The notes under the pieces are model-generated. The model saw only the letters and a list, made by a program, of their open reading frames with translations. It was not told the DNA's origin and searched no databases. The position numbers and the translations under genes are program-made. From Microthyrium microscopicum (lineage: Eukaryota), in the NCBI GenBank assembly GCA_010405405.1, contig MU004244.1, positions 3,895 to 67,894 of the forward strand: 64,000 nucleotides of DNA, read 5' to 3'. Below are positions 1 to 64,000 of this stretch, piece after piece (within the stretch, counting starts at the first letter, position 1; each line of letters starts with the position of its first letter).

Positions 1-2835
1 ATATTATAATCTTATTTTAGTAAGTTACTTAGTTTAAGAAAAAATTATAGTTAAGTTCTTTATATTTAGCCTAAGCTAAGTATAAATAAACTATTAACTA
101 TTTATTATATTATATAGCTACTTTTACTTAGTATAAGCTAGTATACTTACTTTATTATTTATAAATTATAATATTATAAATCTTTTTACCTATATCTAGC
201 CTATGCCTACTAATATTACCTAATTAAATAATAAAATAAACTCTTATAACCTTTAATATATGCTATGCTTAAGTCTAAGTTTCTTAATAATCTAGTTAGT
301 ATAAGGTTTATATAAGCTAAATATAACTTATAATATAGATACTTTAAAGTTATAGTTTAGATAATAAGTACCTTACCTTTATACTTATAAGATCTAGACG
401 TTATAATTACTAATTAGTATATACTTACTATAAGTTATTATACTTAATTTTACTTATAACTAATATATAGTACTAAAGGTAGTAAGAATAGTAGTAAAGG
501 TCTTAGAGAAGCTACTATTATAGTAATTAGTACGTACTAAGCTTAATCTAGCTTAAAATAACTTATATAGTAATAGTAAAGGTCCTAAAGGTCTTAAAGG
601 TACTACTAATATATTAGTTAGTATATACTAAGCTTAATCTAGTATAGAATAACTTACGTAATAATAGTAGAGGTCCTAGTAGTCCTAGAGGTACTACTAA
701 CGTATTAGTTAGTATGTACTAAGCTTAATCTAGCCTAAAATAACTTACCTAGCGCTAGTAAAGGTCCTAAAGGTTCTAAAGATACTACTAATATACTAGT
801 TAGTATATACTAAACTTAACGTTACTATAGATTAACTTACTTAGCGCTAGTAAAGTAAGTTCTAAAGAATCTTCCTCCTATTATATAATTAGTATATATC
901 TATTATAAGTAAAAAAATCTATTAGCTTACTCTACGTCTTAAGGCATAACTATAATTTAGATAATAATAAAATAAAGAACTAGTATAAGTTAAGTAGAAG
1001 GCATAGTTAATAGTCCTTTTATAGTTAGTACGTGCTTAGCTTAAAATATTATAACTTACGTAATATCTTTAGTATCTTAGTAAATTTTTTTAATTATACT
1101 ACTATAAAAGCTATAGCTATAAAATATTAGTTTAGCCTATACTAAGTATAATATAAACTTACCTAGGCTTATTTATAAACTAGGTAGTATTCTAACTATA
1201 ATAAAGAATCTAATAAGCTAAAGTACTAATAAGTTAATATGTACTTAGTATAACTTAATCTTAAACTTACTATTCTATAGAAGCTAGTATTAGCTTTAGT
1301 ATATTTTAAGTTAATTTATATTTAACTACTATAAAGTTAGTATAAGCTTAGTATAAAACTAGCCTATAACTTACTATAACTAGAATAAGTCTTATAAATA
1401 TAATAACGTATCTAAATTCTTTAATTAGTTCTATTTATATTAAGTATATACTAAAGAAACTTATATCTATTTTATTCTTAATAATCTAACTATATATTAC
1501 TCTTAAGGCTATAAGATTATCTTTAACCTAGTAACTATTATATTATTAGTACGTACTAAGTATAGTTTAATTCTAACCTATACTCTTATCTATATATTTA
1601 TATTAATAAGGCCTAGTAGAATATTACTCTAGACTATTTTTATATTAGCCTATACCTAATATATAACTAGCTTAAAACATACTATTTTAAAATAATTTAG
1701 CTAGAGTATACTTAGGAAACTTATAGTAACCTAAAGATATACGTAAGTAGTTAATATAAAAAGCTATTTAAGTTAATTTATAGCTAGTATATATTAAGCT
1801 TAATTTTATAAACTAAGTAGAATATAGCTTAGATAAGGATTAATAATTAGACTTATTTATATTAGTACGTTTTTAAATATTTATTAATATATACTAAGCT
1901 TACTATAGGCCTAAATATAAGTAGTAGAATTAAGGTTTTATGCTATTTAAATAGTAACTAAGTAGAATTATGCTTAATTAATTATAAAGACTACTATGCT
2001 TTTAGCTTATACTTAGAATAAGACTAAGCTAAGGACGTAGAAAAGAGTAAGTAAATAGTTTAAGATTAGTATAAGCTAATAAAGTATAAATTTTTAGTAA
2101 GTATATTAAAAGGTATAGAAGAGGTTAAAGAAAGAAGTTAAGTTAAATAGCTTAAGAGATTTTATAATAAGCTTAAGCTTAGCTTATAAGTACTAAACTT
2201 TTATAATAAAAGTTTAAATAGTACTTTCTAAATAAGTATATACTTACTTTATTAACTTTTATAAATAATTATTTAGTAAGTTTTAATTATTTAAATTTAA
2301 TATTTATTATTTAGTATATATTATACTTACTTTCTTATTATAGCTTCTTAAAATAAACGTTTTAAGTATAGGCTAATACTTTAAAGCTTTAATTATTCTT
2401 CTATACTTACTACTTTTAGAAACTTATATTAGATATTATATACTAAGCCTATAAGCTTTTATTATAAAATATATCTTTAACTCTTTAGTTTAACTTAGTA
2501 CGTCTTTAATTTAGTTTAGTACGTACTACCTTATAAATACTTAATACTACTTAATTATTATAAACTAGGTAGTAATTAAAAATAATATAGACTAATATAC
2601 CTAGTATATACTATATTATTATATTTATCTTATATAAAGTTAAAGAGTATATACTAAAGTAATACTTTAAAGAACTCTTAAAATAATACTAAGCTCTTTA
2701 GAAATTTAATTAAATATACTAAACTAAGTTTAGGTTTAAGTACTTCTTACTTACTCTTATAAGCTATATTATATATATAGGCCTATGCTTAGCGCATCCT
2801 TAAACTTACGCTATATACGCTAAAATTACCTAGAT
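1..2835. mobile_element. AT-rich, RIP-degenerated repeat/transposon relic, truncated by the window start; class not identifiable
   Basis: Very AT-rich, TpA abundant, CpA/TpG almost absent, no ORFs in the track; abrupt return to normal composition at ~2840. Confidence 0.85.
470..860 (-). repeat. ~91-bp tandem repeat (about 4 units); each unit is a ~52-nt intron-like segment plus a 39-nt exon-like segment on the minus strand
   Basis: The TAGTAYRTACTAAGCTTAATCTAG-like core recurs at ~528, 619, 710 and 801. Minus-strand GTAAGT...CTAAC...TAG segments lie at 840-788, 748-697 and 657-606. Confidence 0.75.
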
Positions 2836-3057
2836 ATTTTTGAGGGTCAGCGGAGCAGGGCCCCAACTTTCCCCAACAAGTCAATTTAAAATATAAATCG
2901 TTCCTTCCGTAAACGGTTTCCGCGGTCTCTTGTAACTTACCAGCTCTAACTTCAGTTCATACTCTACCAACAAATTCTCTGATCAATTGGCATACGGAGC
3001 TTTCCCTTCTTTCGATTCCCGAACAATCATCACTCCTTTCCAGACATCGTGTCCATC

Positions 3058-4144
3058 ATGTCAATCACCCGTCCAGATTTCGAAAAGTTCTTCCCAGTCC
3101 TAGCCAAGGACCTCGAAGCCCATTGTGCCCAATATGCCTTCCCAGAGCAAGCCCAAAAGTGGTACCGTGCCGTACGCCAGTCCCACACACCACGAATGAG
3201 CATCGATTAATTATGTGTAGAGTCTGAATGCAAATACCGTCGGCGGAAAATGCAATCGCGGCATGTCAGTAGTCGACACCACATCAATCATCCTCGGCCG
3301 ATCCCTCTCCGAAGATGAACTTTTCAAATCCGCGACGCTCGGATGGTGCATCGAACTCCTCCAAGCCTTCTTCCTCGTATCCGACGACATAATGGATGAC
3401 AGCAAAACGCGGAGAGGACAGCCCTGTTGGTATCGCCAGGAAGGGGTGGGGATGATTGCCATCAACGATGCTTTCATGCTTGAGGCTGCGATCTATATTC
3501 TGCTCAAGAAATACTTCCGAGAACACAAGAGCTATGTCGACTTGCTAGAACTGTTCCATGAGACTACTTTCCAGACTGAGCTGGGTCAAACGTGCGACTT
3601 GTTGACGGCACCGGAAGATCATGTTGACCTTGACAACTTTGCGATGGAGAAGTTTGTTTTCATTGTCATTTACAAGACCGCTTATTACTCGTTCTATCTC
3701 CCGGTGGCACTGGCTATGTATTATACTGGAATTGCGTCAGAAAAGAATCTCAAGCAGGCGCACGACATTCTGATTCCAATGGGCGAGTATTTCCAGGCGC
3801 AGGACGATTATCTGGACAACTTCGCCGATCCGGAGACACTTGGCAAGATTGGCACGGACATTCAAGACAACAAATGCTCGTGGCTGGTGAATACTGCTCT
3901 GCAGCGAGTCACGCCAGAACAGAGGAAGGTCCTTGAGGAAAACTACGGACGGAAAAACAGCGCAAAGGAGGCCAAAGTCAAAGAGCTCTTCAATGAGCTC
4001 AAACTGGAAGATGCTTATCACCAGTACGAGGAGGAGCGAGTGGAGAAGATCCGGGAGCTCATATCCAACGTCGATGAGAGCGATGGATTAAAGAAGGAGA
4101 TCTTCGAAGTGTTCCTCAAGAAAATTTACAAACGGAGCAAGTGA
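3058..4144 (+). CDS. ERG20: Farnesyl pyrophosphate synthase, ~345 aa; exons 3058-3171 and 3221-4144
   Basis: GGKCNRG, first Asp-rich motif [14 protein letters not shown], second motif [21 protein letters not shown]-terminal KIYKRSK. The 49-nt GT-AG intron restores the frame. Confidence 0.96.
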
Positions 4145-4835
4145 GGCGTGGCATAACAGTGACCAGTTACTGGTATACAATTATGGGAAGATTGGTTGGC
4201 AAATCTTCGAGCGGTTTTAAGATTGAAGGGTGATACCCGGTATTTGCAAGCATTTATAATGGCTATTATGGTAATCAAGAGAGGTTGAGCAAAGGTATGA
4301 TCACCCAGTGGCGTATTCAGACATTTTTTCAACCTTGTAGCATTTCAACACAAAGAGTAGCATCTCGTCAATACAAACTCGATGTTGAGATGATGGTAAC
4401 ATTTTCCAATGGCAAGATACTGCTTACTCTGTCCTACCTAGTAACTACTACCCCTCTTATAACCTTGACCGCTGTCCGGACCTGATTGAGTTTTAGCTAT
4501 CCCAATACTTGCTAGACCCCGGAATCGCGTGGAAGTCATGCATATTGACAAGTTCAACTGCAAGCTAATGCGGCCCAACTGCGACCCATTGGCTCTGTTT
4601 ATCGCATTTTCTTCTGGTAACAGCAAACATATTCCACGTCCCAATCAGTTCCAGCTCACCTACCCATGGACCTTTCCAGGTCCCTGGCCTGGGAAGTGAA
4701 GTCGTGCCCCCACAACGTTCCCATAGGTACCTGATGCTGTGCTGTACTTTCACCTACTCTAACTTCACCTCGTTTCTTTCTTGACATATTTTGGACTCCG
4801 CGGGCCCTTACAGTTCGCAATTGAAGAGCGCCAAA

Positions 4836-6582
4836 ATGGACTTTTACGGTGTGCAAGGTCATCATGTCCTCAAGGCCATTGTGGCCCTGTTGGGCTTCTC
4901 GTTGTTGGTGTTTTTCGTGAAGCTTTATCGCATTCGAAGCAAAATGATGGGACTGGTAAGCAAACTCTAGAAACATTTGGCACGAATTCATACTAATTCA
5001 TGAAAATAGCCTGGCCCTCCATATCATCCCATCTTCGGTCATATTCCCGTCGCCATCAAAATGGCACAATCGTTACCACAAGATGTCCATCCTCACCACT
5101 TCTGGTACTGGCTTCGGAATGAATACAACTTGGGATCCTTTTTCTATTTCGATGTCTGGCCAATGGGTCCACCAACACTGATCATCTGTGATGCTGAAAT
5201 CGCAGATCAAGTCACTGTAAAAAATTCATTGGATAAGCATCCTATGGTCAAGGAATATCTTAAGCAACATCTCGGACTTGATAACATGGCGGCTGCCAAT
5301 GGGACTGTCTGGCGCAAAGCTAGAACTGTGTATAATCCGGGATTCGCCATGTCACATCTCATGACAGTCATTGCGTCTATTGTGGACGATATGGAGACAT
5401 TCAATGAGATCCTTGGCGAACATGCCGATAATGACCAGCCACTTGAACTGGAAGCCGTCGCCATGAAGCTTTCCTTCGACGTTATCGGCCGTCTGGTGCT
5501 GTAAGTTCCCTATCCAAATTTCTCGAGTAATACTAATCACCACCAGCGATACCTCCCTGAACTCCCAACGAACCAGCGACGAACTCGTCGACGCATTCCG
5601 ACGCCAACTCCAATACCTATCATCCGCCAACACCTGGTCCTCTCCCTTCGTCGGCCTCAACCCCATCCGCAACCGTGCCATCGCCAAAAACAGCGCCGTA
5701 ATCGACAAATGTCTCGGCGCCATCCTCGACAGTCGATACGCCGCCTCCGCCGAGAAACAAACAAAGCGCAAACGCTCCATGCTAGACGTAGCATTCAAAA
5801 CCTACAACGACGAATACAAACTCGACAACTCCGCCGGCATGGACGCCTCATTCCGACAAATGACCATCGATCAAATCCGCACCTTCGTCTTCGCTGGCCA
5901 CGATACCATCTCCACCACCATCGCCATGCTATTCTACTTTCTACACCATAATCCCAGCGTCCGAGACAGTCTCATTGCGGAACTTAATGCAGTGTTTCCA
6001 GCAACTAGCTCAAATCCGTCAACTAGCGCAGCTACGGCGGCGAAGATTCGCGCAGATCCATATGTTTTGAACGCCCTTCCTTATACCACAGCAACAATCA
6101 AAGAAACTCTCCGCCTCTTCCCGCCCGCAAATACAGTACGCGTCGGCACGCCTGATAGCTTCATTACGGATCCAGCTACTAATACACAATATCCGACGCA
6201 CGATTGGGTTGTATGGCCAGATTCGTACGTCATCGGCCGAGATGAACAATACTATCCCGAACCACTTCGTTTTGCGCCAGAAAGATGGCTTCCAGCGAGC
6301 GAAGCAAGCAGAGTCCAAAGTGACGGCTCACCATGGCCGATTCCACCAGCAGGCGCATTCCGCGCCTTTGAGCGTGGCCCACGGAACTGTATTGGCGCAG
6401 AATTCGGCATGCTGGAAGTCAAGGTTGTGGCTGCCATGTGTGTGCGGGAGTATGAGTTTGTGCCCGGTTTCAAGGAGGGGGATGCGTGTGTTGATGGGGA
6501 GCCGTGTTATCAGATGTTGTTTGGGAGTGCGAAGCCGAAGGGTAGTGTGCCTGGGAAGATGGTTCGGGTGAAGAAGGGGTAG
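4836..6582 (+). CDS. Cytochrome P450 monooxygenase, ~548 aa; exons 4836-4955, 5010-5500 and 5547-6582
   Basis: N-terminal membrane anchor, PGPP hinge, AGHDT I-helix, ETLR (ExxR), PERW, heme motif FERGPRNCIG. Two canonical introns keep the frame. Confidence 0.93.
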
Positions 6583-7306
6583 GTGATGATAGGAGTAGTG
6601 GAGGGGAAGGCAGAAGGGATGAATGGATAGGTGTAATGACGGAAAGGGGAAATCGTGGGCTAGACTTGAGGGCGGTACTTGACTCTTGAGGGCGTAATGA
6701 CTTTGGCGTTGCGATGATTGAAGCGCTTATGGGTTAGAATATTCTGGGCGCTCAATAGACTGCATGGTGTTCTTCTTTGTTCTCAAGATATGAATCTGGT
6801 GATCGTATAGTTTTCATTATTTGCCCTCAGGTTCGATACTTGTCAAGAAACGATCTTATCGAGTGCTATCACAAGCGTCCATAGAAGGCGAAAGATGAAA
6901 GACATTTTATTTCTTAGGAGCAAGGCACTTTCTCAAGTCACCGAATTCAGAGCCGGATTGTTTGGGCCGGAGTCATACAGTTCCTGTTTGAAGCATGATA
7001 AACTGATTTGGCTCCAGAAGTGTTTGTGCTAAATATCAGTTTCAATTTGAGGCTTGTTAGAAAGTCGTCACTTCACTATCTATGATTCTCTTTGGTCCAA
7101 AATCTGCTTCATTATTCAGGTAGCAAATGCGAAATATTACATACAAAAGCAACAATATTGTCGATCATGTCCAATCCTACGGTTTCTTAATAGTCGCAAG
7201 TCTGCCCCAAGTAGCAGTATATTCATCCTTCCTCTTTCAACCAGTAGAAGCACCCAATTCATATGCTCCTCACTCGTATTCCTGAGTGACCTTATTCGTC
7301 TGTGAA

Positions 7307-8056
7307 CTATAGAAGTTCATGGAGTATGATGGAGAACCGCGTTGGCCAAGGGTTCCGGAAACGACGTAGACCTCTCGTCATCACAGCTGATCCATCAGTC
7401 AAGACGAAATGAAGTTGATAAGTATAATTGGAATCTAGAGGCAGTGGCGGAGCATAATCAGCGAGAATCTGTCGATATGCATCTGGGTTGTTCACTTCAA
7501 TTCTAGGACACTTCCTAGGTACCCAGTGCATCAGCGGTTCCATGAAAGGTATAAGAATCAGTATTATTGCATTTCGCTCGATGTGCCGCTGGCGATGAGT
7601 GAACTTGACGTCGATATCGCGAAGATTTGGCAACAGTTTCACAACGTCGATTAGCGGGCTGTAGACCTGGCCATTGTTTCCTAAATGGATACTTCCCGCC
7701 GGCCAGTCTTGCCAGTCCAATGAGTGGTCGAGCATAACCTTTTGAATCAGGTGATGGTAGGGGTTGAATTGAACGCAGTTCTCGTCGCAATGGGCGGCGG
7801 GTCTGTTGGTGAAATAGAATCTGTTTTTGGTGTACAGTACGGTCGAGGCTTCTTCATGAATCAGATGGTTGACTCTTAGCAGAGCAATCCATTGGCTCAA
7901 GCCACGATTGATAGAAACATTCATCGGATGGTACGCTACGGCAGCATGATTACAGAGGTGAAGTGGGCCCGTGTTAATGAACATGTAGTCATACACCCGT
8001 AGTCGAACTTCTGCTGGGAGTAGGACAAATGCGGATGGAGCGATATTTGCAGCCAT
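7307..8056 (-). CDS. F-box-like hypothetical protein, paralog 1 (~249 aa)
   Basis: FVLLPAEVRLRVYDYMF (F-box-like LPxE.R..Y) and LLRVNHLIHEEASTVLYTKNRFYF; aligns with three neighbouring genes. Confidence 0.75.
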   Translation of the reverse strand: MAANIAPSAFVLLPAEVRLRVYDYMFINTGPLHLCNHAAVAYHPMNVSINRGLSQWIALLRVNHLIHEEASTVLYTKNRFYFTNRPAAHCDENCVQFNPYHHLIQKVMLDHSLDWQDWPAGSIHLGNNGQVYSPLIDVVKLLPNLRDIDVKFTHRQRHIERNAIILILIPFMEPLMHWVPRKCPRIEVNNPDAYRQILADYAPPLPLDSNYTYQLHFVLTDGSAVMTRGLRRFRNPWPTRFSIILHELL

Positions 8057-8410
8057 GATAGACAGTTTTTGCCAATTATTTGTACTAATCTCCACGATAA
8101 AAGTTATACCTCACTATAAAAGTGGGAGTTGAAACACTTTGCAAGCAAAATTAGGATCCTTCTCGAAAGAGATTCCCATAAAGAGCTTTTGTTTTATTTC
8201 TTTGTTGTTATAACTATTTTTGACCGCATACAGCTAGGTATCTAAAATCTTACTAGTAACTCTTCCATTAATCGTTGAATCGCTATGCACAGCTTTGTAT
8301 CATCTCTGCAAAGCCCAACAATGGTCAATGTCAGACCATATCTTACGTCGACTAGGATTTCTAAGGAGCAGACCGACATCATAAATATATTGGTTGATTA
8401 TGTTCTTACT

Positions 8411-9157
8411 CTACAACAGCTCAAAAACCCGAGTCCGGGCCCGTACTATTGTACGGGCCATATCTATTCGCACTAAGTTCCTCATGAAACGTGTTTGATC
8501 TGAGAAGTAAAAGTATATCCTATACCGCTGAGTGGGTCCACCCGGTGGAGGCTGTGGCGGGTTCTGAAAGTTATCGATAATAGTACGCCAATCTGTTGGA
8601 TTATTGATTACAATTCTAGGAAACCGTCTTGGCCTCCAGTACATGAATTGCCTCATAAACGGAATTACAAACATCTGTTTGCGAAAGGTGTTCAGTCGAT
8701 AACCTGACCGGCTGAAAATGATACATATGTAACGGAGGTTGGGCAAAAGTTTCATGATATCGATTCCGACGAGGTGTAGCTGTCCGTTGGGTCCTAGCTC
8801 CTGTGTAAATTGACTCATGTAGGCAGGTAGCCAGTCTATGCGTTGTCTAAATTGTAATTGCTGAATATGGTGGCGATACGGATTGTGTCTGATACAATCC
8901 ACATGGCAGTTGTGTGTGAAATGGAAAACGTTCCTGGAATATACAAGCTCGGATGCCTCATCGTGAATTAGCTGACAAACGCGTAGAATGGCAATGGTGT
9001 TAGCAAGTGGCCTGGGGGCGCCAGGAACATGTAACTGTGATCTAGCATGACTACAGAGACACAAAGGATCCGCACTCTGAAGCAGATATCCAAATATCTG
9101 CAATCGCAATGCCGTTGGGATGCGGAGAATTGCAGCTGGAGTGACATTCGCCGCCAT
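8411..9157 (-). CDS. F-box-like hypothetical protein, paralog 2 (248 aa)
   Basis: MAANVTP start resembles paralog 1; ILRVCQLIHDEASELVYSRNVFHF, NPYRHHIQ, KLLPNLR, IPFM motifs shared. Confidence 0.75.
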   Translation of the reverse strand: MAANVTPAAILRIPTALRLQIFGYLLQSADPLCLCSHARSQLHVPGAPRPLANTIAILRVCQLIHDEASELVYSRNVFHFTHNCHVDCIRHNPYRHHIQQLQFRQRIDWLPAYMSQFTQELGPNGQLHLVGIDIMKLLPNLRYICIIFSRSGYRLNTFRKQMFVIPFMRQFMYWRPRRFPRIVINNPTDWRTIIDNFQNPPQPPPGGPTQRYRIYFYFSDQTRFMRNLVRIDMARTIVRARTRVFELL

Positions 9158-9360
9158 GATGGGCGTTTTATTCTAGCTTTCAATACGTGAGATGAAACTA
9201 TAGCTTACTTTGAAAATGGGAATTTAAACATTTTAGAATTACAGTAAAGGCCTTTTTGAAAATCTCTGAAGAGTCCATATAAAGCTCCTTTGTTCAACTC
9301 TTTGTTACAATATCTGTTTCTCGCCGCATATGCCCAAGTACCTTCATTGATCTCTTCCAG

Positions 9361-10353
9361 CTAAGAAAGCCGATAATAGTTGATATTATGTCTTTTCCTC
9401 GGTGTTTCCACGCTGTCCGCAAACTGCTCGACCAAACGCCGTATTTCAGGGGAGCTATCCCACAGCAGGAAATGAATCTCGCGAGTCGGAGGAACGATAG
9501 TTATATGTAGCGGAATGTGGCGGTTGATCAACTGTAGCCATTCAGTTCTGTTGCTCAAGACGATTCTAGGATACCTCCTCAGCCAACGTATCAGCTGTGT
9601 CATGAATGGTATAAGAACGTAGTCCTTCTGATCTGGGTCTAAAGCACTAAAACGTCGACTAAACAATATGTCAATATAGCGAAGATTTGGAAGAATCTTG
9701 AGAATCTCGATGCCGGGGAAACTTGGAACGCCGTTATGATCTACTTGATACGGATAGATACCTGGTAGAGCGTTCTGTATTTGGACCAAGACGGCGTTTT
9801 GCCTTGTTATTCTTTGGTTAAACATTCTGAAGTCATAGGCTAGCCATTGGTCAAATTGTACCTAGTTTTTCTGTTAGAAATAACATTTCAAGGGGACAGC
9901 GTTTAGCCAACACAACACTTGAGCAAACACTACTCTATTGAAACGCTACATTGTAGAATCTCATGGTTGTAATATCTCAGTAGAGTACCAGCTTGCTCAA
10001 GCCCGTTCAATAATTTTGCACAGGAAAATTCTTACTCGCTCGATCCAGAGACGGTAACGACAGCTCCAGATACAGTTCGTACTACATTTTGGGTCAATGT
10101 CTGTAAAATAGAAAGTGTTTTTTGAGTATAATATCTTGCTTGCTTCCCAATGAATCTGCTGATTAGCGCGTAAAAGTGCAATGCTTCCTGCAAATGATGG
10201 TCTTTTGGCCGGTTCGTTATTCACAACTGTAATATGAGCACAGATAGCCAGCGGCTGGTGTTGGCTGATTAGTGCAAGCTCGTAAATCGAGTTCCGAGTT
10301 TCGGGAGGAAGGCTCAAAAATGACAATGGCCGGGGGATATCATTCATATTCAT
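9361..10353 (-). CDS. F-box-like hypothetical protein, paralog 3 (~272 aa); exons 10353-10036 and 9861-9361
   Basis: FLSLPPETRNSIYELAL and LLRANQQIHWEASKILYSKNTFYF. A 174-nt GTAAGA...CTAAC...TAG intron joins WIER to VQFDQW...KILPNLRYIDI in frame. Confidence 0.72.
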
Positions 10354-11209
10354 GATGGAAAGACCTTCTACTATTTGCTTCCCAGCTCGAATATGGAGTA
10401 CTGTGGAAGTGAGAGTTTGGGTTAGACACTTTATACCAGCCAAAAAGATCGTGGGATTGCGATGCTTATATTACAAATTTTGCTGTAGCGCATCTGACCG
10501 TAGCCGGTACAAAATCTGGAGGCTTTCTGTGGTTTTTTGAATTGCAGTGAAAGCAAATGGTTATCGGACATTGAAATAATCCAAATCATATCTAAAATGC
10601 TGAACAAAGCCTTCTTACGGATCAACAAAAAAGAATCTATACCGTTCTTGTTGACTTCTTTGTCGCACAGTCTTTTCATTCTCCGCATTGGGATTTGTTC
10701 ATATGAGAAGGAAATCCTACACAGGTACAAGCCCACTATTGTGTCACTGGGCTGGTAATCGACATTGCGACGACTAAATCCTTAGACTCGACAACACTTT
10801 GCGGGAGGGTTTGTCAGTAGCATTGTCATTCGTGAAGCATGTCTGTCCAGTTCAACTATCTTCATCATCACGTCTACGTTTTAGGCAAGCGAGCCGTTGA
10901 CGGATTTCCATGGAAGGAGTTGTTCGCAAAGTACTGCGTACTTCATTGAGGATCGTGTACAATAATATGGGCGGAAGGCATGAATCACATTATGGAATGG
11001 GTGAGAGTTAGAGTAGCCTGCATTTAAAGTATGTCATGGCAAATCCCGCAGTGTATGCCATGGAATCTGTGCCAAAATATTTCTTTTGGTCGTGACGCTG
11101 AAGAGCTGCTATCTAACGTGCGGAGCAGACTGTGCTCAAATTGTCTTTGATCAATCTTGAGCTCTCCAGTGAATGGATTACTGCCTTCTACATCGTTAAC
11201 CTCTCGTCT

Positions 11210-11992
11210 TTACTCTAGAGCATAATATCCTGCTAATATGAGATTGGTTTTTTCATAATTTTTCCACAGCGCGATTCTTGATTCGCGAAATTCCACCATC
11301 GGAGCAGACTTATCCGTCAGGTAGAATTGAGCAGCTTTCCATCGTCCTCTCCCCAGATTGTGGACTTTCATGACTTCTTGCCAGTCTATGGGTTTGTAGA
11401 TTTGGATCTTAGTGTACTTGCGTTGGTAACGCAAAATCTGTTGCAAGAAAGGTTTGACTGTGAGTTCGAAGGATTCCGAGAACCAGCCTGTCCGGTATGC
11501 GAAGCATATCTCGATGAATCGAAGGGCTGGTAGCAGTTTGACCATATCGATTCCAGCAAATCTTACAACTCCATCAACTCCAATTTCGCAAGTCCTATCG
11601 CTTTTAACTAATTGGACCAGGCGAACTCTCTGTATGCAATGTCGGTAGGGGCGAAAAACACAGCCCGCTTCGCAATCGGGTGTGGTATAGAAGAGGTTTT
11701 CAGAGTAGAGAACCTGCGATGCTTCGAAATGTATTTGTCGGTTGACACGAAGAAGGCAGACAAAATTGGCAATCACTCTCAAGTGGTCGGCGTAGGGCAT
11801 TTTATAATGCTGACAGGCAAGATGCTGGGGAACAGGGCTGACGAGAGCGGCGACATATATCATTCGTCGGATCTCGCACGGAAGCATCATGAAAGGAAAT
11901 GGCGCGTTTTTTGAGGGATTTTCGGTGTCGAGCGGTTCGGTGGGTGGACTCAAGCCGATGGATTCGCGTGCACTGAGAAGATGAGCATCCAT
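11210..11992 (-). CDS. F-box-like hypothetical protein, paralog 4 (260 aa)
   Basis: FPFMMLPCEIRRMIYVAALV, LLRVNRQIHFEASQVLYSENLFY, PYRHCIQRV, KLLPALRFIEI. Confidence 0.78.
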   Translation of the reverse strand: MDAHLLSARESIGLSPPTEPLDTENPSKNAPFPFMMLPCEIRRMIYVAALVSPVPQHLACQHYKMPYADHLRVIANFVCLLRVNRQIHFEASQVLYSENLFYTTPDCEAGCVFRPYRHCIQRVRLVQLVKSDRTCEIGVDGVVRFAGIDMVKLLPALRFIEICFAYRTGWFSESFELTVKPFLQQILRYQRKYTKIQIYKPIDWQEVMKVHNLGRGRWKAAQFYLTDKSAPMVEFRESRIALWKNYEKTNLILAGYYALE

Positions 11993-13171
11993 CTTGAGGA
12001 CAAAAGGCCTTTCAGTGCCAGTGCTTCAATGGAAAAGCTGGGGCGCAATGTTTTTGCACGGTCTTGAGAGACTGTGTTCTGATATTGGTCTTTACGATGA
12101 AACTTGGGCTCCGGGTGGAAAAGGTATTGGAGTTGGAAAAGGTTGAAACACTGAAGTTTGGCTTGAACAAGAACAATTTTTAGTTCTACAATTGTTAGCA
12201 TGAATGCTCCGTCGGTCTGCAAAGCAGTTGCAGTGCTGGTTAGTGGGGTGTTTCCTCAAGTGCTGCGCCAGGACTTGTTTAAATTTTACCTCCTTCTAAT
12301 ATTCTCTTATTCTCTTGCTGAATTGGGCATCTGCTTGAGGGTAATGATACACAAAGGGGAAGGAGCCGTCGGGGTGAGCAGAGCAAGGAATCAATCAACT
12401 AAGGCAACTAGCACTTAATAGCGTGGTAGTGAGCCAGCTTAACCACTTCAGAAGCTGAGAGGTAGGTACCAAAAATGAGCATTATGTTCAAGGATGTATA
12501 AAGGATGTCAACGCCGAAGCTTCGAGTCGGAATGATAATTAGCGCTTTTAAGTTGTGGCCAAGTCATGAAACACATACCCGAAAACTGATATCTGTTCGA
12601 GCTAATTCAATTCTGCACAATCTTGAGATCAGTCACCAGGGCGGTAGCCTAGTAAAACACCAGAAATCTTTTCACTTCGCCACAAGTCGAGTTTTTCGGG
12701 GTAATAGCGCCCTTGGAAAAGTGCCCAGAGAGTTTACCTATCAACTACAATGGCACAAAGATATTCAGTTCCATTGATTCTTAAAGCATCAATCACTAAG
12801 GGACAAGAGTTCTAAACGTGAGGAGTTGATGGCATAGGCCGTTACTAGACCCAAATTTTCGAAGATGTTCACAATAATATGCTGCGAGATGGGCTTTTGT
12901 GAAGTTCATGAAGAGCAGCCAAAAGCTTCATTTTATTGAATAATGAAGTGCAGAGCTGCAGACAAGAGGCCCTTCAGACTCTCGAAGAAGATAGTCTAAA
13001 AGGTAGGCTTTAGAGTAAGGCTATGGCTGATTTTCTTAAATAAAACGGGTTCAGGAACTCAATCCTATCTAGTTCCCTAAAGAGTCTGAACAAAATGTTA
13101 TGTATCTCATTCACAAAAACTTCATAAGAATCACACTAGATGAAACACTCTTCCTGCCTTGAAGCTGATAC

Positions 13172-14413
13172 CTAGGCTCCAGATGTTTCTTGGCCCAGAT
13201 TACCGGTTGCCAGGTCTTTTTTCTTCTTCAGCAACTGCGCCCGCTCACGCTTCAGACGACGAAGCTCCACGACCAAAGGATGTCGATCTCGAGTCAGAGG
13301 ACGCGGAGCAATGCGACGAATTTGGTCGGGGGCAATATAGCCGACGGAACAAGTCTGAATGACCCAATCGCGATCCTCATGGGACCAAATCTGGGGGGAG
13401 AACCAATGTCCTGACTCCACCCGAGCAGTATTGTGACATTCAAGCATATGTTTGGAGAATTGGTAACTGCCTTTCAAGAATTCGAAGCGGTCAGGCTGAT
13501 GGTGCTTGTTATGAATGACTTCTGCGTTACCGCCATCTAAAAACACGTTAGTGTGGCAAAAATATCAAAGAGCGGATTACTTACTGCAGTAACGACACCC
13601 TAGCAGGACCCAGTTTCCATTCTTATCCTGAGTTACAGGGAACTCGGTGACTTCCATGGAGGCTCGTGTGTTCTTGACAACGAGGTCTGCGGGTATATAG
13701 GGAATTGGTGAGGGAGTTGGCGCGAAGGCGTGGATCTGGCGGTCTTCCAAAGCGGCAATTGCCGAATCAACCACTTGGAGGCGAGCATCGATCTGCGCAA
13801 TTGCTGCCTGTGATCCAATTTGGACGGTCGCGGGAGGGTTAGAAGTTCCACTCATCACGATATCTTGCTGAGGCTGCGGATTCGGAACAGATGGGGTGGG
13901 AAGCAGGAACGAAAGACTTGGTAGAAGAGGAACAGACGACCGATCGCCTGGCATCGAGGGAGAAAATGGATCGACTCCAGTTGGGCCATATATCTCGGAG
14001 CGAGTGCCATTGTCCACCAAGCTGAAAGCCACTGGCGTTCTAGGGAAATCTGAAGCTCCTGGCTCGAGCTCAAAATCACATGGATCCAGAGTAGGTATCA
14101 ATGCAGGTGAGTTGGGCATCGTATCGCTAAGGAATGCACCTGGACGAAAAGAGACGGCATCCGGGAGGTTCAGCGACTCGGGATAGCCCCGGAAATGCAT
14201 CGTGTTCGTAAAGCGATCATATTTGACATGCCCATTTGGCGCAGGATAGATGGTTGGCATTATTGGAGCAGTGGGATCCAACATTTGTGAATTTCGAGCT
14301 CGAGAGTCAAGAGGATGATCTACCACTGGAATTTCTTGAAACCGAGAATAGGCATAGCCGTGAGAAGGCGAAGGGAAGTCAGGCTCATTGAGAAAGTCGG
14401 AATCATCAGACAT
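13172..14413 (-). CDS. Atypical zinc-finger family member A (~397 aa); exons 14413-13585 and 13536-13172
   Basis: A 48-nt intron (GTAAGT...CTAAC...TAG) gives FPVTQDKNGNWVLLGCRYCNGGNAE...FEFLKGSYQFSKHMLECH; basic C-terminal helix. Confidence 0.78.
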
Positions 14414-16627
14414 TTTGAAAACTTTGGAGAGTCTTCGTGAGCTAGTGAAGATTTGATGTTGAAGGAAATTGTAGACAGGGAATTTATGAAATGGCGGAAT
14501 GAAGGCTTCGATTGTTCATGAAATTTATATATGGCGCCAACATGATTTCAAGTGATGGTAGTCTCCCTCGAGAGGTTGCCCATGGTGAAAGTGTCCCTTC
14601 AGGTACAGAAATAGTAACATGTTCCAAAGGTTATAGAGCAGTGAAGGAAACGAAGAGCCATTGAAAGAGGGGAAAGAACATGGAAAAAAGACAGGCACCT
14701 CGTCAACAGTAGTGAACTACTGCCTCTTGAAGAGGAGGTGGCGATGATAGGCAAGAGGCACACATCGCCAAAGTGAAACTATTCACCTCCCTTTTAAGAG
14801 GAAAGAGGTTTTGGAACAGCTACAACGCTTTAAAAAACAGAAATCCCAGAAAGAATTCGAGCCTCATCAGACAGATCAATCATGCATCAAGCCCAATTAA
14901 TATCCATATTCAATCCAATCGACTGAACTGGAGCGCCAGAACTTCATGACCAATTGTATGTGTACATAATTTGTAAAGTCCAATCGAGCGGTAAGAAGTC
15001 GCTGCTATGGGATGCTTGAGCGAAGGGACGACGCGACAATTCTGGTCGAAAAGCAACAATAATCAATGCTGAGTTCCACCAACCCGACAGCCGGATCAGT
15101 AGCATGGCCTCGACATGGAGCGTCTGGTACGCTGTCAATACCTTTGATCAACCAAAGACTACGGTAAGGATGGAATTGAGATGATGCCTTTCAGTGTTAC
15201 AATATGAATCAACGCGCGCGCGCTGGGCCGGCCAGGAGTCTTTGGATCCGCTGCCTAATCTATCAAACACATATGGTCATCAGCTGAACTGGATGGGATT
15301 GGACATGATGCCACGGCAATCAAGGAGAATTCAAGGAATGAGCAAAGACATGAATTTCAGCAATCGCTTCCCTGATGACCACCGCCTCCTCCAAAGAAAG
15401 AATATCGAATCTCCTGTTTCACCCCATTGACAATAAACCAAGACACTTTCATGAGAAGTATGATACTTGATCACAGCGCGTGATCGACAATTGATATCGA
15501 CTGACTGGAGCCCGCCACTTATTGCCTCCAGTTGAACAAACATAGTGTGATGATCGGATAGCAATTCGCAGGATGTGCTCCCATTCGAGGGTAAATGTCC
15601 TGACCACTATTTGCCAACCCAATGTATATACAATGCCCTCTCATGAATATCATCCTTGTAAAAGTTGGCACGGAATTGTTCTTCTACAGGGGTCATAAGC
15701 ATCTGTCCAATGAGATGTCAAGCCACACGGGAGCTAATGGTAATCCCTGCGAAATGGATGTCTCCCACTTTACAACAATCATTGTAACAAAGGGATCAGA
15801 AGAGGAGGAAGTCTGGCTGCTTTGCTCATATATCTGGCATTTTCCGGTAGCGGATGATCTGGTAGACGACCAGCGCAAGGCCTCTAAGCATTTGTAGATA
15901 CGCAGTAAATAGATGTAGGTCAGATGGGCATGCACTGAGAATGGCAACTGGTCGAAAATTTGGCTGACTTGCGCTAGAGATGACGGGATCTATCACCATA
16001 TTCCAACAAAACAATGGGCTGTCGTTTACAGCGCATGAGATAGACTTGTTCAGTGGTCATGCCCGGACATGAAAAACAAAGCAATCATATAAGGTAACAA
16101 AGGGCATGAACGAGGCTTTTGATTGGGGCACATGCTTTGAGATTTTACATTGGCAGGAAAGCTTTTTTAAGTCGCAATGGTACTCTCATGGCTTTCGATG
16201 TCAGGAGGACTTTCTTGTTAATTTCAGCTCAAAGTTTTACAATACAAGATGCAATTTGACTAGTTCTATTCTACATATCCAGCGCATGATGTCGAGGCAA
16301 CAAGACCAGAAAAGCTGGTTATGACCCGCATAAAACCCAAAGTAAACGCTGGCATCGCTTGTCCCGAAAACCTCGAGCTTTTGGAAGCCATTGCCATTCT
16401 TGGCAGTCTTGCTTTTGGAATATAAATATACATGCTGCAACCTTCTGCTTTCTGCATCACAGCCTATCATTGCCATCAAGCCAGAAAGAGCAATAAAGTC
16501 ATCGTACCTGCCACCGAAGGCAGCCACTCCTCGCCGCTATCTCCCCATAGTTCATCATTCTTGATACCCTTGATACCAACATCCTTTTCAATCACTGATC
16601 ATGCTTCTCGTCGGAATTTGGCGTCCT

Positions 16628-17785
16628 TTATTCCTTCTTGACGCGCTTCTTTCGAGGCTTGAGTGGCGGTAATTGGCCAGTAGCGCGTCTGTGGTCCTTG
16701 TCGGCCGTGCCTTCATCTCTTGCCTTCTTCTTGCTGGGATGAAGTTTGACCCACACTGGCTTTGGGACGATGCTGCCTTTTTCATCCTCGGTGATGATTC
16801 CCACGTTGCATACCCTATTGATGAAGTCCCAGCCGCCCCGTTCCGTCTTTTTGAGCGGCTTCCAGTCCTCATCGGAGGGAGTCAAGCCATGTGTAGAAGC
16901 CAGATGCTCTTGTAGAGCGCGCTGGGATGAGATGAATGTCAATCGTCTCGCAGTGCCATTCTTCGATACCGCGGCCCGACAGTTTCCTCCATCTGGTATA
17001 GGGTATTAGCATGGCGACGTTATCAACGAGAGGTATTCCTTACCACAGAACTTGCATCCTAACAGGATATATCGCGTGACACCGTCCTTGTAAGGAGTAG
17101 GGTCCTCGACGACAGGAAGATCCTTCATCTGTAACTCTGCCGGGTCGGGGAGCTGAGTCTTGGTGGTGATCTTGACTTTTGGAGGATAGTGGCCGCCAAG
17201 AGCGCGGATCACGACCCAGTCCGGGATCGATGGTCCCAGTTTTGGTAGTGTATACTCCTCGGTATCAGAATCTGCTTCCTCGCCATAGGCGTCATCATCA
17301 CTATCAGGCTCCTCCTGTTTCATCTCCCCATCGTCTCCATCGGACTCTTGTTGGTCAGTGCCCTCAAATACGGTCTCGTATGATCGTTTTTGGGAAGTTC
17401 TAGACGCTCGGGTAGGGAAGAGGTAATCCGGGGCCATCGGGTTATCCTCAAAGTGGAAATCTTCATTTTGAGCAGGAAAGACGATGGAGTCAGTGTTACC
17501 GTCCTTTACGAGATCTATTGGACGAGCAACAGCCGGCTGCGGATGCGCCCTCAGGTGATCGGAGGTCCCATATCGGTTGCTCTGTGATAGCTCTTTGGAA
17601 TAGTGAGAAGTGTGACTATTTCTGCGGAGTGCCAGATTGGCTTGGCGGAAGGAGACGAAATCTGGATCGAAGTCGAGATATTCACTGGGGTCGAAATCAT
17701 CCTGGGGATTGGCCTCTTCCTCACGCACGGAAGACTTGGTGTCCTCGTAGTAGGAAGAGCCGTCGTGCTCGTGGTTGAAAGACAT
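16628..17785 (-). CDS. Atypical zinc-finger family member B (~368 aa); exons 17785-17044 and 16992-16628
   Basis: A 51-nt intron gives LPVVED...ILLGCKFCDGGNCR...LTFISSQRALQEHLASTH; acidic tract and NLS-like end KPRKKRVKKE. Confidence 0.78.
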
Positions 17786-18698
17786 TTCGGATGTGGTGAT
17801 GACTGCAATTAACAAGAGTCTTTGGGGTATTCTCGCATTGAGATCTATTTTTGAACGAGAGAGGAACTTCGAATTGTCAGAACGTGGGTGGTGGGAAGAG
17901 CGGTGGATCAAGATGGAGGATGAACTGAAAAATATTTATAGTGGTCATGTTCACAGTGGTCCACCTTAAACACTTAATAACGGCAAGAGCCACGGGAAAG
18001 TGAAAGTTCAAGTCTTCAAATGGCAGTCGCGACCTAGAGAAGTGACAGTGACAGAAGTCGCTCTTTCCTAGCACGCGACGACCCGGGCGGGAAGGCACGA
18101 GGTATGGCGTCTCAGATCTTAGATCTCGCTTTTCGCGGCAAGCGTATTCAACTGCGAAGTACTAGCTCCTACCTCATCACTCGAGAACGGGCCTTCGGGG
18201 TTGGAAGCTGAAAGCTACGCTCATGGTAGCAAAATCTGAAAATGAGTTGTCAAGTTGCTGATCTCCAGATTTCACCGACACAGCATTATTTCATCGCTTT
18301 GTGAGTACCAAACTAGAACATCGAGCATCCTTTTGGTTTTATATAATACTTTGTTCTTGGCGAGGGACACATTGGTTCCTATATCTACCTCTTTATTACA
18401 CATTAATCGCTTCGAAAGCCTGGTTGACATATCGATACTTCTTTTCAACTACCACAACGTATTATCAGAGGTTGATCTTGCTAGATGGACATCTAGCTCC
18501 GCTTCGTAACAGAATAGCAATATTTGAACAGCACAATAGATGATACTACAACACGATCAACTTCTTCCCTCTCCTTCTCTCATACACCAAGTCAACTAAT
18601 GCCCTAAAGCTTTGCAGCTTGAGCCGCGACTGGCAGCTTCTTCAAATAACCCAGAGGCATCGTATTATACCTGTGCGACTTCTATCAACTTAAGGCTC

Positions 18699-19100
18699 TT
18701 AATTCTCCTCATCATCGTATCGCTTGGGCTTTTTGGACGCGCGGCGAGGAAGAAGAGTATTGGCGTTGTGGACTTGCTCTTGCTGGACATTGCCTTGAGA
18801 AGTCTCAGCTTCTTGAGGCGGCTGATAGGCCTCGAATGATAGCTCAAAAGCAGTCTCTGCTTTTTTCGCCTTTGCCTCTGCCAACGCCTTCTTCGCCGCC
18901 GCATCAGCTTTCGCTTTTTGTCGACCAGCCTTTCGATCGTCCTGGCTCTCCTTGGCAAACTTCGAGACGACCACTTTGGGGATGATTCTACAGGTTTCGT
19001 CGTCGGGGATGGTCTCGACATGACAAGGGCTCATAGCCTAATCCCAGCTGTTTCGATATTTTCTCAGTGCCGTAGGCTCCTCATCGTGAACGGCCTTGAC
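18699..19100 (-). pseudogene. Truncated zinc-finger family remnant C (3' part only), closest to member D
   Basis: VKAVHDEEPTALRKYRNSWD*AMSPCHVE...KVVVSKFAKESQDDRKAGR aligns with D (QAVHEEMPTLPKKDRANWNWLKHRCV...KIIVSDIAEESQKKREAGR). In-frame TAG at 19040-19038; no CxxC half found upstream. Confidence 0.7.
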
Positions 19101-19461
19101 TATAGTCATGAGTTACTGACACTCTATTGTCATGCTTCGCGGACAAATCATTATACTATTGCTTTTTGATTACGAGCGACGGACATGGCATATCTCTTTG
19201 GTGCTATGAAACATTTCAAATGGTTTTGAGGGAAGCCTTTGTTCTTATTTTATTCTCTACTTCACGTTTCCCTTGCGGAGCTCGCTTGGGTTGATCATAC
19301 AACTGTTTTACATCAATTATTTTTAAACGAAATGAGTCTTGCCAAAACGACAACCCTGTGCTCGGTACAAGAGCATAATAATAACAAATCAACCGCTGGA
19401 CCACGACAGCACAGTAGCAGCATCCTGAGCACATCTCCTACCTCTTTCCCAGCGAAAGAGT

Positions 19462-21141
19462 TCAATGAATCTTCCCATCTTCGGCCTGATTATATTTCCT
19501 AGACATGTATTCAAGCCACTTGACCTTGCCAGTACGAACGCCTAGACGCGATCCCCGAAAGAAGTCTCGCTGGTCATAAACTTCTTCACCCACCATCATC
19601 CGTCGCTCGCGGCGTAGGGAAGACTCATCCAAAGCAGAAAGCTGGGCACTTTCGTCGTAGAATGTCGCCTGCTGGAAAGGGACTTCGTATTCAATAAGCT
19701 CATCAGCTTCAGACTTCTCAACACCCTTCTTCGCACCCTTCTTCTTCTTTTTGGGGTTACCTCGACCCGCCTCTCGCTTCTTCTGGCTCTCTTCGGCAAT
19801 ATCAGAGACAATTATTTTGGCCTTCAGACTAGCCTTGACGTTGTCAAGTTCGGTTTCTGGAAACTCTTCATAGACACATCGATGCTTTAGCCAGTTCCAA
19901 TTGGCCCGATCTTTCTTTGGCAGGGTCGGCATTTCTTCATGAACAGCTTGAAGGTGCGCGGCAAAAGCTCGTGGCCCTCGGAGGAAACCGAGACGATCTT
20001 TCGAGGCTTGGTAGAATCGCGCATTGCCCCAGGGTCCTGCCACAGCTTGTTAGTAGTAAATGGAGAAGGAATCTGGGGCTCACTTACCACATTCCGGATA
20101 CGGACAGCCTAGGAGTCCTATGAAGCCATTGCCTAGATCGATCATGGGTAGCTCGTCAAGACTTTCGATGGTGGTAGCATCGGGCTGCTCCAAAGCTACC
20201 CCTGGTTGTGGTCGTGCCGGTGCTCGCTTCTTCTTTGGAGTATTCGCGATAGAAGCCGGAGCTGAGGATCCTTGCTTGAATGGCAGTTGTATTGGCTGTG
20301 CCAGATTTGTCAGGTCCGGATTGGGCAGTGTTGGGTCTAGTGACCTCAGCGTTGGTGAATATGATTGAGTGTTGTAGTAGGCCACAGGAGAGGAGGATCC
20401 TTGTTCTTGCGCTGAGAGGTGTGAAATTGGGGTCTCAGCCTGCGAGGGATAGGTTTCTGGTGTTTGCACTCGGCGAGAATATCGTGATTGGCTTGTCAGA
20501 TGTGGTCGCGGCTGCTTTCGCGTTTGCTTGCTATGTGGCTGTCGCTGTTGCTGTCGTGTCTGCTTCTTGGGTCGATTTCGTGCTCGCTTATTGGTCTTCC
20601 GAGAAAGATCTTTGTCTTCAACATATGGTCGCTTTGCTGTGACTGGACTTCCTTGGCCTGCTTGCAAATCGGAAGCCGAATGAGGGATGTTTTGTGTAAG
20701 ACCAGGATCCACTACGGAGGTTTCCATACGGAGAACAGACGCTGGGTCCAATGGCGAAGCTCCAATAGGATCCGGATTCAATGACATGCCAAGAGCAGGA
20801 GACCATCGGTCTGGAGGAAATTGGTAGTACTGGCTGTCGTCATAGCCATCTTCGAACTAGGAGAGATGTCAGTTTGTTTTATCTGAACCGCAACTGCTTC
20901 TACTTACAGTTGTAAGATATGTCTCTAGATTGGGGAGGCCCAGCCAAGCGTGATACTCCTCCGAGCTCATGCCTTCCTTGTAATCAGGTGTTGATGGATT
21001 GAGATCGGCTTCGATCATTCGCATTAGATCCGTGGAGGTCGGATTCTCATAATTGATTTCGGTGTCATATAAGATCTCTGAAACTCGACAACTCACTCCG
21101 CCGGCAAATTTACGGTCCCGAGTCACATACCGAGACGGCAT
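19462..21141 (-). CDS. Atypical zinc-finger family member D (~525 aa); exons 21141-20908, 20856-20088 and 20036-19462
   Basis: Two 51-nt GTAAGT...AG introns join three ORFs in frame; LPMIDLGNGFIGLLGCPYPECGPWGNAR...FLRGPRAFAAHLQAVH; poly-Lys NLS-like run. Confidence 0.78.
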
Positions 21142-22683
21142 GGTGGACGGCGCGGTAAACTCCGGCGGTCAGATATTAGGAGGCGATATGTTGAGAGAAG
21201 CGAACAGAAAATAAAGGTAGATGATTTCGGGAGGAGAACAGAAGAGTTCGACCACTTTGCGAGTCGTTGGGATATTCGAGGAATACGGTGTTTTGGTAGG
21301 CACAAGGAATGGTGGGAAGAGGTGCTAAGGAGGTGTTATTACAACAAGAAAGGGTAAGAGATAGAGCAGCAAAACTCCATGGACTAGCGCTACTTGGATG
21401 GATTTTAGGGCCGGCACGTGCTTCCACCTCGTCTTCGAAGATATTCGTTGCGAGGTAGCGTGGAGGCTAGAATAGTCGAGGTGCCATTGTCGCGCACTAA
21501 CTCATCGCGTCAATCGCCAGGAGACGAAACACAAAGGAACGAAAGCATACCGATAGTTAATGTGCTTAGATTAGTTCACCATCTCTGCTATACATTCCTG
21601 GCTCTGTTGTATTGAGCTTTTCGTTGGAGATCTGCTGCAGGCGAGCTACCACATTAGTACTTGAAAGTAAAGATATAACCTCAATTTACATGGAAGAGTG
21701 TGAATTATCGGCGTCTGCTCTTTCTGTAATGTTTTGATCAAAGAAGTTTCTTGTTTCTGATGTGGATAGCATCGGACTGAGCTTCTGAGTGGTCTAAAAA
21801 GCGAAAATTGAGCGAAATCTGGCATAACATCACGATGAACACACTCTCTGCCCGCTTTTTTGTCTCAGTCTCAACTCGGAAGTACCTAGGTAGTTATATA
21901 CGACGTATACGCCGCGGCCTCAGATAATCTACTTCGACTTCTCATATATGGCACCGATCTCGGCTCAGTCTAACAGAGTAGGAGTTTACATCGGCCCCAT
22001 TGTCTTCTTTCTGTTGAATTCTAAAGCCAGCACAAGATCTACTGCCTACGCAAGCGATCTGAAGTTTACCATGGTACGAAGGATCATTCGCAGTAGATCC
22101 GGTGTAAACTGTTGGGTTCCTCACTCTTTCATTGGAAGGGTGCGCTGGCAACATGGCAACTTAGTCGAGTGGATTATGATGCAAATACTGGGCTTTTTTT
22201 GGTACCCTGACAGTGCGTCTTATGTACCTTGAAATCATCTGGTTCTCAGGAGTTTCTTGGTAACACACAAAAACTGAAGCTTATCGTATCTCACAAGGTT
22301 GATCTCTCAACTGGAAAGTTACATCGAAATATCTCATATTATGTCTACCATTTCTCAGTTTGATGAGGACTTTGTATTTATGGTGGTGGATTGTTTATTC
22401 ATCGGCTTGGAATATCTATATTTTGCCGATCGCAATACATCAAAAGCTTATGACTCTGTTCATCATATTGACAAGATCTACCAAGATAGCTTGCCATAAC
22501 AAATACCAAACCTTGCAAGAGCAATCAACACCACTACTAGGGATATCCAGCTAGGCTTTGAGCAATCATAGCATGACAAAGAGTCAAAATCCACCAAACA
22601 ATAGCTCGCTCGCTCTGCTGTTTTGGGCCTCAACGTAAGCAGTACCCGAGCTTTCTCTCCTCTCTCACCTGTCTCTTCAAGCG

Positions 22684-24954
22684 TCATATCTGGCGCGGCT
22701 TCTTATACAAGTTGTACAATTTGATGCCCTCCTCGTCTTCATCCGCCTCCAGATCGTCCAGGGATCGTTTTGGAGATTTGACTGCAGCGCCATAGCTAAG
22801 ACATGGGCTTTGGCCAGAGACATGATGATTCGGCTTTAACATGTTAGCATGTGAGCTGTGGCGGTCGGTCTGATAGTTCAAGCGGTTAGTTGATGCGGCG
22901 AACTGCATCACAGGTTGGTCGGGCTGCCAGGCTAGAACATAGTTGCCATCGAATGCAGCATTTGGAGTCTGGGCGCGAGCCTGAGCGCGGGCCGACTCCT
23001 GGGCTTCAAGCTTTCGTTTAACCTGCGCCTTTTCGCGGCCTTCACTTCGCTTTTTTTTCTCGCCATCATCAAGCTTCGAAGACGCCATAATGGGGATCAA
23101 TGTATGGAGCTCAGACTTCGGTACCTTACGCCGACCACAGCGTTTCTGAAGCCATATCAAGCGACGAGCATCGTACTTGTCTAATTTTGCACCATTCGCG
23201 TCGACTGGCTCCTCGCCATGGGCAGCTTTCATATGGGCAATCATGCCGAGAGTCCCTTTGAAGAAGACCAGCTTGTCTGGGACATTAGACTTCTTGATGC
23301 CTTGTGTCCATCGTGCGTTACCTCCCGGGCCTGTTATGAGGATGTCAGTGTCTAGGGTGTGAGCGGATAGATCGTACTTACCGCATTGATGATGTGGACA
23401 TCCCAGTAGCACAATGGTGCCGTCGTTTAGATCAAGAATCGGAAGTTTCGTCAGGTCATCCTTGTACTTGAGAGGATTTGGCAGCTCCATCATCGCTCCC
23501 GCGCCCGTGCGAGCTGGCGTACGAGAATTGCTTGCAGTCGTAACAAGGGGAGTAGAAGAGGAAGAGGAAGCGGCGCACGATGGTGACAGTTGCTGGACTG
23601 CACATGATTGTCTCGCTCCTACAGGATTTGGGGCACTCATCTTCTGGGCAGGCGTAGTCGTAGTCGATGCTGTATGTCCATCCAGAACTGGTGAAGCACA
23701 ATTATTTTCAGACGACGTAGCAGTGAGGTACTGTGCGCTTCGCATTGGAGAAGGTGCGAAATGTTTTGGACCAAGCATATCAGGCGATGGACTCTGGGGA
23801 GGAAATACTGAACGGACAACGAACTGCGGACTCAGTAATGGTAGACATGATTGCAACAAGAATATGCCGAGGGCGCTAGGCATCTCTCCTGGGTCAACAG
23901 TGCTGCGATCAACAAAGCCATCGTGGCTGCTGTTGACGTCTACACGAGAGTCGTGATGGTACTGTTCATGCTCGGTCACACCGCGGGAGTATTCAGAGAT
24001 GGCATAGTCATTTGCAGAAGAAACTGCTCGACTATGTACAGAATGTCCAGGCACAGAGTGGACTGCAGAGTTTTCTGGAAGCGTAATCCGCAAGCGCTTT
24101 GGCGAATCTGGTTGGTGGAAATGGTCATCGTCTAATTGTCGTTTCCCACGCTGAGTTGATTTTGGCGCCCGGGAATGGCAAGACTTTGCGATTGAAGTTC
24201 TATTTATCAACTCAGCGCGAGAAGATGTATCATTGACCAGAAGAGTTTGATTGAGAGACACTCTTTTCTGGGTCGTAACTGGCAGATGCTGGACATGCGA
24301 CTTCTCTACCCCGTCTCTAATCCATGGAGTTCCATATTCAGGAATTGTGCTGCCATTAGCTATTCCAAACACTGTCTCCAACTCTTTCGAAGTATGTTGA
24401 GCATAGAGGTCATCCAGTTCTTCTGTGGTACATTGAAGGATCTCGCCATCAAGGTCTATGTCTATATCTGGCGAGGATTTGGTAGTGAATTGAGAAATTG
24501 GGCCTTGGATCGTGGTGGTGAGCTCCTCGGGATTAGTCGATAGATTTGAATACTCCTCTACAACGGCCAGGAATTCATCGGGACTAGTGGATAGTAAATA
24601 CATGGCATCCAATGCTGCAAACGTCTCGAGCGAAAGTGCGACTTCTGGAGTTATGACGGGGGAGACGTGTTGAGGAGAGTATCCGACTAGACTTCTTTCA
24701 ATGTGTGACTCGCTCGGGAGGTCTTGCGCATATTTATCTTCGGGATGATATTCGTCGTAGGTTCCAGGAGACTCGAAGGGCGGCATACCATGGCTTTCCA
24801 AGTCGCGTTTCTGGAGTGAGTGGCTGACATCGCCATCGATGACTTCTTGACTGTCGTACAGCCAGGACGCCTTGTGATCAACAAGTGTTGAGAAGCTATT
24901 CGCGTCTGCGGCTGGCGAGTCGCGACGGCTAGCAGAGTCTCCAGCAGATGACAT
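22684..24954 (-). CDS. Atypical zinc-finger family member E (~739 aa after removing an in-frame intron at 23381-23331)
   Basis: Long ORF with LPILDLNDGTIVLLGCPHHQC-G-PGGNAR...FFKGTLGMIAHMKAAH. A 51-nt stop-free GTAAGT...CTGAC...CAG intron sits at the family-conserved site. Confidence 0.78.
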   Translation of the reverse strand: MSSAGDSASRRDSPAADANSFSTLVDHKASWLYDSQEVIDGDVSHSLQKRDLESHGMPPFESPGTYDEYHPEDKYAQDLPSESHIERSLVGYSPQHVSPVITPEVALSLETFAALDAMYLLSTSPDEFLAVVEEYSNLSTNPEELTTTIQGPISQFTTKSSPDIDIDLDGEILQCTTEELDDLYAQHTSKELETVFGIANGSTIPEYGTPWIRDGVEKSHVQHLPVTTQKRVSLNQTLLVNDTSSRAELINRTSIAKSCHSRAPKSTQRGKRQLDDDHFHQPDSPKRLRITLPENSAVHSVPGHSVHSRAVSSANDYAISEYSRGVTEHEQYHHDSRVDVNSSHDGFVDRSTVDPGEMPSALGIFLLQSCLPLLSPQFVVRSVFPPQSPSPDMLGPKHFAPSPMRSAQYLTATSSENNCASPVLDGHTASTTTTPAQKMSAPNPVGARQSCAVQQLSPSCAASSSSSTPLVTTASNSRTPARTGAGAMMELPNPLKYKDDLTKLPILDLNDGTIVLLGCPHHQCGKYDLSAHTLDTDILITGPGGNARWTQGIKKSNVPDKLVFFKGTLGMIAHMKAAHGEEPVDANGAKLDKYDARRLIWLQKRCGRRKVPKSELHTLIPIMASSKLDDGEKKKRSEGREKAQVKRKLEAQESARAQARAQTPNAAFDGNYVLAWQPDQPVMQFAASTNRLNYQTDRHSSHANMLKPNHHVSGQSPCLSYGAAVKSPKRSLDDLEADEDEEGIKLYNLYKKPRQI

Positions 24955-25600
24955 TGTGCTAAAAGGTAGGGAGGATTCCGGAGTTCACAGTGGAAGATTC
25001 AGATGTATGGAAGTGGGAATGGTGGTCTGAAGGATAGGTAACAACAATTGCCTTGCAATGGATAAAATTCGCGAAGATGGGAGAAGGTGTTCGCAGAAGG
25101 TCTGGAACAACAATAACAGGTGGAACAGGGCACCAAATGCTATAGCCAGGCTGCTCGACGCCAACCAAGCATTTTCAGTTAGCAGTCAAGTCACTAATCC
25201 CAAGAGGTTGCAAGAGAAGTCGCAGTGACTGCGGCGAGGAAGTCGTGGAAGGTGCGAGGTTCACTACACAGAAATTCAGGTGGAAAAGCAATTCAAATCT
25301 GATTCTAAGCAGATAGATGCAGGGTCGACTTTATTCAAGTCTCTGGAAGCGATACGATCAGAGGAATACCAGAACGACTTTCAGTTGGAGCACGAAGAAA
25401 AGTCACAGTGAAAGGCATCCACAACTTGATATATTGTTTTCAAGCCGGACCCGGCACCCGGAGGATCACTAAAGCGGCGCCTTTCAATAATTCGTACCAG
25501 AATCAAGCCAGATGAAATTTTATCATGTCGTTCGTCTTGGTCTTATCTCTGGATTCTCTGGGGAAGCGCCGTCTTTCACATTTGACCAATATGGGACAAT

Positions 25601-25654
25601 ATCAACGACATCAACGACATCAACGACATCAACGACATCAACGACATCAACGAC
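25601..25654. repeat. Perfect minisatellite (ATCAACGAC)x6
   Basis: Read directly from the sequence. Confidence 0.95.
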
Positions 25655-26146
25655 TTTATCCCATGGCTTTCCTTTATATGCGTTTCCCCCATCAATCAAC
25701 ATGTTTGCCATCTACTACGTATCTATATATATCCACTACCTTCCCTCCTGTCGTGGAATTCTGATGACTAATCACTCTAGAGGATGCTCAAGCTTCTTGG
25801 ACTTTTTATTGCGTAACCGACAAAGCCATTCATTTTCATAGCTTCTGCTTATAACCAAACGAGTCGCATCCGTTGTAATTATCGTGCAAGCAATCTCTTC
25901 TGCGTCAAATGCATCTTGTCTGATCTCTTCCACAGCTCGGACTTTCTTCAAGTCTTTTTCGAAGTCGCAATGATCGACCAGTTCCCAAGGGTTCACTATG
26001 TTATATAGTACATGCTTCAACGCTATTCCCGAAAACAGGTACGCTTAGGTACCTAGGTATATAATAGAGCAATCACTTTTCCCGTCGTCAATTTAGCAGC
26101 TTCTCTATTCTTCCTCCTCCTCCTGTTCATGGTCATGTTCCTCCTA

Positions 26147-27331
26147 TTACTCCTGTTTTTCCTCCTCCTCCTCCTCTTGCTCATTCATCTTCTTATTCTC
26201 GTTCTGCTGGCCTGCCGCTTCCGCCTGGACCTTTAGACAAGCTTTCTTCTTCTTCTCCTTGTTCTCCTTCATCTTTTGAACATGAACGTCATGTAGTGTT
26301 GAATCCACAGGGCGCGCTAGCAGACTTGGGAAGTCGGCGGCAGTGAGGATTCGACCACCACACCGACGCTTCACCCAGTCAAACTGGTTGCGCTGTCCTT
26401 TAGGAGCATCTGGCTCTTCCAAATGGACTTTGCGTAGGTGCTCTCCAATTCCAATTGGACCGTGTATGAAGTGTACGCGTTTACCGATGAGTCGAGCGTT
26501 GCCATTGCTGCAATTTGGGCAACGAAGCGCCATGTATCGATCCTCCCCAATCTGTACAACGGGGAGTCTACGGGCGGTACGTCCAGTCGTCTCCGGCTGT
26601 ATTAGGGTATCATCAATTGGCTCTTCATCTTTATCTTCATCTTCCCCTTCATCTTCCCCTTCATCTTCCCCTTCATCTTCCCCTTCATCTTCCCCTTCAT
26701 CTTCCCCTTCATCTTCCCTTTCATCTTCCCCTTCATCTTCCCCTTCATCTTCCCCTTCCTGGTTCTCTTCCTGGTTCTCCTCCTGTTCTTGTTCTTCGTC
26801 GTCGGTAACGACAGCGAACTGACCAGGATCTTCTTGGAAGTGACTGGAACGGCCGACTTGGACGTGACTGCGACCAGGTTGTGTATTGTTACTACCAGTT
26901 GGAGTAAGAGTAGAGGCTGTGTCAACAGGTTGGAATTGATTGTTAGCGGATGAGCCACTTGTAGGAGAGTTCATAGCAGACCCGTGAAGACCTCTATTGG
27001 TATGCGAAAGAAGCCGTGGGTCAATCGGAATGGTTTCCGTGTCTTCTGGGAAGGTCATGAGAGAGCGATATCGATCAGCCCCAAGACGTCTAGGTGCTTG
27101 TTGAGAGCTAATGACCTGTCTAAAGAACTCATTTGAGTCATCGTGCTGTCCCCGAGTTGATCGTCGCAGAGCTCCAGGTTGAGATTTGTTACCCGGTGTT
27201 CGTGAGATTGACTGAGGTGTGGTTGAAGTATTGACCTGCTGAAGTTCGCCATCATACTCGGGAGGGTCGGGATAAGTTGCTTGTGTTGAAGCTGCTTCAG
27301 ACATGCTTTGCGGCTGAACTCCAGCGGGCAC
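26147..27331 (-). CDS. Atypical zinc-finger family member F (394 aa, intronless)
   Basis: LPVVQIGEDRYMALRCPNCSNGNAR...FIHGPIGIGEHLRKVH...FDWVKRRCGG; acidic repeat before the finger and Lys-rich tail after it. Confidence 0.8.
   Translation of the reverse strand: MPAGVQPQSMSEAASTQATYPDPPEYDGELQQVNTSTTPQSISRTPGNKSQPGALRRSTRGQHDDSNEFFRQVISSQQAPRRLGADRYRSLMTFPEDTETIPIDPRLLSHTNRGLHGSAMNSPTSGSSANNQFQPVDTASTLTPTGSNNTQPGRSHVQVGRSSHFQEDPGQFAVVTDDEEQEQEENQEENQEGEDEGEDEGEDEREDEGEDEGEDEGEDEGEDEGEDEGEDEDKDEEPIDDTLIQPETTGRTARRLPVVQIGEDRYMALRCPNCSNGNARLIGKRVHFIHGPIGIGEHLRKVHLEEPDAPKGQRNQFDWVKRRCGGRILTAADFPSLLARPVDSTLHDVHVQKMKENKEKKKKACLKVQAEAAGQQNENKKMNEQEEEEEEKQE
26636..26755 (-). repeat. 12-bp coding tandem repeat (TTCATCTTCCCC)x10, one unit variant, encoding GEDE in member F
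   Basis: Read directly; protein shows (GEDE)3-REDE-(GEDE)6. Confidence 0.93.
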
Positions 27332-28170
27332 GACATAGTAGGGCCCTCTCGCGGCGCTTTGTTAAGGGTCAACGTACATGGTGGCTGGCGATTCTGTATC
27401 TTCGTTGCGGGCTACACCCGGTAGTGTCATCGCTGGGTTATTGCAGGGCAATTCAACACGGTGTCCAGGCTTGGCCTGGGACTTGAGCTTGCTTGAAGGC
27501 GCCGTGATGTTCGTTGCGGCAGGTTAATTCAGGAAGGCGGCTTTTTGCAGCAAAAGTGAAGTTGGGCCGCGAAAGGCGCTACAAAGGGCGAGTACAAGTC
27601 GCAAAGATTCACAGTCGTCGATGTTTTGTTGTGGATGAGACTAATATCCGGTAAGTGAGGATGAAGAGGTGTGGGCGGGTTGCAATACGTAAAGGTAAAG
27701 ACCTCGAACATAAATTCCGGCCGCGAAGCCACTCGGATGCTCTTTGGCAAGACTAAAACATCGTTAGATATAACGATATCAGAAGAGGTAAAGATAAGAC
27801 AGAGCGGGGCTTGCAGGAGGCGGCGCGTGGAGGTGGCATCAATATCAAGCTGATACTTTTCCGGACGAGAGCACGATGAATGAAACACTATTATGCCGCA
27901 GGTTCAATGTTTATGGCCAGATTGTATTAGAGAACAGTCGATCATATCGTATTATCCTTGTTTTTATGCTTAGTGTGCCTGAGATTGAGTCTCTTCAAGA
28001 CTGAAGTTCAATATGGCGATACTAAGCTCAACAGGCTCCTACCTGGAGAAAGTTGGATTTGATTCCAGCAAAGCAGTAAGATCTGTGAACTTACTCCCTT
28101 GCAAGAAGTATACTAGTGCCAGAATCGGGTCTTGAAGCTGCCATTCAAAATAGTTACAGAACCGGACGAG

Positions 28171-28239
28171 GAGATGAAGTTGCGCCATCGGGCTGAGACC
28201 TCGAACATGAGGCTGAAATTTATTTCCCATAAGGCTGAA
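28171..28239 (-). promoter_or_regulatory. Conserved upstream element (3x TCAGCC + ATGGCGCAACTTCATCT), ~840 bp upstream of member F
   Basis: Reverse complement matches the elements at 48491-48537 and 52540-52587; regulatory function is inferred. Confidence 0.5.
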
Positions 28240-28948
28240 CCCCATCTTACTCCCTTGTCTTTCAGTCCTTCTGGTCCCAAAAACCTTGGATGATTTTATT
28301 GATTTTATTGGTTTTATCCTCGCTCTAGACTGCCTATTGATTGGTTTCGTGTAACGTGTTTTGCGCAGGAAAGCTTAATACTCATTTGGAGATTTTCTTT
28401 TCGGCGATTGCGGTGAACATGCTCAGTTTCTTCTCATCTGATTTTGCTGATCGTTTGCACTTGTCTCAGCAACATGGTTTGTATTTGCTTTGCTTGTGAT
28501 CAGATGAGTTCCATTCGCAGGCAAATAGACCTGTGAAGTCATCTGGGCATGCCTTTGCCAAATAAAATGTCATTCTGCGCATACTTGGTCTTTACAAAGG
28601 CAAACAAGCAGGCAATATAACAGACGCTTTGGCATGGCCTCGGTTAGCTCTATTGCTTTCCGCAGATGGCGATGATCTATTAAGCTTTTGGCCAATACTA
28701 TGGCATATATTGGAGGTAGCATGTTGCGTTTATTGGCATTGGTATCTTTTGATTTCAATATAAATATACTAATACTTGAAGTTTAGTTCTGGGAGTTGCA
28801 ATCGCTTTTCTAACATTTAAAAAGAGCCTCACAACAACTGCCCGCTTTGCTCTTTTCAATTTCACTTTTTCTACTCAACCCAAAGGCTCCTACGCCATGT
28901 TGTCAAGTCAAGTCTTTTCAGCTGCCTTCAAACTCCATTGAGTCGCCC

Positions 28949-31333
28949 TTACTGCTTATCATCACCTTTATGATGCTTTTTCCACCACGAAGTTTCCTTG
29001 TAGCTCTCCTCAACGTAATCATCCTCGTCATCATCAGATACGCCGGGAACAGATGCTCGAAGAGCCGCTCGAGCTCGAACGACTGATCGGTCGATTCGAT
29101 AAAGTGGACGACCATTAGCATCCGTACGGTAATGGTTTGGCAAGGCCGACTCTCCGCCATGATGAGTTGGGAAGGTTGGAGTATTTTCATGCCGCTCTGG
29201 AAAATTTTGATTGCGGCTTTGGTGAACTCGACGATTGAGAACGTTCCCTTGCTGCATTTGGAAACCCGAGGTCTTCAGCTGCTGCGTAGGTAAGGCTGGA
29301 TCGTGGGCTTGACGCATAGGAAGCTGTGCAGCGCCCTGTTGGCGTACCGGACCGCTGGAATCTGCATGATACTGTCCTGGGTGTTCTGGTAGACAACCTT
29401 GATCTATCCGGGGGCCTCGAGTGGCTCCTTGGTGCGTTTGGATGCTCATGTCGTTACCTTGACGCATCAAAAAGCCAGGGGTATCCTGTTGGCGGAACGA
29501 CATGCCCAATGGATTCACTTGCCACGTAGGGAATCTCGAATTGTGATCTTGAGCAGTCTGGGAGGTCGATGCGCCGGTCTGGTAACTTCCATACCCAATG
29601 CCATATCCTTGATGGGAGATATGTGTAGGTCCTTGGGGCAGCTGCATCTGTGTCACTCCAAGATTCTGCGGAGGGTATGGAATAAATGTGGTAGGGTTGT
29701 TTCCAAACTGTTGATTGTATCGAGCACGAATAGCCGCAGCCTCCAACTCGCGCCTAGCTCTCTCCGCTTTGTCCTTCTTCGCCTTTCTCACACCAATAGC
29801 ACGTGCTTCTCGCTGTGAAGGAAGCAATTGCGACCGTGCTTCCTTGGCTGTCAACGTGCCAATCTCATCTTCGTTAATGACGTCCTTCTTGGCGACTGAC
29901 AGGAGCCATCGAAACTGCTTACGCAATTTGTGGTTCTTAGAGAGTTTCTTTCCCTGCGCATCCAAGGGCTCCTTTCCGTGGCTACATTGAAGGTGTTGTT
30001 GTACTCCCTTAGCGCCTTTGAAAAATACTAAGTAATCATCATGACCTTCTTGTCCCTCAACACGACGGGCGTTGCCGTCGCATTCGGGACAGCGAAGAAG
30101 GAGCAGGGTGCCATCAGCTAGTTTTACTAGTGGTAACTGCGATGCATCTTTCTTGTATAAAGACGATGCATTGGGGCGACTAACGTTTGATGTTGGTAGT
30201 CTAGAGGGCCGAGCACGGGAAGTTGTGTGGGTTGTGTTTTGCTGAGTTGCGAAAGCTGACTGGGATGTATTTTGTTGACATTCAAAGATCACAGCCCCAG
30301 TTCCGCTAATGCCAAGGACACGCCGTGGTGGGTTCAGAACTTCGTCCCCTCCAGAAGTATCACGCGAGGAAGGGTGACTGGAATTGTCGACTTGAGCAGG
30401 GACGGTCGCGCCAGGGACGAAAATGGAAGAGGAAGTTGAATGTGCATGGCCATGGCCATGGCCATGGCCTTCTCCGAAGAAAGTCGAAGAAAAGCCTTGA
30501 CGCTGTAATCGTCTCGTTCCAGCATGCGTATGGCTATATTGGGATTGACTAGACCGTAGTTGATTGAAGTCCGGCTGACTGAGCGGATAATTTTGGGATA
30601 CGCTACGCGGAGAAGGGAAGTATCTTGGGAATCCTGGATATGGTGCCTGTATGGCATCATTACGGTAGTGAGGATTCTTCGGATTCAGGCCGAAATGGTG
30701 GTATTCATGGTCACTTTGAGAATCAACGCCGGGAAAGGTATCAAAATCAGGATCAAATGCTCCTTGTATGTGATGGTTTCCAAAAGGATCGAAATGCGGC
30801 GTTGATACGTGATTGAAGTTTTGCGCAGGCGCGCTAACAGAAGGTTGATTCGAATTCACGAATCCGTCATGTAGACCTGGGTAAAGGTTTCCCGAAGTAG
30901 AATTGAATGGAGTGTCTTCATTTGAGGTAGAGCCATACGGAGCTGCAGGCAAGGTATAAGACGCAGCTGCAAAATCTTGTACTTGGGTTTGCTCTGATGC
31001 TTCTAGACCTCTATCGGATTGGAATCCGGGTAGACCTGGTGGAGTAGTCGAGAAAGACGCTTCGACCTCGAAGTCACTATCGCGTTCCACGAAGGCGGCA
31101 AGTTGAGGATGGAAATGCTCGTTGAATCTCGAGACTGGATGAGGAGTTTCGCGAAGCGAGGCTTGTTCAGCGTGTCTACCTTGGTGCTCTTCTGGGCATG
31201 AAAAGGTCCCATGGGAGGAATCCTGACAATCTTCGACAGAAGTGAAGTTCATGCTACCTGTCAAAGCCATGGGATCGTTCCAAGCATCGCCATCGGATTC
31301 GGTGCGCTCGTCAGACCACTCCATTGCGGACAT
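28949..31333 (-). CDS. Atypical zinc-finger family member G (794 aa, intronless)
   Basis: LPLVKLADGTLLLLRCPECDGNARRVEG...FFKGAKGVQQHLQCSH; charged helix followed by a Q/P/G-rich tail. Confidence 0.8.
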   Translation of the reverse strand: MSAMEWSDERTESDGDAWNDPMALTGSMNFTSVEDCQDSSHGTFSCPEEHQGRHAEQASLRETPHPVSRFNEHFHPQLAAFVERDSDFEVEASFSTTPPGLPGFQSDRGLEASEQTQVQDFAAASYTLPAAPYGSTSNEDTPFNSTSGNLYPGLHDGFVNSNQPSVSAPAQNFNHVSTPHFDPFGNHHIQGAFDPDFDTFPGVDSQSDHEYHHFGLNPKNPHYRNDAIQAPYPGFPRYFPSPRSVSQNYPLSQPDFNQLRSSQSQYSHTHAGTRRLQRQGFSSTFFGEGHGHGHGHAHSTSSSIFVPGATVPAQVDNSSHPSSRDTSGGDEVLNPPRRVLGISGTGAVIFECQQNTSQSAFATQQNTTHTTSRARPSRLPTSNVSRPNASSLYKKDASQLPLVKLADGTLLLLRCPECDGNARRVEGQEGHDDYLVFFKGAKGVQQHLQCSHGKEPLDAQGKKLSKNHKLRKQFRWLLSVAKKDVINEDEIGTLTAKEARSQLLPSQREARAIGVRKAKKDKAERARRELEAAAIRARYNQQFGNNPTTFIPYPPQNLGVTQMQLPQGPTHISHQGYGIGYGSYQTGASTSQTAQDHNSRFPTWQVNPLGMSFRQQDTPGFLMRQGNDMSIQTHQGATRGPRIDQGCLPEHPGQYHADSSGPVRQQGAAQLPMRQAHDPALPTQQLKTSGFQMQQGNVLNRRVHQSRNQNFPERHENTPTFPTHHGGESALPNHYRTDANGRPLYRIDRSVVRARAALRASVPGVSDDDEDDYVEESYKETSWWKKHHKGDDKQ

Positions 31334-33240
31334 CTCAAAGGTGCGCCAAAATTAGCGACCTTGATATGAAGTAGGAAGGCTGACACAGAGGTGAGGAGTT
31401 ATTAAGTAGTGATTGGAGCAATTGAATTTGTGGTTCGGTGAGTGAGTGGAATGAGATGGTGACAGTGTGATGGTGTATCGAGGCTGTGTTTGGAGCTTCT
31501 TTTGTCAAGTGTGGACTGGAGGTCGAGAAATCTGGGGACAGGCTAGACAGAATCGGGCTATTAAAATCGTTAGACTTGGGGAAAGAGCTGTCCACGAAGC
31601 TGAAGGAGCAATAGTGTTGAGGTGACTTTGGAAAACACCTGGAGTATATAAGCTTTCCAATCGTACGATACCTCGCATCGGTATGTCGAAAGCCACCTGC
31701 AACCCTCAAGCGATGATTAGAGATCAGGCTTGTAGTTCAGACACAAGGGCATAACAGCTCACCGATTCTCGTCAATAACGATGTCTGCCACGATTTATTT
31801 GGAACAAAAGATCTAATGTTTTGGAAAACATTCTGTATACCATGCTAGTCGAACCCTCCACGGCAAAAGATAAATGCTCAATCTAAGGACGTACTGAACG
31901 AGGTTGTCTTAGCTCATGGAAACAGCCCATTAATTTCGTTGTACAGTTGAGGAGGATCAAGGTGAGAAGTGTGCCATAACTCGGAGGATTTGTTTGGCTA
32001 CTCTGATTGACTTTTGTAATCCCAGCTTTGTCTGATGAGTAAGAAAGAACTTGGGCTAAGCCCATCAAATATTTTATCTTCCACAAGAGGTGATATCAGT
32101 CCGGAGATATTTTCTCATGTAATGGTAAGTCTATATTCTTGATTTATCAGCTGCAACTGGAAGCCCAGGAGGTCCGCCAGTATGTGCCGAATACTCTTTT
32201 TTAACCCAGTGACATCTTCGAATGATAGAACGCAAGTTTTGGGTAGAAATACTGGGGATTGTTTATTTCTAATTCGGTCGGGTTGCAACAAGGATATACA
32301 CGCCACAGATGGAGTTGTCACTACATGATATCTATCTTGTACGTTGCGCAGAGAGCCTCCATTGTAGATAGAATCAGTTCAAGGCCAATCATGATGTATC
32401 TAGAATATTATGGGCAACATAGAGAGTGGAGAAAGTTCAGGAATCTATATGCATACCATGAGCATGGTGCAATTGGGATGAGCATCTAAAAATAAGGTTT
32501 TAAATTGAGGAATTGCTTACATGTTGAACGAAACAACAATAAAAGCGCGCATCACCTTCACATTGCAGCGGAGGCTTGCAAAGTAGTGAAAGGCAAGCTT
32601 TAGATCATGAAGCTTTGATAAAAGTGAGCACTTAGAAGCTATAATGAACATTTGTCTCTATTCAATGCAAGGTGTGTGTTCAACATAAGGTTTGCAGCAG
32701 CTCTTCCCGCCTGCTGGGTTTGCAAGCCAGTCTAACGCTCACCAATATAGGCAAGAACATTCCTCATATTGGAACTGACGTCTACGAGAGAGGATCAGCT
32801 GATAGCGATAGTAACTAGGCGCTTCAGGCAGTTTTTAAAAAGAGGCCTCCTTGAATAATTGAAGAAATGGGATCTGGCTATCGTTCCATCACTTGCCCAC
32901 TTCACATTTTCCGAGAATTCTTTGCAATTTTCCAGCAAATCGAGCAATAGACTCTTCTTCTTTTTAACACTAGGAATACGAACCGAGGTATCGAACAGGC
33001 TAGTTGACTGCCAAAGCTTTTTGCACCGAAAGAGTTCAGCTTAGTCTAGGCGACTACAACACTAGCAACTGTTGGACTTGATTTCTGCTATACACCAGGC
33101 AGCATTATATAGGAGCTTTCCAACGATCTCTAACCTGATCAACACCAACCAAAGCCAAATCAAAAGCATCTTACACGAAAGAATCAAAATCTAGTTCGAG
33201 TCGCCAAAATTCATCAGCAGCAATTGGGAGAGCTGCAACT

Positions 33241-34007
33241 ATGTTCACAGTAGAAATGGGACCATCAATCCTCGACGATGATATCGACACGGAAGAACCG
33301 GACATATGGACAGCATATCTGCACCACTGCGACCGCAGTATGAGTGAGTTCGCACTATTTATCCAGAGAATGAACATGGACTTCAAGCAATGGATCCACC
33401 AAGAAATTCTATCAAAAGCATACTCCACCGATGCACACGACACCCTCTTCGATACACCATTCACAGCATCGACTAGCTCACCACCCTCTGAGAACAAAAC
33501 CCTCGACGAGACGGCCACAATGGACCCACGTTCCACCGATATCAAACAAGCCATATGGGACGAAGTAGTCTTCATATCGAACTACCCCGTGACCCGACTC
33601 CGCGGCGGGCTATATCTCGAGCTCGGCTGCCCAGACTGTCGTAAGTCCTCCCATATTTTCGCCCCCTCTCCTTCCCTTCTCATTTACCAGTTTGTATTCT
33701 ACGCTAACAGCAACCAGTAGGCAACGCCTACACCATCCACAATCCAGACACGGGCGAGATAAACTACGAATTTCTCAAAGGCGAATACGACTTGACACAT
33801 CATTTACGTATTGTGCATAATAGACAGCCGGTGAATATACATGGGCGAGCAATACTGCAGTCGTTCGATAGAAACTCGATTCTCAAAGCATGTGCGGTGA
33901 GAAGCTTGAGGCTGGAAGAGGTGGGGAAGATCTTGCCGATTGGGATTAGTGACAAGATTCATCCTGAAGTGTTGAAGAAGGAGATTGCTAAGGAGAAAAG
34001 AGGATGA
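33241..34007 (+). CDS. Atypical zinc-finger family member H (~229 aa); exons 33241-33640 and 33718-34007
   Basis: A 77-nt GTAAGT...CTAAC...CAG intron gives YPVTRLRGGLYLELGCPDCLGNAY...YEFLKGEYDLTHHLRIVH; the 3' end may be frameshifted. Confidence 0.72.
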
Positions 34008-34765
34008 AGGGAAGTTTTGGGAGCGGAGGCGGCATGAACGGGTTCGAAAACGGGATACTAAGGATGATACCCTGGGGGCGGATGGGATGCATCATGAGGA
34101 GTTCCTGAATAAATACCTGGCTGGTGCCGAGAGGTATGCAAAATTTTGGTGGGTTGCCGACGGAAAACTCGAGTTTCGGCTTTTGTTCACAAAAGTTGTC
34201 CTGTTCTGTGCCAGTTGGATATTTTCGGCCAGATTGCTCTTGTCTTTTTCTTCCTTTGCGAGCTTTTTGAGTTCTGAATGTCTGGAGACTGTTTTCAAAG
34301 ATGAGGGTGAAGGTTGATTTACTGCTGAGAAAGGTCGAAATCAAGAAGTCTGTTCACTTCGAACCTCCTCCCCACTGGTGCTGTTGACCGTGGTCCGTGG
34401 ATGAGCTGATGGAATTGCGAAGATGCCTTTGTAGTGGAGTGCTACGGCGGGCGGGGTTTCATCATTGAAATTGTACATAGCAAATTGATCAAGTTATTAG
34501 ATTACACCAAGCTCCTTCAAAAGACCGTCAAATTCAAACAGTTGCGGTGTTTGTAGGAAATAGGAGTACAGAGGTAAACAAGAAGAGATGAAGTTAGAAT
34601 TTGCCACGTTTTTGGCAGGGGTTGTTGTTTTAGCTCCATCATCGACTCGACTCTTAACCTCCACTTCTACCAGACCATATAAACATACTCGAAGCAGAAA
34701 AATCCTATTGCAAACGATAAATTTGAGATCCGGGTTTACCAAGCGAAGCGATAGGTCTGACAATT

Positions 34766-35413
34766 ATGAGTTCCTCACCAACATGGCCACCAGCCAACGG
34801 CTTGACAACCATAAGCGTCCCACGAGAGAAAGCCGCACTTGCCCTCCTAGGCTCAGCCAAAATCAATGCTCCGGCATCCCTGGTGTTCGATATAATACGC
34901 AACACCCAGAACTACAAATGGAACAGCTGGATACCAAACGTGACAATAAAAGCTCAACCCGACGGCACACCCACGGACTCCATGCAACTCGTCAAGGACA
35001 CAGCTTTTGACTTCCACGCAATCATGGATAGCTCCAAACCAAACTCCCCATTCGAAGTGCACCTAATCGTCTCCGACATATCAACTCCAGAATCTCCATC
35101 AGACTATGTGCCTATAGAGACCCTCCAGAATGATGGTACTTTCACCTCTGATCTGAGCACTGTTTACCGTATAGCCTGGAAACGACGACCGGGCAGCGAC
35201 TGGATGGGCAATATGCTTAGCTGCGAACGATTCCATGAAGTAATTGTTACAGGCGAGCAAGAGTGTTTGATACGCACGTGGGAAAATCAGGGCGCAGCGC
35301 TGGCTTATATGGTCAAGTGGACGATGAACAGAAAGTTGCAGGGACTTTTTCAGGGTTGGTGTGATGATCTGAAAAACGAGAGCGAGAAGCAAGCGAAGGG
35401 AACAGCGGCATGA
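34766..35413 (+). CDS. SRPBCC/START-like (polyketide cyclase/dehydrase family) protein, 215 aa
   Basis: SAKINAPASLVFDIIRNTQNY.WNSWIP N-terminal pattern and C-terminal helix LFQGWCDDLKNESEK, typical of SRPBCC proteins. Confidence 0.7.
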   Translation: MSSSPTWPPANGLTTISVPREKAALALLGSAKINAPASLVFDIIRNTQNYKWNSWIPNVTIKAQPDGTPTDSMQLVKDTAFDFHAIMDSSKPNSPFEVHLIVSDISTPESPSDYVPIETLQNDGTFTSDLSTVYRIAWKRRPGSDWMGNMLSCERFHEVIVTGEQECLIRTWENQGAALAYMVKWTMNRKLQGLFQGWCDDLKNESEKQAKGTAA

Positions 35414-35975
35414 GTTTTGGTTCGGGGTAGATATAAAACTGCTGAACGGGGAAAAGGGGGTGGCAAGGGAGATGTTTTTATGGATGAGTGGAAGACTTTA
35501 TCGTATCTCAGAGGCTCAAATTAGTATCAGCTGCGCTTATATTGATGAACAACATGGAATGAAGCAATCGTACAGACAATCAAAAACTGGAACCATGATC
35601 CTTTATGTGACATTAGCTTTGACGGGTTCCAAAAGGTTGGTCAAATGAGGCTTAGCAAGAAAATGCCAAGGCTCGTGATAAACGTGGTCCGTGCTTGGCC
35701 CTGTAAGACGATCATTCAGCATCAGGAACCAGGCCGTACCTGGTGTCACAACCCTCTCCAACTTCATCTCACACCAAATCTAGCAAAGAACACCTTTCTC
35801 CATCTATTGTAATCCTTCTCTCTGCTTTGCAGCTATCATGGACCCGCCGTGACATCAGAACCGCGCTGTTAACTCGCTCTGGACACCTCGCCTTACATAC
35901 CTCCGCAAATCCTCCGGCGACCCCTTAAACCACCAGGGTTCAAAGAAATAGCCCATCGCGTAAACTATCACCATC

Positions 35976-37747
35976 ATGACGCGCCTCCTCTTCCGCTCTG
36001 GCCTGCAGCTCGCGCTATTCACAGGCTTAATCTTCTTCCTCATATACTTTGTCGATTCCCGCTACCGAGTCCTCCCCTCCACCATCCACAACCATCTACC
36101 CGCACACCACCCAGGCCTCGTAGTAACAGACATAACCGTCAACATCTGTCGCGTAGGAAAATGCAAACTCGATGAGTCGAAATGGCACAGAATAGATAAA
36201 GATCTATACTTGAAGAGTGGTTGGCTGTCAAAAGCCTATGTGCATATACAGCGCAAGAAAGAGGAAGATCTAAGCCATGATGATAAAGTGGTGGTAGATG
36301 TAAGGGTTGGTCGTCTAGATCCGAGTACGGGCGAAAAAGGTGATGCAGCGGAGAAATGGGAAACTAGGCCGGGTGGAATTTGGTTGAAGAGGAGTAGTGG
36401 GAGACATGTTAGTGATACGGACAAGGCAGTTACAAGTGTGGATGTACTGTTTGGGGCTGATGCGGTGGATCCGAGGCCGAATTGGCAGGTTAGAGACCAG
36501 GGGTTGCGGCTGGATTACTCCAAGGAAAGTCTGGAGGCAAGATTGACAATTCGGAGAGGGCAGCCGGCGAAGATTGAGAGGCCGACTGTGAGGGTTGGAA
36601 AGGATGGGAAGTTTAAGATTATGCAGGCGTCGGATTTGCATATGAGTACTGGCTTGGGTGTTTGTCGCGACCCTGAGCCGGCAGGATATAACAATGGGAA
36701 ATGCGAAGCGGATCCACGAACGCTCGAGTTCGTGGCCAGGTTATTGGATGAGGAGAAGCCGGATCTTGTCATACTCAGCGGTGATCAAGTCAACGGCGAG
36801 ACTGCCCCAGATTCTCAAAGCGTAAGCCCAGCGCCCTCCCTTGCAAGAGGCCACTAACAAGATACAAGGCAATTTTCAAGCTCCTAGAGCTATTCACCTC
36901 CCGTAAAATCCCCTACGCAGCAATAATGGGCAATCACGACGACGAAGGCTCCCTCTCCCGGGCAGAAATGGTCGACCTAATATCAGAAATGCCATACTCA
37001 CTCACAACATCCGGACCACCCACCCTTCCCGGCTCCGGAAACTACTATCTCCAAGTAATGTCCCACAACGGACACCACTCCGCGCTCACAATATGGCTAT
37101 TCGATACACATAGCTACTCACCCGATGAGAAGAAATATCACGGCTACGATTGGATCAAGGACGAGCAAATCCGCTGGTTCAAAGACGTCGCTGGCGGCCT
37201 TAAAAGCAGCAACGCAAAATACAGCCATATCCATCTTGACATGGCATTCATCCACATCCCCATCCCTGAATACCGCGATGCCGGCATGATGGTCGGCGAC
37301 CGCAAAGAAGGCGTCACAGCTCCCCTCTACAACTCCAACTTCTACGACGCCCTGATTGATATGAAAATCCCGGTCGTCTCATGCGGCCACGACCACGCAA
37401 ACGACTACTGCCTCTTCCCCGACAAACAAAAAGCTATTCTCGAGGGTGTGACGGCGACTTCTCCCGCGGCGGAAGGGACTTCGCCGAATAAGAAAGATTT
37501 CGACAAAATATGGATGTGCTATGCCGGTGGCGCCGGTTTTGGCGGGTATGGTGGCTATGGTGGATATCATCGACGGATTCGCTTCTTTGAGCTTGATGCT
37601 AACGAGGCGAGGATTACGACGTATAAGAGGCTGGAGTATGGGGAGACGAAAAAGAGGTTGGATGAGCATGCTATTGTTGATCAGGGCAGGGTTGTTGTCC
37701 CGGATATGAAGAGTCTTGAGCCCAAGGAGGGTACGTCTGCTTCATAG
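35976..37747 (+). CDS. DCR2: Calcineurin-like metallophosphoesterase, DCR2/SIA1 type, ~574 aa; exons 35976-36821 and 36869-37747
   Basis: N-terminal TM segment; FKIMQASDLH, SGDQ, GNHD, HIP and GHDH metal-binding motifs; GFGGYGGYGGY; 47-nt intron in frame. Confidence 0.88.
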
Positions 37748-40700
37748 TCTGTAAAAGGTGCAAGTAAAGTCAACGTAGAGACTGCAGAGAGCGCGGGTGG
37801 TTGCATCAGAAGGCGGGTTGTTTTTTTGGGGGTAATTTGGGAGTATCATAGCATTGGAGTTTTGGGGCATATTTATCTACTCTCATTCGGCGCGTCTCAT
37901 GAGACACGATAGTTCCATCGCTGGTCTGTCGATTTACGAGGCCTTTAGGATGTGAGCTTGACGCAAATGAATATCATACTTGATCCAAACTATCTGAGCT
38001 GTTGTGCTCAACGGTGAGCTGGCCTGGCAGGTCTCATGAACCCGCATCGCGACCGAAGCCATGGTATCGGGGCGAACGGAATATTGTGGAGATTGCTCCC
38101 GCCAACAAGGTACTGGGACGAAAAAGTGACCTTCGCGGACGGCGGGAGATGTGCCGGTTTGAAAGGCTCCAGATCCTTCTCGCCTCAGTTGTATTACAAC
38201 GCGGCTCACTTCCTTGGTCGGCGGTCAAAGCATCTGATCTTTCGGCCAGCTGCATGCGCCGCTAATTTCCGCGAGGATTGTGGCATCGTCAGCCGATCGT
38301 GGATTGTTATGCAGCAGAGTGCAAGAAGCCTTGTGGCTTGCACTTACTCGGACGACGAAATCCTGTAAAAGGAAGAATATTTCACCTTGCGGTGAGTGGC
38401 CAATTTGTTGAAAGACCCGCATGGCGCGTAGTGTGGGCCTTTCATGTTTCCGGTCAGATCCTGACAGCCTGATCAATGGATCGATATGCCTGTTGCACAT
38501 CACAACCGCTGGCGGTACCCCTTGAGTCAACTTCGAGGAGCAGAACAGTTTGTGCTCCATCCGCAAGCATTGAGAAACGAAGAATTGAGAAAAGAAGAAG
38601 AGATCGAAACGCCTGGAGGAAAGGAAAAGAAATGGGAAGTTGCAGTTGCACATTTCCGCCGTGACCAGATATGTAACGAGATTCGCCACTACCAATTATC
38701 TGGACTCGCTCCATGCACAGAATAATGTCAAAACGTCTGTGACAACCTGGCAATGTAGGCAGGCTTGCGAATGATTGGTGATCATTCTGAATGGGATCGT
38801 ACGATGAAGTAGAGACAGCTTACTACGACTGGCCGCTACTGTTATCGCGTAACCTGTCACTTTCATTCAGTATTAACCACTCGGCAGTGGCGATTCTCGT
38901 GCAAATGCAAAGATCGTCGTCTGCTGGTCCCTCGCCCTTGGCCAGATATCGGGTCCTGGCGTCCAGTACTCGAGAACTATTCGACCTCCCAAACATACTA
39001 TGACTGCTGTGTAACGGTGGCGCTTCTGAAGAACCATTCACGTCACTCTGTGCCTTGAAGGATTCTGCATGCTTTCGTTCGTTCAGAAAGTTGTTCGCAA
39101 TGTGGTCCATGTGACGTGGTACAACAATCAAAATTGTAGCGGGACTATAAAATGACTTAAGCCTCTTCAGGAGGACCCCCAACTATTCGCTTGGATATAA
39201 TATCTCATAGACATGATCTTTGGAACGATTGGTGGTTTCCATGAGGCCTTCCAACCCGACAGAATGGCACGAGGCGCTCTTAGTTTCACGGTCCGCGGCG
39301 GCAGATCCAAACAAGTTCCGGGACTAGCTTTAGTTCTGGATGCTTTTTCCAACGCGCCACATTCATCGCTGGTTGATAGTGGACCAACCGGTCGGGCTGA
39401 CAGCGCAACTCAAAGGTCACATTGCAACATTAATGTGCATGATAATCAAAAGAAGTCTGTTGTGCTGTATTTCAGAGTCCTCTTGCTATCCTTGAGTGGG
39501 GTGTTTCAGACAGCATGAGAAGAAGATACAGCTAAGCAAATGCCAATCGTTCGCGAGGTCCACCATTCGACGCCGTTTAAGCAGGCGTTGCGTGGTTGGA
39601 AACGTTCGACCAACATTACTTGGCCTTCACTTGTACCCTGATTGGATCTTATGTGAGGCTGCCAGGGCCAATCCAATGCCATGGTCCCGGCTTTTGTCGG
39701 CGTATAGGCTTCGTACAGCACACTGAGCCACAACAATTCCTATCAAGGATACTTGAGCTTTAACAAGAGCTTCCAAGTGTGCCACTCAACTTACAGGCTA
39801 GTACGTTGACTTCTGACTTGGCTTGCGTGCGATTGATATCGTTGAATTTGCGAGTCATGGCCATTCCTCTTCAATGGGAAGGACCCTAACGACAGCCAAT
39901 GAAGCCTGCATATGTCAGCCTCATACATCCTAATTGAGTGACTTGCGTTGCTCAATTAAGCAGACCTTCATCCACAAGAACCGGATCCTGGAGATGCAAT
40001 TTAACTTTCTTGGCTAAAAAACACGAAGTAAAGTCATGGCGGATTATGGATTGAGCTTCCGCGCGCCCTGAGGGATCGATGATGTCTACTTGCGAATGGG
40101 AGATTGACACCATATCGTTTATTTTCACGCCGTGTGTGCCATTTTCTCACATGGCAAAAGCAAATTAGCAACCTGGAAGCTCAACTATATCAACAAGCCA
40201 CGCTATCATCACGGCTTCTTCCAGCGCAAGACCTTTCAGGCGGAATCATATTGTACAAGAGGGCGCTCGTTTTCATTTCCTTTTCATGTCCCTAATAGTC
40301 GCCTGGTCGGCGTGCCCGTTGGGCTTGTTTTCTAGCTCCTGAAGAAACAGTCAAGGGCGCCGCGTGATGACCTACCTGTCTTCCAAAATGCCAATATACA
40401 CGCCACTCATTTCAACTGACAGCAAAAGCGATTCCACAATATCACGGAGTGATTCTGGGGCGCCTCGCCCTTTCCCGAATTCCAGCGCAATACTACGCTT
40501 CCTATTCCCCTGCCACTCTTATCCACCCGCTGAGCGCCCCCAGGGCTGCTGGCCAGCTTAGAAGGGCGACTACGAGTTTTAGGGCGGTTGGATCACAGTC
40601 GCCCGCCTAGCGCCTTTTGACACTGCTCTAGTATCATTCAAAGATCTAGATATTCCTGACGGGACTAGAGTATACCTTGCCGTACTGGGAATCTGCCGTT

Positions 40701-41689
40701 GTTTAGTTCAGCCACTCTCACGCGGAAGTATAACCCGCCTTGCCTGGTCTACGGCATCCATCATTGCTTTTCAGGGCGTGTAGAAATGATACTCGAACGC
40801 ACGATCCCCAGAAGTTCTCCTTCCCCTATTTCACATCATCGCAGTATCACGTCTCCGCCGGTTGCCTATTGCCTACTATGACAAGAGATAGAGGGCGCAC
40901 TTTAGTGGTCTACCTCCCCCTTTTCCGGCAAGTTGTTGCCGTCTGTTGTTGTGCATGTTATATAAGACCACGGTGACGCGCACCAATCTCGAGCTCAACC
41001 AGCATCATACTTTTGTCGATGAAAGTTTTCCAACTCCATCTGTTTATTGATACCAATCGAAAATCAAGTACCATAAGTTTCCTCTGCGTCGAGAAGGCCT
41101 TGACCGTGATAGTCGATTGAGATACCGCCCAGACAACTCTGGTCTGTATCAGAAATACGATCAGTACTCTGCTATCAAGTTATTCTTGCCGGGAAACCCT
41201 ATTGTCTCTCTAAAGATACTGGTCTAGTATTGTACCTGAGGAGTCTTGAACTTCCTGTTCATCGTAAGCTGACTTCCACGCCCAAGTTCGAGGGTGTATA
41301 CAAGCTAACGGCCTGAATAGTGAACCCACCTGCCTACATCGATCAGGTAGCTCATTCAATCGTGCTCGGATATCTTTAGTTCGGATATCTTTAGTTCGGA
41401 CATCAATTACATACATAAAGCAAACACCTTGAAGCGCCCTTATTAAACAAGCTACCACGCAGCATGGCTCGCCACAACGGAGAATCAAGCAATCCGCCTC
41501 TACCACGCCTGTCTCAAGCCAACCTCGTAGCATGGAATGAGATTTACTCTCAGATAAATGCAAGTCACTCGGTAACGTCGAATGATCAATATTTAATCTC
41601 AACAGATTCCAGCAACATACTCGCACTACACCACCCGCGCTGAGCGTGCCCACGCCTACTACACAGACCTCATAGTCCGCAACCTCCCC

Positions 41690-42109
41690 ATGCGCTGGCA
41701 AAACAACACACCCGATCCTCAAACTGATGAGGAGTGGGACCAATACTACTTCGCCGTCTCAGAAGCGCAGCAGATCCTCATGAGTCAAATGGACGAGGGT
41801 TTCGCCAACAGCAGTATCCTTGACCAAGCGTTCATTGATCATCCAATGCAGCGGTTTCTATTCATAAACTCTGCCGATAGCACACACCCGTGGATGGCTA
41901 GGCAGTACATGCGCGAAGTGGGCATCACTGACGGCCAATCGTCCAATCTGGAGGCTAGACAAGTTCCATACGAACCACAATCCGAAGAAAGATACTGGGA
42001 AGGGCTGGTCAGCTTGAATTCGGGAAGGAACTATGAAGTTGAGACGGGAAATTTGGCTATTAGGCAGAGACGGGATGTTAGAATGAGGAGGAGCAAGAGG
42101 AGAAGTTAG
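41690..42109 (+). CDS. Hypothetical protein, 139 aa, acidic with an Arg-rich C-terminus
   Basis: ATG-initiated ORF with coding-like composition and RRDVRMRRSKRRS tail; no recognised domain. Confidence 0.45.
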   Translation: MRWQNNTPDPQTDEEWDQYYFAVSEAQQILMSQMDEGFANSSILDQAFIDHPMQRFLFINSADSTHPWMARQYMREVGITDGQSSNLEARQVPYEPQSEERYWEGLVSLNSGRNYEVETGNLAIRQRRDVRMRRSKRRS

Positions 42110-44484
42110 GGCGGAGGAGGGCGCTCTAAGGGCGTCTATCTGAATAGTATCGCCTTTTTCTGTTTGGTTGGTTTGCATATGACGCGGCTGGTCCGGCTTT
42201 TGATGCAATTGATGGATCTCGAGCTCCTCGGTAGTAAATGTGAGCCATCGTTGCGGTGTTATGAAACCGTAGACTTGAACCAAGCCCAAAATTTCGGGTG
42301 GGCACTCGCTGGGCATAATTCGAAATGCAGTCCAATCAAACTGTTTATATCTTTGAAATGCAGGATGAGCAGAAATAATCGTGGTCCTCTTTCTTTCTTT
42401 CGTTCTTTCTTCTTATGGCAACTGGGTATGGTCCTTGTGCAGGATTGATACTAAAAACAAGGGACTTCGAAGATGATGAAATCTACAGGAGAGTAGGTAT
42501 GTTGTCTCAATCTATGGGTCATAGCAGCGTCTTGGATATCAAGGATTTCCCTCGTCGAAAGGTAACGATAATCTGAGTATTATGCCGTTCTCTCATCTCA
42601 ACTTGTGTTCTTCGAAGATCGTTCACAACTTAATCCTCATTAATGGTAGATATCATCTCTGTCCATATCGCCCACTATGGGCCGCCTTGGCTTCTAGGTA
42701 ATTTCGGTCTGTTCACACGCTTCTCAGCCTTTCCATCGACCACAATGAAACTTCGCCTCTAGTTTGCAGCGTAATCTTTTGACAATCTCACGCACAGGCC
42801 ACACGCACACATCACCAACAATGAAGAGTCTTTAGCCAGAGTCTAGAGATGATCACTCGCGATCCACAACATCCTTCTTAAGTACCTTGAAGATGCCAGC
42901 AGTTTCTGCATCCAGCTTGCTCCATTGCAGGGTCCAGTTCAGTTCGGGAGAATCATTTCGTAGATCGACAGGGTCCTCGTCGAATTCGCCCTCGCGTAGG
43001 CGGGGGATCGGCTATGAAGAGCGCAGATCACGCCCTGAGTTTCTTCACTCGTAAATCATCTCACGATGCAAAGCGCCCTGAAAGACTTGACGCGAGTGAA
43101 TGGGATCAAAATGACAGGGGAAAGCATTTAAGGGCGCGTGGTGCGCCCTTTTTCTCGTGTTGGCGCCCTGTTCATAGGGCGGACGCAACTGGCTTTCCTA
43201 ACGAGTCGGAGAAGCTCCGTAGCGCGGCTCTTCGGGCGGCTCCAAATAAACTTTTAAGCATGCTTTAAGTGACTAAGTAGTGGGCGGCCACAACCAGCAG
43301 AGATGAAGATGGAAGAAGGTTCAAGTTGAGACAACCAGACTCACAGAGCCTAGGCCGGAGAGGCCTCCGTATCGGCCTCCCAACCTCCTCCACTAAACAA
43401 ACGAAAATAATTGCTTTTTCGCCACGGGCAGTTGGTGGCAGTTGCAGAAGCGCTAGAAGGATTTAAATGATCTTCACAACGGTTAGCGCTTGATAAAGAT
43501 ATGATATCATAACCTTCACGACAAATGCCACTATCGCGACCATTTTGGACTGCTGACAGCGCCTGAAATCGGCAAATACAAGGCAATTGGCTGTAGACAA
43601 TCATTTGGGAATTGAAAACTCGTTCATGGATCGTGACAGTTGACAGACGACCAAGAAAAGGCCCGGATTTGATAGTGGGCGTGGTGGGGTAATTCTGTTT
43701 GGCTGTTATCCCGCGCCAACGACCCCTCGGTTCCTGACCTACTACGGAGTACATCCTCTGTGCCTCCTACCACGCCTTGCTCCCCGTACCAGCTACCTAG
43801 AGTATCGCCATTGTACCTACCATCAACATCCTTCGCCCGACCTCACCGCTTCCTCAAATCTGCGCCCATTGATTATTTTTTGACACTTCAGCAGTATCAC
43901 GAGCATATCGCGACTACCGCTCATCCCACAGCTGCCGCCGATAATCGCATCCACGACGCCATTACCTGTCAAACGTTTGGCTGAAGCTTCACATACCTCT
44001 CAGGAACATCTCACCAAAGTTTCAGGGGCTCTACGTCAAAGCAACAGATAGCATCCTTTTGCACTGTCTTTCTATCTTCTTTTCAGCTTGACCCTTCTAT
44101 TCAATTCATCTCCAAGGGCATCACCATCCTGCAAATCTATCTCTCCTAGAGCTAACCCTGTCCACAAGATTCTTGACCGAAACCCCTTTGACCTATACGG
44201 CCTATCACATTGTTGTATTCTTTCTTCACCACTGTCACTTCTCGACAAAATTGCCTCACATTGTCCGCCTGACTCTACCATCACGCCCCCACCTCCTGCT
44301 TCGCTGCCTCTTAAACCATCACGACCTTCAAACCCTCAATTCTCACCCCTTCTATCCGTTTAGCCCTGTTGTGTAACAATTTCTCATCCATACGCAACAT
44401 ATCAGTCTTCCTCATTCCGTGTCGTACGATTTAGGATAATACAAAGACAAGTCCTGCGTGATTCACGTCTGGAAGCGGTTGCCA

Positions 44485-46929
44485 ATGGATCACCCCATCA
44501 TGGATTACGATCCCAACGAATTGACACGGCAGCAAACTGTCGACCTTGATCCCTATGCATCCGCAGATATTTACTACGGTCAAACTCATAAGAACAAAGC
44601 TGGGTCTAGAGTGCGAACGTACTCGACGGTAAGTGGCCATCCCGTTTGCACAGAGTTGTTGCTCCCTGTTACTCACAAGTGCGTTGCAGATAATAGAGTC
44701 GCCGTCGCGTAAGTTCAGCTTTGGAAAAGAGCACCGCGGCCGAAGAACCAGCCATGGTAAGTGTCAATTGGCAATCTTTTATCGGCCAGAAACTGACATG
44801 AACTCGTAGATGAGTCGCATTCGCAACCCCGACGATTCCTTATACCTGTAGACGAGACACTCAAACGGCTCCTTGCAAGTGAGGATACCGACAACAACGA
44901 GCAAATCACAATCGATGACCTTGGCCCAAAGGTTGAATCTCCTCTAATTTATTTTGCCAAGTGCTGACTACTTCAAGGTTTTGGCGATTGGAACTGCAGC
45001 ATCCAATGGCTTCAAACGATTTGATGTCCGTGGCACATATCCACTCGCCAACCTTCTACAAGAACTCACTCTGGCCAAAGAATACGGTCGGAAAAACATT
45101 ATTCTTGATGAAGTACGGCTCACGGAAAATCCCGTTGATCGATTATCGAGACTGATCAAACTCCAATTCTGGCCAGGCCTCACTCGTCGAATTGATGGTT
45201 CCAATATTGCACAAGTTGGTCGCGATCCCAAGGACTGGACAGATGATCCTCGTCCTAGAATTTATGTTCCCAAGGGAGCCCCAGAGCAGTATGCATACTA
45301 CTGCAAGATAGCCAAAGAACAACCAGAAATTAGACTGGACGTTCAATGGCTCAAAGATCCATGCGATGACCCTGCATACGTTCGCGATCTCAACAACGCT
45401 CCTGGCCTTCTTGCCGTTGCAATGGAGGAGTACATTAACGACAAAGGAGAGAAGGACCTCCGAGGATTACCATTCGTCGTTCCTGGAGGTCGGTTCAACG
45501 AGCTTTATGGCTGGGACAGCTACATGGAATCCTTGGGACTACTCGTCAATGATCGCATCGATCTTGTTAAGAGCATGATTCGAAACTTTTGCTTCTGCAT
45601 CAAACACTATGGCAAAATTCTCAATGCCAATCGTACATACTATCTCTGCCGGTCCCAACCACCATTTCTAACAGACATGGTTCTTCGTGTATACGAAAAG
45701 ATTAAGCATGAAGAAGGCGCCAAGAATTTCTTGAGAGTCGCCATGCTAGCTGCAATCAAAGAATATCATCAAGTGTGGATGAGTGTACCGCGTTTGGATC
45801 CTGTCAGTGGACTTTCGAGATATCGCCCTGGTGGAATCGGTGTTCCTCCAGAGACCGAAGCATCTCATTTTACACACGTTCTGGAGCCATATGCTAAGAA
45901 ACATGGCATGACTCACGACGAGTTCGTTGATGCTTACAATTATCAGCGTGTCATTGAACCAGAACTGGACGAGTACTTTTTGCATGATCGAGCAGTCCGA
46001 GAATCCGGACATGATACATCCTATCGCCTAGAAAAGGTCTGCGCTAACCTTGCAACCGTCGACCTCAACTCTTGTCTATTCAAAATAGAATCGGATATCG
46101 AACGGGTCATTCGTTGCGAATTCGACGACAGATTACCCATCCCCATCGACTGGCTGCCCAAAGGCTTCGCTCCCGGCCACGTAGAAACCTCCGCCGTCTG
46201 GGAACGCCGCGCCCGCCGCCGCAGAAAGGTTATGGAAAAATACATGTGGAATGAAACAAAAGGCATGTATTTCGACTACGACACCCTACACAAGAAACAA
46301 ACCTCCTACGAATCCGCAACGACTTTCTGGACGATGTGGGCAGGAGTACCCACTCCGCGCCAAGCTATGGTCATGGTGCCAATTGCGCTATCCAAACTCG
46401 AAGTCTTTGGCGGTCTTGCGTCTGGTACTGAGGAATCTCGTGGGCCTGTTGGTCTGGATCGGCCGAACAGACAGTGGGATTATCCGTTTGGTTGGGCGCC
46501 GCAGCAGATTCTTGCATGGGTGGGGTTGCAGCGGTATGGGTATAATGATGAGGTTGCAAGATTGGCGTATCGATGGCTTTACATGGTCACCAAAGCGTTT
46601 GTTGATTTTAACGGCGTTGTTGTCGAGAAGTATGATGTTACTAGGCCGATTGATCCTCATCGGGTTGAGGCGGAGTACGGAAATCAAGGAGCGGATTTCA
46701 AGGGTGTTCCTCGTGAAGGGTGAGAATTTTTTCGATGCCTTCCACAACAATCAAGACTAACTGAAACAGGTTCGGCTGGGTCAACGCATCCTATGTGTAC
46801 GGTCTCACACTCTTGCCTGCGCACCAGCGCCGTGCTCTTGGAACACTCACCACTTGGGATACCTATCAGCATGCTGTTAACAACGCTCTGGAAGACCCGT
46901 TGACCGACGATTCGGACATAGAATTTTGA
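44485..46929 (+). CDS. NTH1: Neutral trehalase (GH37), ~744 aa; exons 44485-44628, 44690-44756, 44810-44931, 44978-46719 and 46770-46929
   Basis: RRTSHDE (PKA-site-like), Ca-binding [58 protein letters not shown]; four GT-AG introns keep the frame. Confidence 0.95.
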
Positions 46930-48490
46930 GTCAACGACACATCGAAATGCCGCAACTTGCTTCACGAGGTTTTGGCCATTCACGCAACGCGAGCAAACAT
47001 AGACAGAGGCATATGACAACGCTACACTTCAAGAAGTATCACTATTACTAATCCTATCGCGCCCTGCTTCACGCAATCGCGGTTCTTCAGGGATAGTGCA
47101 GTAGACTGGGTGGAGGCAAAAGTTCAAGTTGCAATGCATATACTTAGATTAACAGAGGATAGATGGATCGCTTGCTTGCCGATTTCTGGCTTACATGCTG
47201 AGCAATAGTCTGTGGGCACAAGGCTTTTAATGGGCGCTGGGCATGTCATACATTAGCGGGGTTTGTCTTTCATGGGCGGTCACGATGGCGGGTTAGAACT
47301 TGTATATTATTTTATCCTATAGCCAAAGTACACGGTGCAGAAGCTTGACTAGACTTTTTATTCTCGATCTGATTACGTAGAAAGCGTTTAGCTGATGTAA
47401 CACTACTAGTAGACATATTCTGCTGATCCGTATATCAAGCACTGTCCTCCACAACTCTTTCCTTTTTTTTGGATGCTTGCCAGAAAGAGTTCGATCTTGG
47501 TGAATGCATAGGCCGAAAAGAGACAGTTTTACTCGTCTGAGACATCGATTCCGCCCTTCGCACTACGAAGCAGTGTGCAGATCATCACGGTCCTCAGCAT
47601 CTCCTCTACCTGCTCTTCATGCTCGATCCCAAAACTCGGATGACCAAGCCCAAACCCCCAACTCGCTTTCAATTCTCCAGCATCTAAGTCCTCGCTTCTA
47701 ATAATTCCACTCGCAAAGTTCTGACCTACAAAGTACACTAGTAACGGTCCCACCTCATCTATACTTGACTCGCTTGCGCACTAAGCGGAGCACATGAGTA
47801 ACGGGAACATAAATGAACATGTCTCTGACCCGGTCACCAATCTCAATAACGTCCCTCACAGTAACGCGGTGTATGGTGGAGAAACGGCGAGTTCTACCAA
47901 TGTAATTAGACGCGATAAAAGAGCAGAGTGATTTTATCTTTCTTCATGGCAATCAGCACGTCTAAAACCTCTCCGGCGAGATCTGTGCGAAGCCAGTGGC
48001 CTTGGAGGAGATGGTGAGAAGTCTGGGGTCCTTCCTGAGGCACCGCAAGCCTCCGATTGCAAGTCTTGGTTTTGGAGATGGTGAAGATATTCCAGGGAGC
48101 CCGGTGTAGACAAATTTCAAAATATTAGGGACTATTTCAAAATTGGTATAGATGTGATGACTTGGGCACGATTATGCTGTAAAATGAACCAGAAATAGTT
48201 CCAAGATAAAAGGGTCTACAGTTTATATTTACATATTTATCGCAACACGAAAGATTGTTCGTTGTAGGCACGCGTTGTGCTATATGGCTGTTCAGCCAAT
48301 AGGGGTTCATGGAATGCGGAAGGATGAAAATGTTGGAATCAGAACCACAGTTGCAGCTGTTCTAATGACATGCTTTTGAGCTCGCTAACAGTTGCGCCCG
48401 TCGGCGAGAGTAGAACAATAATGATATAATACATGAGTGCTTTCAAAATATGTGCTCGGGTGGATCGAGTTTCATGTCCAGGGGAAAATC

Positions 48491-48537
48491 TCAGCCTTGT
48501 GCAAAGTGGACCTCAGCCTTATGGCGTAACTTCATCT
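48491..48537 (+). promoter_or_regulatory. Conserved upstream element (2x TCAGCCTT + ATGGCGTAACTTCATCT), ~840 bp upstream of pseudogene K
   Basis: Near-identical to 52540-52587 and to the reverse complement of 28171-28239. Confidence 0.5.
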
Positions 48538-49378
48538 GGTCCTCAAGTTTTATTATTTCCCCCAAGTACATAGTAATACTTAAATATGGCACATGAACTG
48601 GGATTTCTTGGGAGGCTACGCGCTTGACATATTTATATGTCTGGTTTTTTTCATGTATGTTGAAGTATGGGTATAAGCTATGAAGTACTAGACACGATAA
48701 CCAGCATGGTTCCGTTAACTTTCATTGTTCCAACGTGGTGTGCTATTGTAGCTAAATATGTATTTCATATCAAAAGCGCTAATTTATGGACTCTTCGTTA
48801 GAGGCAATGGAAGTTTTAGCACGTGTGGTTGAGAAGTGTGGATGGGAAGCATGGAAGTTCTAGGAGGGATGCGGGTTATTCAAGCAGTCTACTGGCTGTA
48901 GAACCTAAAATCCAACATACGAGATATAAGCTTTGATGAGATTTCGAGTAATGGTTCCAATAATGGGGATGAGAACAAGTAGAATGTGGTTTGGTGTCAA
49001 GGTAGGTACGCTAGCAACTTTTGAACTCTGGTTGTAGGGTGCTAGGCCCAATTTTTACCGTCATCACTTATATATTCCACGTATTTTCTTGCGCTCATCT
49101 CACGGCTACTCTTCCTTTCACATCTTTCGAAAATCTTTCAACAAGTCTATACGGCTTGATATCACTTCGAACTTCATTAGGTGCAATCTGTTCAATCAGG
49201 GCACTTGATTCCTCAACAACCAGCTCCCTAACCTACTCAACTTTCCTCCATTATACCTGCCAAACCCACAAACCTTACAAATTTCAAAATCTTGGAGTTC
49301 TCAATTTGCGCCACTCCATATCCTATCATTGCCTGATAGTTTCTCACAACCACAAACCACTTCTGATCGACTTCAAAA

Positions 49379-50060
49379 ATGGCTGTCTATACAAATATCG
49401 ATTGGGGTACTCCCTGGGACGTCCCCTCCGACACTGACTCTCCTGATGCAGCTCAGTATGTAGCAGACCCCCCCGAGGCCAACACGGAATCTGTACAGTT
49501 TGCCGCGATCAACTGGAATAGTGACGCTCCAACAAGGGCAATCACTCCCCCATGTTCGCCAAGAACTATACCTCATCTCGATCCAAGACTTTTCAACCCT
49601 CAGGAGCTAGGAGCATTAGCAGACGTGGACCCGCCATATATGTCTCTTTCTGCGGAAATTCCCACTAGCAAATTGCATTCCAATCTCACTTCCACTTCAC
49701 CTCCAGTGCCTGCTGCGGGTGCCCCATCTGCAACCAGCAAGCACACTTCCAATCGAGCTCCACCCAGCCAAGCTCAGGACTCATCAGGCGATAACAGAGG
49801 TTCCATCAATCCATCAGCGATATTGGCCAAGAATCGAAACGGCAATGCGATCCATATGCCTTCTCAACAGAATCCTTCCCAGAATCCCCGTAAACCTCGT
49901 CGGAATGCCATTCGGACGCGGCAGATCTCGAGTTAGATGAGCTTCCTGCCAAGGCACCTTCCGGTGGACGTTTACAGGTTTTGCACTGTCATTACTGTGG
50001 TGACAGCGCACATGGTGTCCCAGTCAACTAGAACACGGCGGCGCTATACAAAGGAGGAGC
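49379..50060 (+). pseudogene. Frameshifted zinc-finger family member K (G/J-like)
   Basis: ORF 49379-49936 has AILAKNRNGNAIHMP (compare J: AILGYNRKGEPVYVP). After a frameshift near 49930 it reads ELDELPAKAPSGGRLQVLHCHYCGDSAHGVPVN*...YKGG; the HxxxxH half is not found. Confidence 0.65.
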
Positions 50061-50845
50061 TTAGGCAATCGGTGGTCAATTTACCCAAAGGTTGAGCAAT
50101 AAAATACATTTACTGAATAAATATGCGGCTATGATAATGTCTATGCCACGATAGTTGTCGTATTTCTGAGTTATGGCTCCTTACCGGTAGACAAAATAGC
50201 AATCGTACTCTATCGACTTCCATGCTCCCATCTACTGCGTTTTGTTATCCAGTGTTATATTTCCCACCTAAGGCCTTCTTTTACGACCGCTTATCCAATG
50301 CGTTGAAGATTATAGCTTCTTGTTGTTTGAAATGTGAGTAGGAATCATCGAAGCTGAAGGAAGCATGTTGAGTTTTGGCTTGTGTAATGTGAAATCAGAT
50401 CAGACTTGATGTTACACTATTCATGAACGGGAGAATAGGTAAACATGTTTAAGATTGAAAGAATGAAATGGTATCGCAACTGGTCTTCTCACTACTAATC
50501 TCAGCGGGCACTACTCGAATGCTCGTCGTGATTTCGTCTGTACTTCGGGTGGTTTCTTAAAGCCACCTCATAGCTACCGTTCATTCGCTGCCTCCTCGAG
50601 CTCTTTCCCTAAGCCTAAAGCGACTTGATATCACCTCCAACTTCATGAACTTCGATTTTTTTTATCGGGGCCTCATATCTGCGACCTCTATCTCTATATC
50701 TTTCACAACTAACCTGTGCGACTTTCCTTCAACACAACCTACCACAATCCATCTTTTCGCCTCACCTTGTCTTCGTCTAGATCACATCAACTCAATATCC
50801 TCGCTTCAAGTTTAAATTATTCTTGTAGAAGTCTACTGGAAATAA

Positions 50846-51595
50846 ATGCTAGCTCGACTTGAAGAAGAAGCAAAACAGGCGGAGGAAGAGCGCCTCGCTG
50901 CCCTGACGAGCCAACGAATGACCATCGATCCAGCAACTGCCTCCCCTCATATTCCAAGAACCAGATGCATGACACTGGTTCACACTCCGCGCATGAGCAA
51001 TGGATCCTTGGGCCCGATACAGCAATCCGATCTACCAGCCAATCGCACATCTGAAGGACAGCAAGGAGACGGGGAAGCTCAAGCATTCCAGTACCAATCA
51101 TCACAGCCTCAACCATTCCGGTCCGAGCCAATACCGCAGCAACCAATACAGCAGCCTAATCCGGTGTCTACAACACCACTACAGCTAGCTGGGATGACCC
51201 AGCAGCAACTGCTGGAACTTCACTTCTCTGGTCAGCAATTCCCACCACTCCATACACCAAGCTATGCCATGCAACAAATGGGGAGTATCTCCAATCTCCG
51301 GCGATTGTATGAAGCTGAAATATCTCGCTTGTCAATTTTACAAGGCACGATGCAACCAGATTCTACACTACAAGCTCCACCACGCTACGTCTATCCGTAC
51401 CCGAGCAACATAGACGGCTATCCAGCGGTTCGTGAGCACCCATCACTTGCGCGCAATAGTGATAATCGGCCCTCCAATGTTCTTTCTCGGCGTATTCAGC
51501 GGGCATGGGAGTACGATTACGATGAGGAAGATGACAGTGGCCCAGATGCTCCTCTGTCTAGACCTCGGCGGAAAAAGAAGCGTGGTAGCGAGTGA
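50846..51595 (+). CDS. Hypothetical Q/P-rich protein, 249 aa; resembles the post-finger half of member G
   Basis: Charged helix start, Q-rich middle, SNIDGYPAVREHPSLAR (compare G: TDANGRPLYRIDRSVVR), acidic patch and RRKKKR end. Confidence 0.55.
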   Translation: MLARLEEEAKQAEEERLAALTSQRMTIDPATASPHIPRTRCMTLVHTPRMSNGSLGPIQQSDLPANRTSEGQQGDGEAQAFQYQSSQPQPFRSEPIPQQPIQQPNPVSTTPLQLAGMTQQQLLELHFSGQQFPPLHTPSYAMQQMGSISNLRRLYEAEISRLSILQGTMQPDSTLQAPPRYVYPYPSNIDGYPAVREHPSLARNSDNRPSNVLSRRIQRAWEYDYDEEDDSGPDAPLSRPRRKKKRGSE

Positions 51596-52539
51596 TTGCG
51601 GGATTGAAGGTGAATATGAGCGAGCAAAAGATTCACGAGTTTAGAGTGGAAGTGCAGTAAGAAGGAGAAACAGCAGGGATGCTCCTTTGAGGGGGTACAG
51701 AGTGGGAATTACTCGTGGCTGAGTTACCGTGTGGAAACGACAGAAAGTATTGTTGGCAAGAGACGGATAGACGCTGTATTTTAGTGTTATTGCGACTTCA
51801 GAGTCCAGGGGCCAGTCGGAGAAGACAGCCAGTCGGTTCAGGATGAAATAAAAAGTTGTACAAGGCGAGAACGATTGCGGTGTATAATGAATGGCGGGTA
51901 GATAAGGTTTATATCAATCACCAGAAATCAGCTGTACCTCACCGTATGTGCCCGACTTCTCATATCGATGTAATGCCCAAAATTTAAGAAATGTCACAGT
52001 TCACAAAAGCCGCCTAGCTGGGAGGAGACTTCCAGACAGACGGGTACATATTTGGCACGACACTACACGGAGCGAGATTAGTCAGCCCTTACGACTATGA
52101 CCTGCAATATGAGCGTCACCCGTGGATAACGTAAGCTGTCAATGAGAATGTGTAAAATAACGGGGCCATCCTGTTATTTCGCTTGCCGGTTTGCTTTAGC
52201 ATAGACTATCTATGCGCACAAAGAATAAATTATTTGCCATGAGGTATAACGCGTATGACCTCGGAGGCACAGATGCCTGTAAATACAATCCGACGAAGGG
52301 TGTTAAAAAGCAAACATTTTGAAGCGGGTAAGATAACATCACTTTCAACTAAATTTGATTCTAAGAAATTGAGCACATTGAACACCAAAGCATTTATCGA
52401 TAGATTCCAGAAAAGGTGCAAAAATAGTTGTGCAAAGAACTGAAGAGCTAAGTCAGGGCAATGCTCCGTTGATGAATGCATGCAGATAAAATCTGAGGAC
52501 GAAAGAGCCCAAGACAAAAGTACTATAACGGTATCAAAC

Positions 52540-52587
52540 TCAGCCTTATGAAAAACAGGTTTCAGCCTTATGGCGCAACTTCATCTC
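52540..52587 (+). promoter_or_regulatory. Conserved upstream element (2x TCAGCCTTATG + GCGCAACTTCATCTC), ~740 bp upstream of member I
   Basis: Matches the two other copies of the element. Confidence 0.5.
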
Positions 52588-53326
52588 ATCCTGTATGTCC
52601 ACGTTTATTTCGATTGACAAAGAGCAAAACGGTATTTGACATTTTTTTTATTCTTTCGAGGGGGCTCGGCATACTTCGTGCCCCCATGCTCCTCATATCT
52701 TTACCTTTCGCGACATAGAAGCCTGGTGGGCCGGGTCTCGCGCTTTGAGACTAAAACTCCATCGTGATGAGACTTACCACCAGGAACACTGAGCATAACA
52801 GCGAGCAATCTTTAATATCATGAGCCAGCATTCGCTACATCTCAGGGCAGCATTTCAAATCTTTTATTTAGTACCCGGTGTTCTTTGAGTTCTTATATTA
52901 GAAAAGTACTAGCATAACACTAAGGCTACCTCTAAAGAATACCTCCTTTATTCCCCGCTCCATCTAGTCTTAGTCTTCCTTCTAATGTCTTTCATGAAAT
53001 CTCATATCGTTCCATCTAATAACTTCTTTATAGTGCCGAAGAGCCTCCGGGTGGCTCTGCGTTCGGATTTTTATGTTCGTCGTCTTCTAGGTCATAATCC
53101 ATTCACACCTCTTCATCACCACGTCCCGTCAGCATTTTCTTTTTGATAAAAAGTAAGATATCACGCATTACGAACGACTGGCAAGGTTTTTCCTTTCTAT
53201 TTGTCCGTTATTGTGCATTTCACAAATCAGTACCAAGTCTCGCTGCTCAAAGCCTCAGTTCAGCTCGTCAGAAAGGGTAATTCAAAACTCAAATCGCATC
53301 TGCAACAGGTCACTGCACTTACCATC

Positions 53327-54115
53327 ATGACTCCATCAAATCAAGACGAATCGTACTTTCTTAACGGCGAGGATCGTATTGGCGAATTGCCCAACGCTCG
53401 GCCCAACGTCCAACTTCCTCATCCAACCAATGTCGAGGAGCCGCAGAGCCATGGCGGCGCCTATCTAGATCCGCAACAGGATCCTGCTCGTGCTCCTTAC
53501 TATGTCGTGTCTGCGGAGAAGAAACCGGCAATTCTCGCCGATCTGAGCCATGACTATGGCATGCAATCCGATCAGCAACAGGAGGGCCTCTCAGGTCCTT
53601 CTCAATCGGTCCATTCCCGGTACCCTGATCAGTCTCTTTTCGGCGAGCAAGTGCTGGATGAGCACCATCAAGAGATAAACGACATCATCGTCGATTCCAT
53701 CCCTCCGACACATGTGTCCATACCAACTGCAGACGATGCTATTGTCGACATCGCCGCTCAGCCAGGTGCGTCCACACCAAACTCAAATGACTTGCCGGTC
53801 GTGAACATTGGCAATGGCTTCTTTAGGGAGGTCAGCTGCCCACGCTGCAACGGAGGCAACGCTCGCCAGGAAGGCAATCGCCTAATCTTCCTTCGCGGGG
53901 GCCGCGGAGTACAAGAACATATACGTAAAGTGCATAGAGAAAAGCCTGATGTGCCTTGGGAACAGCGAAAGAACTGGGACTGGTTGTTGGCAATCGGTGG
54001 TGGTCGAACCCTCGCGGCCAATCAACTCCACACTATTCAGACGCGTCCCGTTGTCTCAACAATGCCTTCAGCTCCTCCCACCAATGAAGAAGAGGAAAAC
54101 GAGGACGAGAACTGA
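53327..54115 (+). CDS. Atypical zinc-finger family member I (~262 aa, intronless), closest to F
   Basis: LPVVNIGNGFFREVSCPRCNGGNAR...FLRGGRGVQEHIRKVHREKPD...WDW...GGRTL...RPVVST. Confidence 0.78.
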   Translation: MTPSNQDESYFLNGEDRIGELPNARPNVQLPHPTNVEEPQSHGGAYLDPQQDPARAPYYVVSAEKKPAILADLSHDYGMQSDQQQEGLSGPSQSVHSRYPDQSLFGEQVLDEHHQEINDIIVDSIPPTHVSIPTADDAIVDIAAQPGASTPNSNDLPVVNIGNGFFREVSCPRCNGGNARQEGNRLIFLRGGRGVQEHIRKVHREKPDVPWEQRKNWDWLLAIGGGRTLAANQLHTIQTRPVVSTMPSAPPTNEEEENEDEN

Positions 54116-55774
54116 GGCCGCACTATTAATTAAGAGTTGGGAAGAGTAGATGCAAGTGTACGTGAAAACTCACTGGTACAATGCAGAGCATGAGAGCCTT
54201 GAAAAACAAAGGAAAACGAAGAAGAAGACAAAGACGGTGTGGCTTGAAAGTGATCATGGCAATGATGATACATCTGTAGATCCCAAGTGATTCGTCATTT
54301 GTATAGCATTGAATAAAGAATAAAATGACGATAAAACCGAAATCAGGCAGGTGCAACACTGAAGTTGTGGGAAGATATAACAGTAATGGATCCCGCCGAT
54401 TTCGGCATGGAGTTGGGTTCCCAGGTGGGCCACACTCTCCATTTCCCGGATATGGGCCATATCAGTAGCTCCCGCGGTCAGGTTCACAACAACACCGTTT
54501 CTAAATCGACAAACCGCAAGAGTATCAAATGCGCTATGGAGATTTACGAGCTGCTTTGATCAGCTACAACATGATTCACATCACCCCACGTACCATGACT
54601 GTTGATTGGCCTATGTTTAGAAGAGGCTCTACTGTCCATCCTGCTCGAAGATTAGATAGATGTTTCACGTCGGGATGGGCTTTATAGTTGACTGTATTTG
54701 GAAAGTGATATGACAAACATTGCAGTTCAGAGGATCGTCCCAGCGGCTCCCTTGGTTTGGCCCCTGAGAGCATATGATTTGCTTTTACCAACGTCAAATT
54801 AAGCTGTCAAGAGTGATGATGTGCGCTTTCGTAGTATACATCTGAAACGTATAGCCGATGCCCAACGTATTATCTCTCTTTAGCGAGTTCATATAGACGT
54901 CGCAGTTGTTACGAGAAAACAACTGACCTGCACATGACTGGAGTTCTTCAAATACCTGTAAGTGCGATTGTGTCTATTCCGATCACTGGGTCTCCACAAT
55001 CATGCTATGAGGTTTGCAGGATCAAGAGTTGGCCATCGATCAATATGCTCCTCTCGTACATGTACCACTTCGGGCCACAATCTACGCGTGCATATCTTCA
55101 GTCTACTTTCAGGGAGATGAAATGCATTTGTTCGTTCCTGTTGTGTGTTACTGTGATATTCTATATCAGAATCTTGTTCTATGTCCCTACTTCTTCAATA
55201 TCCTGGTACGCCTTTGTACGGACATTTTATAGAAAATCATTTCCTTCGACTTGTTTATCAAGAAGAATGTAGAATCAAACCGGCTGTGTCGAAGCTTCTT
55301 AAGATGAAGTTGTTTCCATGGTAGCAACTCGAGATATCGTGAAGTGACAGCCCATGGAGTTTAGGTGTATCCCAAGTTCACCTCCTTGATACCGCTTTGT
55401 CTACCTCCCTCAAGGCACGCTCCTACCATTTCGAGGACTGCTCCTTCTGCTTCATGAAATGTTACTCCCACGGAAATCACCTTAAACACCCAGTGATCAA
55501 AGTTTAGAGGTCGCGTTTTTCCCACCTAGCGTCAGAGTCCTCGACCTCGAATTTATATAACCTTCAGTCTGCAGTCAACTCAAACCTTTTCCACCACACT
55601 CTCCAACTTCCATCGTCTCTCCAACCTCAAATTTCAACCAAACCACCAAGCTCGGATTCACAACGCGTCAAATCATATTCCGGATACCTTTCAACGAATC
55701 GAAATCTCCTCTCGTTCGTCACGAGCAATTCTATTGCCTGATCAAACAAACACCCATTCCTGCTCGTCGTCGAG

Positions 55775-57082
55775 ATGAACCGCGCTACTGCAAACCGAGC
55801 TCCAGCGGCTAACCTGCCTACTTTGCCTCAAAATCAGTCGACTGCGACAGCCCAAGCTCCAACTGTTGCTGTTCATAGTGCAGCTTCGAGCAATACCCGC
55901 GCCATACTTGGCTACAATCGCAAGGGTGAACCGGTTTATGTGCCTCCTACATCCGTCACTCAGCAAATCAATCGACGTCAACCAGCACCAACTGCAATGG
56001 TCGACATGCCGAACGCATCTAACTTACCCATATCGCACCTTCCCGTACTACAGCTGCCGAACGGGGACCTACAAACCTTCCGCTGTCCAGTGGTTTCCTG
56101 TCGTGGCAATGCCCGCCGTGTCCCGGGTACAGCAACCACCAACGATCGACTCGAATTTTTCAAGCATGCAAAAGGCGTTCAGGAACATCTCTGGGATTCG
56201 CATGGGCTTCATCCCACTCATGCCGATGGGCAACCACTTCCCAAAAGTCACCCAAAGCGGAAGCTCTATGCTTGGCTTCGGGCGAAAGCTGGAGACATCG
56301 TCATTCCAGCAGCTCAGAAAGGGACACTGATTGCGATTGAGGCAGACTCTCACATTACTCCTGTAGCTGAGGAAGAGCGGCGCCTTGGTAGAGAGAAGAT
56401 CAAAGCAAAGAAAGAGGCTAAGCGTCTTGAGAAGTTAGCTCAGGAGGCTCGTGCCAAAGCTCGGCAGGATTGGTTCCACCAACAGGCTATTATGCATCAA
56501 CATATGTTCAATCGACAGCTGGCTTACATGCGAAATCAAGCCTACTTGCAATCCCAAAACTACGCTCAACAGCAAGATCACATCCAACACTACTCTAATG
56601 CTCCTCCTGGAACTGGCCATGCTGTGGGTTTAAACACTATGCCACAAAACCGAAATTTACCACAACACTTCACTATGCCACCGACGCAACCTGCCCGAAT
56701 GGCCTCTCCGAACATGCAACAAGGAACCATGATGGGTGAAGGAGTACACCAAGGTGGAGTCCTTAACCTCCAAATGCATCCATATGCGACATACGTTGCT
56801 GCACAAGGAAGCAATTTACAAGGATACACAAATGCACCAATTCACCCGCCGGTTCCTGCTTCTACCGGGAATGCAAACTCCACTACTCTCGCTCAGCACC
56901 GTAAGCATGCCCGTGAAGAGGAGGAATCCTACAACGACCTTGAAAACGACGTCCATGGCCCATGGGCGAAGAAGGTGAAGCAGGGTGACTATGACGATTC
57001 TGACGATTCCGACGGTTCTGAGGATTCCAAAGATTATGAGGATTCTGAGGATTATGAGGATTATGACGATCACGAGAATTAG
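55775..57082 (+). CDS. Atypical zinc-finger family member J (435 aa, intronless), closest to G
   Basis: LPVLQLPNGDLQTFRCPVVSCRGNARRVPG...FFKHAKGVQEHLWDSH; KAKKEAKR helix, Q-rich region, D/S/E/Y repeat tail. Confidence 0.8.
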   Translation: MNRATANRAPAANLPTLPQNQSTATAQAPTVAVHSAASSNTRAILGYNRKGEPVYVPPTSVTQQINRRQPAPTAMVDMPNASNLPISHLPVLQLPNGDLQTFRCPVVSCRGNARRVPGTATTNDRLEFFKHAKGVQEHLWDSHGLHPTHADGQPLPKSHPKRKLYAWLRAKAGDIVIPAAQKGTLIAIEADSHITPVAEEERRLGREKIKAKKEAKRLEKLAQEARAKARQDWFHQQAIMHQHMFNRQLAYMRNQAYLQSQNYAQQQDHIQHYSNAPPGTGHAVGLNTMPQNRNLPQHFTMPPTQPARMASPNMQQGTMMGEGVHQGGVLNLQMHPYATYVAAQGSNLQGYTNAPIHPPVPASTGNANSTTLAQHRKHAREEEESYNDLENDVHGPWAKKVKQGDYDDSDDSDGSEDSKDYEDSEDYEDYDDHEN

Positions 57083-59322
57083 GAGTACTGTGAGACTTGT
57101 GGAGATATGCATAATGATGCAGGCGCAATGGAGAAGCCAGCTTACTAAGTAAAGAATGGGCAAGTCTGAAAGTTTGCCTGAAGGAGAGAGATCACAGCTT
57201 GCCAGGTCTATCTTGGCCAAGTTTGATGAATGAGTCTACTCAAAAAGGGAAAAAGAGCTCGCCAAGAGCAAGATGGGCTAGGCGGTCGAAAGAGAACGAG
57301 CGAATTGCAGGACCGGATACTGCACGGTAATGGTGTTGTGAATTGTTTACATATACCCCTTTGTTAGCACGAGACCAGAAGTCTTTGTAGGCTTTTTACG
57401 CTTTGGAGTGTCGTTGTACGGTGAAGATGTGTAAGATAGAAGGTTAATTAAATTGTACTTGTTTAAACCATAACTACAACATCTGCTCAGCTAATACCTA
57501 AGTAAGTATTTGACAAGTCCCGTTGATGGGAGTTCTCTCATATCTTAAAGGTCTACATCAATGAACTCAATTTTTGAAGTGAGAAGAGGTTCTGTTCTTT
57601 ACAAATTGACCTTGGCAATCATTGTCCAGATAATGAATATTTCCGATCTCAAGGTAAATGATTGTAGACACGTAGTCTTCGACAATACTGCGATAGCCAT
57701 TCTTGACGCTGACTTCAACACAGGTCAATCATCAGTGATCTTATTTCTCAAACTGTAATGATTACACGCCTCTCATGTTTCATCCTTCATCAGTTGTTGT
57801 CTCCAGTATAATGTCCTTGCTTCGCTAGCACCTTTCTCCCGATAGCAGACGGCAATACTCTTTTCTAACATGCAACTAAATAACATACCCTCGTAAGCGA
57901 CGGTGTCTGCCACCCCCTATTTTAGAAGTACCATGCCATACTTCCCATAGTTTCTGTTACTTTGTGCCACATTCACAAAGAAGCTGACGGATACAGTCCT
58001 TCATAGAGCGCACAAGACTCTGAGTACATCCTAAGCGATTGGATAGCCTGTAATGCGCCTTTGTTTCAACGAGCCAATCACATCCTTGTTGTATCCTCAG
58101 CCTAATAGATCCTTGCAAAAGGCTAGAAGTTGAGGATGAACTTTTGAATATATATTATCTGAAGAGCTTCACAGATAACGTCAAACTGTTGTCATAGAAC
58201 AATTCTAGGTTGAAAGACCCCGGCTGTGGATTTGATTTCAACATACAGATATTCAGATAACTTGACTTTTAGTGCTTAAACACCAGAAACGAGGTCATCA
58301 AATAAAATCCGACGAAGTCAATGATTCAAGTAAAATCTTGCTGTGCGAACAAATTGTCTACTTGTTCAAGTACTTCTGAGGAATTTCTGATTCAAAGACT
58401 GGGAACTTTTCATCCGTTATATTTCTATAATATTACTAATGTGCATAGAGCTCCTAGTTATCCCGTATCACGAAATGGCCTACTAGCATCACAAAACTGC
58501 TCATACTCTACATTTCATCGTCCAAGGTCTAGAAGCCACTGTCGGTCTGTCTCCATGATTTTACTAAGTTTTTGTCAAGCTACCATTGACCTCGTTCGAC
58601 GAGAATAATGTAAGGTGTGAGTGCTGGGCACGAAATATGGATCCTCATTATGGGCAAAGGAGAACCGCTTCAAAATTAAAAGCATGTGCTTGAAAAGGAT
58701 CAATTGGTCTTGTGCGAATTGTTAGGTAATGCTTCGGTTTCACACTCCCTACAGGGTCATTGAGAAAGCATTACGCCAATAAACGTAATAGTTGCATCCT
58801 CGGCGTCAAACTCTTTACACGCACAAACTTGGTTGGACAACAGGCAAGTAACGACAGACGTCAATCCGGGGTACGGAGAAGAGTTTGAAGGCTGTCGGAG
58901 CTGGCCGAACTTACAAAGCAGCTCGAACATCGCTCGAGACGCGTAGAGTTTCCATATTAAGTTAGGTTATGAAGGTCTCCTGCCAAACAGAGGATAAAGT
59001 TTTCAGCGCTAGTGTCTCTAGCGTCTGGGTACTGCCTCGTCTATTACTCGATACCCGCTGCTAGCCACCAATAGAATCGTCGAGCATTACATGTATTACT
59101 CGATCGTAACTACCCTTTTAGTCCAGACAATCAGATGCTTCATGCAAATTTTCTGGCCATTTCTCTATATAAGAGCCCAGAGGGTTCAGCAATTTCTCAT
59201 TTCTCATCATCACAACAAGAAGTCATTCAAGCAATACAGTCTACCCATTATCATCAATACATTCCAATCAATTCAATTTTCTCTCACAAGCATCAACCTA
59301 TTCAAAACCACAAAACTTCAGA

Positions 59323-59559
59323 ATGCACGCCCCAATCCCACCACCACGCCGCTCTCCTCAAGCCATCGAAGACTCTCGACGCAGCTCTGCCTCCTCCACC
59401 AGCTCCGTCAAGAGCGCAGTTCAATGGGTTGCCAACAAATACCGCGACCACGATTCTTCTCTCAAGTCTGTCTGGCAAGCACACTGCCATGTCACACCAA
59501 ACCAGAAGGCTGCCTATGAGGCTCAGCAAAGCCGCAAAAACTCTATGGCATCACAGTAA
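59323..59559 (+). CDS. Small hypothetical Ser-rich protein, 78 aa
   Basis: TATATAA at ~59166, CA-rich leader, ATG start; RRSSASSTSS and RKNS basic-Ser motifs. Confidence 0.55.
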   Translation: MHAPIPPPRRSPQAIEDSRRSSASSTSSVKSAVQWVANKYRDHDSSLKSVWQAHCHVTPNQKAAYEAQQSRKNSMASQ

Positions 59560-60172
59560 AGGCCTCACAGCACATTTGCAAGACCCGGATTGCAGATTGA
59601 GGAGGACATTCGGATCTTGAGCATGGACAGCGGAAGTGATTGCGAGGAACATCAAGCATATGGGACCCAGGCGCAGCATAACTTATACCCACTTCACGAA
59701 TTGTGCATGAGACACGATTGACAGCATTGCATTTCAGACAGACTAATAGATAATAATTTCATAAAAGTACTTCAACTTACTCGCTTCTTGATCTTCCTGT
59801 GACCTTGGTTGTTCTTTGACAGATATACTATTACTGGTTCCAAATGTCGCTAATAGAGTCAGGCTTTCATATCTAGAATGAAAGGAATTTACCATTTACC
59901 CACTGCGTCTGACAAGAGTGATTTGCGCCTTGAAGTGAGCATTGTGCATCACTGGAAAGGCAGTACCTTGTCGGCTGATGGCATGGCTTTTTTTCAACGT
60001 GTACAGAGTCAAGGATCTGGAGATTTTGATTGCTTGAGAGATGCTTTCGCAGCTCACAAATCTCGTTTTGGTACTGACTTCTACAACATGAATATAAAGT
60101 TCAGCAGTACTCTATCATTCAGCAATGATTACTGGTAATTCCTCTTCCGCCGACTGTCCTTGAGCACTCCAT

Positions 60173-61792
60173 CTAAACCTTGACAAATTCCAAACGTCTC
60201 GCCAGCCAACAACCAATCGTAACACCACTAATTACTCCCTCCTTCTCCGTAAATACAATAGTCCAGTCTCCTGGCGGAGTATGATCCAGCGCTCTTGGAC
60301 AATTCCAAGCCCACACATTCTCTCCCAATCGCTTCATCAGATTTGCTGGCCCTTGACCAAGCGGGCCGTCGAATGCGCCATAGAGCATGTTATCGCGACC
60401 TTCGACTACGAAAGTACTTTCTAGTTCAGCGCATTTGTAGGAGCCTTGAAGGCGGGAACCATCAGTGAGGACCTCTGGTTGAACTCGCTTTGCGACGAGA
60501 TGACGATTCTCATTGACACGATGGATTTTGAGCGTATCTCCTTCTATGCTGGCCACGTTACCGTCATTCTTCGCTTGAGTGGGAGTAACAAGTCGAATAT
60601 TCTCTTTATCACGCGCATACACAACCACAATCTGTCCTTCGTCACCTTTGGAGACAGAAATGTTCAATTGAGTGTCCTCGTCGAGAAAGTCACCAAACCA
60701 AGACTCAACAGGCTCAACAGCTGGCGTCGATGGGGGTTCGGGTAGATCCAATGCCCCCTTGACGATCAAACTTATCGCCTTGGAGGGATTCAGGTTCTCC
60801 GAGTTGAACAGGACGATTACGGACATGCGCTCCTTCACAACATAGCGACGCTGCATTCTCCATCCACGCAAAGCACCCGCGTGGCCAACAGTATCGACGC
60901 CGTCGTCGCCGCCGATCTTTAAATGGCCCATGCCGTATGAGTATGATGCTGGATTTCCATCTTTGTATGTTGTGGCGCTTGCGGTCTTGTAATACTGCCC
61001 CTTTGACTTCCAGCGCTGGTCAAAGTCCTTTTCGTAGGCTATCATGTCGTTCAGCGAGGCCGTGACCCCAGCATCGCCGGACCATTCGATGCGGTTGGTG
61101 GCGGGCAGGAAACCATACTCCTCATTTCCTTCGTATCCAAGGCAGTCTCCAGGGTGTTTGGCGGTGTCAGGGATGAGCTTCGCGGTTGTCATGTTGCGTG
61201 GACGGAATATGCGCTCTTTGAGAAGTTTGGGAAGTGGCTGTTTGGTGATACGTTCTATTAAGCGGGCTAGGACAAAGAAATTGACGTTGGAGTAAGAGAA
61301 CTCCGAGCCAGGTTGGAAGTGGAAAGTCTTGAATTTTGATATCATTTTCATGCCGTCTCCTTCGATGGTGAAAGGTTGGTCTGGTTTCGCGCCGCAGATC
61401 ATTGAGACGGCCCAGTAGTCTCTTAGGCCTGATTGCATGTCACAAAGGTGTCTGATGGTGAGGCCGCTGCTTCCTGTAAGCGAGGCTGGAAGCCATTCTT
61501 TGAGTTGGATCTCCATTTGTTCTTGGAAGGTTCCGTTCGCGGCAACTTCTGGTGGTGTGTTGTTTTCCAGGTCGTGTAGTAGGGCGCATGTCATTTGCTT
61601 CGTAATGGAGCAGATTGGCATCAACGTTTCAGCTGTGATTGGAGTTCTTGTGCTCAGGTTGGCATAACCCCAGACCTTTTCGGCGACAAGTTCTCCATCT
61701 TTGAGGACAGCTACCGCACCTCCGGGCCCTCGAAAGGATATGGGTATGGTCTCCAGAATCTTTTGGACCTTGTCTGCTAGGTCGTGGGGCAT
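60173..61792 (-). CDS. D-aminopeptidase (serine beta-lactamase/peptidase S12 family), ~539 aa, intronless
   Basis: GPGGAVAV, catalytic SxxK (CSITKQ), SGLRDYW, YSN, GHAGALRGW and C-terminal RALDHTPPGDWT, as in Ochrobactrum-type D-aminopeptidase. Confidence 0.88.
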   Translation of the reverse strand: MPHDLADKVQKILETIPISFRGPGGAVAVLKDGELVAEKVWGYANLSTRTPITAETLMPICSITKQMTCALLHDLENNTPPEVAANGTFQEQMEIQLKEWLPASLTGSSGLTIRHLCDMQSGLRDYWAVSMICGAKPDQPFTIEGDGMKMISKFKTFHFQPGSEFSYSNVNFFVLARLIERITKQPLPKLLKERIFRPRNMTTAKLIPDTAKHPGDCLGYEGNEEYGFLPATNRIEWSGDAGVTASLNDMIAYEKDFDQRWKSKGQYYKTASATTYKDGNPASYSYGMGHLKIGGDDGVDTVGHAGALRGWRMQRRYVVKERMSVIVLFNSENLNPSKAISLIVKGALDLPEPPSTPAVEPVESWFGDFLDEDTQLNISVSKGDEGQIVVVYARDKENIRLVTPTQAKNDGNVASIEGDTLKIHRVNENRHLVAKRVQPEVLTDGSRLQGSYKCAELESTFVVEGRDNMLYGAFDGPLGQGPANLMKRLGENVWAWNCPRALDHTPPGDWTIVFTEKEGVISGVTIGCWLARRLEFVKV

Positions 61793-62658
61793 GATGAGTG
61801 GACCGACACTCCACAATAGAATTCAAGATAGTTCCCTTCGGATTCTTGGTTGATAAGAGACCCGTGGAAACTTGTTGTTGTTCGATGGAAGGTTCAAACG
61901 AAGATGAAATGTCATACTACCTGTGTAGTATGTACCCCGCCTCCCATCCCACCATCTCCAGTCTAGTATCACCTTCAATTTTGCGAATACGAGGCCTTAT
62001 TTTAATACAAAACTTTTCTCTTTTTTACTTTCACGCGACCGTACCTGCGAATGGCCTTAAGAGTATCCAGATGCTATGCACTGATGTGGCCATTTAGCCT
62101 GATGGTGAAGCCGGTTCGATGCAAGGCGCATACCTAGGAAAGTTGAGGTCTAGCCGTCCGTTCCCAATGCCAGTAGTAATCTGTAATCGGCTGATCTCAT
62201 CTATGTACTAGTACGTAGAAGGCTGTAACTTTCTCCTCATTCTTCCAAGCTTCAGAATCTTCTGTTCAGTAGCGTCGAAATGTAGATGTGATGCATTGGA
62301 CTGGAAACCATTCAGAACTCGTCAGGAATCTCAGGATACACTTAGCTTTGGGTAATAGCGATCGCCATGTTTGACACACAAGTTCATCTCCTGAAATAGG
62401 TACCTTGAGTTTTGTCCTGAATCTGATTCTGCCTCGATGTCGCAGGAGACGGAGATGATTATAGGGCATAAAATGACAGCGATGATAGAATTGGATAGAT
62501 TTCAAATCTCAGTCATGCTGGTGGTCTAGAAGGGCAATATAACGAAGCCATTAGCAACAGACCATGTCTGGGAGGACGGGTTTTTCTCTCCGCTAGCATT
62601 ATAGAAAAACGAATTGTTCTTGGTACCTAGCTGCTGAAAGATACGAAACTCAACGCCC

Positions 62659-63695
62659 TCAAATGTGGTCTGCCTTTGAGATCATCAGCACATCATCCGG
62701 CTTGACTTCCCTCGTCGGGTCACTCCATCTCCTATCCCCGCGCGTTTGTCCTTCGACTATCGGCGTCACTTGCCACCGATATGGTTGAAGTAGTCTTGCG
62801 TTGATCTCCTTCTTATCCCAAAAGTGTTCACGGCCGCCACCCAACCCTTTCTTGTCACCGTTGCTCGCATGCATCTCATACCATCGTCGGTTTTTGCGTT
62901 GCTCTGGAGTCGGCTTCGATGTGCGATACGCTTCTACCAACTGTCCCCAGCCGCCTCGCTTCACGTCCTCTGCGACACCATGTCCATTTCCGTCAATGCA
63001 TTGGATAATATCTGTGGCGGGACTACGGCGCTCGACTGTGAGGTTATGTACCCAGCCATCTCCAAAGTCGTACAGGTACCGATATTCTTTTCCTACAGAC
63101 AGATTAGAAAGCCGAAAAACTACAAAGAGAACTTCAACTACCTACCTGCGTATCGAGGGTTATCGAAGAGCTGGAAGATTTTGACGTTAGGGGCCTTCTC
63201 CTCCACTGTCCTAGGATGCTTTCGCCGCCTTTCATACATAATATCAATCTTGACGCTCCTCATGACATTGTCAAGTTCTTCAGATACTCTAAACTCAAGT
63301 TCCCGCTGCGAGTCCATAGTGCAGCCATGTGTGATTTTACGGATCGCTTCCTCATAAGTGTGATTATCTTCACTGTAGGTCGGGTCCTTGACAGAGAAAT
63401 CGTAGGTATGCGTATCTGCCCAGCCAAAGGCTATCTGTAGTGCTTCGTGGAGCCTGGCAAATGTAGTCGTTGCTGGCACGTCAAGTACGCGAATGACTGG
63501 CGGATCGAGAACCCACATAGGATGCAAATGGAACTTGAGGATGTAATTCTCACGCTTGCAGGATTTTTGGTGTGCGGGCCAGTCTTCCGCCTGACATTCT
63601 TTGGAGCAATAATCGACTGCTTTGCATCGAGAACAACGGCCGCTTTTGGCGCAGCTAGCTGGTTTTTGGCATTTCTGGCAATCGATTTGAGTCAT
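62659..63695 (-). CDS. MYND zinc finger + pRiA4b ORF3/MM3350-like domain protein, ~327 aa; exons 63695-63146 and 63092-62659
   Basis: CQKC...CSRCKAVDYCSKECQAEDWPAHQKSC (MYND); VPATTTFARLHEALQIAFGWADTHTYDF and YLYDFGDGWVH (pRiA4b ORF3); 53-nt intron. The 3' end is less certain. Confidence 0.82.
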
Positions 63696-64000
63696 GATTG
63701 TGTATACCTTCCAGTTTCAAGGAAGAGGTTGCGGAAGAGGGAACTGTAAAAACCTGAGATGTATTGTGTTTAACGGAGGATGACTGGCACATCAAAACTA
63801 GAGTGAAGTAACGCGATTGTTGATCGTGGGAACGACGATTTTGCTAGAATGTCCTGTTAACAACGTGTCAAGATCTGGGTGGAAGATCTGGAAAGGCCTT
63901 CATTTACGGTACCAATAATGCACTTGATGTAAAAGGTAATCTACTGAATACGTAGATGTGATGGATAAGTTCTTTTGATCTATCCCCAGTCTCCAATGAA

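What the first reader, a model, noticed from the sequence alone, without database searches (positions are those of the whole stretch)
13172..57082. Local array of 11 genes/pseudogenes sharing one atypical BED/C2H2-like zinc finger
Seen: nine intact genes (A, B, D, E, F, G, H, I, J) and two pseudogenes (C, K) share an ~80-aa module. The consensus is (L/F/Y)P-hydrophobic...G...L(G/R)C-x2/4-C..GNAR...F-x-(K/R)G-x6-H-x4-H...P...W, followed in most members by a basic/charged helix. The Cys-to-His spacer is 23-32 aa. Flanks are acidic, Q/P/S-rich and mostly unalignable, and several members have NLS-like runs. The ORF track hides the family because an intron splits the finger in five members. Known: classical C2H2 fingers have a 12-aa spacer; HL-x3-H endings with longer spacers occur in BED fingers (hAT transposases, BEAF/DREF). 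Inference: an unannotated, rapidly diversifying family of nuclear DNA/chromatin-binding proteins under birth-and-death evolution near RIP heterochromatin. Roles in repeat surveillance, genetic conflict or a lineage-specific developmental programme are possible but unproven.
Basis: partly seen in the sequence, partly recalled or inferred. Interest (0 to 1): 0.9.

Follow-up and report, generated by a model that had tools for sequence, protein, structure and literature searches.

The report
Tandem fungal BED-like zinc-finger genes
A fungal chromosome segment carries nine working and two decayed copies of a fast-diverging gene whose only conserved part is a roughly 95-residue zinc-finger-like domain that no curated family describes, so it is probably a lineage-specific set of nuclear nucleic-acid-binding proteins.

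Summary
Between 13172 and 57082 lie nine intact genes and two decayed copies. All share one module: β-hairpin, C-x2/4-C, GN, F-x-x-G, H-x4-H, then an α/β extension. Five members carry a phase-1 intron straight after the second Cys codon. In gene D, spliced contigs of public run X1 confirm it. Seven of the nine already have public "hypothetical protein" models, so "unannotated" is only partly true.

A profile of five window modules finds 74 representative proteins (E ≤ 0.001). The nearest six are further single-module paralogs, all named Microthyrium microscopicum. Most of the rest are Pezizomycotina proteins with two or three tandem modules, including one chromo-domain and one "CUE domain" protein.

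No Pfam model matches any window member. zf-BED touches only the wider family, at its threshold. Two independent AlphaFold models (pLDDT 88.9 and 84.4) give the same topology. No solved structure matches them (best Z 2.3, C2H2 fingers).

Best reading: a lineage-specific, birth-and-death array of mostly disordered, probably nuclear proteins built on a BED-like C2H2 domain that is not curated. DNA binding is inferred, not shown. It is a new variant of a known kind, of moderate interest.

The parts
13175..14413 (-). Gene A, 397 aa. The finger intron is at 13537-13584 (48 nt).
   Evidence: Public model P0043 is reproduced exactly after removing one GTAAGT..AG intron. The N-half and C-half profiles both hit.
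16631..17785 (-). Gene B, 368 aa. The finger intron is at 16993-17043 (51 nt). B has GNCR in place of GNAR.
   Evidence: P0015 is reproduced exactly. The C-half scores E 1.9e-29.
18699..19112 (-). Pseudogene C, a 3' remnant of a D-like copy. It runs from the second-His helix to the tail, has an in-frame stop, and has lost its N-half.
   Evidence: tblastn with D (P0012) residues 363-426 gives 37.5% identity over 64 aa across a stop, E 4e-8 in a small database. The DNA was read.
19465..21141 (-). Gene D, 525 aa. The finger intron is at 20037-20087. A second intron is at 20857-20907.
   Evidence: P0012 is reproduced exactly. A 1510-nt contig of run X1 joins across both introns.
22687..24954 (-). 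Gene E, 739 aa. The finger intron at 23331-23381 (51 nt) is in frame, so the raw ORF reads through it.
   Evidence: P0002 is reproduced exactly. The donor, branch site and acceptor were read. An X1 contig lies on 24241-24525.
26150..27304 (-). Gene F, an ORF of 385 aa counted from the first ATG. The module lies at 26351-26602 and has no intron.
   Evidence: Module E 1.9e-32. No exact public model was found with three guessed starts.
28952..31333 (-). Gene G, an ORF of 794 aa counted from the first ATG. The module lies at 29885-30181 and has no intron.
   Evidence: Module E 5e-42. X1 contigs lie on 28748-29763 and 29791-30004. No exact public model was found with four guessed starts.
33241..34004 (+). 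Gene H, 229 aa. The finger intron is at 33641-33717 (77 nt). H has GNAY and lacks the downstream Trp.
   Evidence: P0052 is reproduced exactly. The half-profiles hit.
49802..50031 (+). Pseudogene K. It keeps the upstream motif and the N-half of the module (..LP..G..L.CHYCG), with a frame change between them, followed by a stop. There is no C-half.
   Evidence: Three-frame reading. tblastn to P0007 residues 341-391 gives 39% identity across a stop, E 0.003, and to J residues 38-57 and 80-117. The evidence is moderate.
53327..54112 (+). Gene I, 262 aa up to the in-frame TGA. The module lies at 53756-54007. The public model (296 aa) adds 54173-54276 by way of a CT..AC intron.
   Evidence: P0003 maps at 100% identity over aa 1-262. 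The junction was read. No canonical GT..AG model reproduces P0003.
55775..57079 (+). Gene J, 435 aa, one exon. The module lies at 56003-56296 with C-x4-C spacing.
   Evidence: P0001 maps at 100% identity. Module E 3.6e-42. The AlphaFold model has pLDDT 88.9.

Best explanation
The array is a lineage-specific family made by old tandem and segmental duplication followed by strong divergence and occasional gene death. Each gene encodes a mostly disordered protein: a Q/P/S/T-rich, acidic N-terminal part, a basic tail with K/R runs, and in some members an acidic end. The only folded part is one domain of about 95 residues.

That domain is a Cys2His2 zinc finger of the BED-like kind. It has a β-hairpin, a C-x2/4-C knuckle, an extra short β-pair carrying the invariant GN, and a helix with H-x4-H. 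A helix-strand-helix extension is packed onto this core.

The window genes are a single-module branch of a wider Pezizomycotina family, most of whose members carry two or three tandem modules.

Most likely mechanism (inferred): the domain binds zinc through the two Cys and two His and docks the protein on nucleic acid, most probably DNA. The basic segment after the domain adds nuclear import and non-specific affinity. The disordered flanks recruit partners. Paralogs would then differ in their targets.

Shown here: the family, its anatomy, the conserved intron, splicing and expression of D, the wider homology, and a consistent, confident fold.

Inferred: zinc binding, nuclear location and DNA binding.
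For: Family and module:
- define the family. P, two Cys, N, F and two His are invariant in 14 same-species modules.
- The intron is shared in position and phase by five members, and exact public models are rebuilt from the window DNA.
- Spliced contigs cover D, and contigs lie on E and G.

Wider homology:
- A profile made from window sequences only finds 74 representatives at E<=0.001 and 19 at E<=1e-10.
- Of the 61 hits that are neither the window's own nor the six same-species paralogs, a strict pattern finds 38 with two or three modules, 19 with one and 4 with none.
- H-x4-H occurs in 110 of 112 modules and C-x2-C in 101 of 112.
- In alignment A2, C, C, N, H, H are invariant and two Gly are at least 90% conserved.

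Link to BED:
- zf-BED is the only recurrent Pfam match, in 5 of 29 modules. It aligns profile positions 10-44 of 44 onto the Cys..His core.
- zf-BED is already precomputed on P0029, P0075, P0076, P0084 and P0086.

Fold:
- Two independent AlphaFold models give the same order of elements: pLDDT 88.9 with pTM 0.79, and pLDDT 84.4 with pTM 0.73.
- The only structural rows are C2H2 fingers, at low scores: 2lvh at Z 2.3, rmsd 2.8 Å, 44 residues aligned of a 45-residue chain; and 5vmu at Z 2.2.

Hints of chromatin or nuclear function:
- A chromo domain on P0033.
- The source name 'CUE domain-containing protein' on P0040.
- K/R runs in 8 of 9 window proteins.
Against: - No window member, and none of the 15 single-module proteins, reaches any Pfam zinc-finger model even at E<=10. 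The BED link is transitive and marginal.
- No solved structure matches the whole domain.
- No PDB sequence matches either profile. The best hits are eS27 at E 0.1 and ADR6 at E 0.18, and part of the ADR6 match lies on a His tag.
- The tools return no model coordinates, so convergence of the four ligands could not be measured.
- BED and C2H2 fingers can also bind protein or RNA, so the fold does not settle the ligand.
- Expression evidence comes from one run whose RNA nature is a guess. It covers only D, E and G of the seven genes in the stretch laid.
Confidence: 0.6

Rival explanations
1. The same folded zinc domain acts as a protein- or RNA-binding adaptor, for example tethering ubiquitin- or chromatin-linked partners. 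The proteins would then be scaffolds rather than sequence-specific DNA binders.
For: - The domain carries a helix-strand-helix extension that simple DNA-reading fingers lack.
- Relatives carry a chromo domain or are named CUE-domain proteins. Both are protein-recognition modules.
- Each window protein has only one finger. From general knowledge, a single finger is often too little for specific DNA reading.
- The flanks are long and disordered.
Against: - The only family link is to BED and C2H2 fingers. From general knowledge, these are mostly DNA binders.
- A basic segment follows the domain in most members.
- No partner is known.
Confidence: 0.22
2. The genes are remnants or cargo of a mobile element, for example DNA-binding domains derived from a hAT-type transposase. 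The array would then reflect transposition rather than host gene duplication.
For: - From recalled knowledge, BED fingers are typical of hAT transposases.
- The region lies about 10 kb from a RIP-degraded block.
- Copies occur on at least three contigs of the same species, of lengths 1,089,509, 1,739,686 and 506,503.
Against: - No transposase or dimerisation domain appears in any member.
- The paralogs share no nucleotide similarity and no repeats flank them.
- The intron is conserved in position and phase.
- Module identity of 20-47% indicates old, vertically kept genes.
- RIP indices over the array are normal.
Confidence: 0.05
3. The shared motif has no function. The ORFs would be decaying or spurious gene calls, and the similarity only reflects recent common descent.
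For: - Two copies are clearly dead.
- The flanks cannot be aligned.
- Transcript cover was seen for only three genes.
Against: - ORFs of 229-794 codons stay open although the paralogs share no nucleotide similarity.
- The ligand residues are invariant, while the module as a whole is 20-47% identical.
- The introns are canonical and one is confirmed by a spliced contig.
- The module recurs in many other fungi.
Confidence: 0.03

Closest known systems
BED-type zinc finger (Pfam zf-BED, PF02892)
   Same: - It has a Cys-x2-Cys ... His-x4-His signature with a hydrophobic hairpin before the Cys pair and both His on one helix.
- zf-BED is the only Pfam model that recurs on the wider family. It aligns profile positions 10-44 of 44 onto the Cys..His core.
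- zf-BED is precomputed on five relatives.
   Different: - None of 15 single-module members scores at E<=10.
- The best single module reaches 20.4 bits against a cut-off of 20.6.
- The Cys-to-His spacer is longer, 23-32 aa in the window genes, and holds an extra β-pair with an invariant GN.
- A conserved extension of about 40 residues (helix-strand-helix) follows the finger.
- There is no link to a hAT transposase.
- No solved BED structure was reported as a match.
Classical C2H2 zinc finger (for example Kaiso 5vmu, and AFV1p06 2lvh)
   Same: - It has a ββα core with two Cys on a hairpin knuckle and two His on the helix.
- These fingers are the only structural rows found. 2lvh scores Z 2.3 at rmsd 2.8 Å with 44 residues aligned of a 45-residue chain. 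5vmu scores Z 2.2.
   Different: - The Cys-to-His spacer is 23-32 aa. The classical value of 12 is recalled, not tested here.
- No zf-C2H2 Pfam hit appears.
- The window proteins have one isolated finger, not a linker-joined array.
- The Z values are far below a level that would show kinship.
Multi-module Pezizomycotina proteins with the same uncurated module (for example P0009 and P0033 of Lophium mytilinum, P0040 of Venturia effusa, and P0029, named 'uncharacterized C2H2 Zn-finger protein')
   Same: - They are homologous by HMM at E 4e-19 to 1e-3, using a profile built from window sequences only.
- They share the same invariant C, C, N, G, G, H, H and the same predicted topology.
   Different: - These proteins carry two or three tandem modules. 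Most have a Cys and an R-x-(L/V)-(S/T)-x-x-E motif in the extension.
- The window branch has one module per protein, a Trp-containing extension, very long disordered flanks and a shared intron.
- The window branch forms its own clade with support 86/97. One long-branch outsider, P0062, falls inside it.
DUF7896 ('Key lime pathogenicity protein' clusters), Rua1_C and zf-C2H2_AHC1 fungal finger families
   Same: They are the nearest named clusters by language-model features (0.80-0.81) or by predicted structure (TM 0.39). All are fungal C2H2-like fingers. The DUF7896 cluster carries zf-BED on 12% of its members.
   Different: - All scores are below the level the tool calls reliable.
- Pfam gives only one Rua1_C match (E 0.081) among 29 modules, and no DUF7896 or AHC1 match.
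- These are leads only.

Membership tests
zf-BED (PF02892) | Metal-ligand signature C-x2-C ... H-x3-5-H/C | tested here: met
   All nine window members have C-x2/4-C and H-x4-H. In the 74 hits, 110 of 112 modules have H-x4-H and 101 of 112 have C-x2-C. The family definition itself is recalled, not taken from a call.
zf-BED (PF02892) | Score at or above Pfam's gathering cut-off (20.6 bits) | tested here: not met
   None of the 9 window members, and none of 15 single-module members, matches even at E<=10. In the wider family, 5 of 29 modules match at E<=10. The best reaches 20.4 bits. P0029 reaches 26.7 bits over the whole protein, with no single stretch passing.
zf-BED (PF02892) | Fold match to a solved BED finger | tested here: inconclusive
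   Foldseek and VIA-align, run on two models, list no BED structure. The best rows are C2H2 fingers at Z 2.2-2.3. Small fingers score low, so absence is not exclusion.
zf-BED (PF02892) | Binds DNA | not testable with these tools
   No binding assay or DNA-complex prediction was run.
Classical C2H2 finger (zf-C2H2) | Short fixed spacer (about 12 residues) between the second Cys and the first His, and a Pfam zf-C2H2 match | tested here: not met
   The spacer is 23 aa in I and 32 aa in E (sequences). No zf-C2H2 family hit appears. The 12-residue rule is recalled.
Uncurated Pezizomycotina module family (this report) | Significant profile match plus invariant C, C, N, G, G, H, H in register | tested here: met
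   A window-only profile hits multi-module fungal proteins at E down to 4e-19.
Uncurated Pezizomycotina module family (this report) | The four ligands converge on one metal site in a model | not testable with these tools
   The models are confident, but no coordinates are returned. Only the secondary-structure order could be read: Cys pair between strands, both His on one helix.
hAT transposase or domesticated transposase | Transposase catalytic or hAT dimerisation domain in the same protein or locus | tested here: not met
   No such Pfam family appears in any of the nine window proteins or the six same-species paralogs, nor in other window ORFs. The copies share no flanking repeats.
DUF7896 / KLAP1-like | Pfam DUF7896 match | tested here: inconclusive
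   No DUF7896 row appears at E<=10. I did not verify that this model is in the copy searched. The only link is an Atlas feature score of 0.80.

The most novel reading that the evidence does not exclude
The module defines a new, fungus-specific class of sequence-specific DNA-binding domain descended from BED fingers. Its amplification in one species, to at least 15 fast-diverging single-finger genes in clusters, would be a fungal counterpart of animal KRAB-zinc-finger clusters. Each paralog would track a different repeat or lineage-specific target in a genome that also uses RIP.
Probability: 0.12. Interest if true: 0.8.

Novelty: new variant of a known kind. Interest (0 to 1): 0.5.

Why it matters
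Fungal regulator catalogues rest on curated domain models. These proteins carry none, so they are invisible to such catalogues. Seven of the nine window genes are on record only as hypothetical proteins.

This work gives the module a precise definition: about 95 residues, invariant C, C, N, G, G, H, H, a confident and reproducible predicted fold, and a marginal link to BED fingers. That definition would allow a new family model to be built and would add a candidate class of nucleic-acid-binding proteins across Pezizomycotina.

The array is also a clean case of birth-and-death evolution. It shows a conserved intron, dead copies and 20-47% module identity, in a genome that bears a RIP signature, which is expected to oppose gene duplication. 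The finding is of moderate interest rather than transformative, because function is still inferred and the fold belongs to the broad zinc-finger world.

Tried and rejected
- Whole-genome search: no genome is held for this window.
- Word-based protein searches found little. J's module found only itself. Profile A2 against longer proteins gave 7 hits. P0040 found only Venturia relatives.
- PDB sequence profiles gave only eS27 at E 0.1 and ADR6 at E 0.18, partly on a His tag. I read both as chance.
- Structure searches on both models gave no Foldseek row at E<1 and no VIA row above Z 2.3. The Cre recombinase, AP2 and FPPS rows are noise.
- Atlas leads (Rua1_C, DUF7896, AHC1, OrsD) all scored under 0.9 or under TM 0.5 and were not confirmed by Pfam.
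- RNA holders: no RNA holder listed. The single run X1 is 'RNA?' by guess. A, B and F had no cover in the stretch laid, and H, I and J were outside it.
- Exact look-up of seven guessed F and G proteins found none in the collection.
- Earlier findings of this scan: nothing by place, by sequence or by words.
- Literature: the searches 'BED zinc finger / fungi / Dothideomycetes', 'zf-BED / Ascomycota' and 'KLAP1 / Colletotrichum' turned up no description of this module. For PMC5415576 I saw only two passages, which list zf-BED among fungal TF families. For all other papers I saw listings only.
- dN/dS among paralogs was not attempted. The paralogs share no nucleotide similarity, so synonymous sites are saturated.
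- The extra hits P0024 (AF-4, 16 stretches) and P0061 look like low-complexity chance matches.


Full report
**1. Setting**

The window is fungal. The first 2.9 kb are AT-rich (GC 19-29%) with a RIP signature: TpA/ApT is 1.7-2.4 and (CpA+TpG)/(ApC+GpT) is 0.0-0.35. The remaining 58 kb have normal values, 0.68 and 1.30.

Other genes recognised by Pfam:
- a polyprenyl synthetase (3221-4144)
- a P450 (5467-6582)
- four DUF7730/2EXR ORFs (7307-12025, minus strand)
- a metallophosphoesterase (35964-37747)
- a trehalase (44948-46723)
- a β-lactamase/DAP_B protein (60173-61822, minus strand)
- a MYND/PRiA4 protein (63138-63716, minus strand)

No whole genome is held for this window.

**2. Checking the observation**

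A scan of the six frames for GNAR-like words found six obvious modules. An HMM built from the five unsplit ones, followed by separate N-half and C-half HMMs, found both halves at nine loci. Four of these loci (A, B, D, H) have the two halves in different frames, 48-77 nt apart.

Reading the DNA shows the same intron in all four. It is phase 1, directly after the second Cys codon, with a GTAAGT or GTAAGG donor, a CTAAC/CTAAT branch site and an AG acceptor. E has this intron too, but in frame (51 nt, GTAAGT...CTGAC...CAG), so the raw ORF reads through it.

Removing these introns reproduces stored public protein models letter for letter for A, B, D, E and H. J needs no intron.

Two decayed copies exist:
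- C (about 18699-19112, minus) matches only D residues 363-426, at 37.5% identity over 64 aa with an in-frame stop.
- K (about 49802-50031, plus) keeps an upstream motif and the N-half, with a frame change between them. It then hits a stop, and no C-half follows.

All nine intact members keep C-x2/4-C, GN and H-x4-H. P, C, C, N, F, H and H are invariant across 14 same-species modules. Module identity among the nine is 20-47%.

The flanks are 28-38% Q/P/S/T on the N-terminal side and 10-37% K/R in the tails. K/R runs occur in 8 of 9 members. The paralogs share no nucleotide similarity at E<=1e-5, so all copies are old or fast-evolving.

**3. Are the genes real and expressed?**

One public run was offered (X1). 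Its RNA nature is a guess, and it is kept as contigs. Laid on 13100-33099, it gave six pieces at 99% or higher identity.

A 1510-nt contig covers D and joins across 20036/7-20086/7 and 20857-20907. Both skipped parts read CT..AC on the plus strand, which is GT..AG for this minus-strand gene. They are exactly the two introns of the public model. The first of them is the finger intron.

Other contigs lie on E (24241-24525), on G (28748-29763 and 29791-30004) and just 3' of D. A joined form shows that spliced RNA was in this run.

A, B and F were not covered. H, I and J lay outside the stretch laid. Neither fact says anything about their expression.

**4. Relatives**

Word-based search with J's module found only J itself. 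A full HMM search with a profile of the five window modules found 74 representatives at E<=0.001, 19 at E<=1e-10 and 3 at E<=1e-30.

- Seven hits are the window's own gene models: J, E, I, D, B, A and H.
- Six more are single-module proteins with the same architecture (P0004-P0008, P0013). All are named hypothetical proteins of Microthyrium microscopicum.
  - Three have consecutive accessions on one contig.
  - Two are consecutive on a contig whose length, 1,089,509, equals that of the contig holding J.
  - One lies on a third contig.
  - The species therefore has at least 15 intact members in several clusters, and the window is most likely from it.
- The other 61 hits have a different architecture. 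A strict pattern finds 38 with two or three modules, 19 with one and 4 with none. The named ones come from Lophium mytilinum and Venturia species. P0024 and P0061 look like chance low-complexity hits.

The consensus over the extracted modules is p.iv...dg.w.el.Cp.C.gNa...f..G..G...H....H...c..r.l...e...i..g. In a 29-sequence alignment, C, C, N, H and H are invariant and two Gly are at least 90% conserved.

A maximum-likelihood tree places the 15 single-module proteins in one clade against multi-module outgroups, with support 86/97. One long-branch outsider falls inside that clade. Most inner forks are unresolved, and end branches are 0.6-1.9 changes per site.

**5. What is the module?**

Pfam results:
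- No window member matches any model.
- Across 73 hits, the only finger model that appears is zf-BED: P0029 at 26.7 bits and P0040 at 20.0 bits, against a cut-off of 20.6. One hit has a chromo domain.
- Scanning 29 single modules at E<=10, zf-BED is the only family matched more than once (5 of 29, best 20.4 bits). It aligns profile positions 10-44 of 44 onto the Cys..His core.
- zf-BED is also precomputed on P0029, P0075, P0076, P0084 and P0086.
- None of the 15 single-module proteins matches zf-BED at E<=10.

Structure models:
- J's module with 5 sequences gave pLDDT 88.9 and pTM 0.79.
- A P0029 module with 29 sequences gave pLDDT 84.4 and pTM 0.73.
- Both show the same order of elements: β-hairpin, Cys knuckle, short β-pair, a helix carrying both His, a linker, then helix, strand, helix.

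Neither model has a significant match among solved structures. No Foldseek row is below E 1. The best VIA rows are a viral C2H2 finger (2lvh: Z 2.3, rmsd 2.8 Å, 44 residues aligned of a 45-residue chain) and Kaiso (5vmu: Z 2.2). PDB sequence profiles gave nothing credible. Atlas leads point to other fungal C2H2-like families, all below reliable scores.

I could not measure ligand distances, because no coordinates are returned.

**6. Interpretation**

Shown:
- a real local family under birth-and-death evolution
- a conserved intron
- splicing and transcription of at least one member
- membership of a wider, uncurated Pezizomycotina module family
- a confident, reproducible fold with a Cys2His2 layout

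Inferred:
- zinc binding
- nuclear location, from the K/R runs and acidic tails
- nucleic-acid binding, from the BED and C2H2 likeness and from the chromo-domain and 'CUE domain' relatives

The rival readings (protein or RNA adaptor, mobile-element origin, junk) are weighed in their own sections.

The closest paralog pairs are G-J (47%), E-G (42%), F-I (41%) and D-E (40%). Two of these pairs link the left cluster (A-H) to the right one (K, I, J). F and I also share a 136-nt upstream block at 69% identity, in matching gene orientation. Part of the array therefore arose by duplication of larger segments.

**7. Novelty**

The genes are on public record as hypothetical proteins. The domain is not in the Pfam copy searched. 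My three literature searches found no description of it. This is a limited test: a motif of this kind is hard to find by word search, and I could not consult InterPro.

I rate it a new variant of a known kind: a BED- or C2H2-type finger with an added extension, expanded in one lineage.

Noticed in passing
window 7307-12025 (-): This is a second local paralog array. Four consecutive minus-strand ORFs (7307-8110, 8411-9172, 9997-10470, 11210-12025) match DUF7730, and two of them also match 2EXR. All sit near or below the Pfam cut-offs.
   Followed up: no
window 1-2900: An AT-rich block (GC 19-29%) has strong RIP indices and internal direct repeats: 495-809 against 586-898 at 79% identity. A polyprenyl synthetase and a P450 gene follow it directly.
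   Followed up: partly
window 15914-16093 (+): A contig of run X1 joins 15914 to 15978, skipping 63 nt that read GT..AG on the plus strand. It lies between genes A and B. No ORF of 100 aa or more lies there. It may be a small or non-coding spliced transcript.
   Followed up: partly
window 27649-27783 and 53000-53128: A 136-nt block, 69% identical, lies upstream of F and of I in matching gene orientation. F and I are also each other's closest paralogs. It may be a shared promoter, 5' UTR or small upstream exon.
   Followed up: no
window 48487-48543 and 52536-52592: A 57-nt direct repeat, 79% identical, lies about 0.5-0.8 kb upstream of pseudogene K and of gene I.
   Followed up: no
window 54110-54172: The public model of gene I (P0003) reaches its last 34 residues through an intron that reads CT..AC on the gene's own strand. 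The plain ORF stops at TGA 54113-54115. The 3' end of I is doubtful.
   Followed up: partly
window 49802-49861; J residues 38-57; P0008: A second short conserved motif, of the form ..AIL..NR.G..(V/I)..P, lies about 20 residues before the module in J, in pseudogene K and in the same-species paralog P0008.
   Followed up: no
P0008 (outside the window): This same-species paralog model lacks the N-half of the module. It has no Cys pair before GGNARR. The finger intron may have been mis-called in that public model.
   Followed up: no
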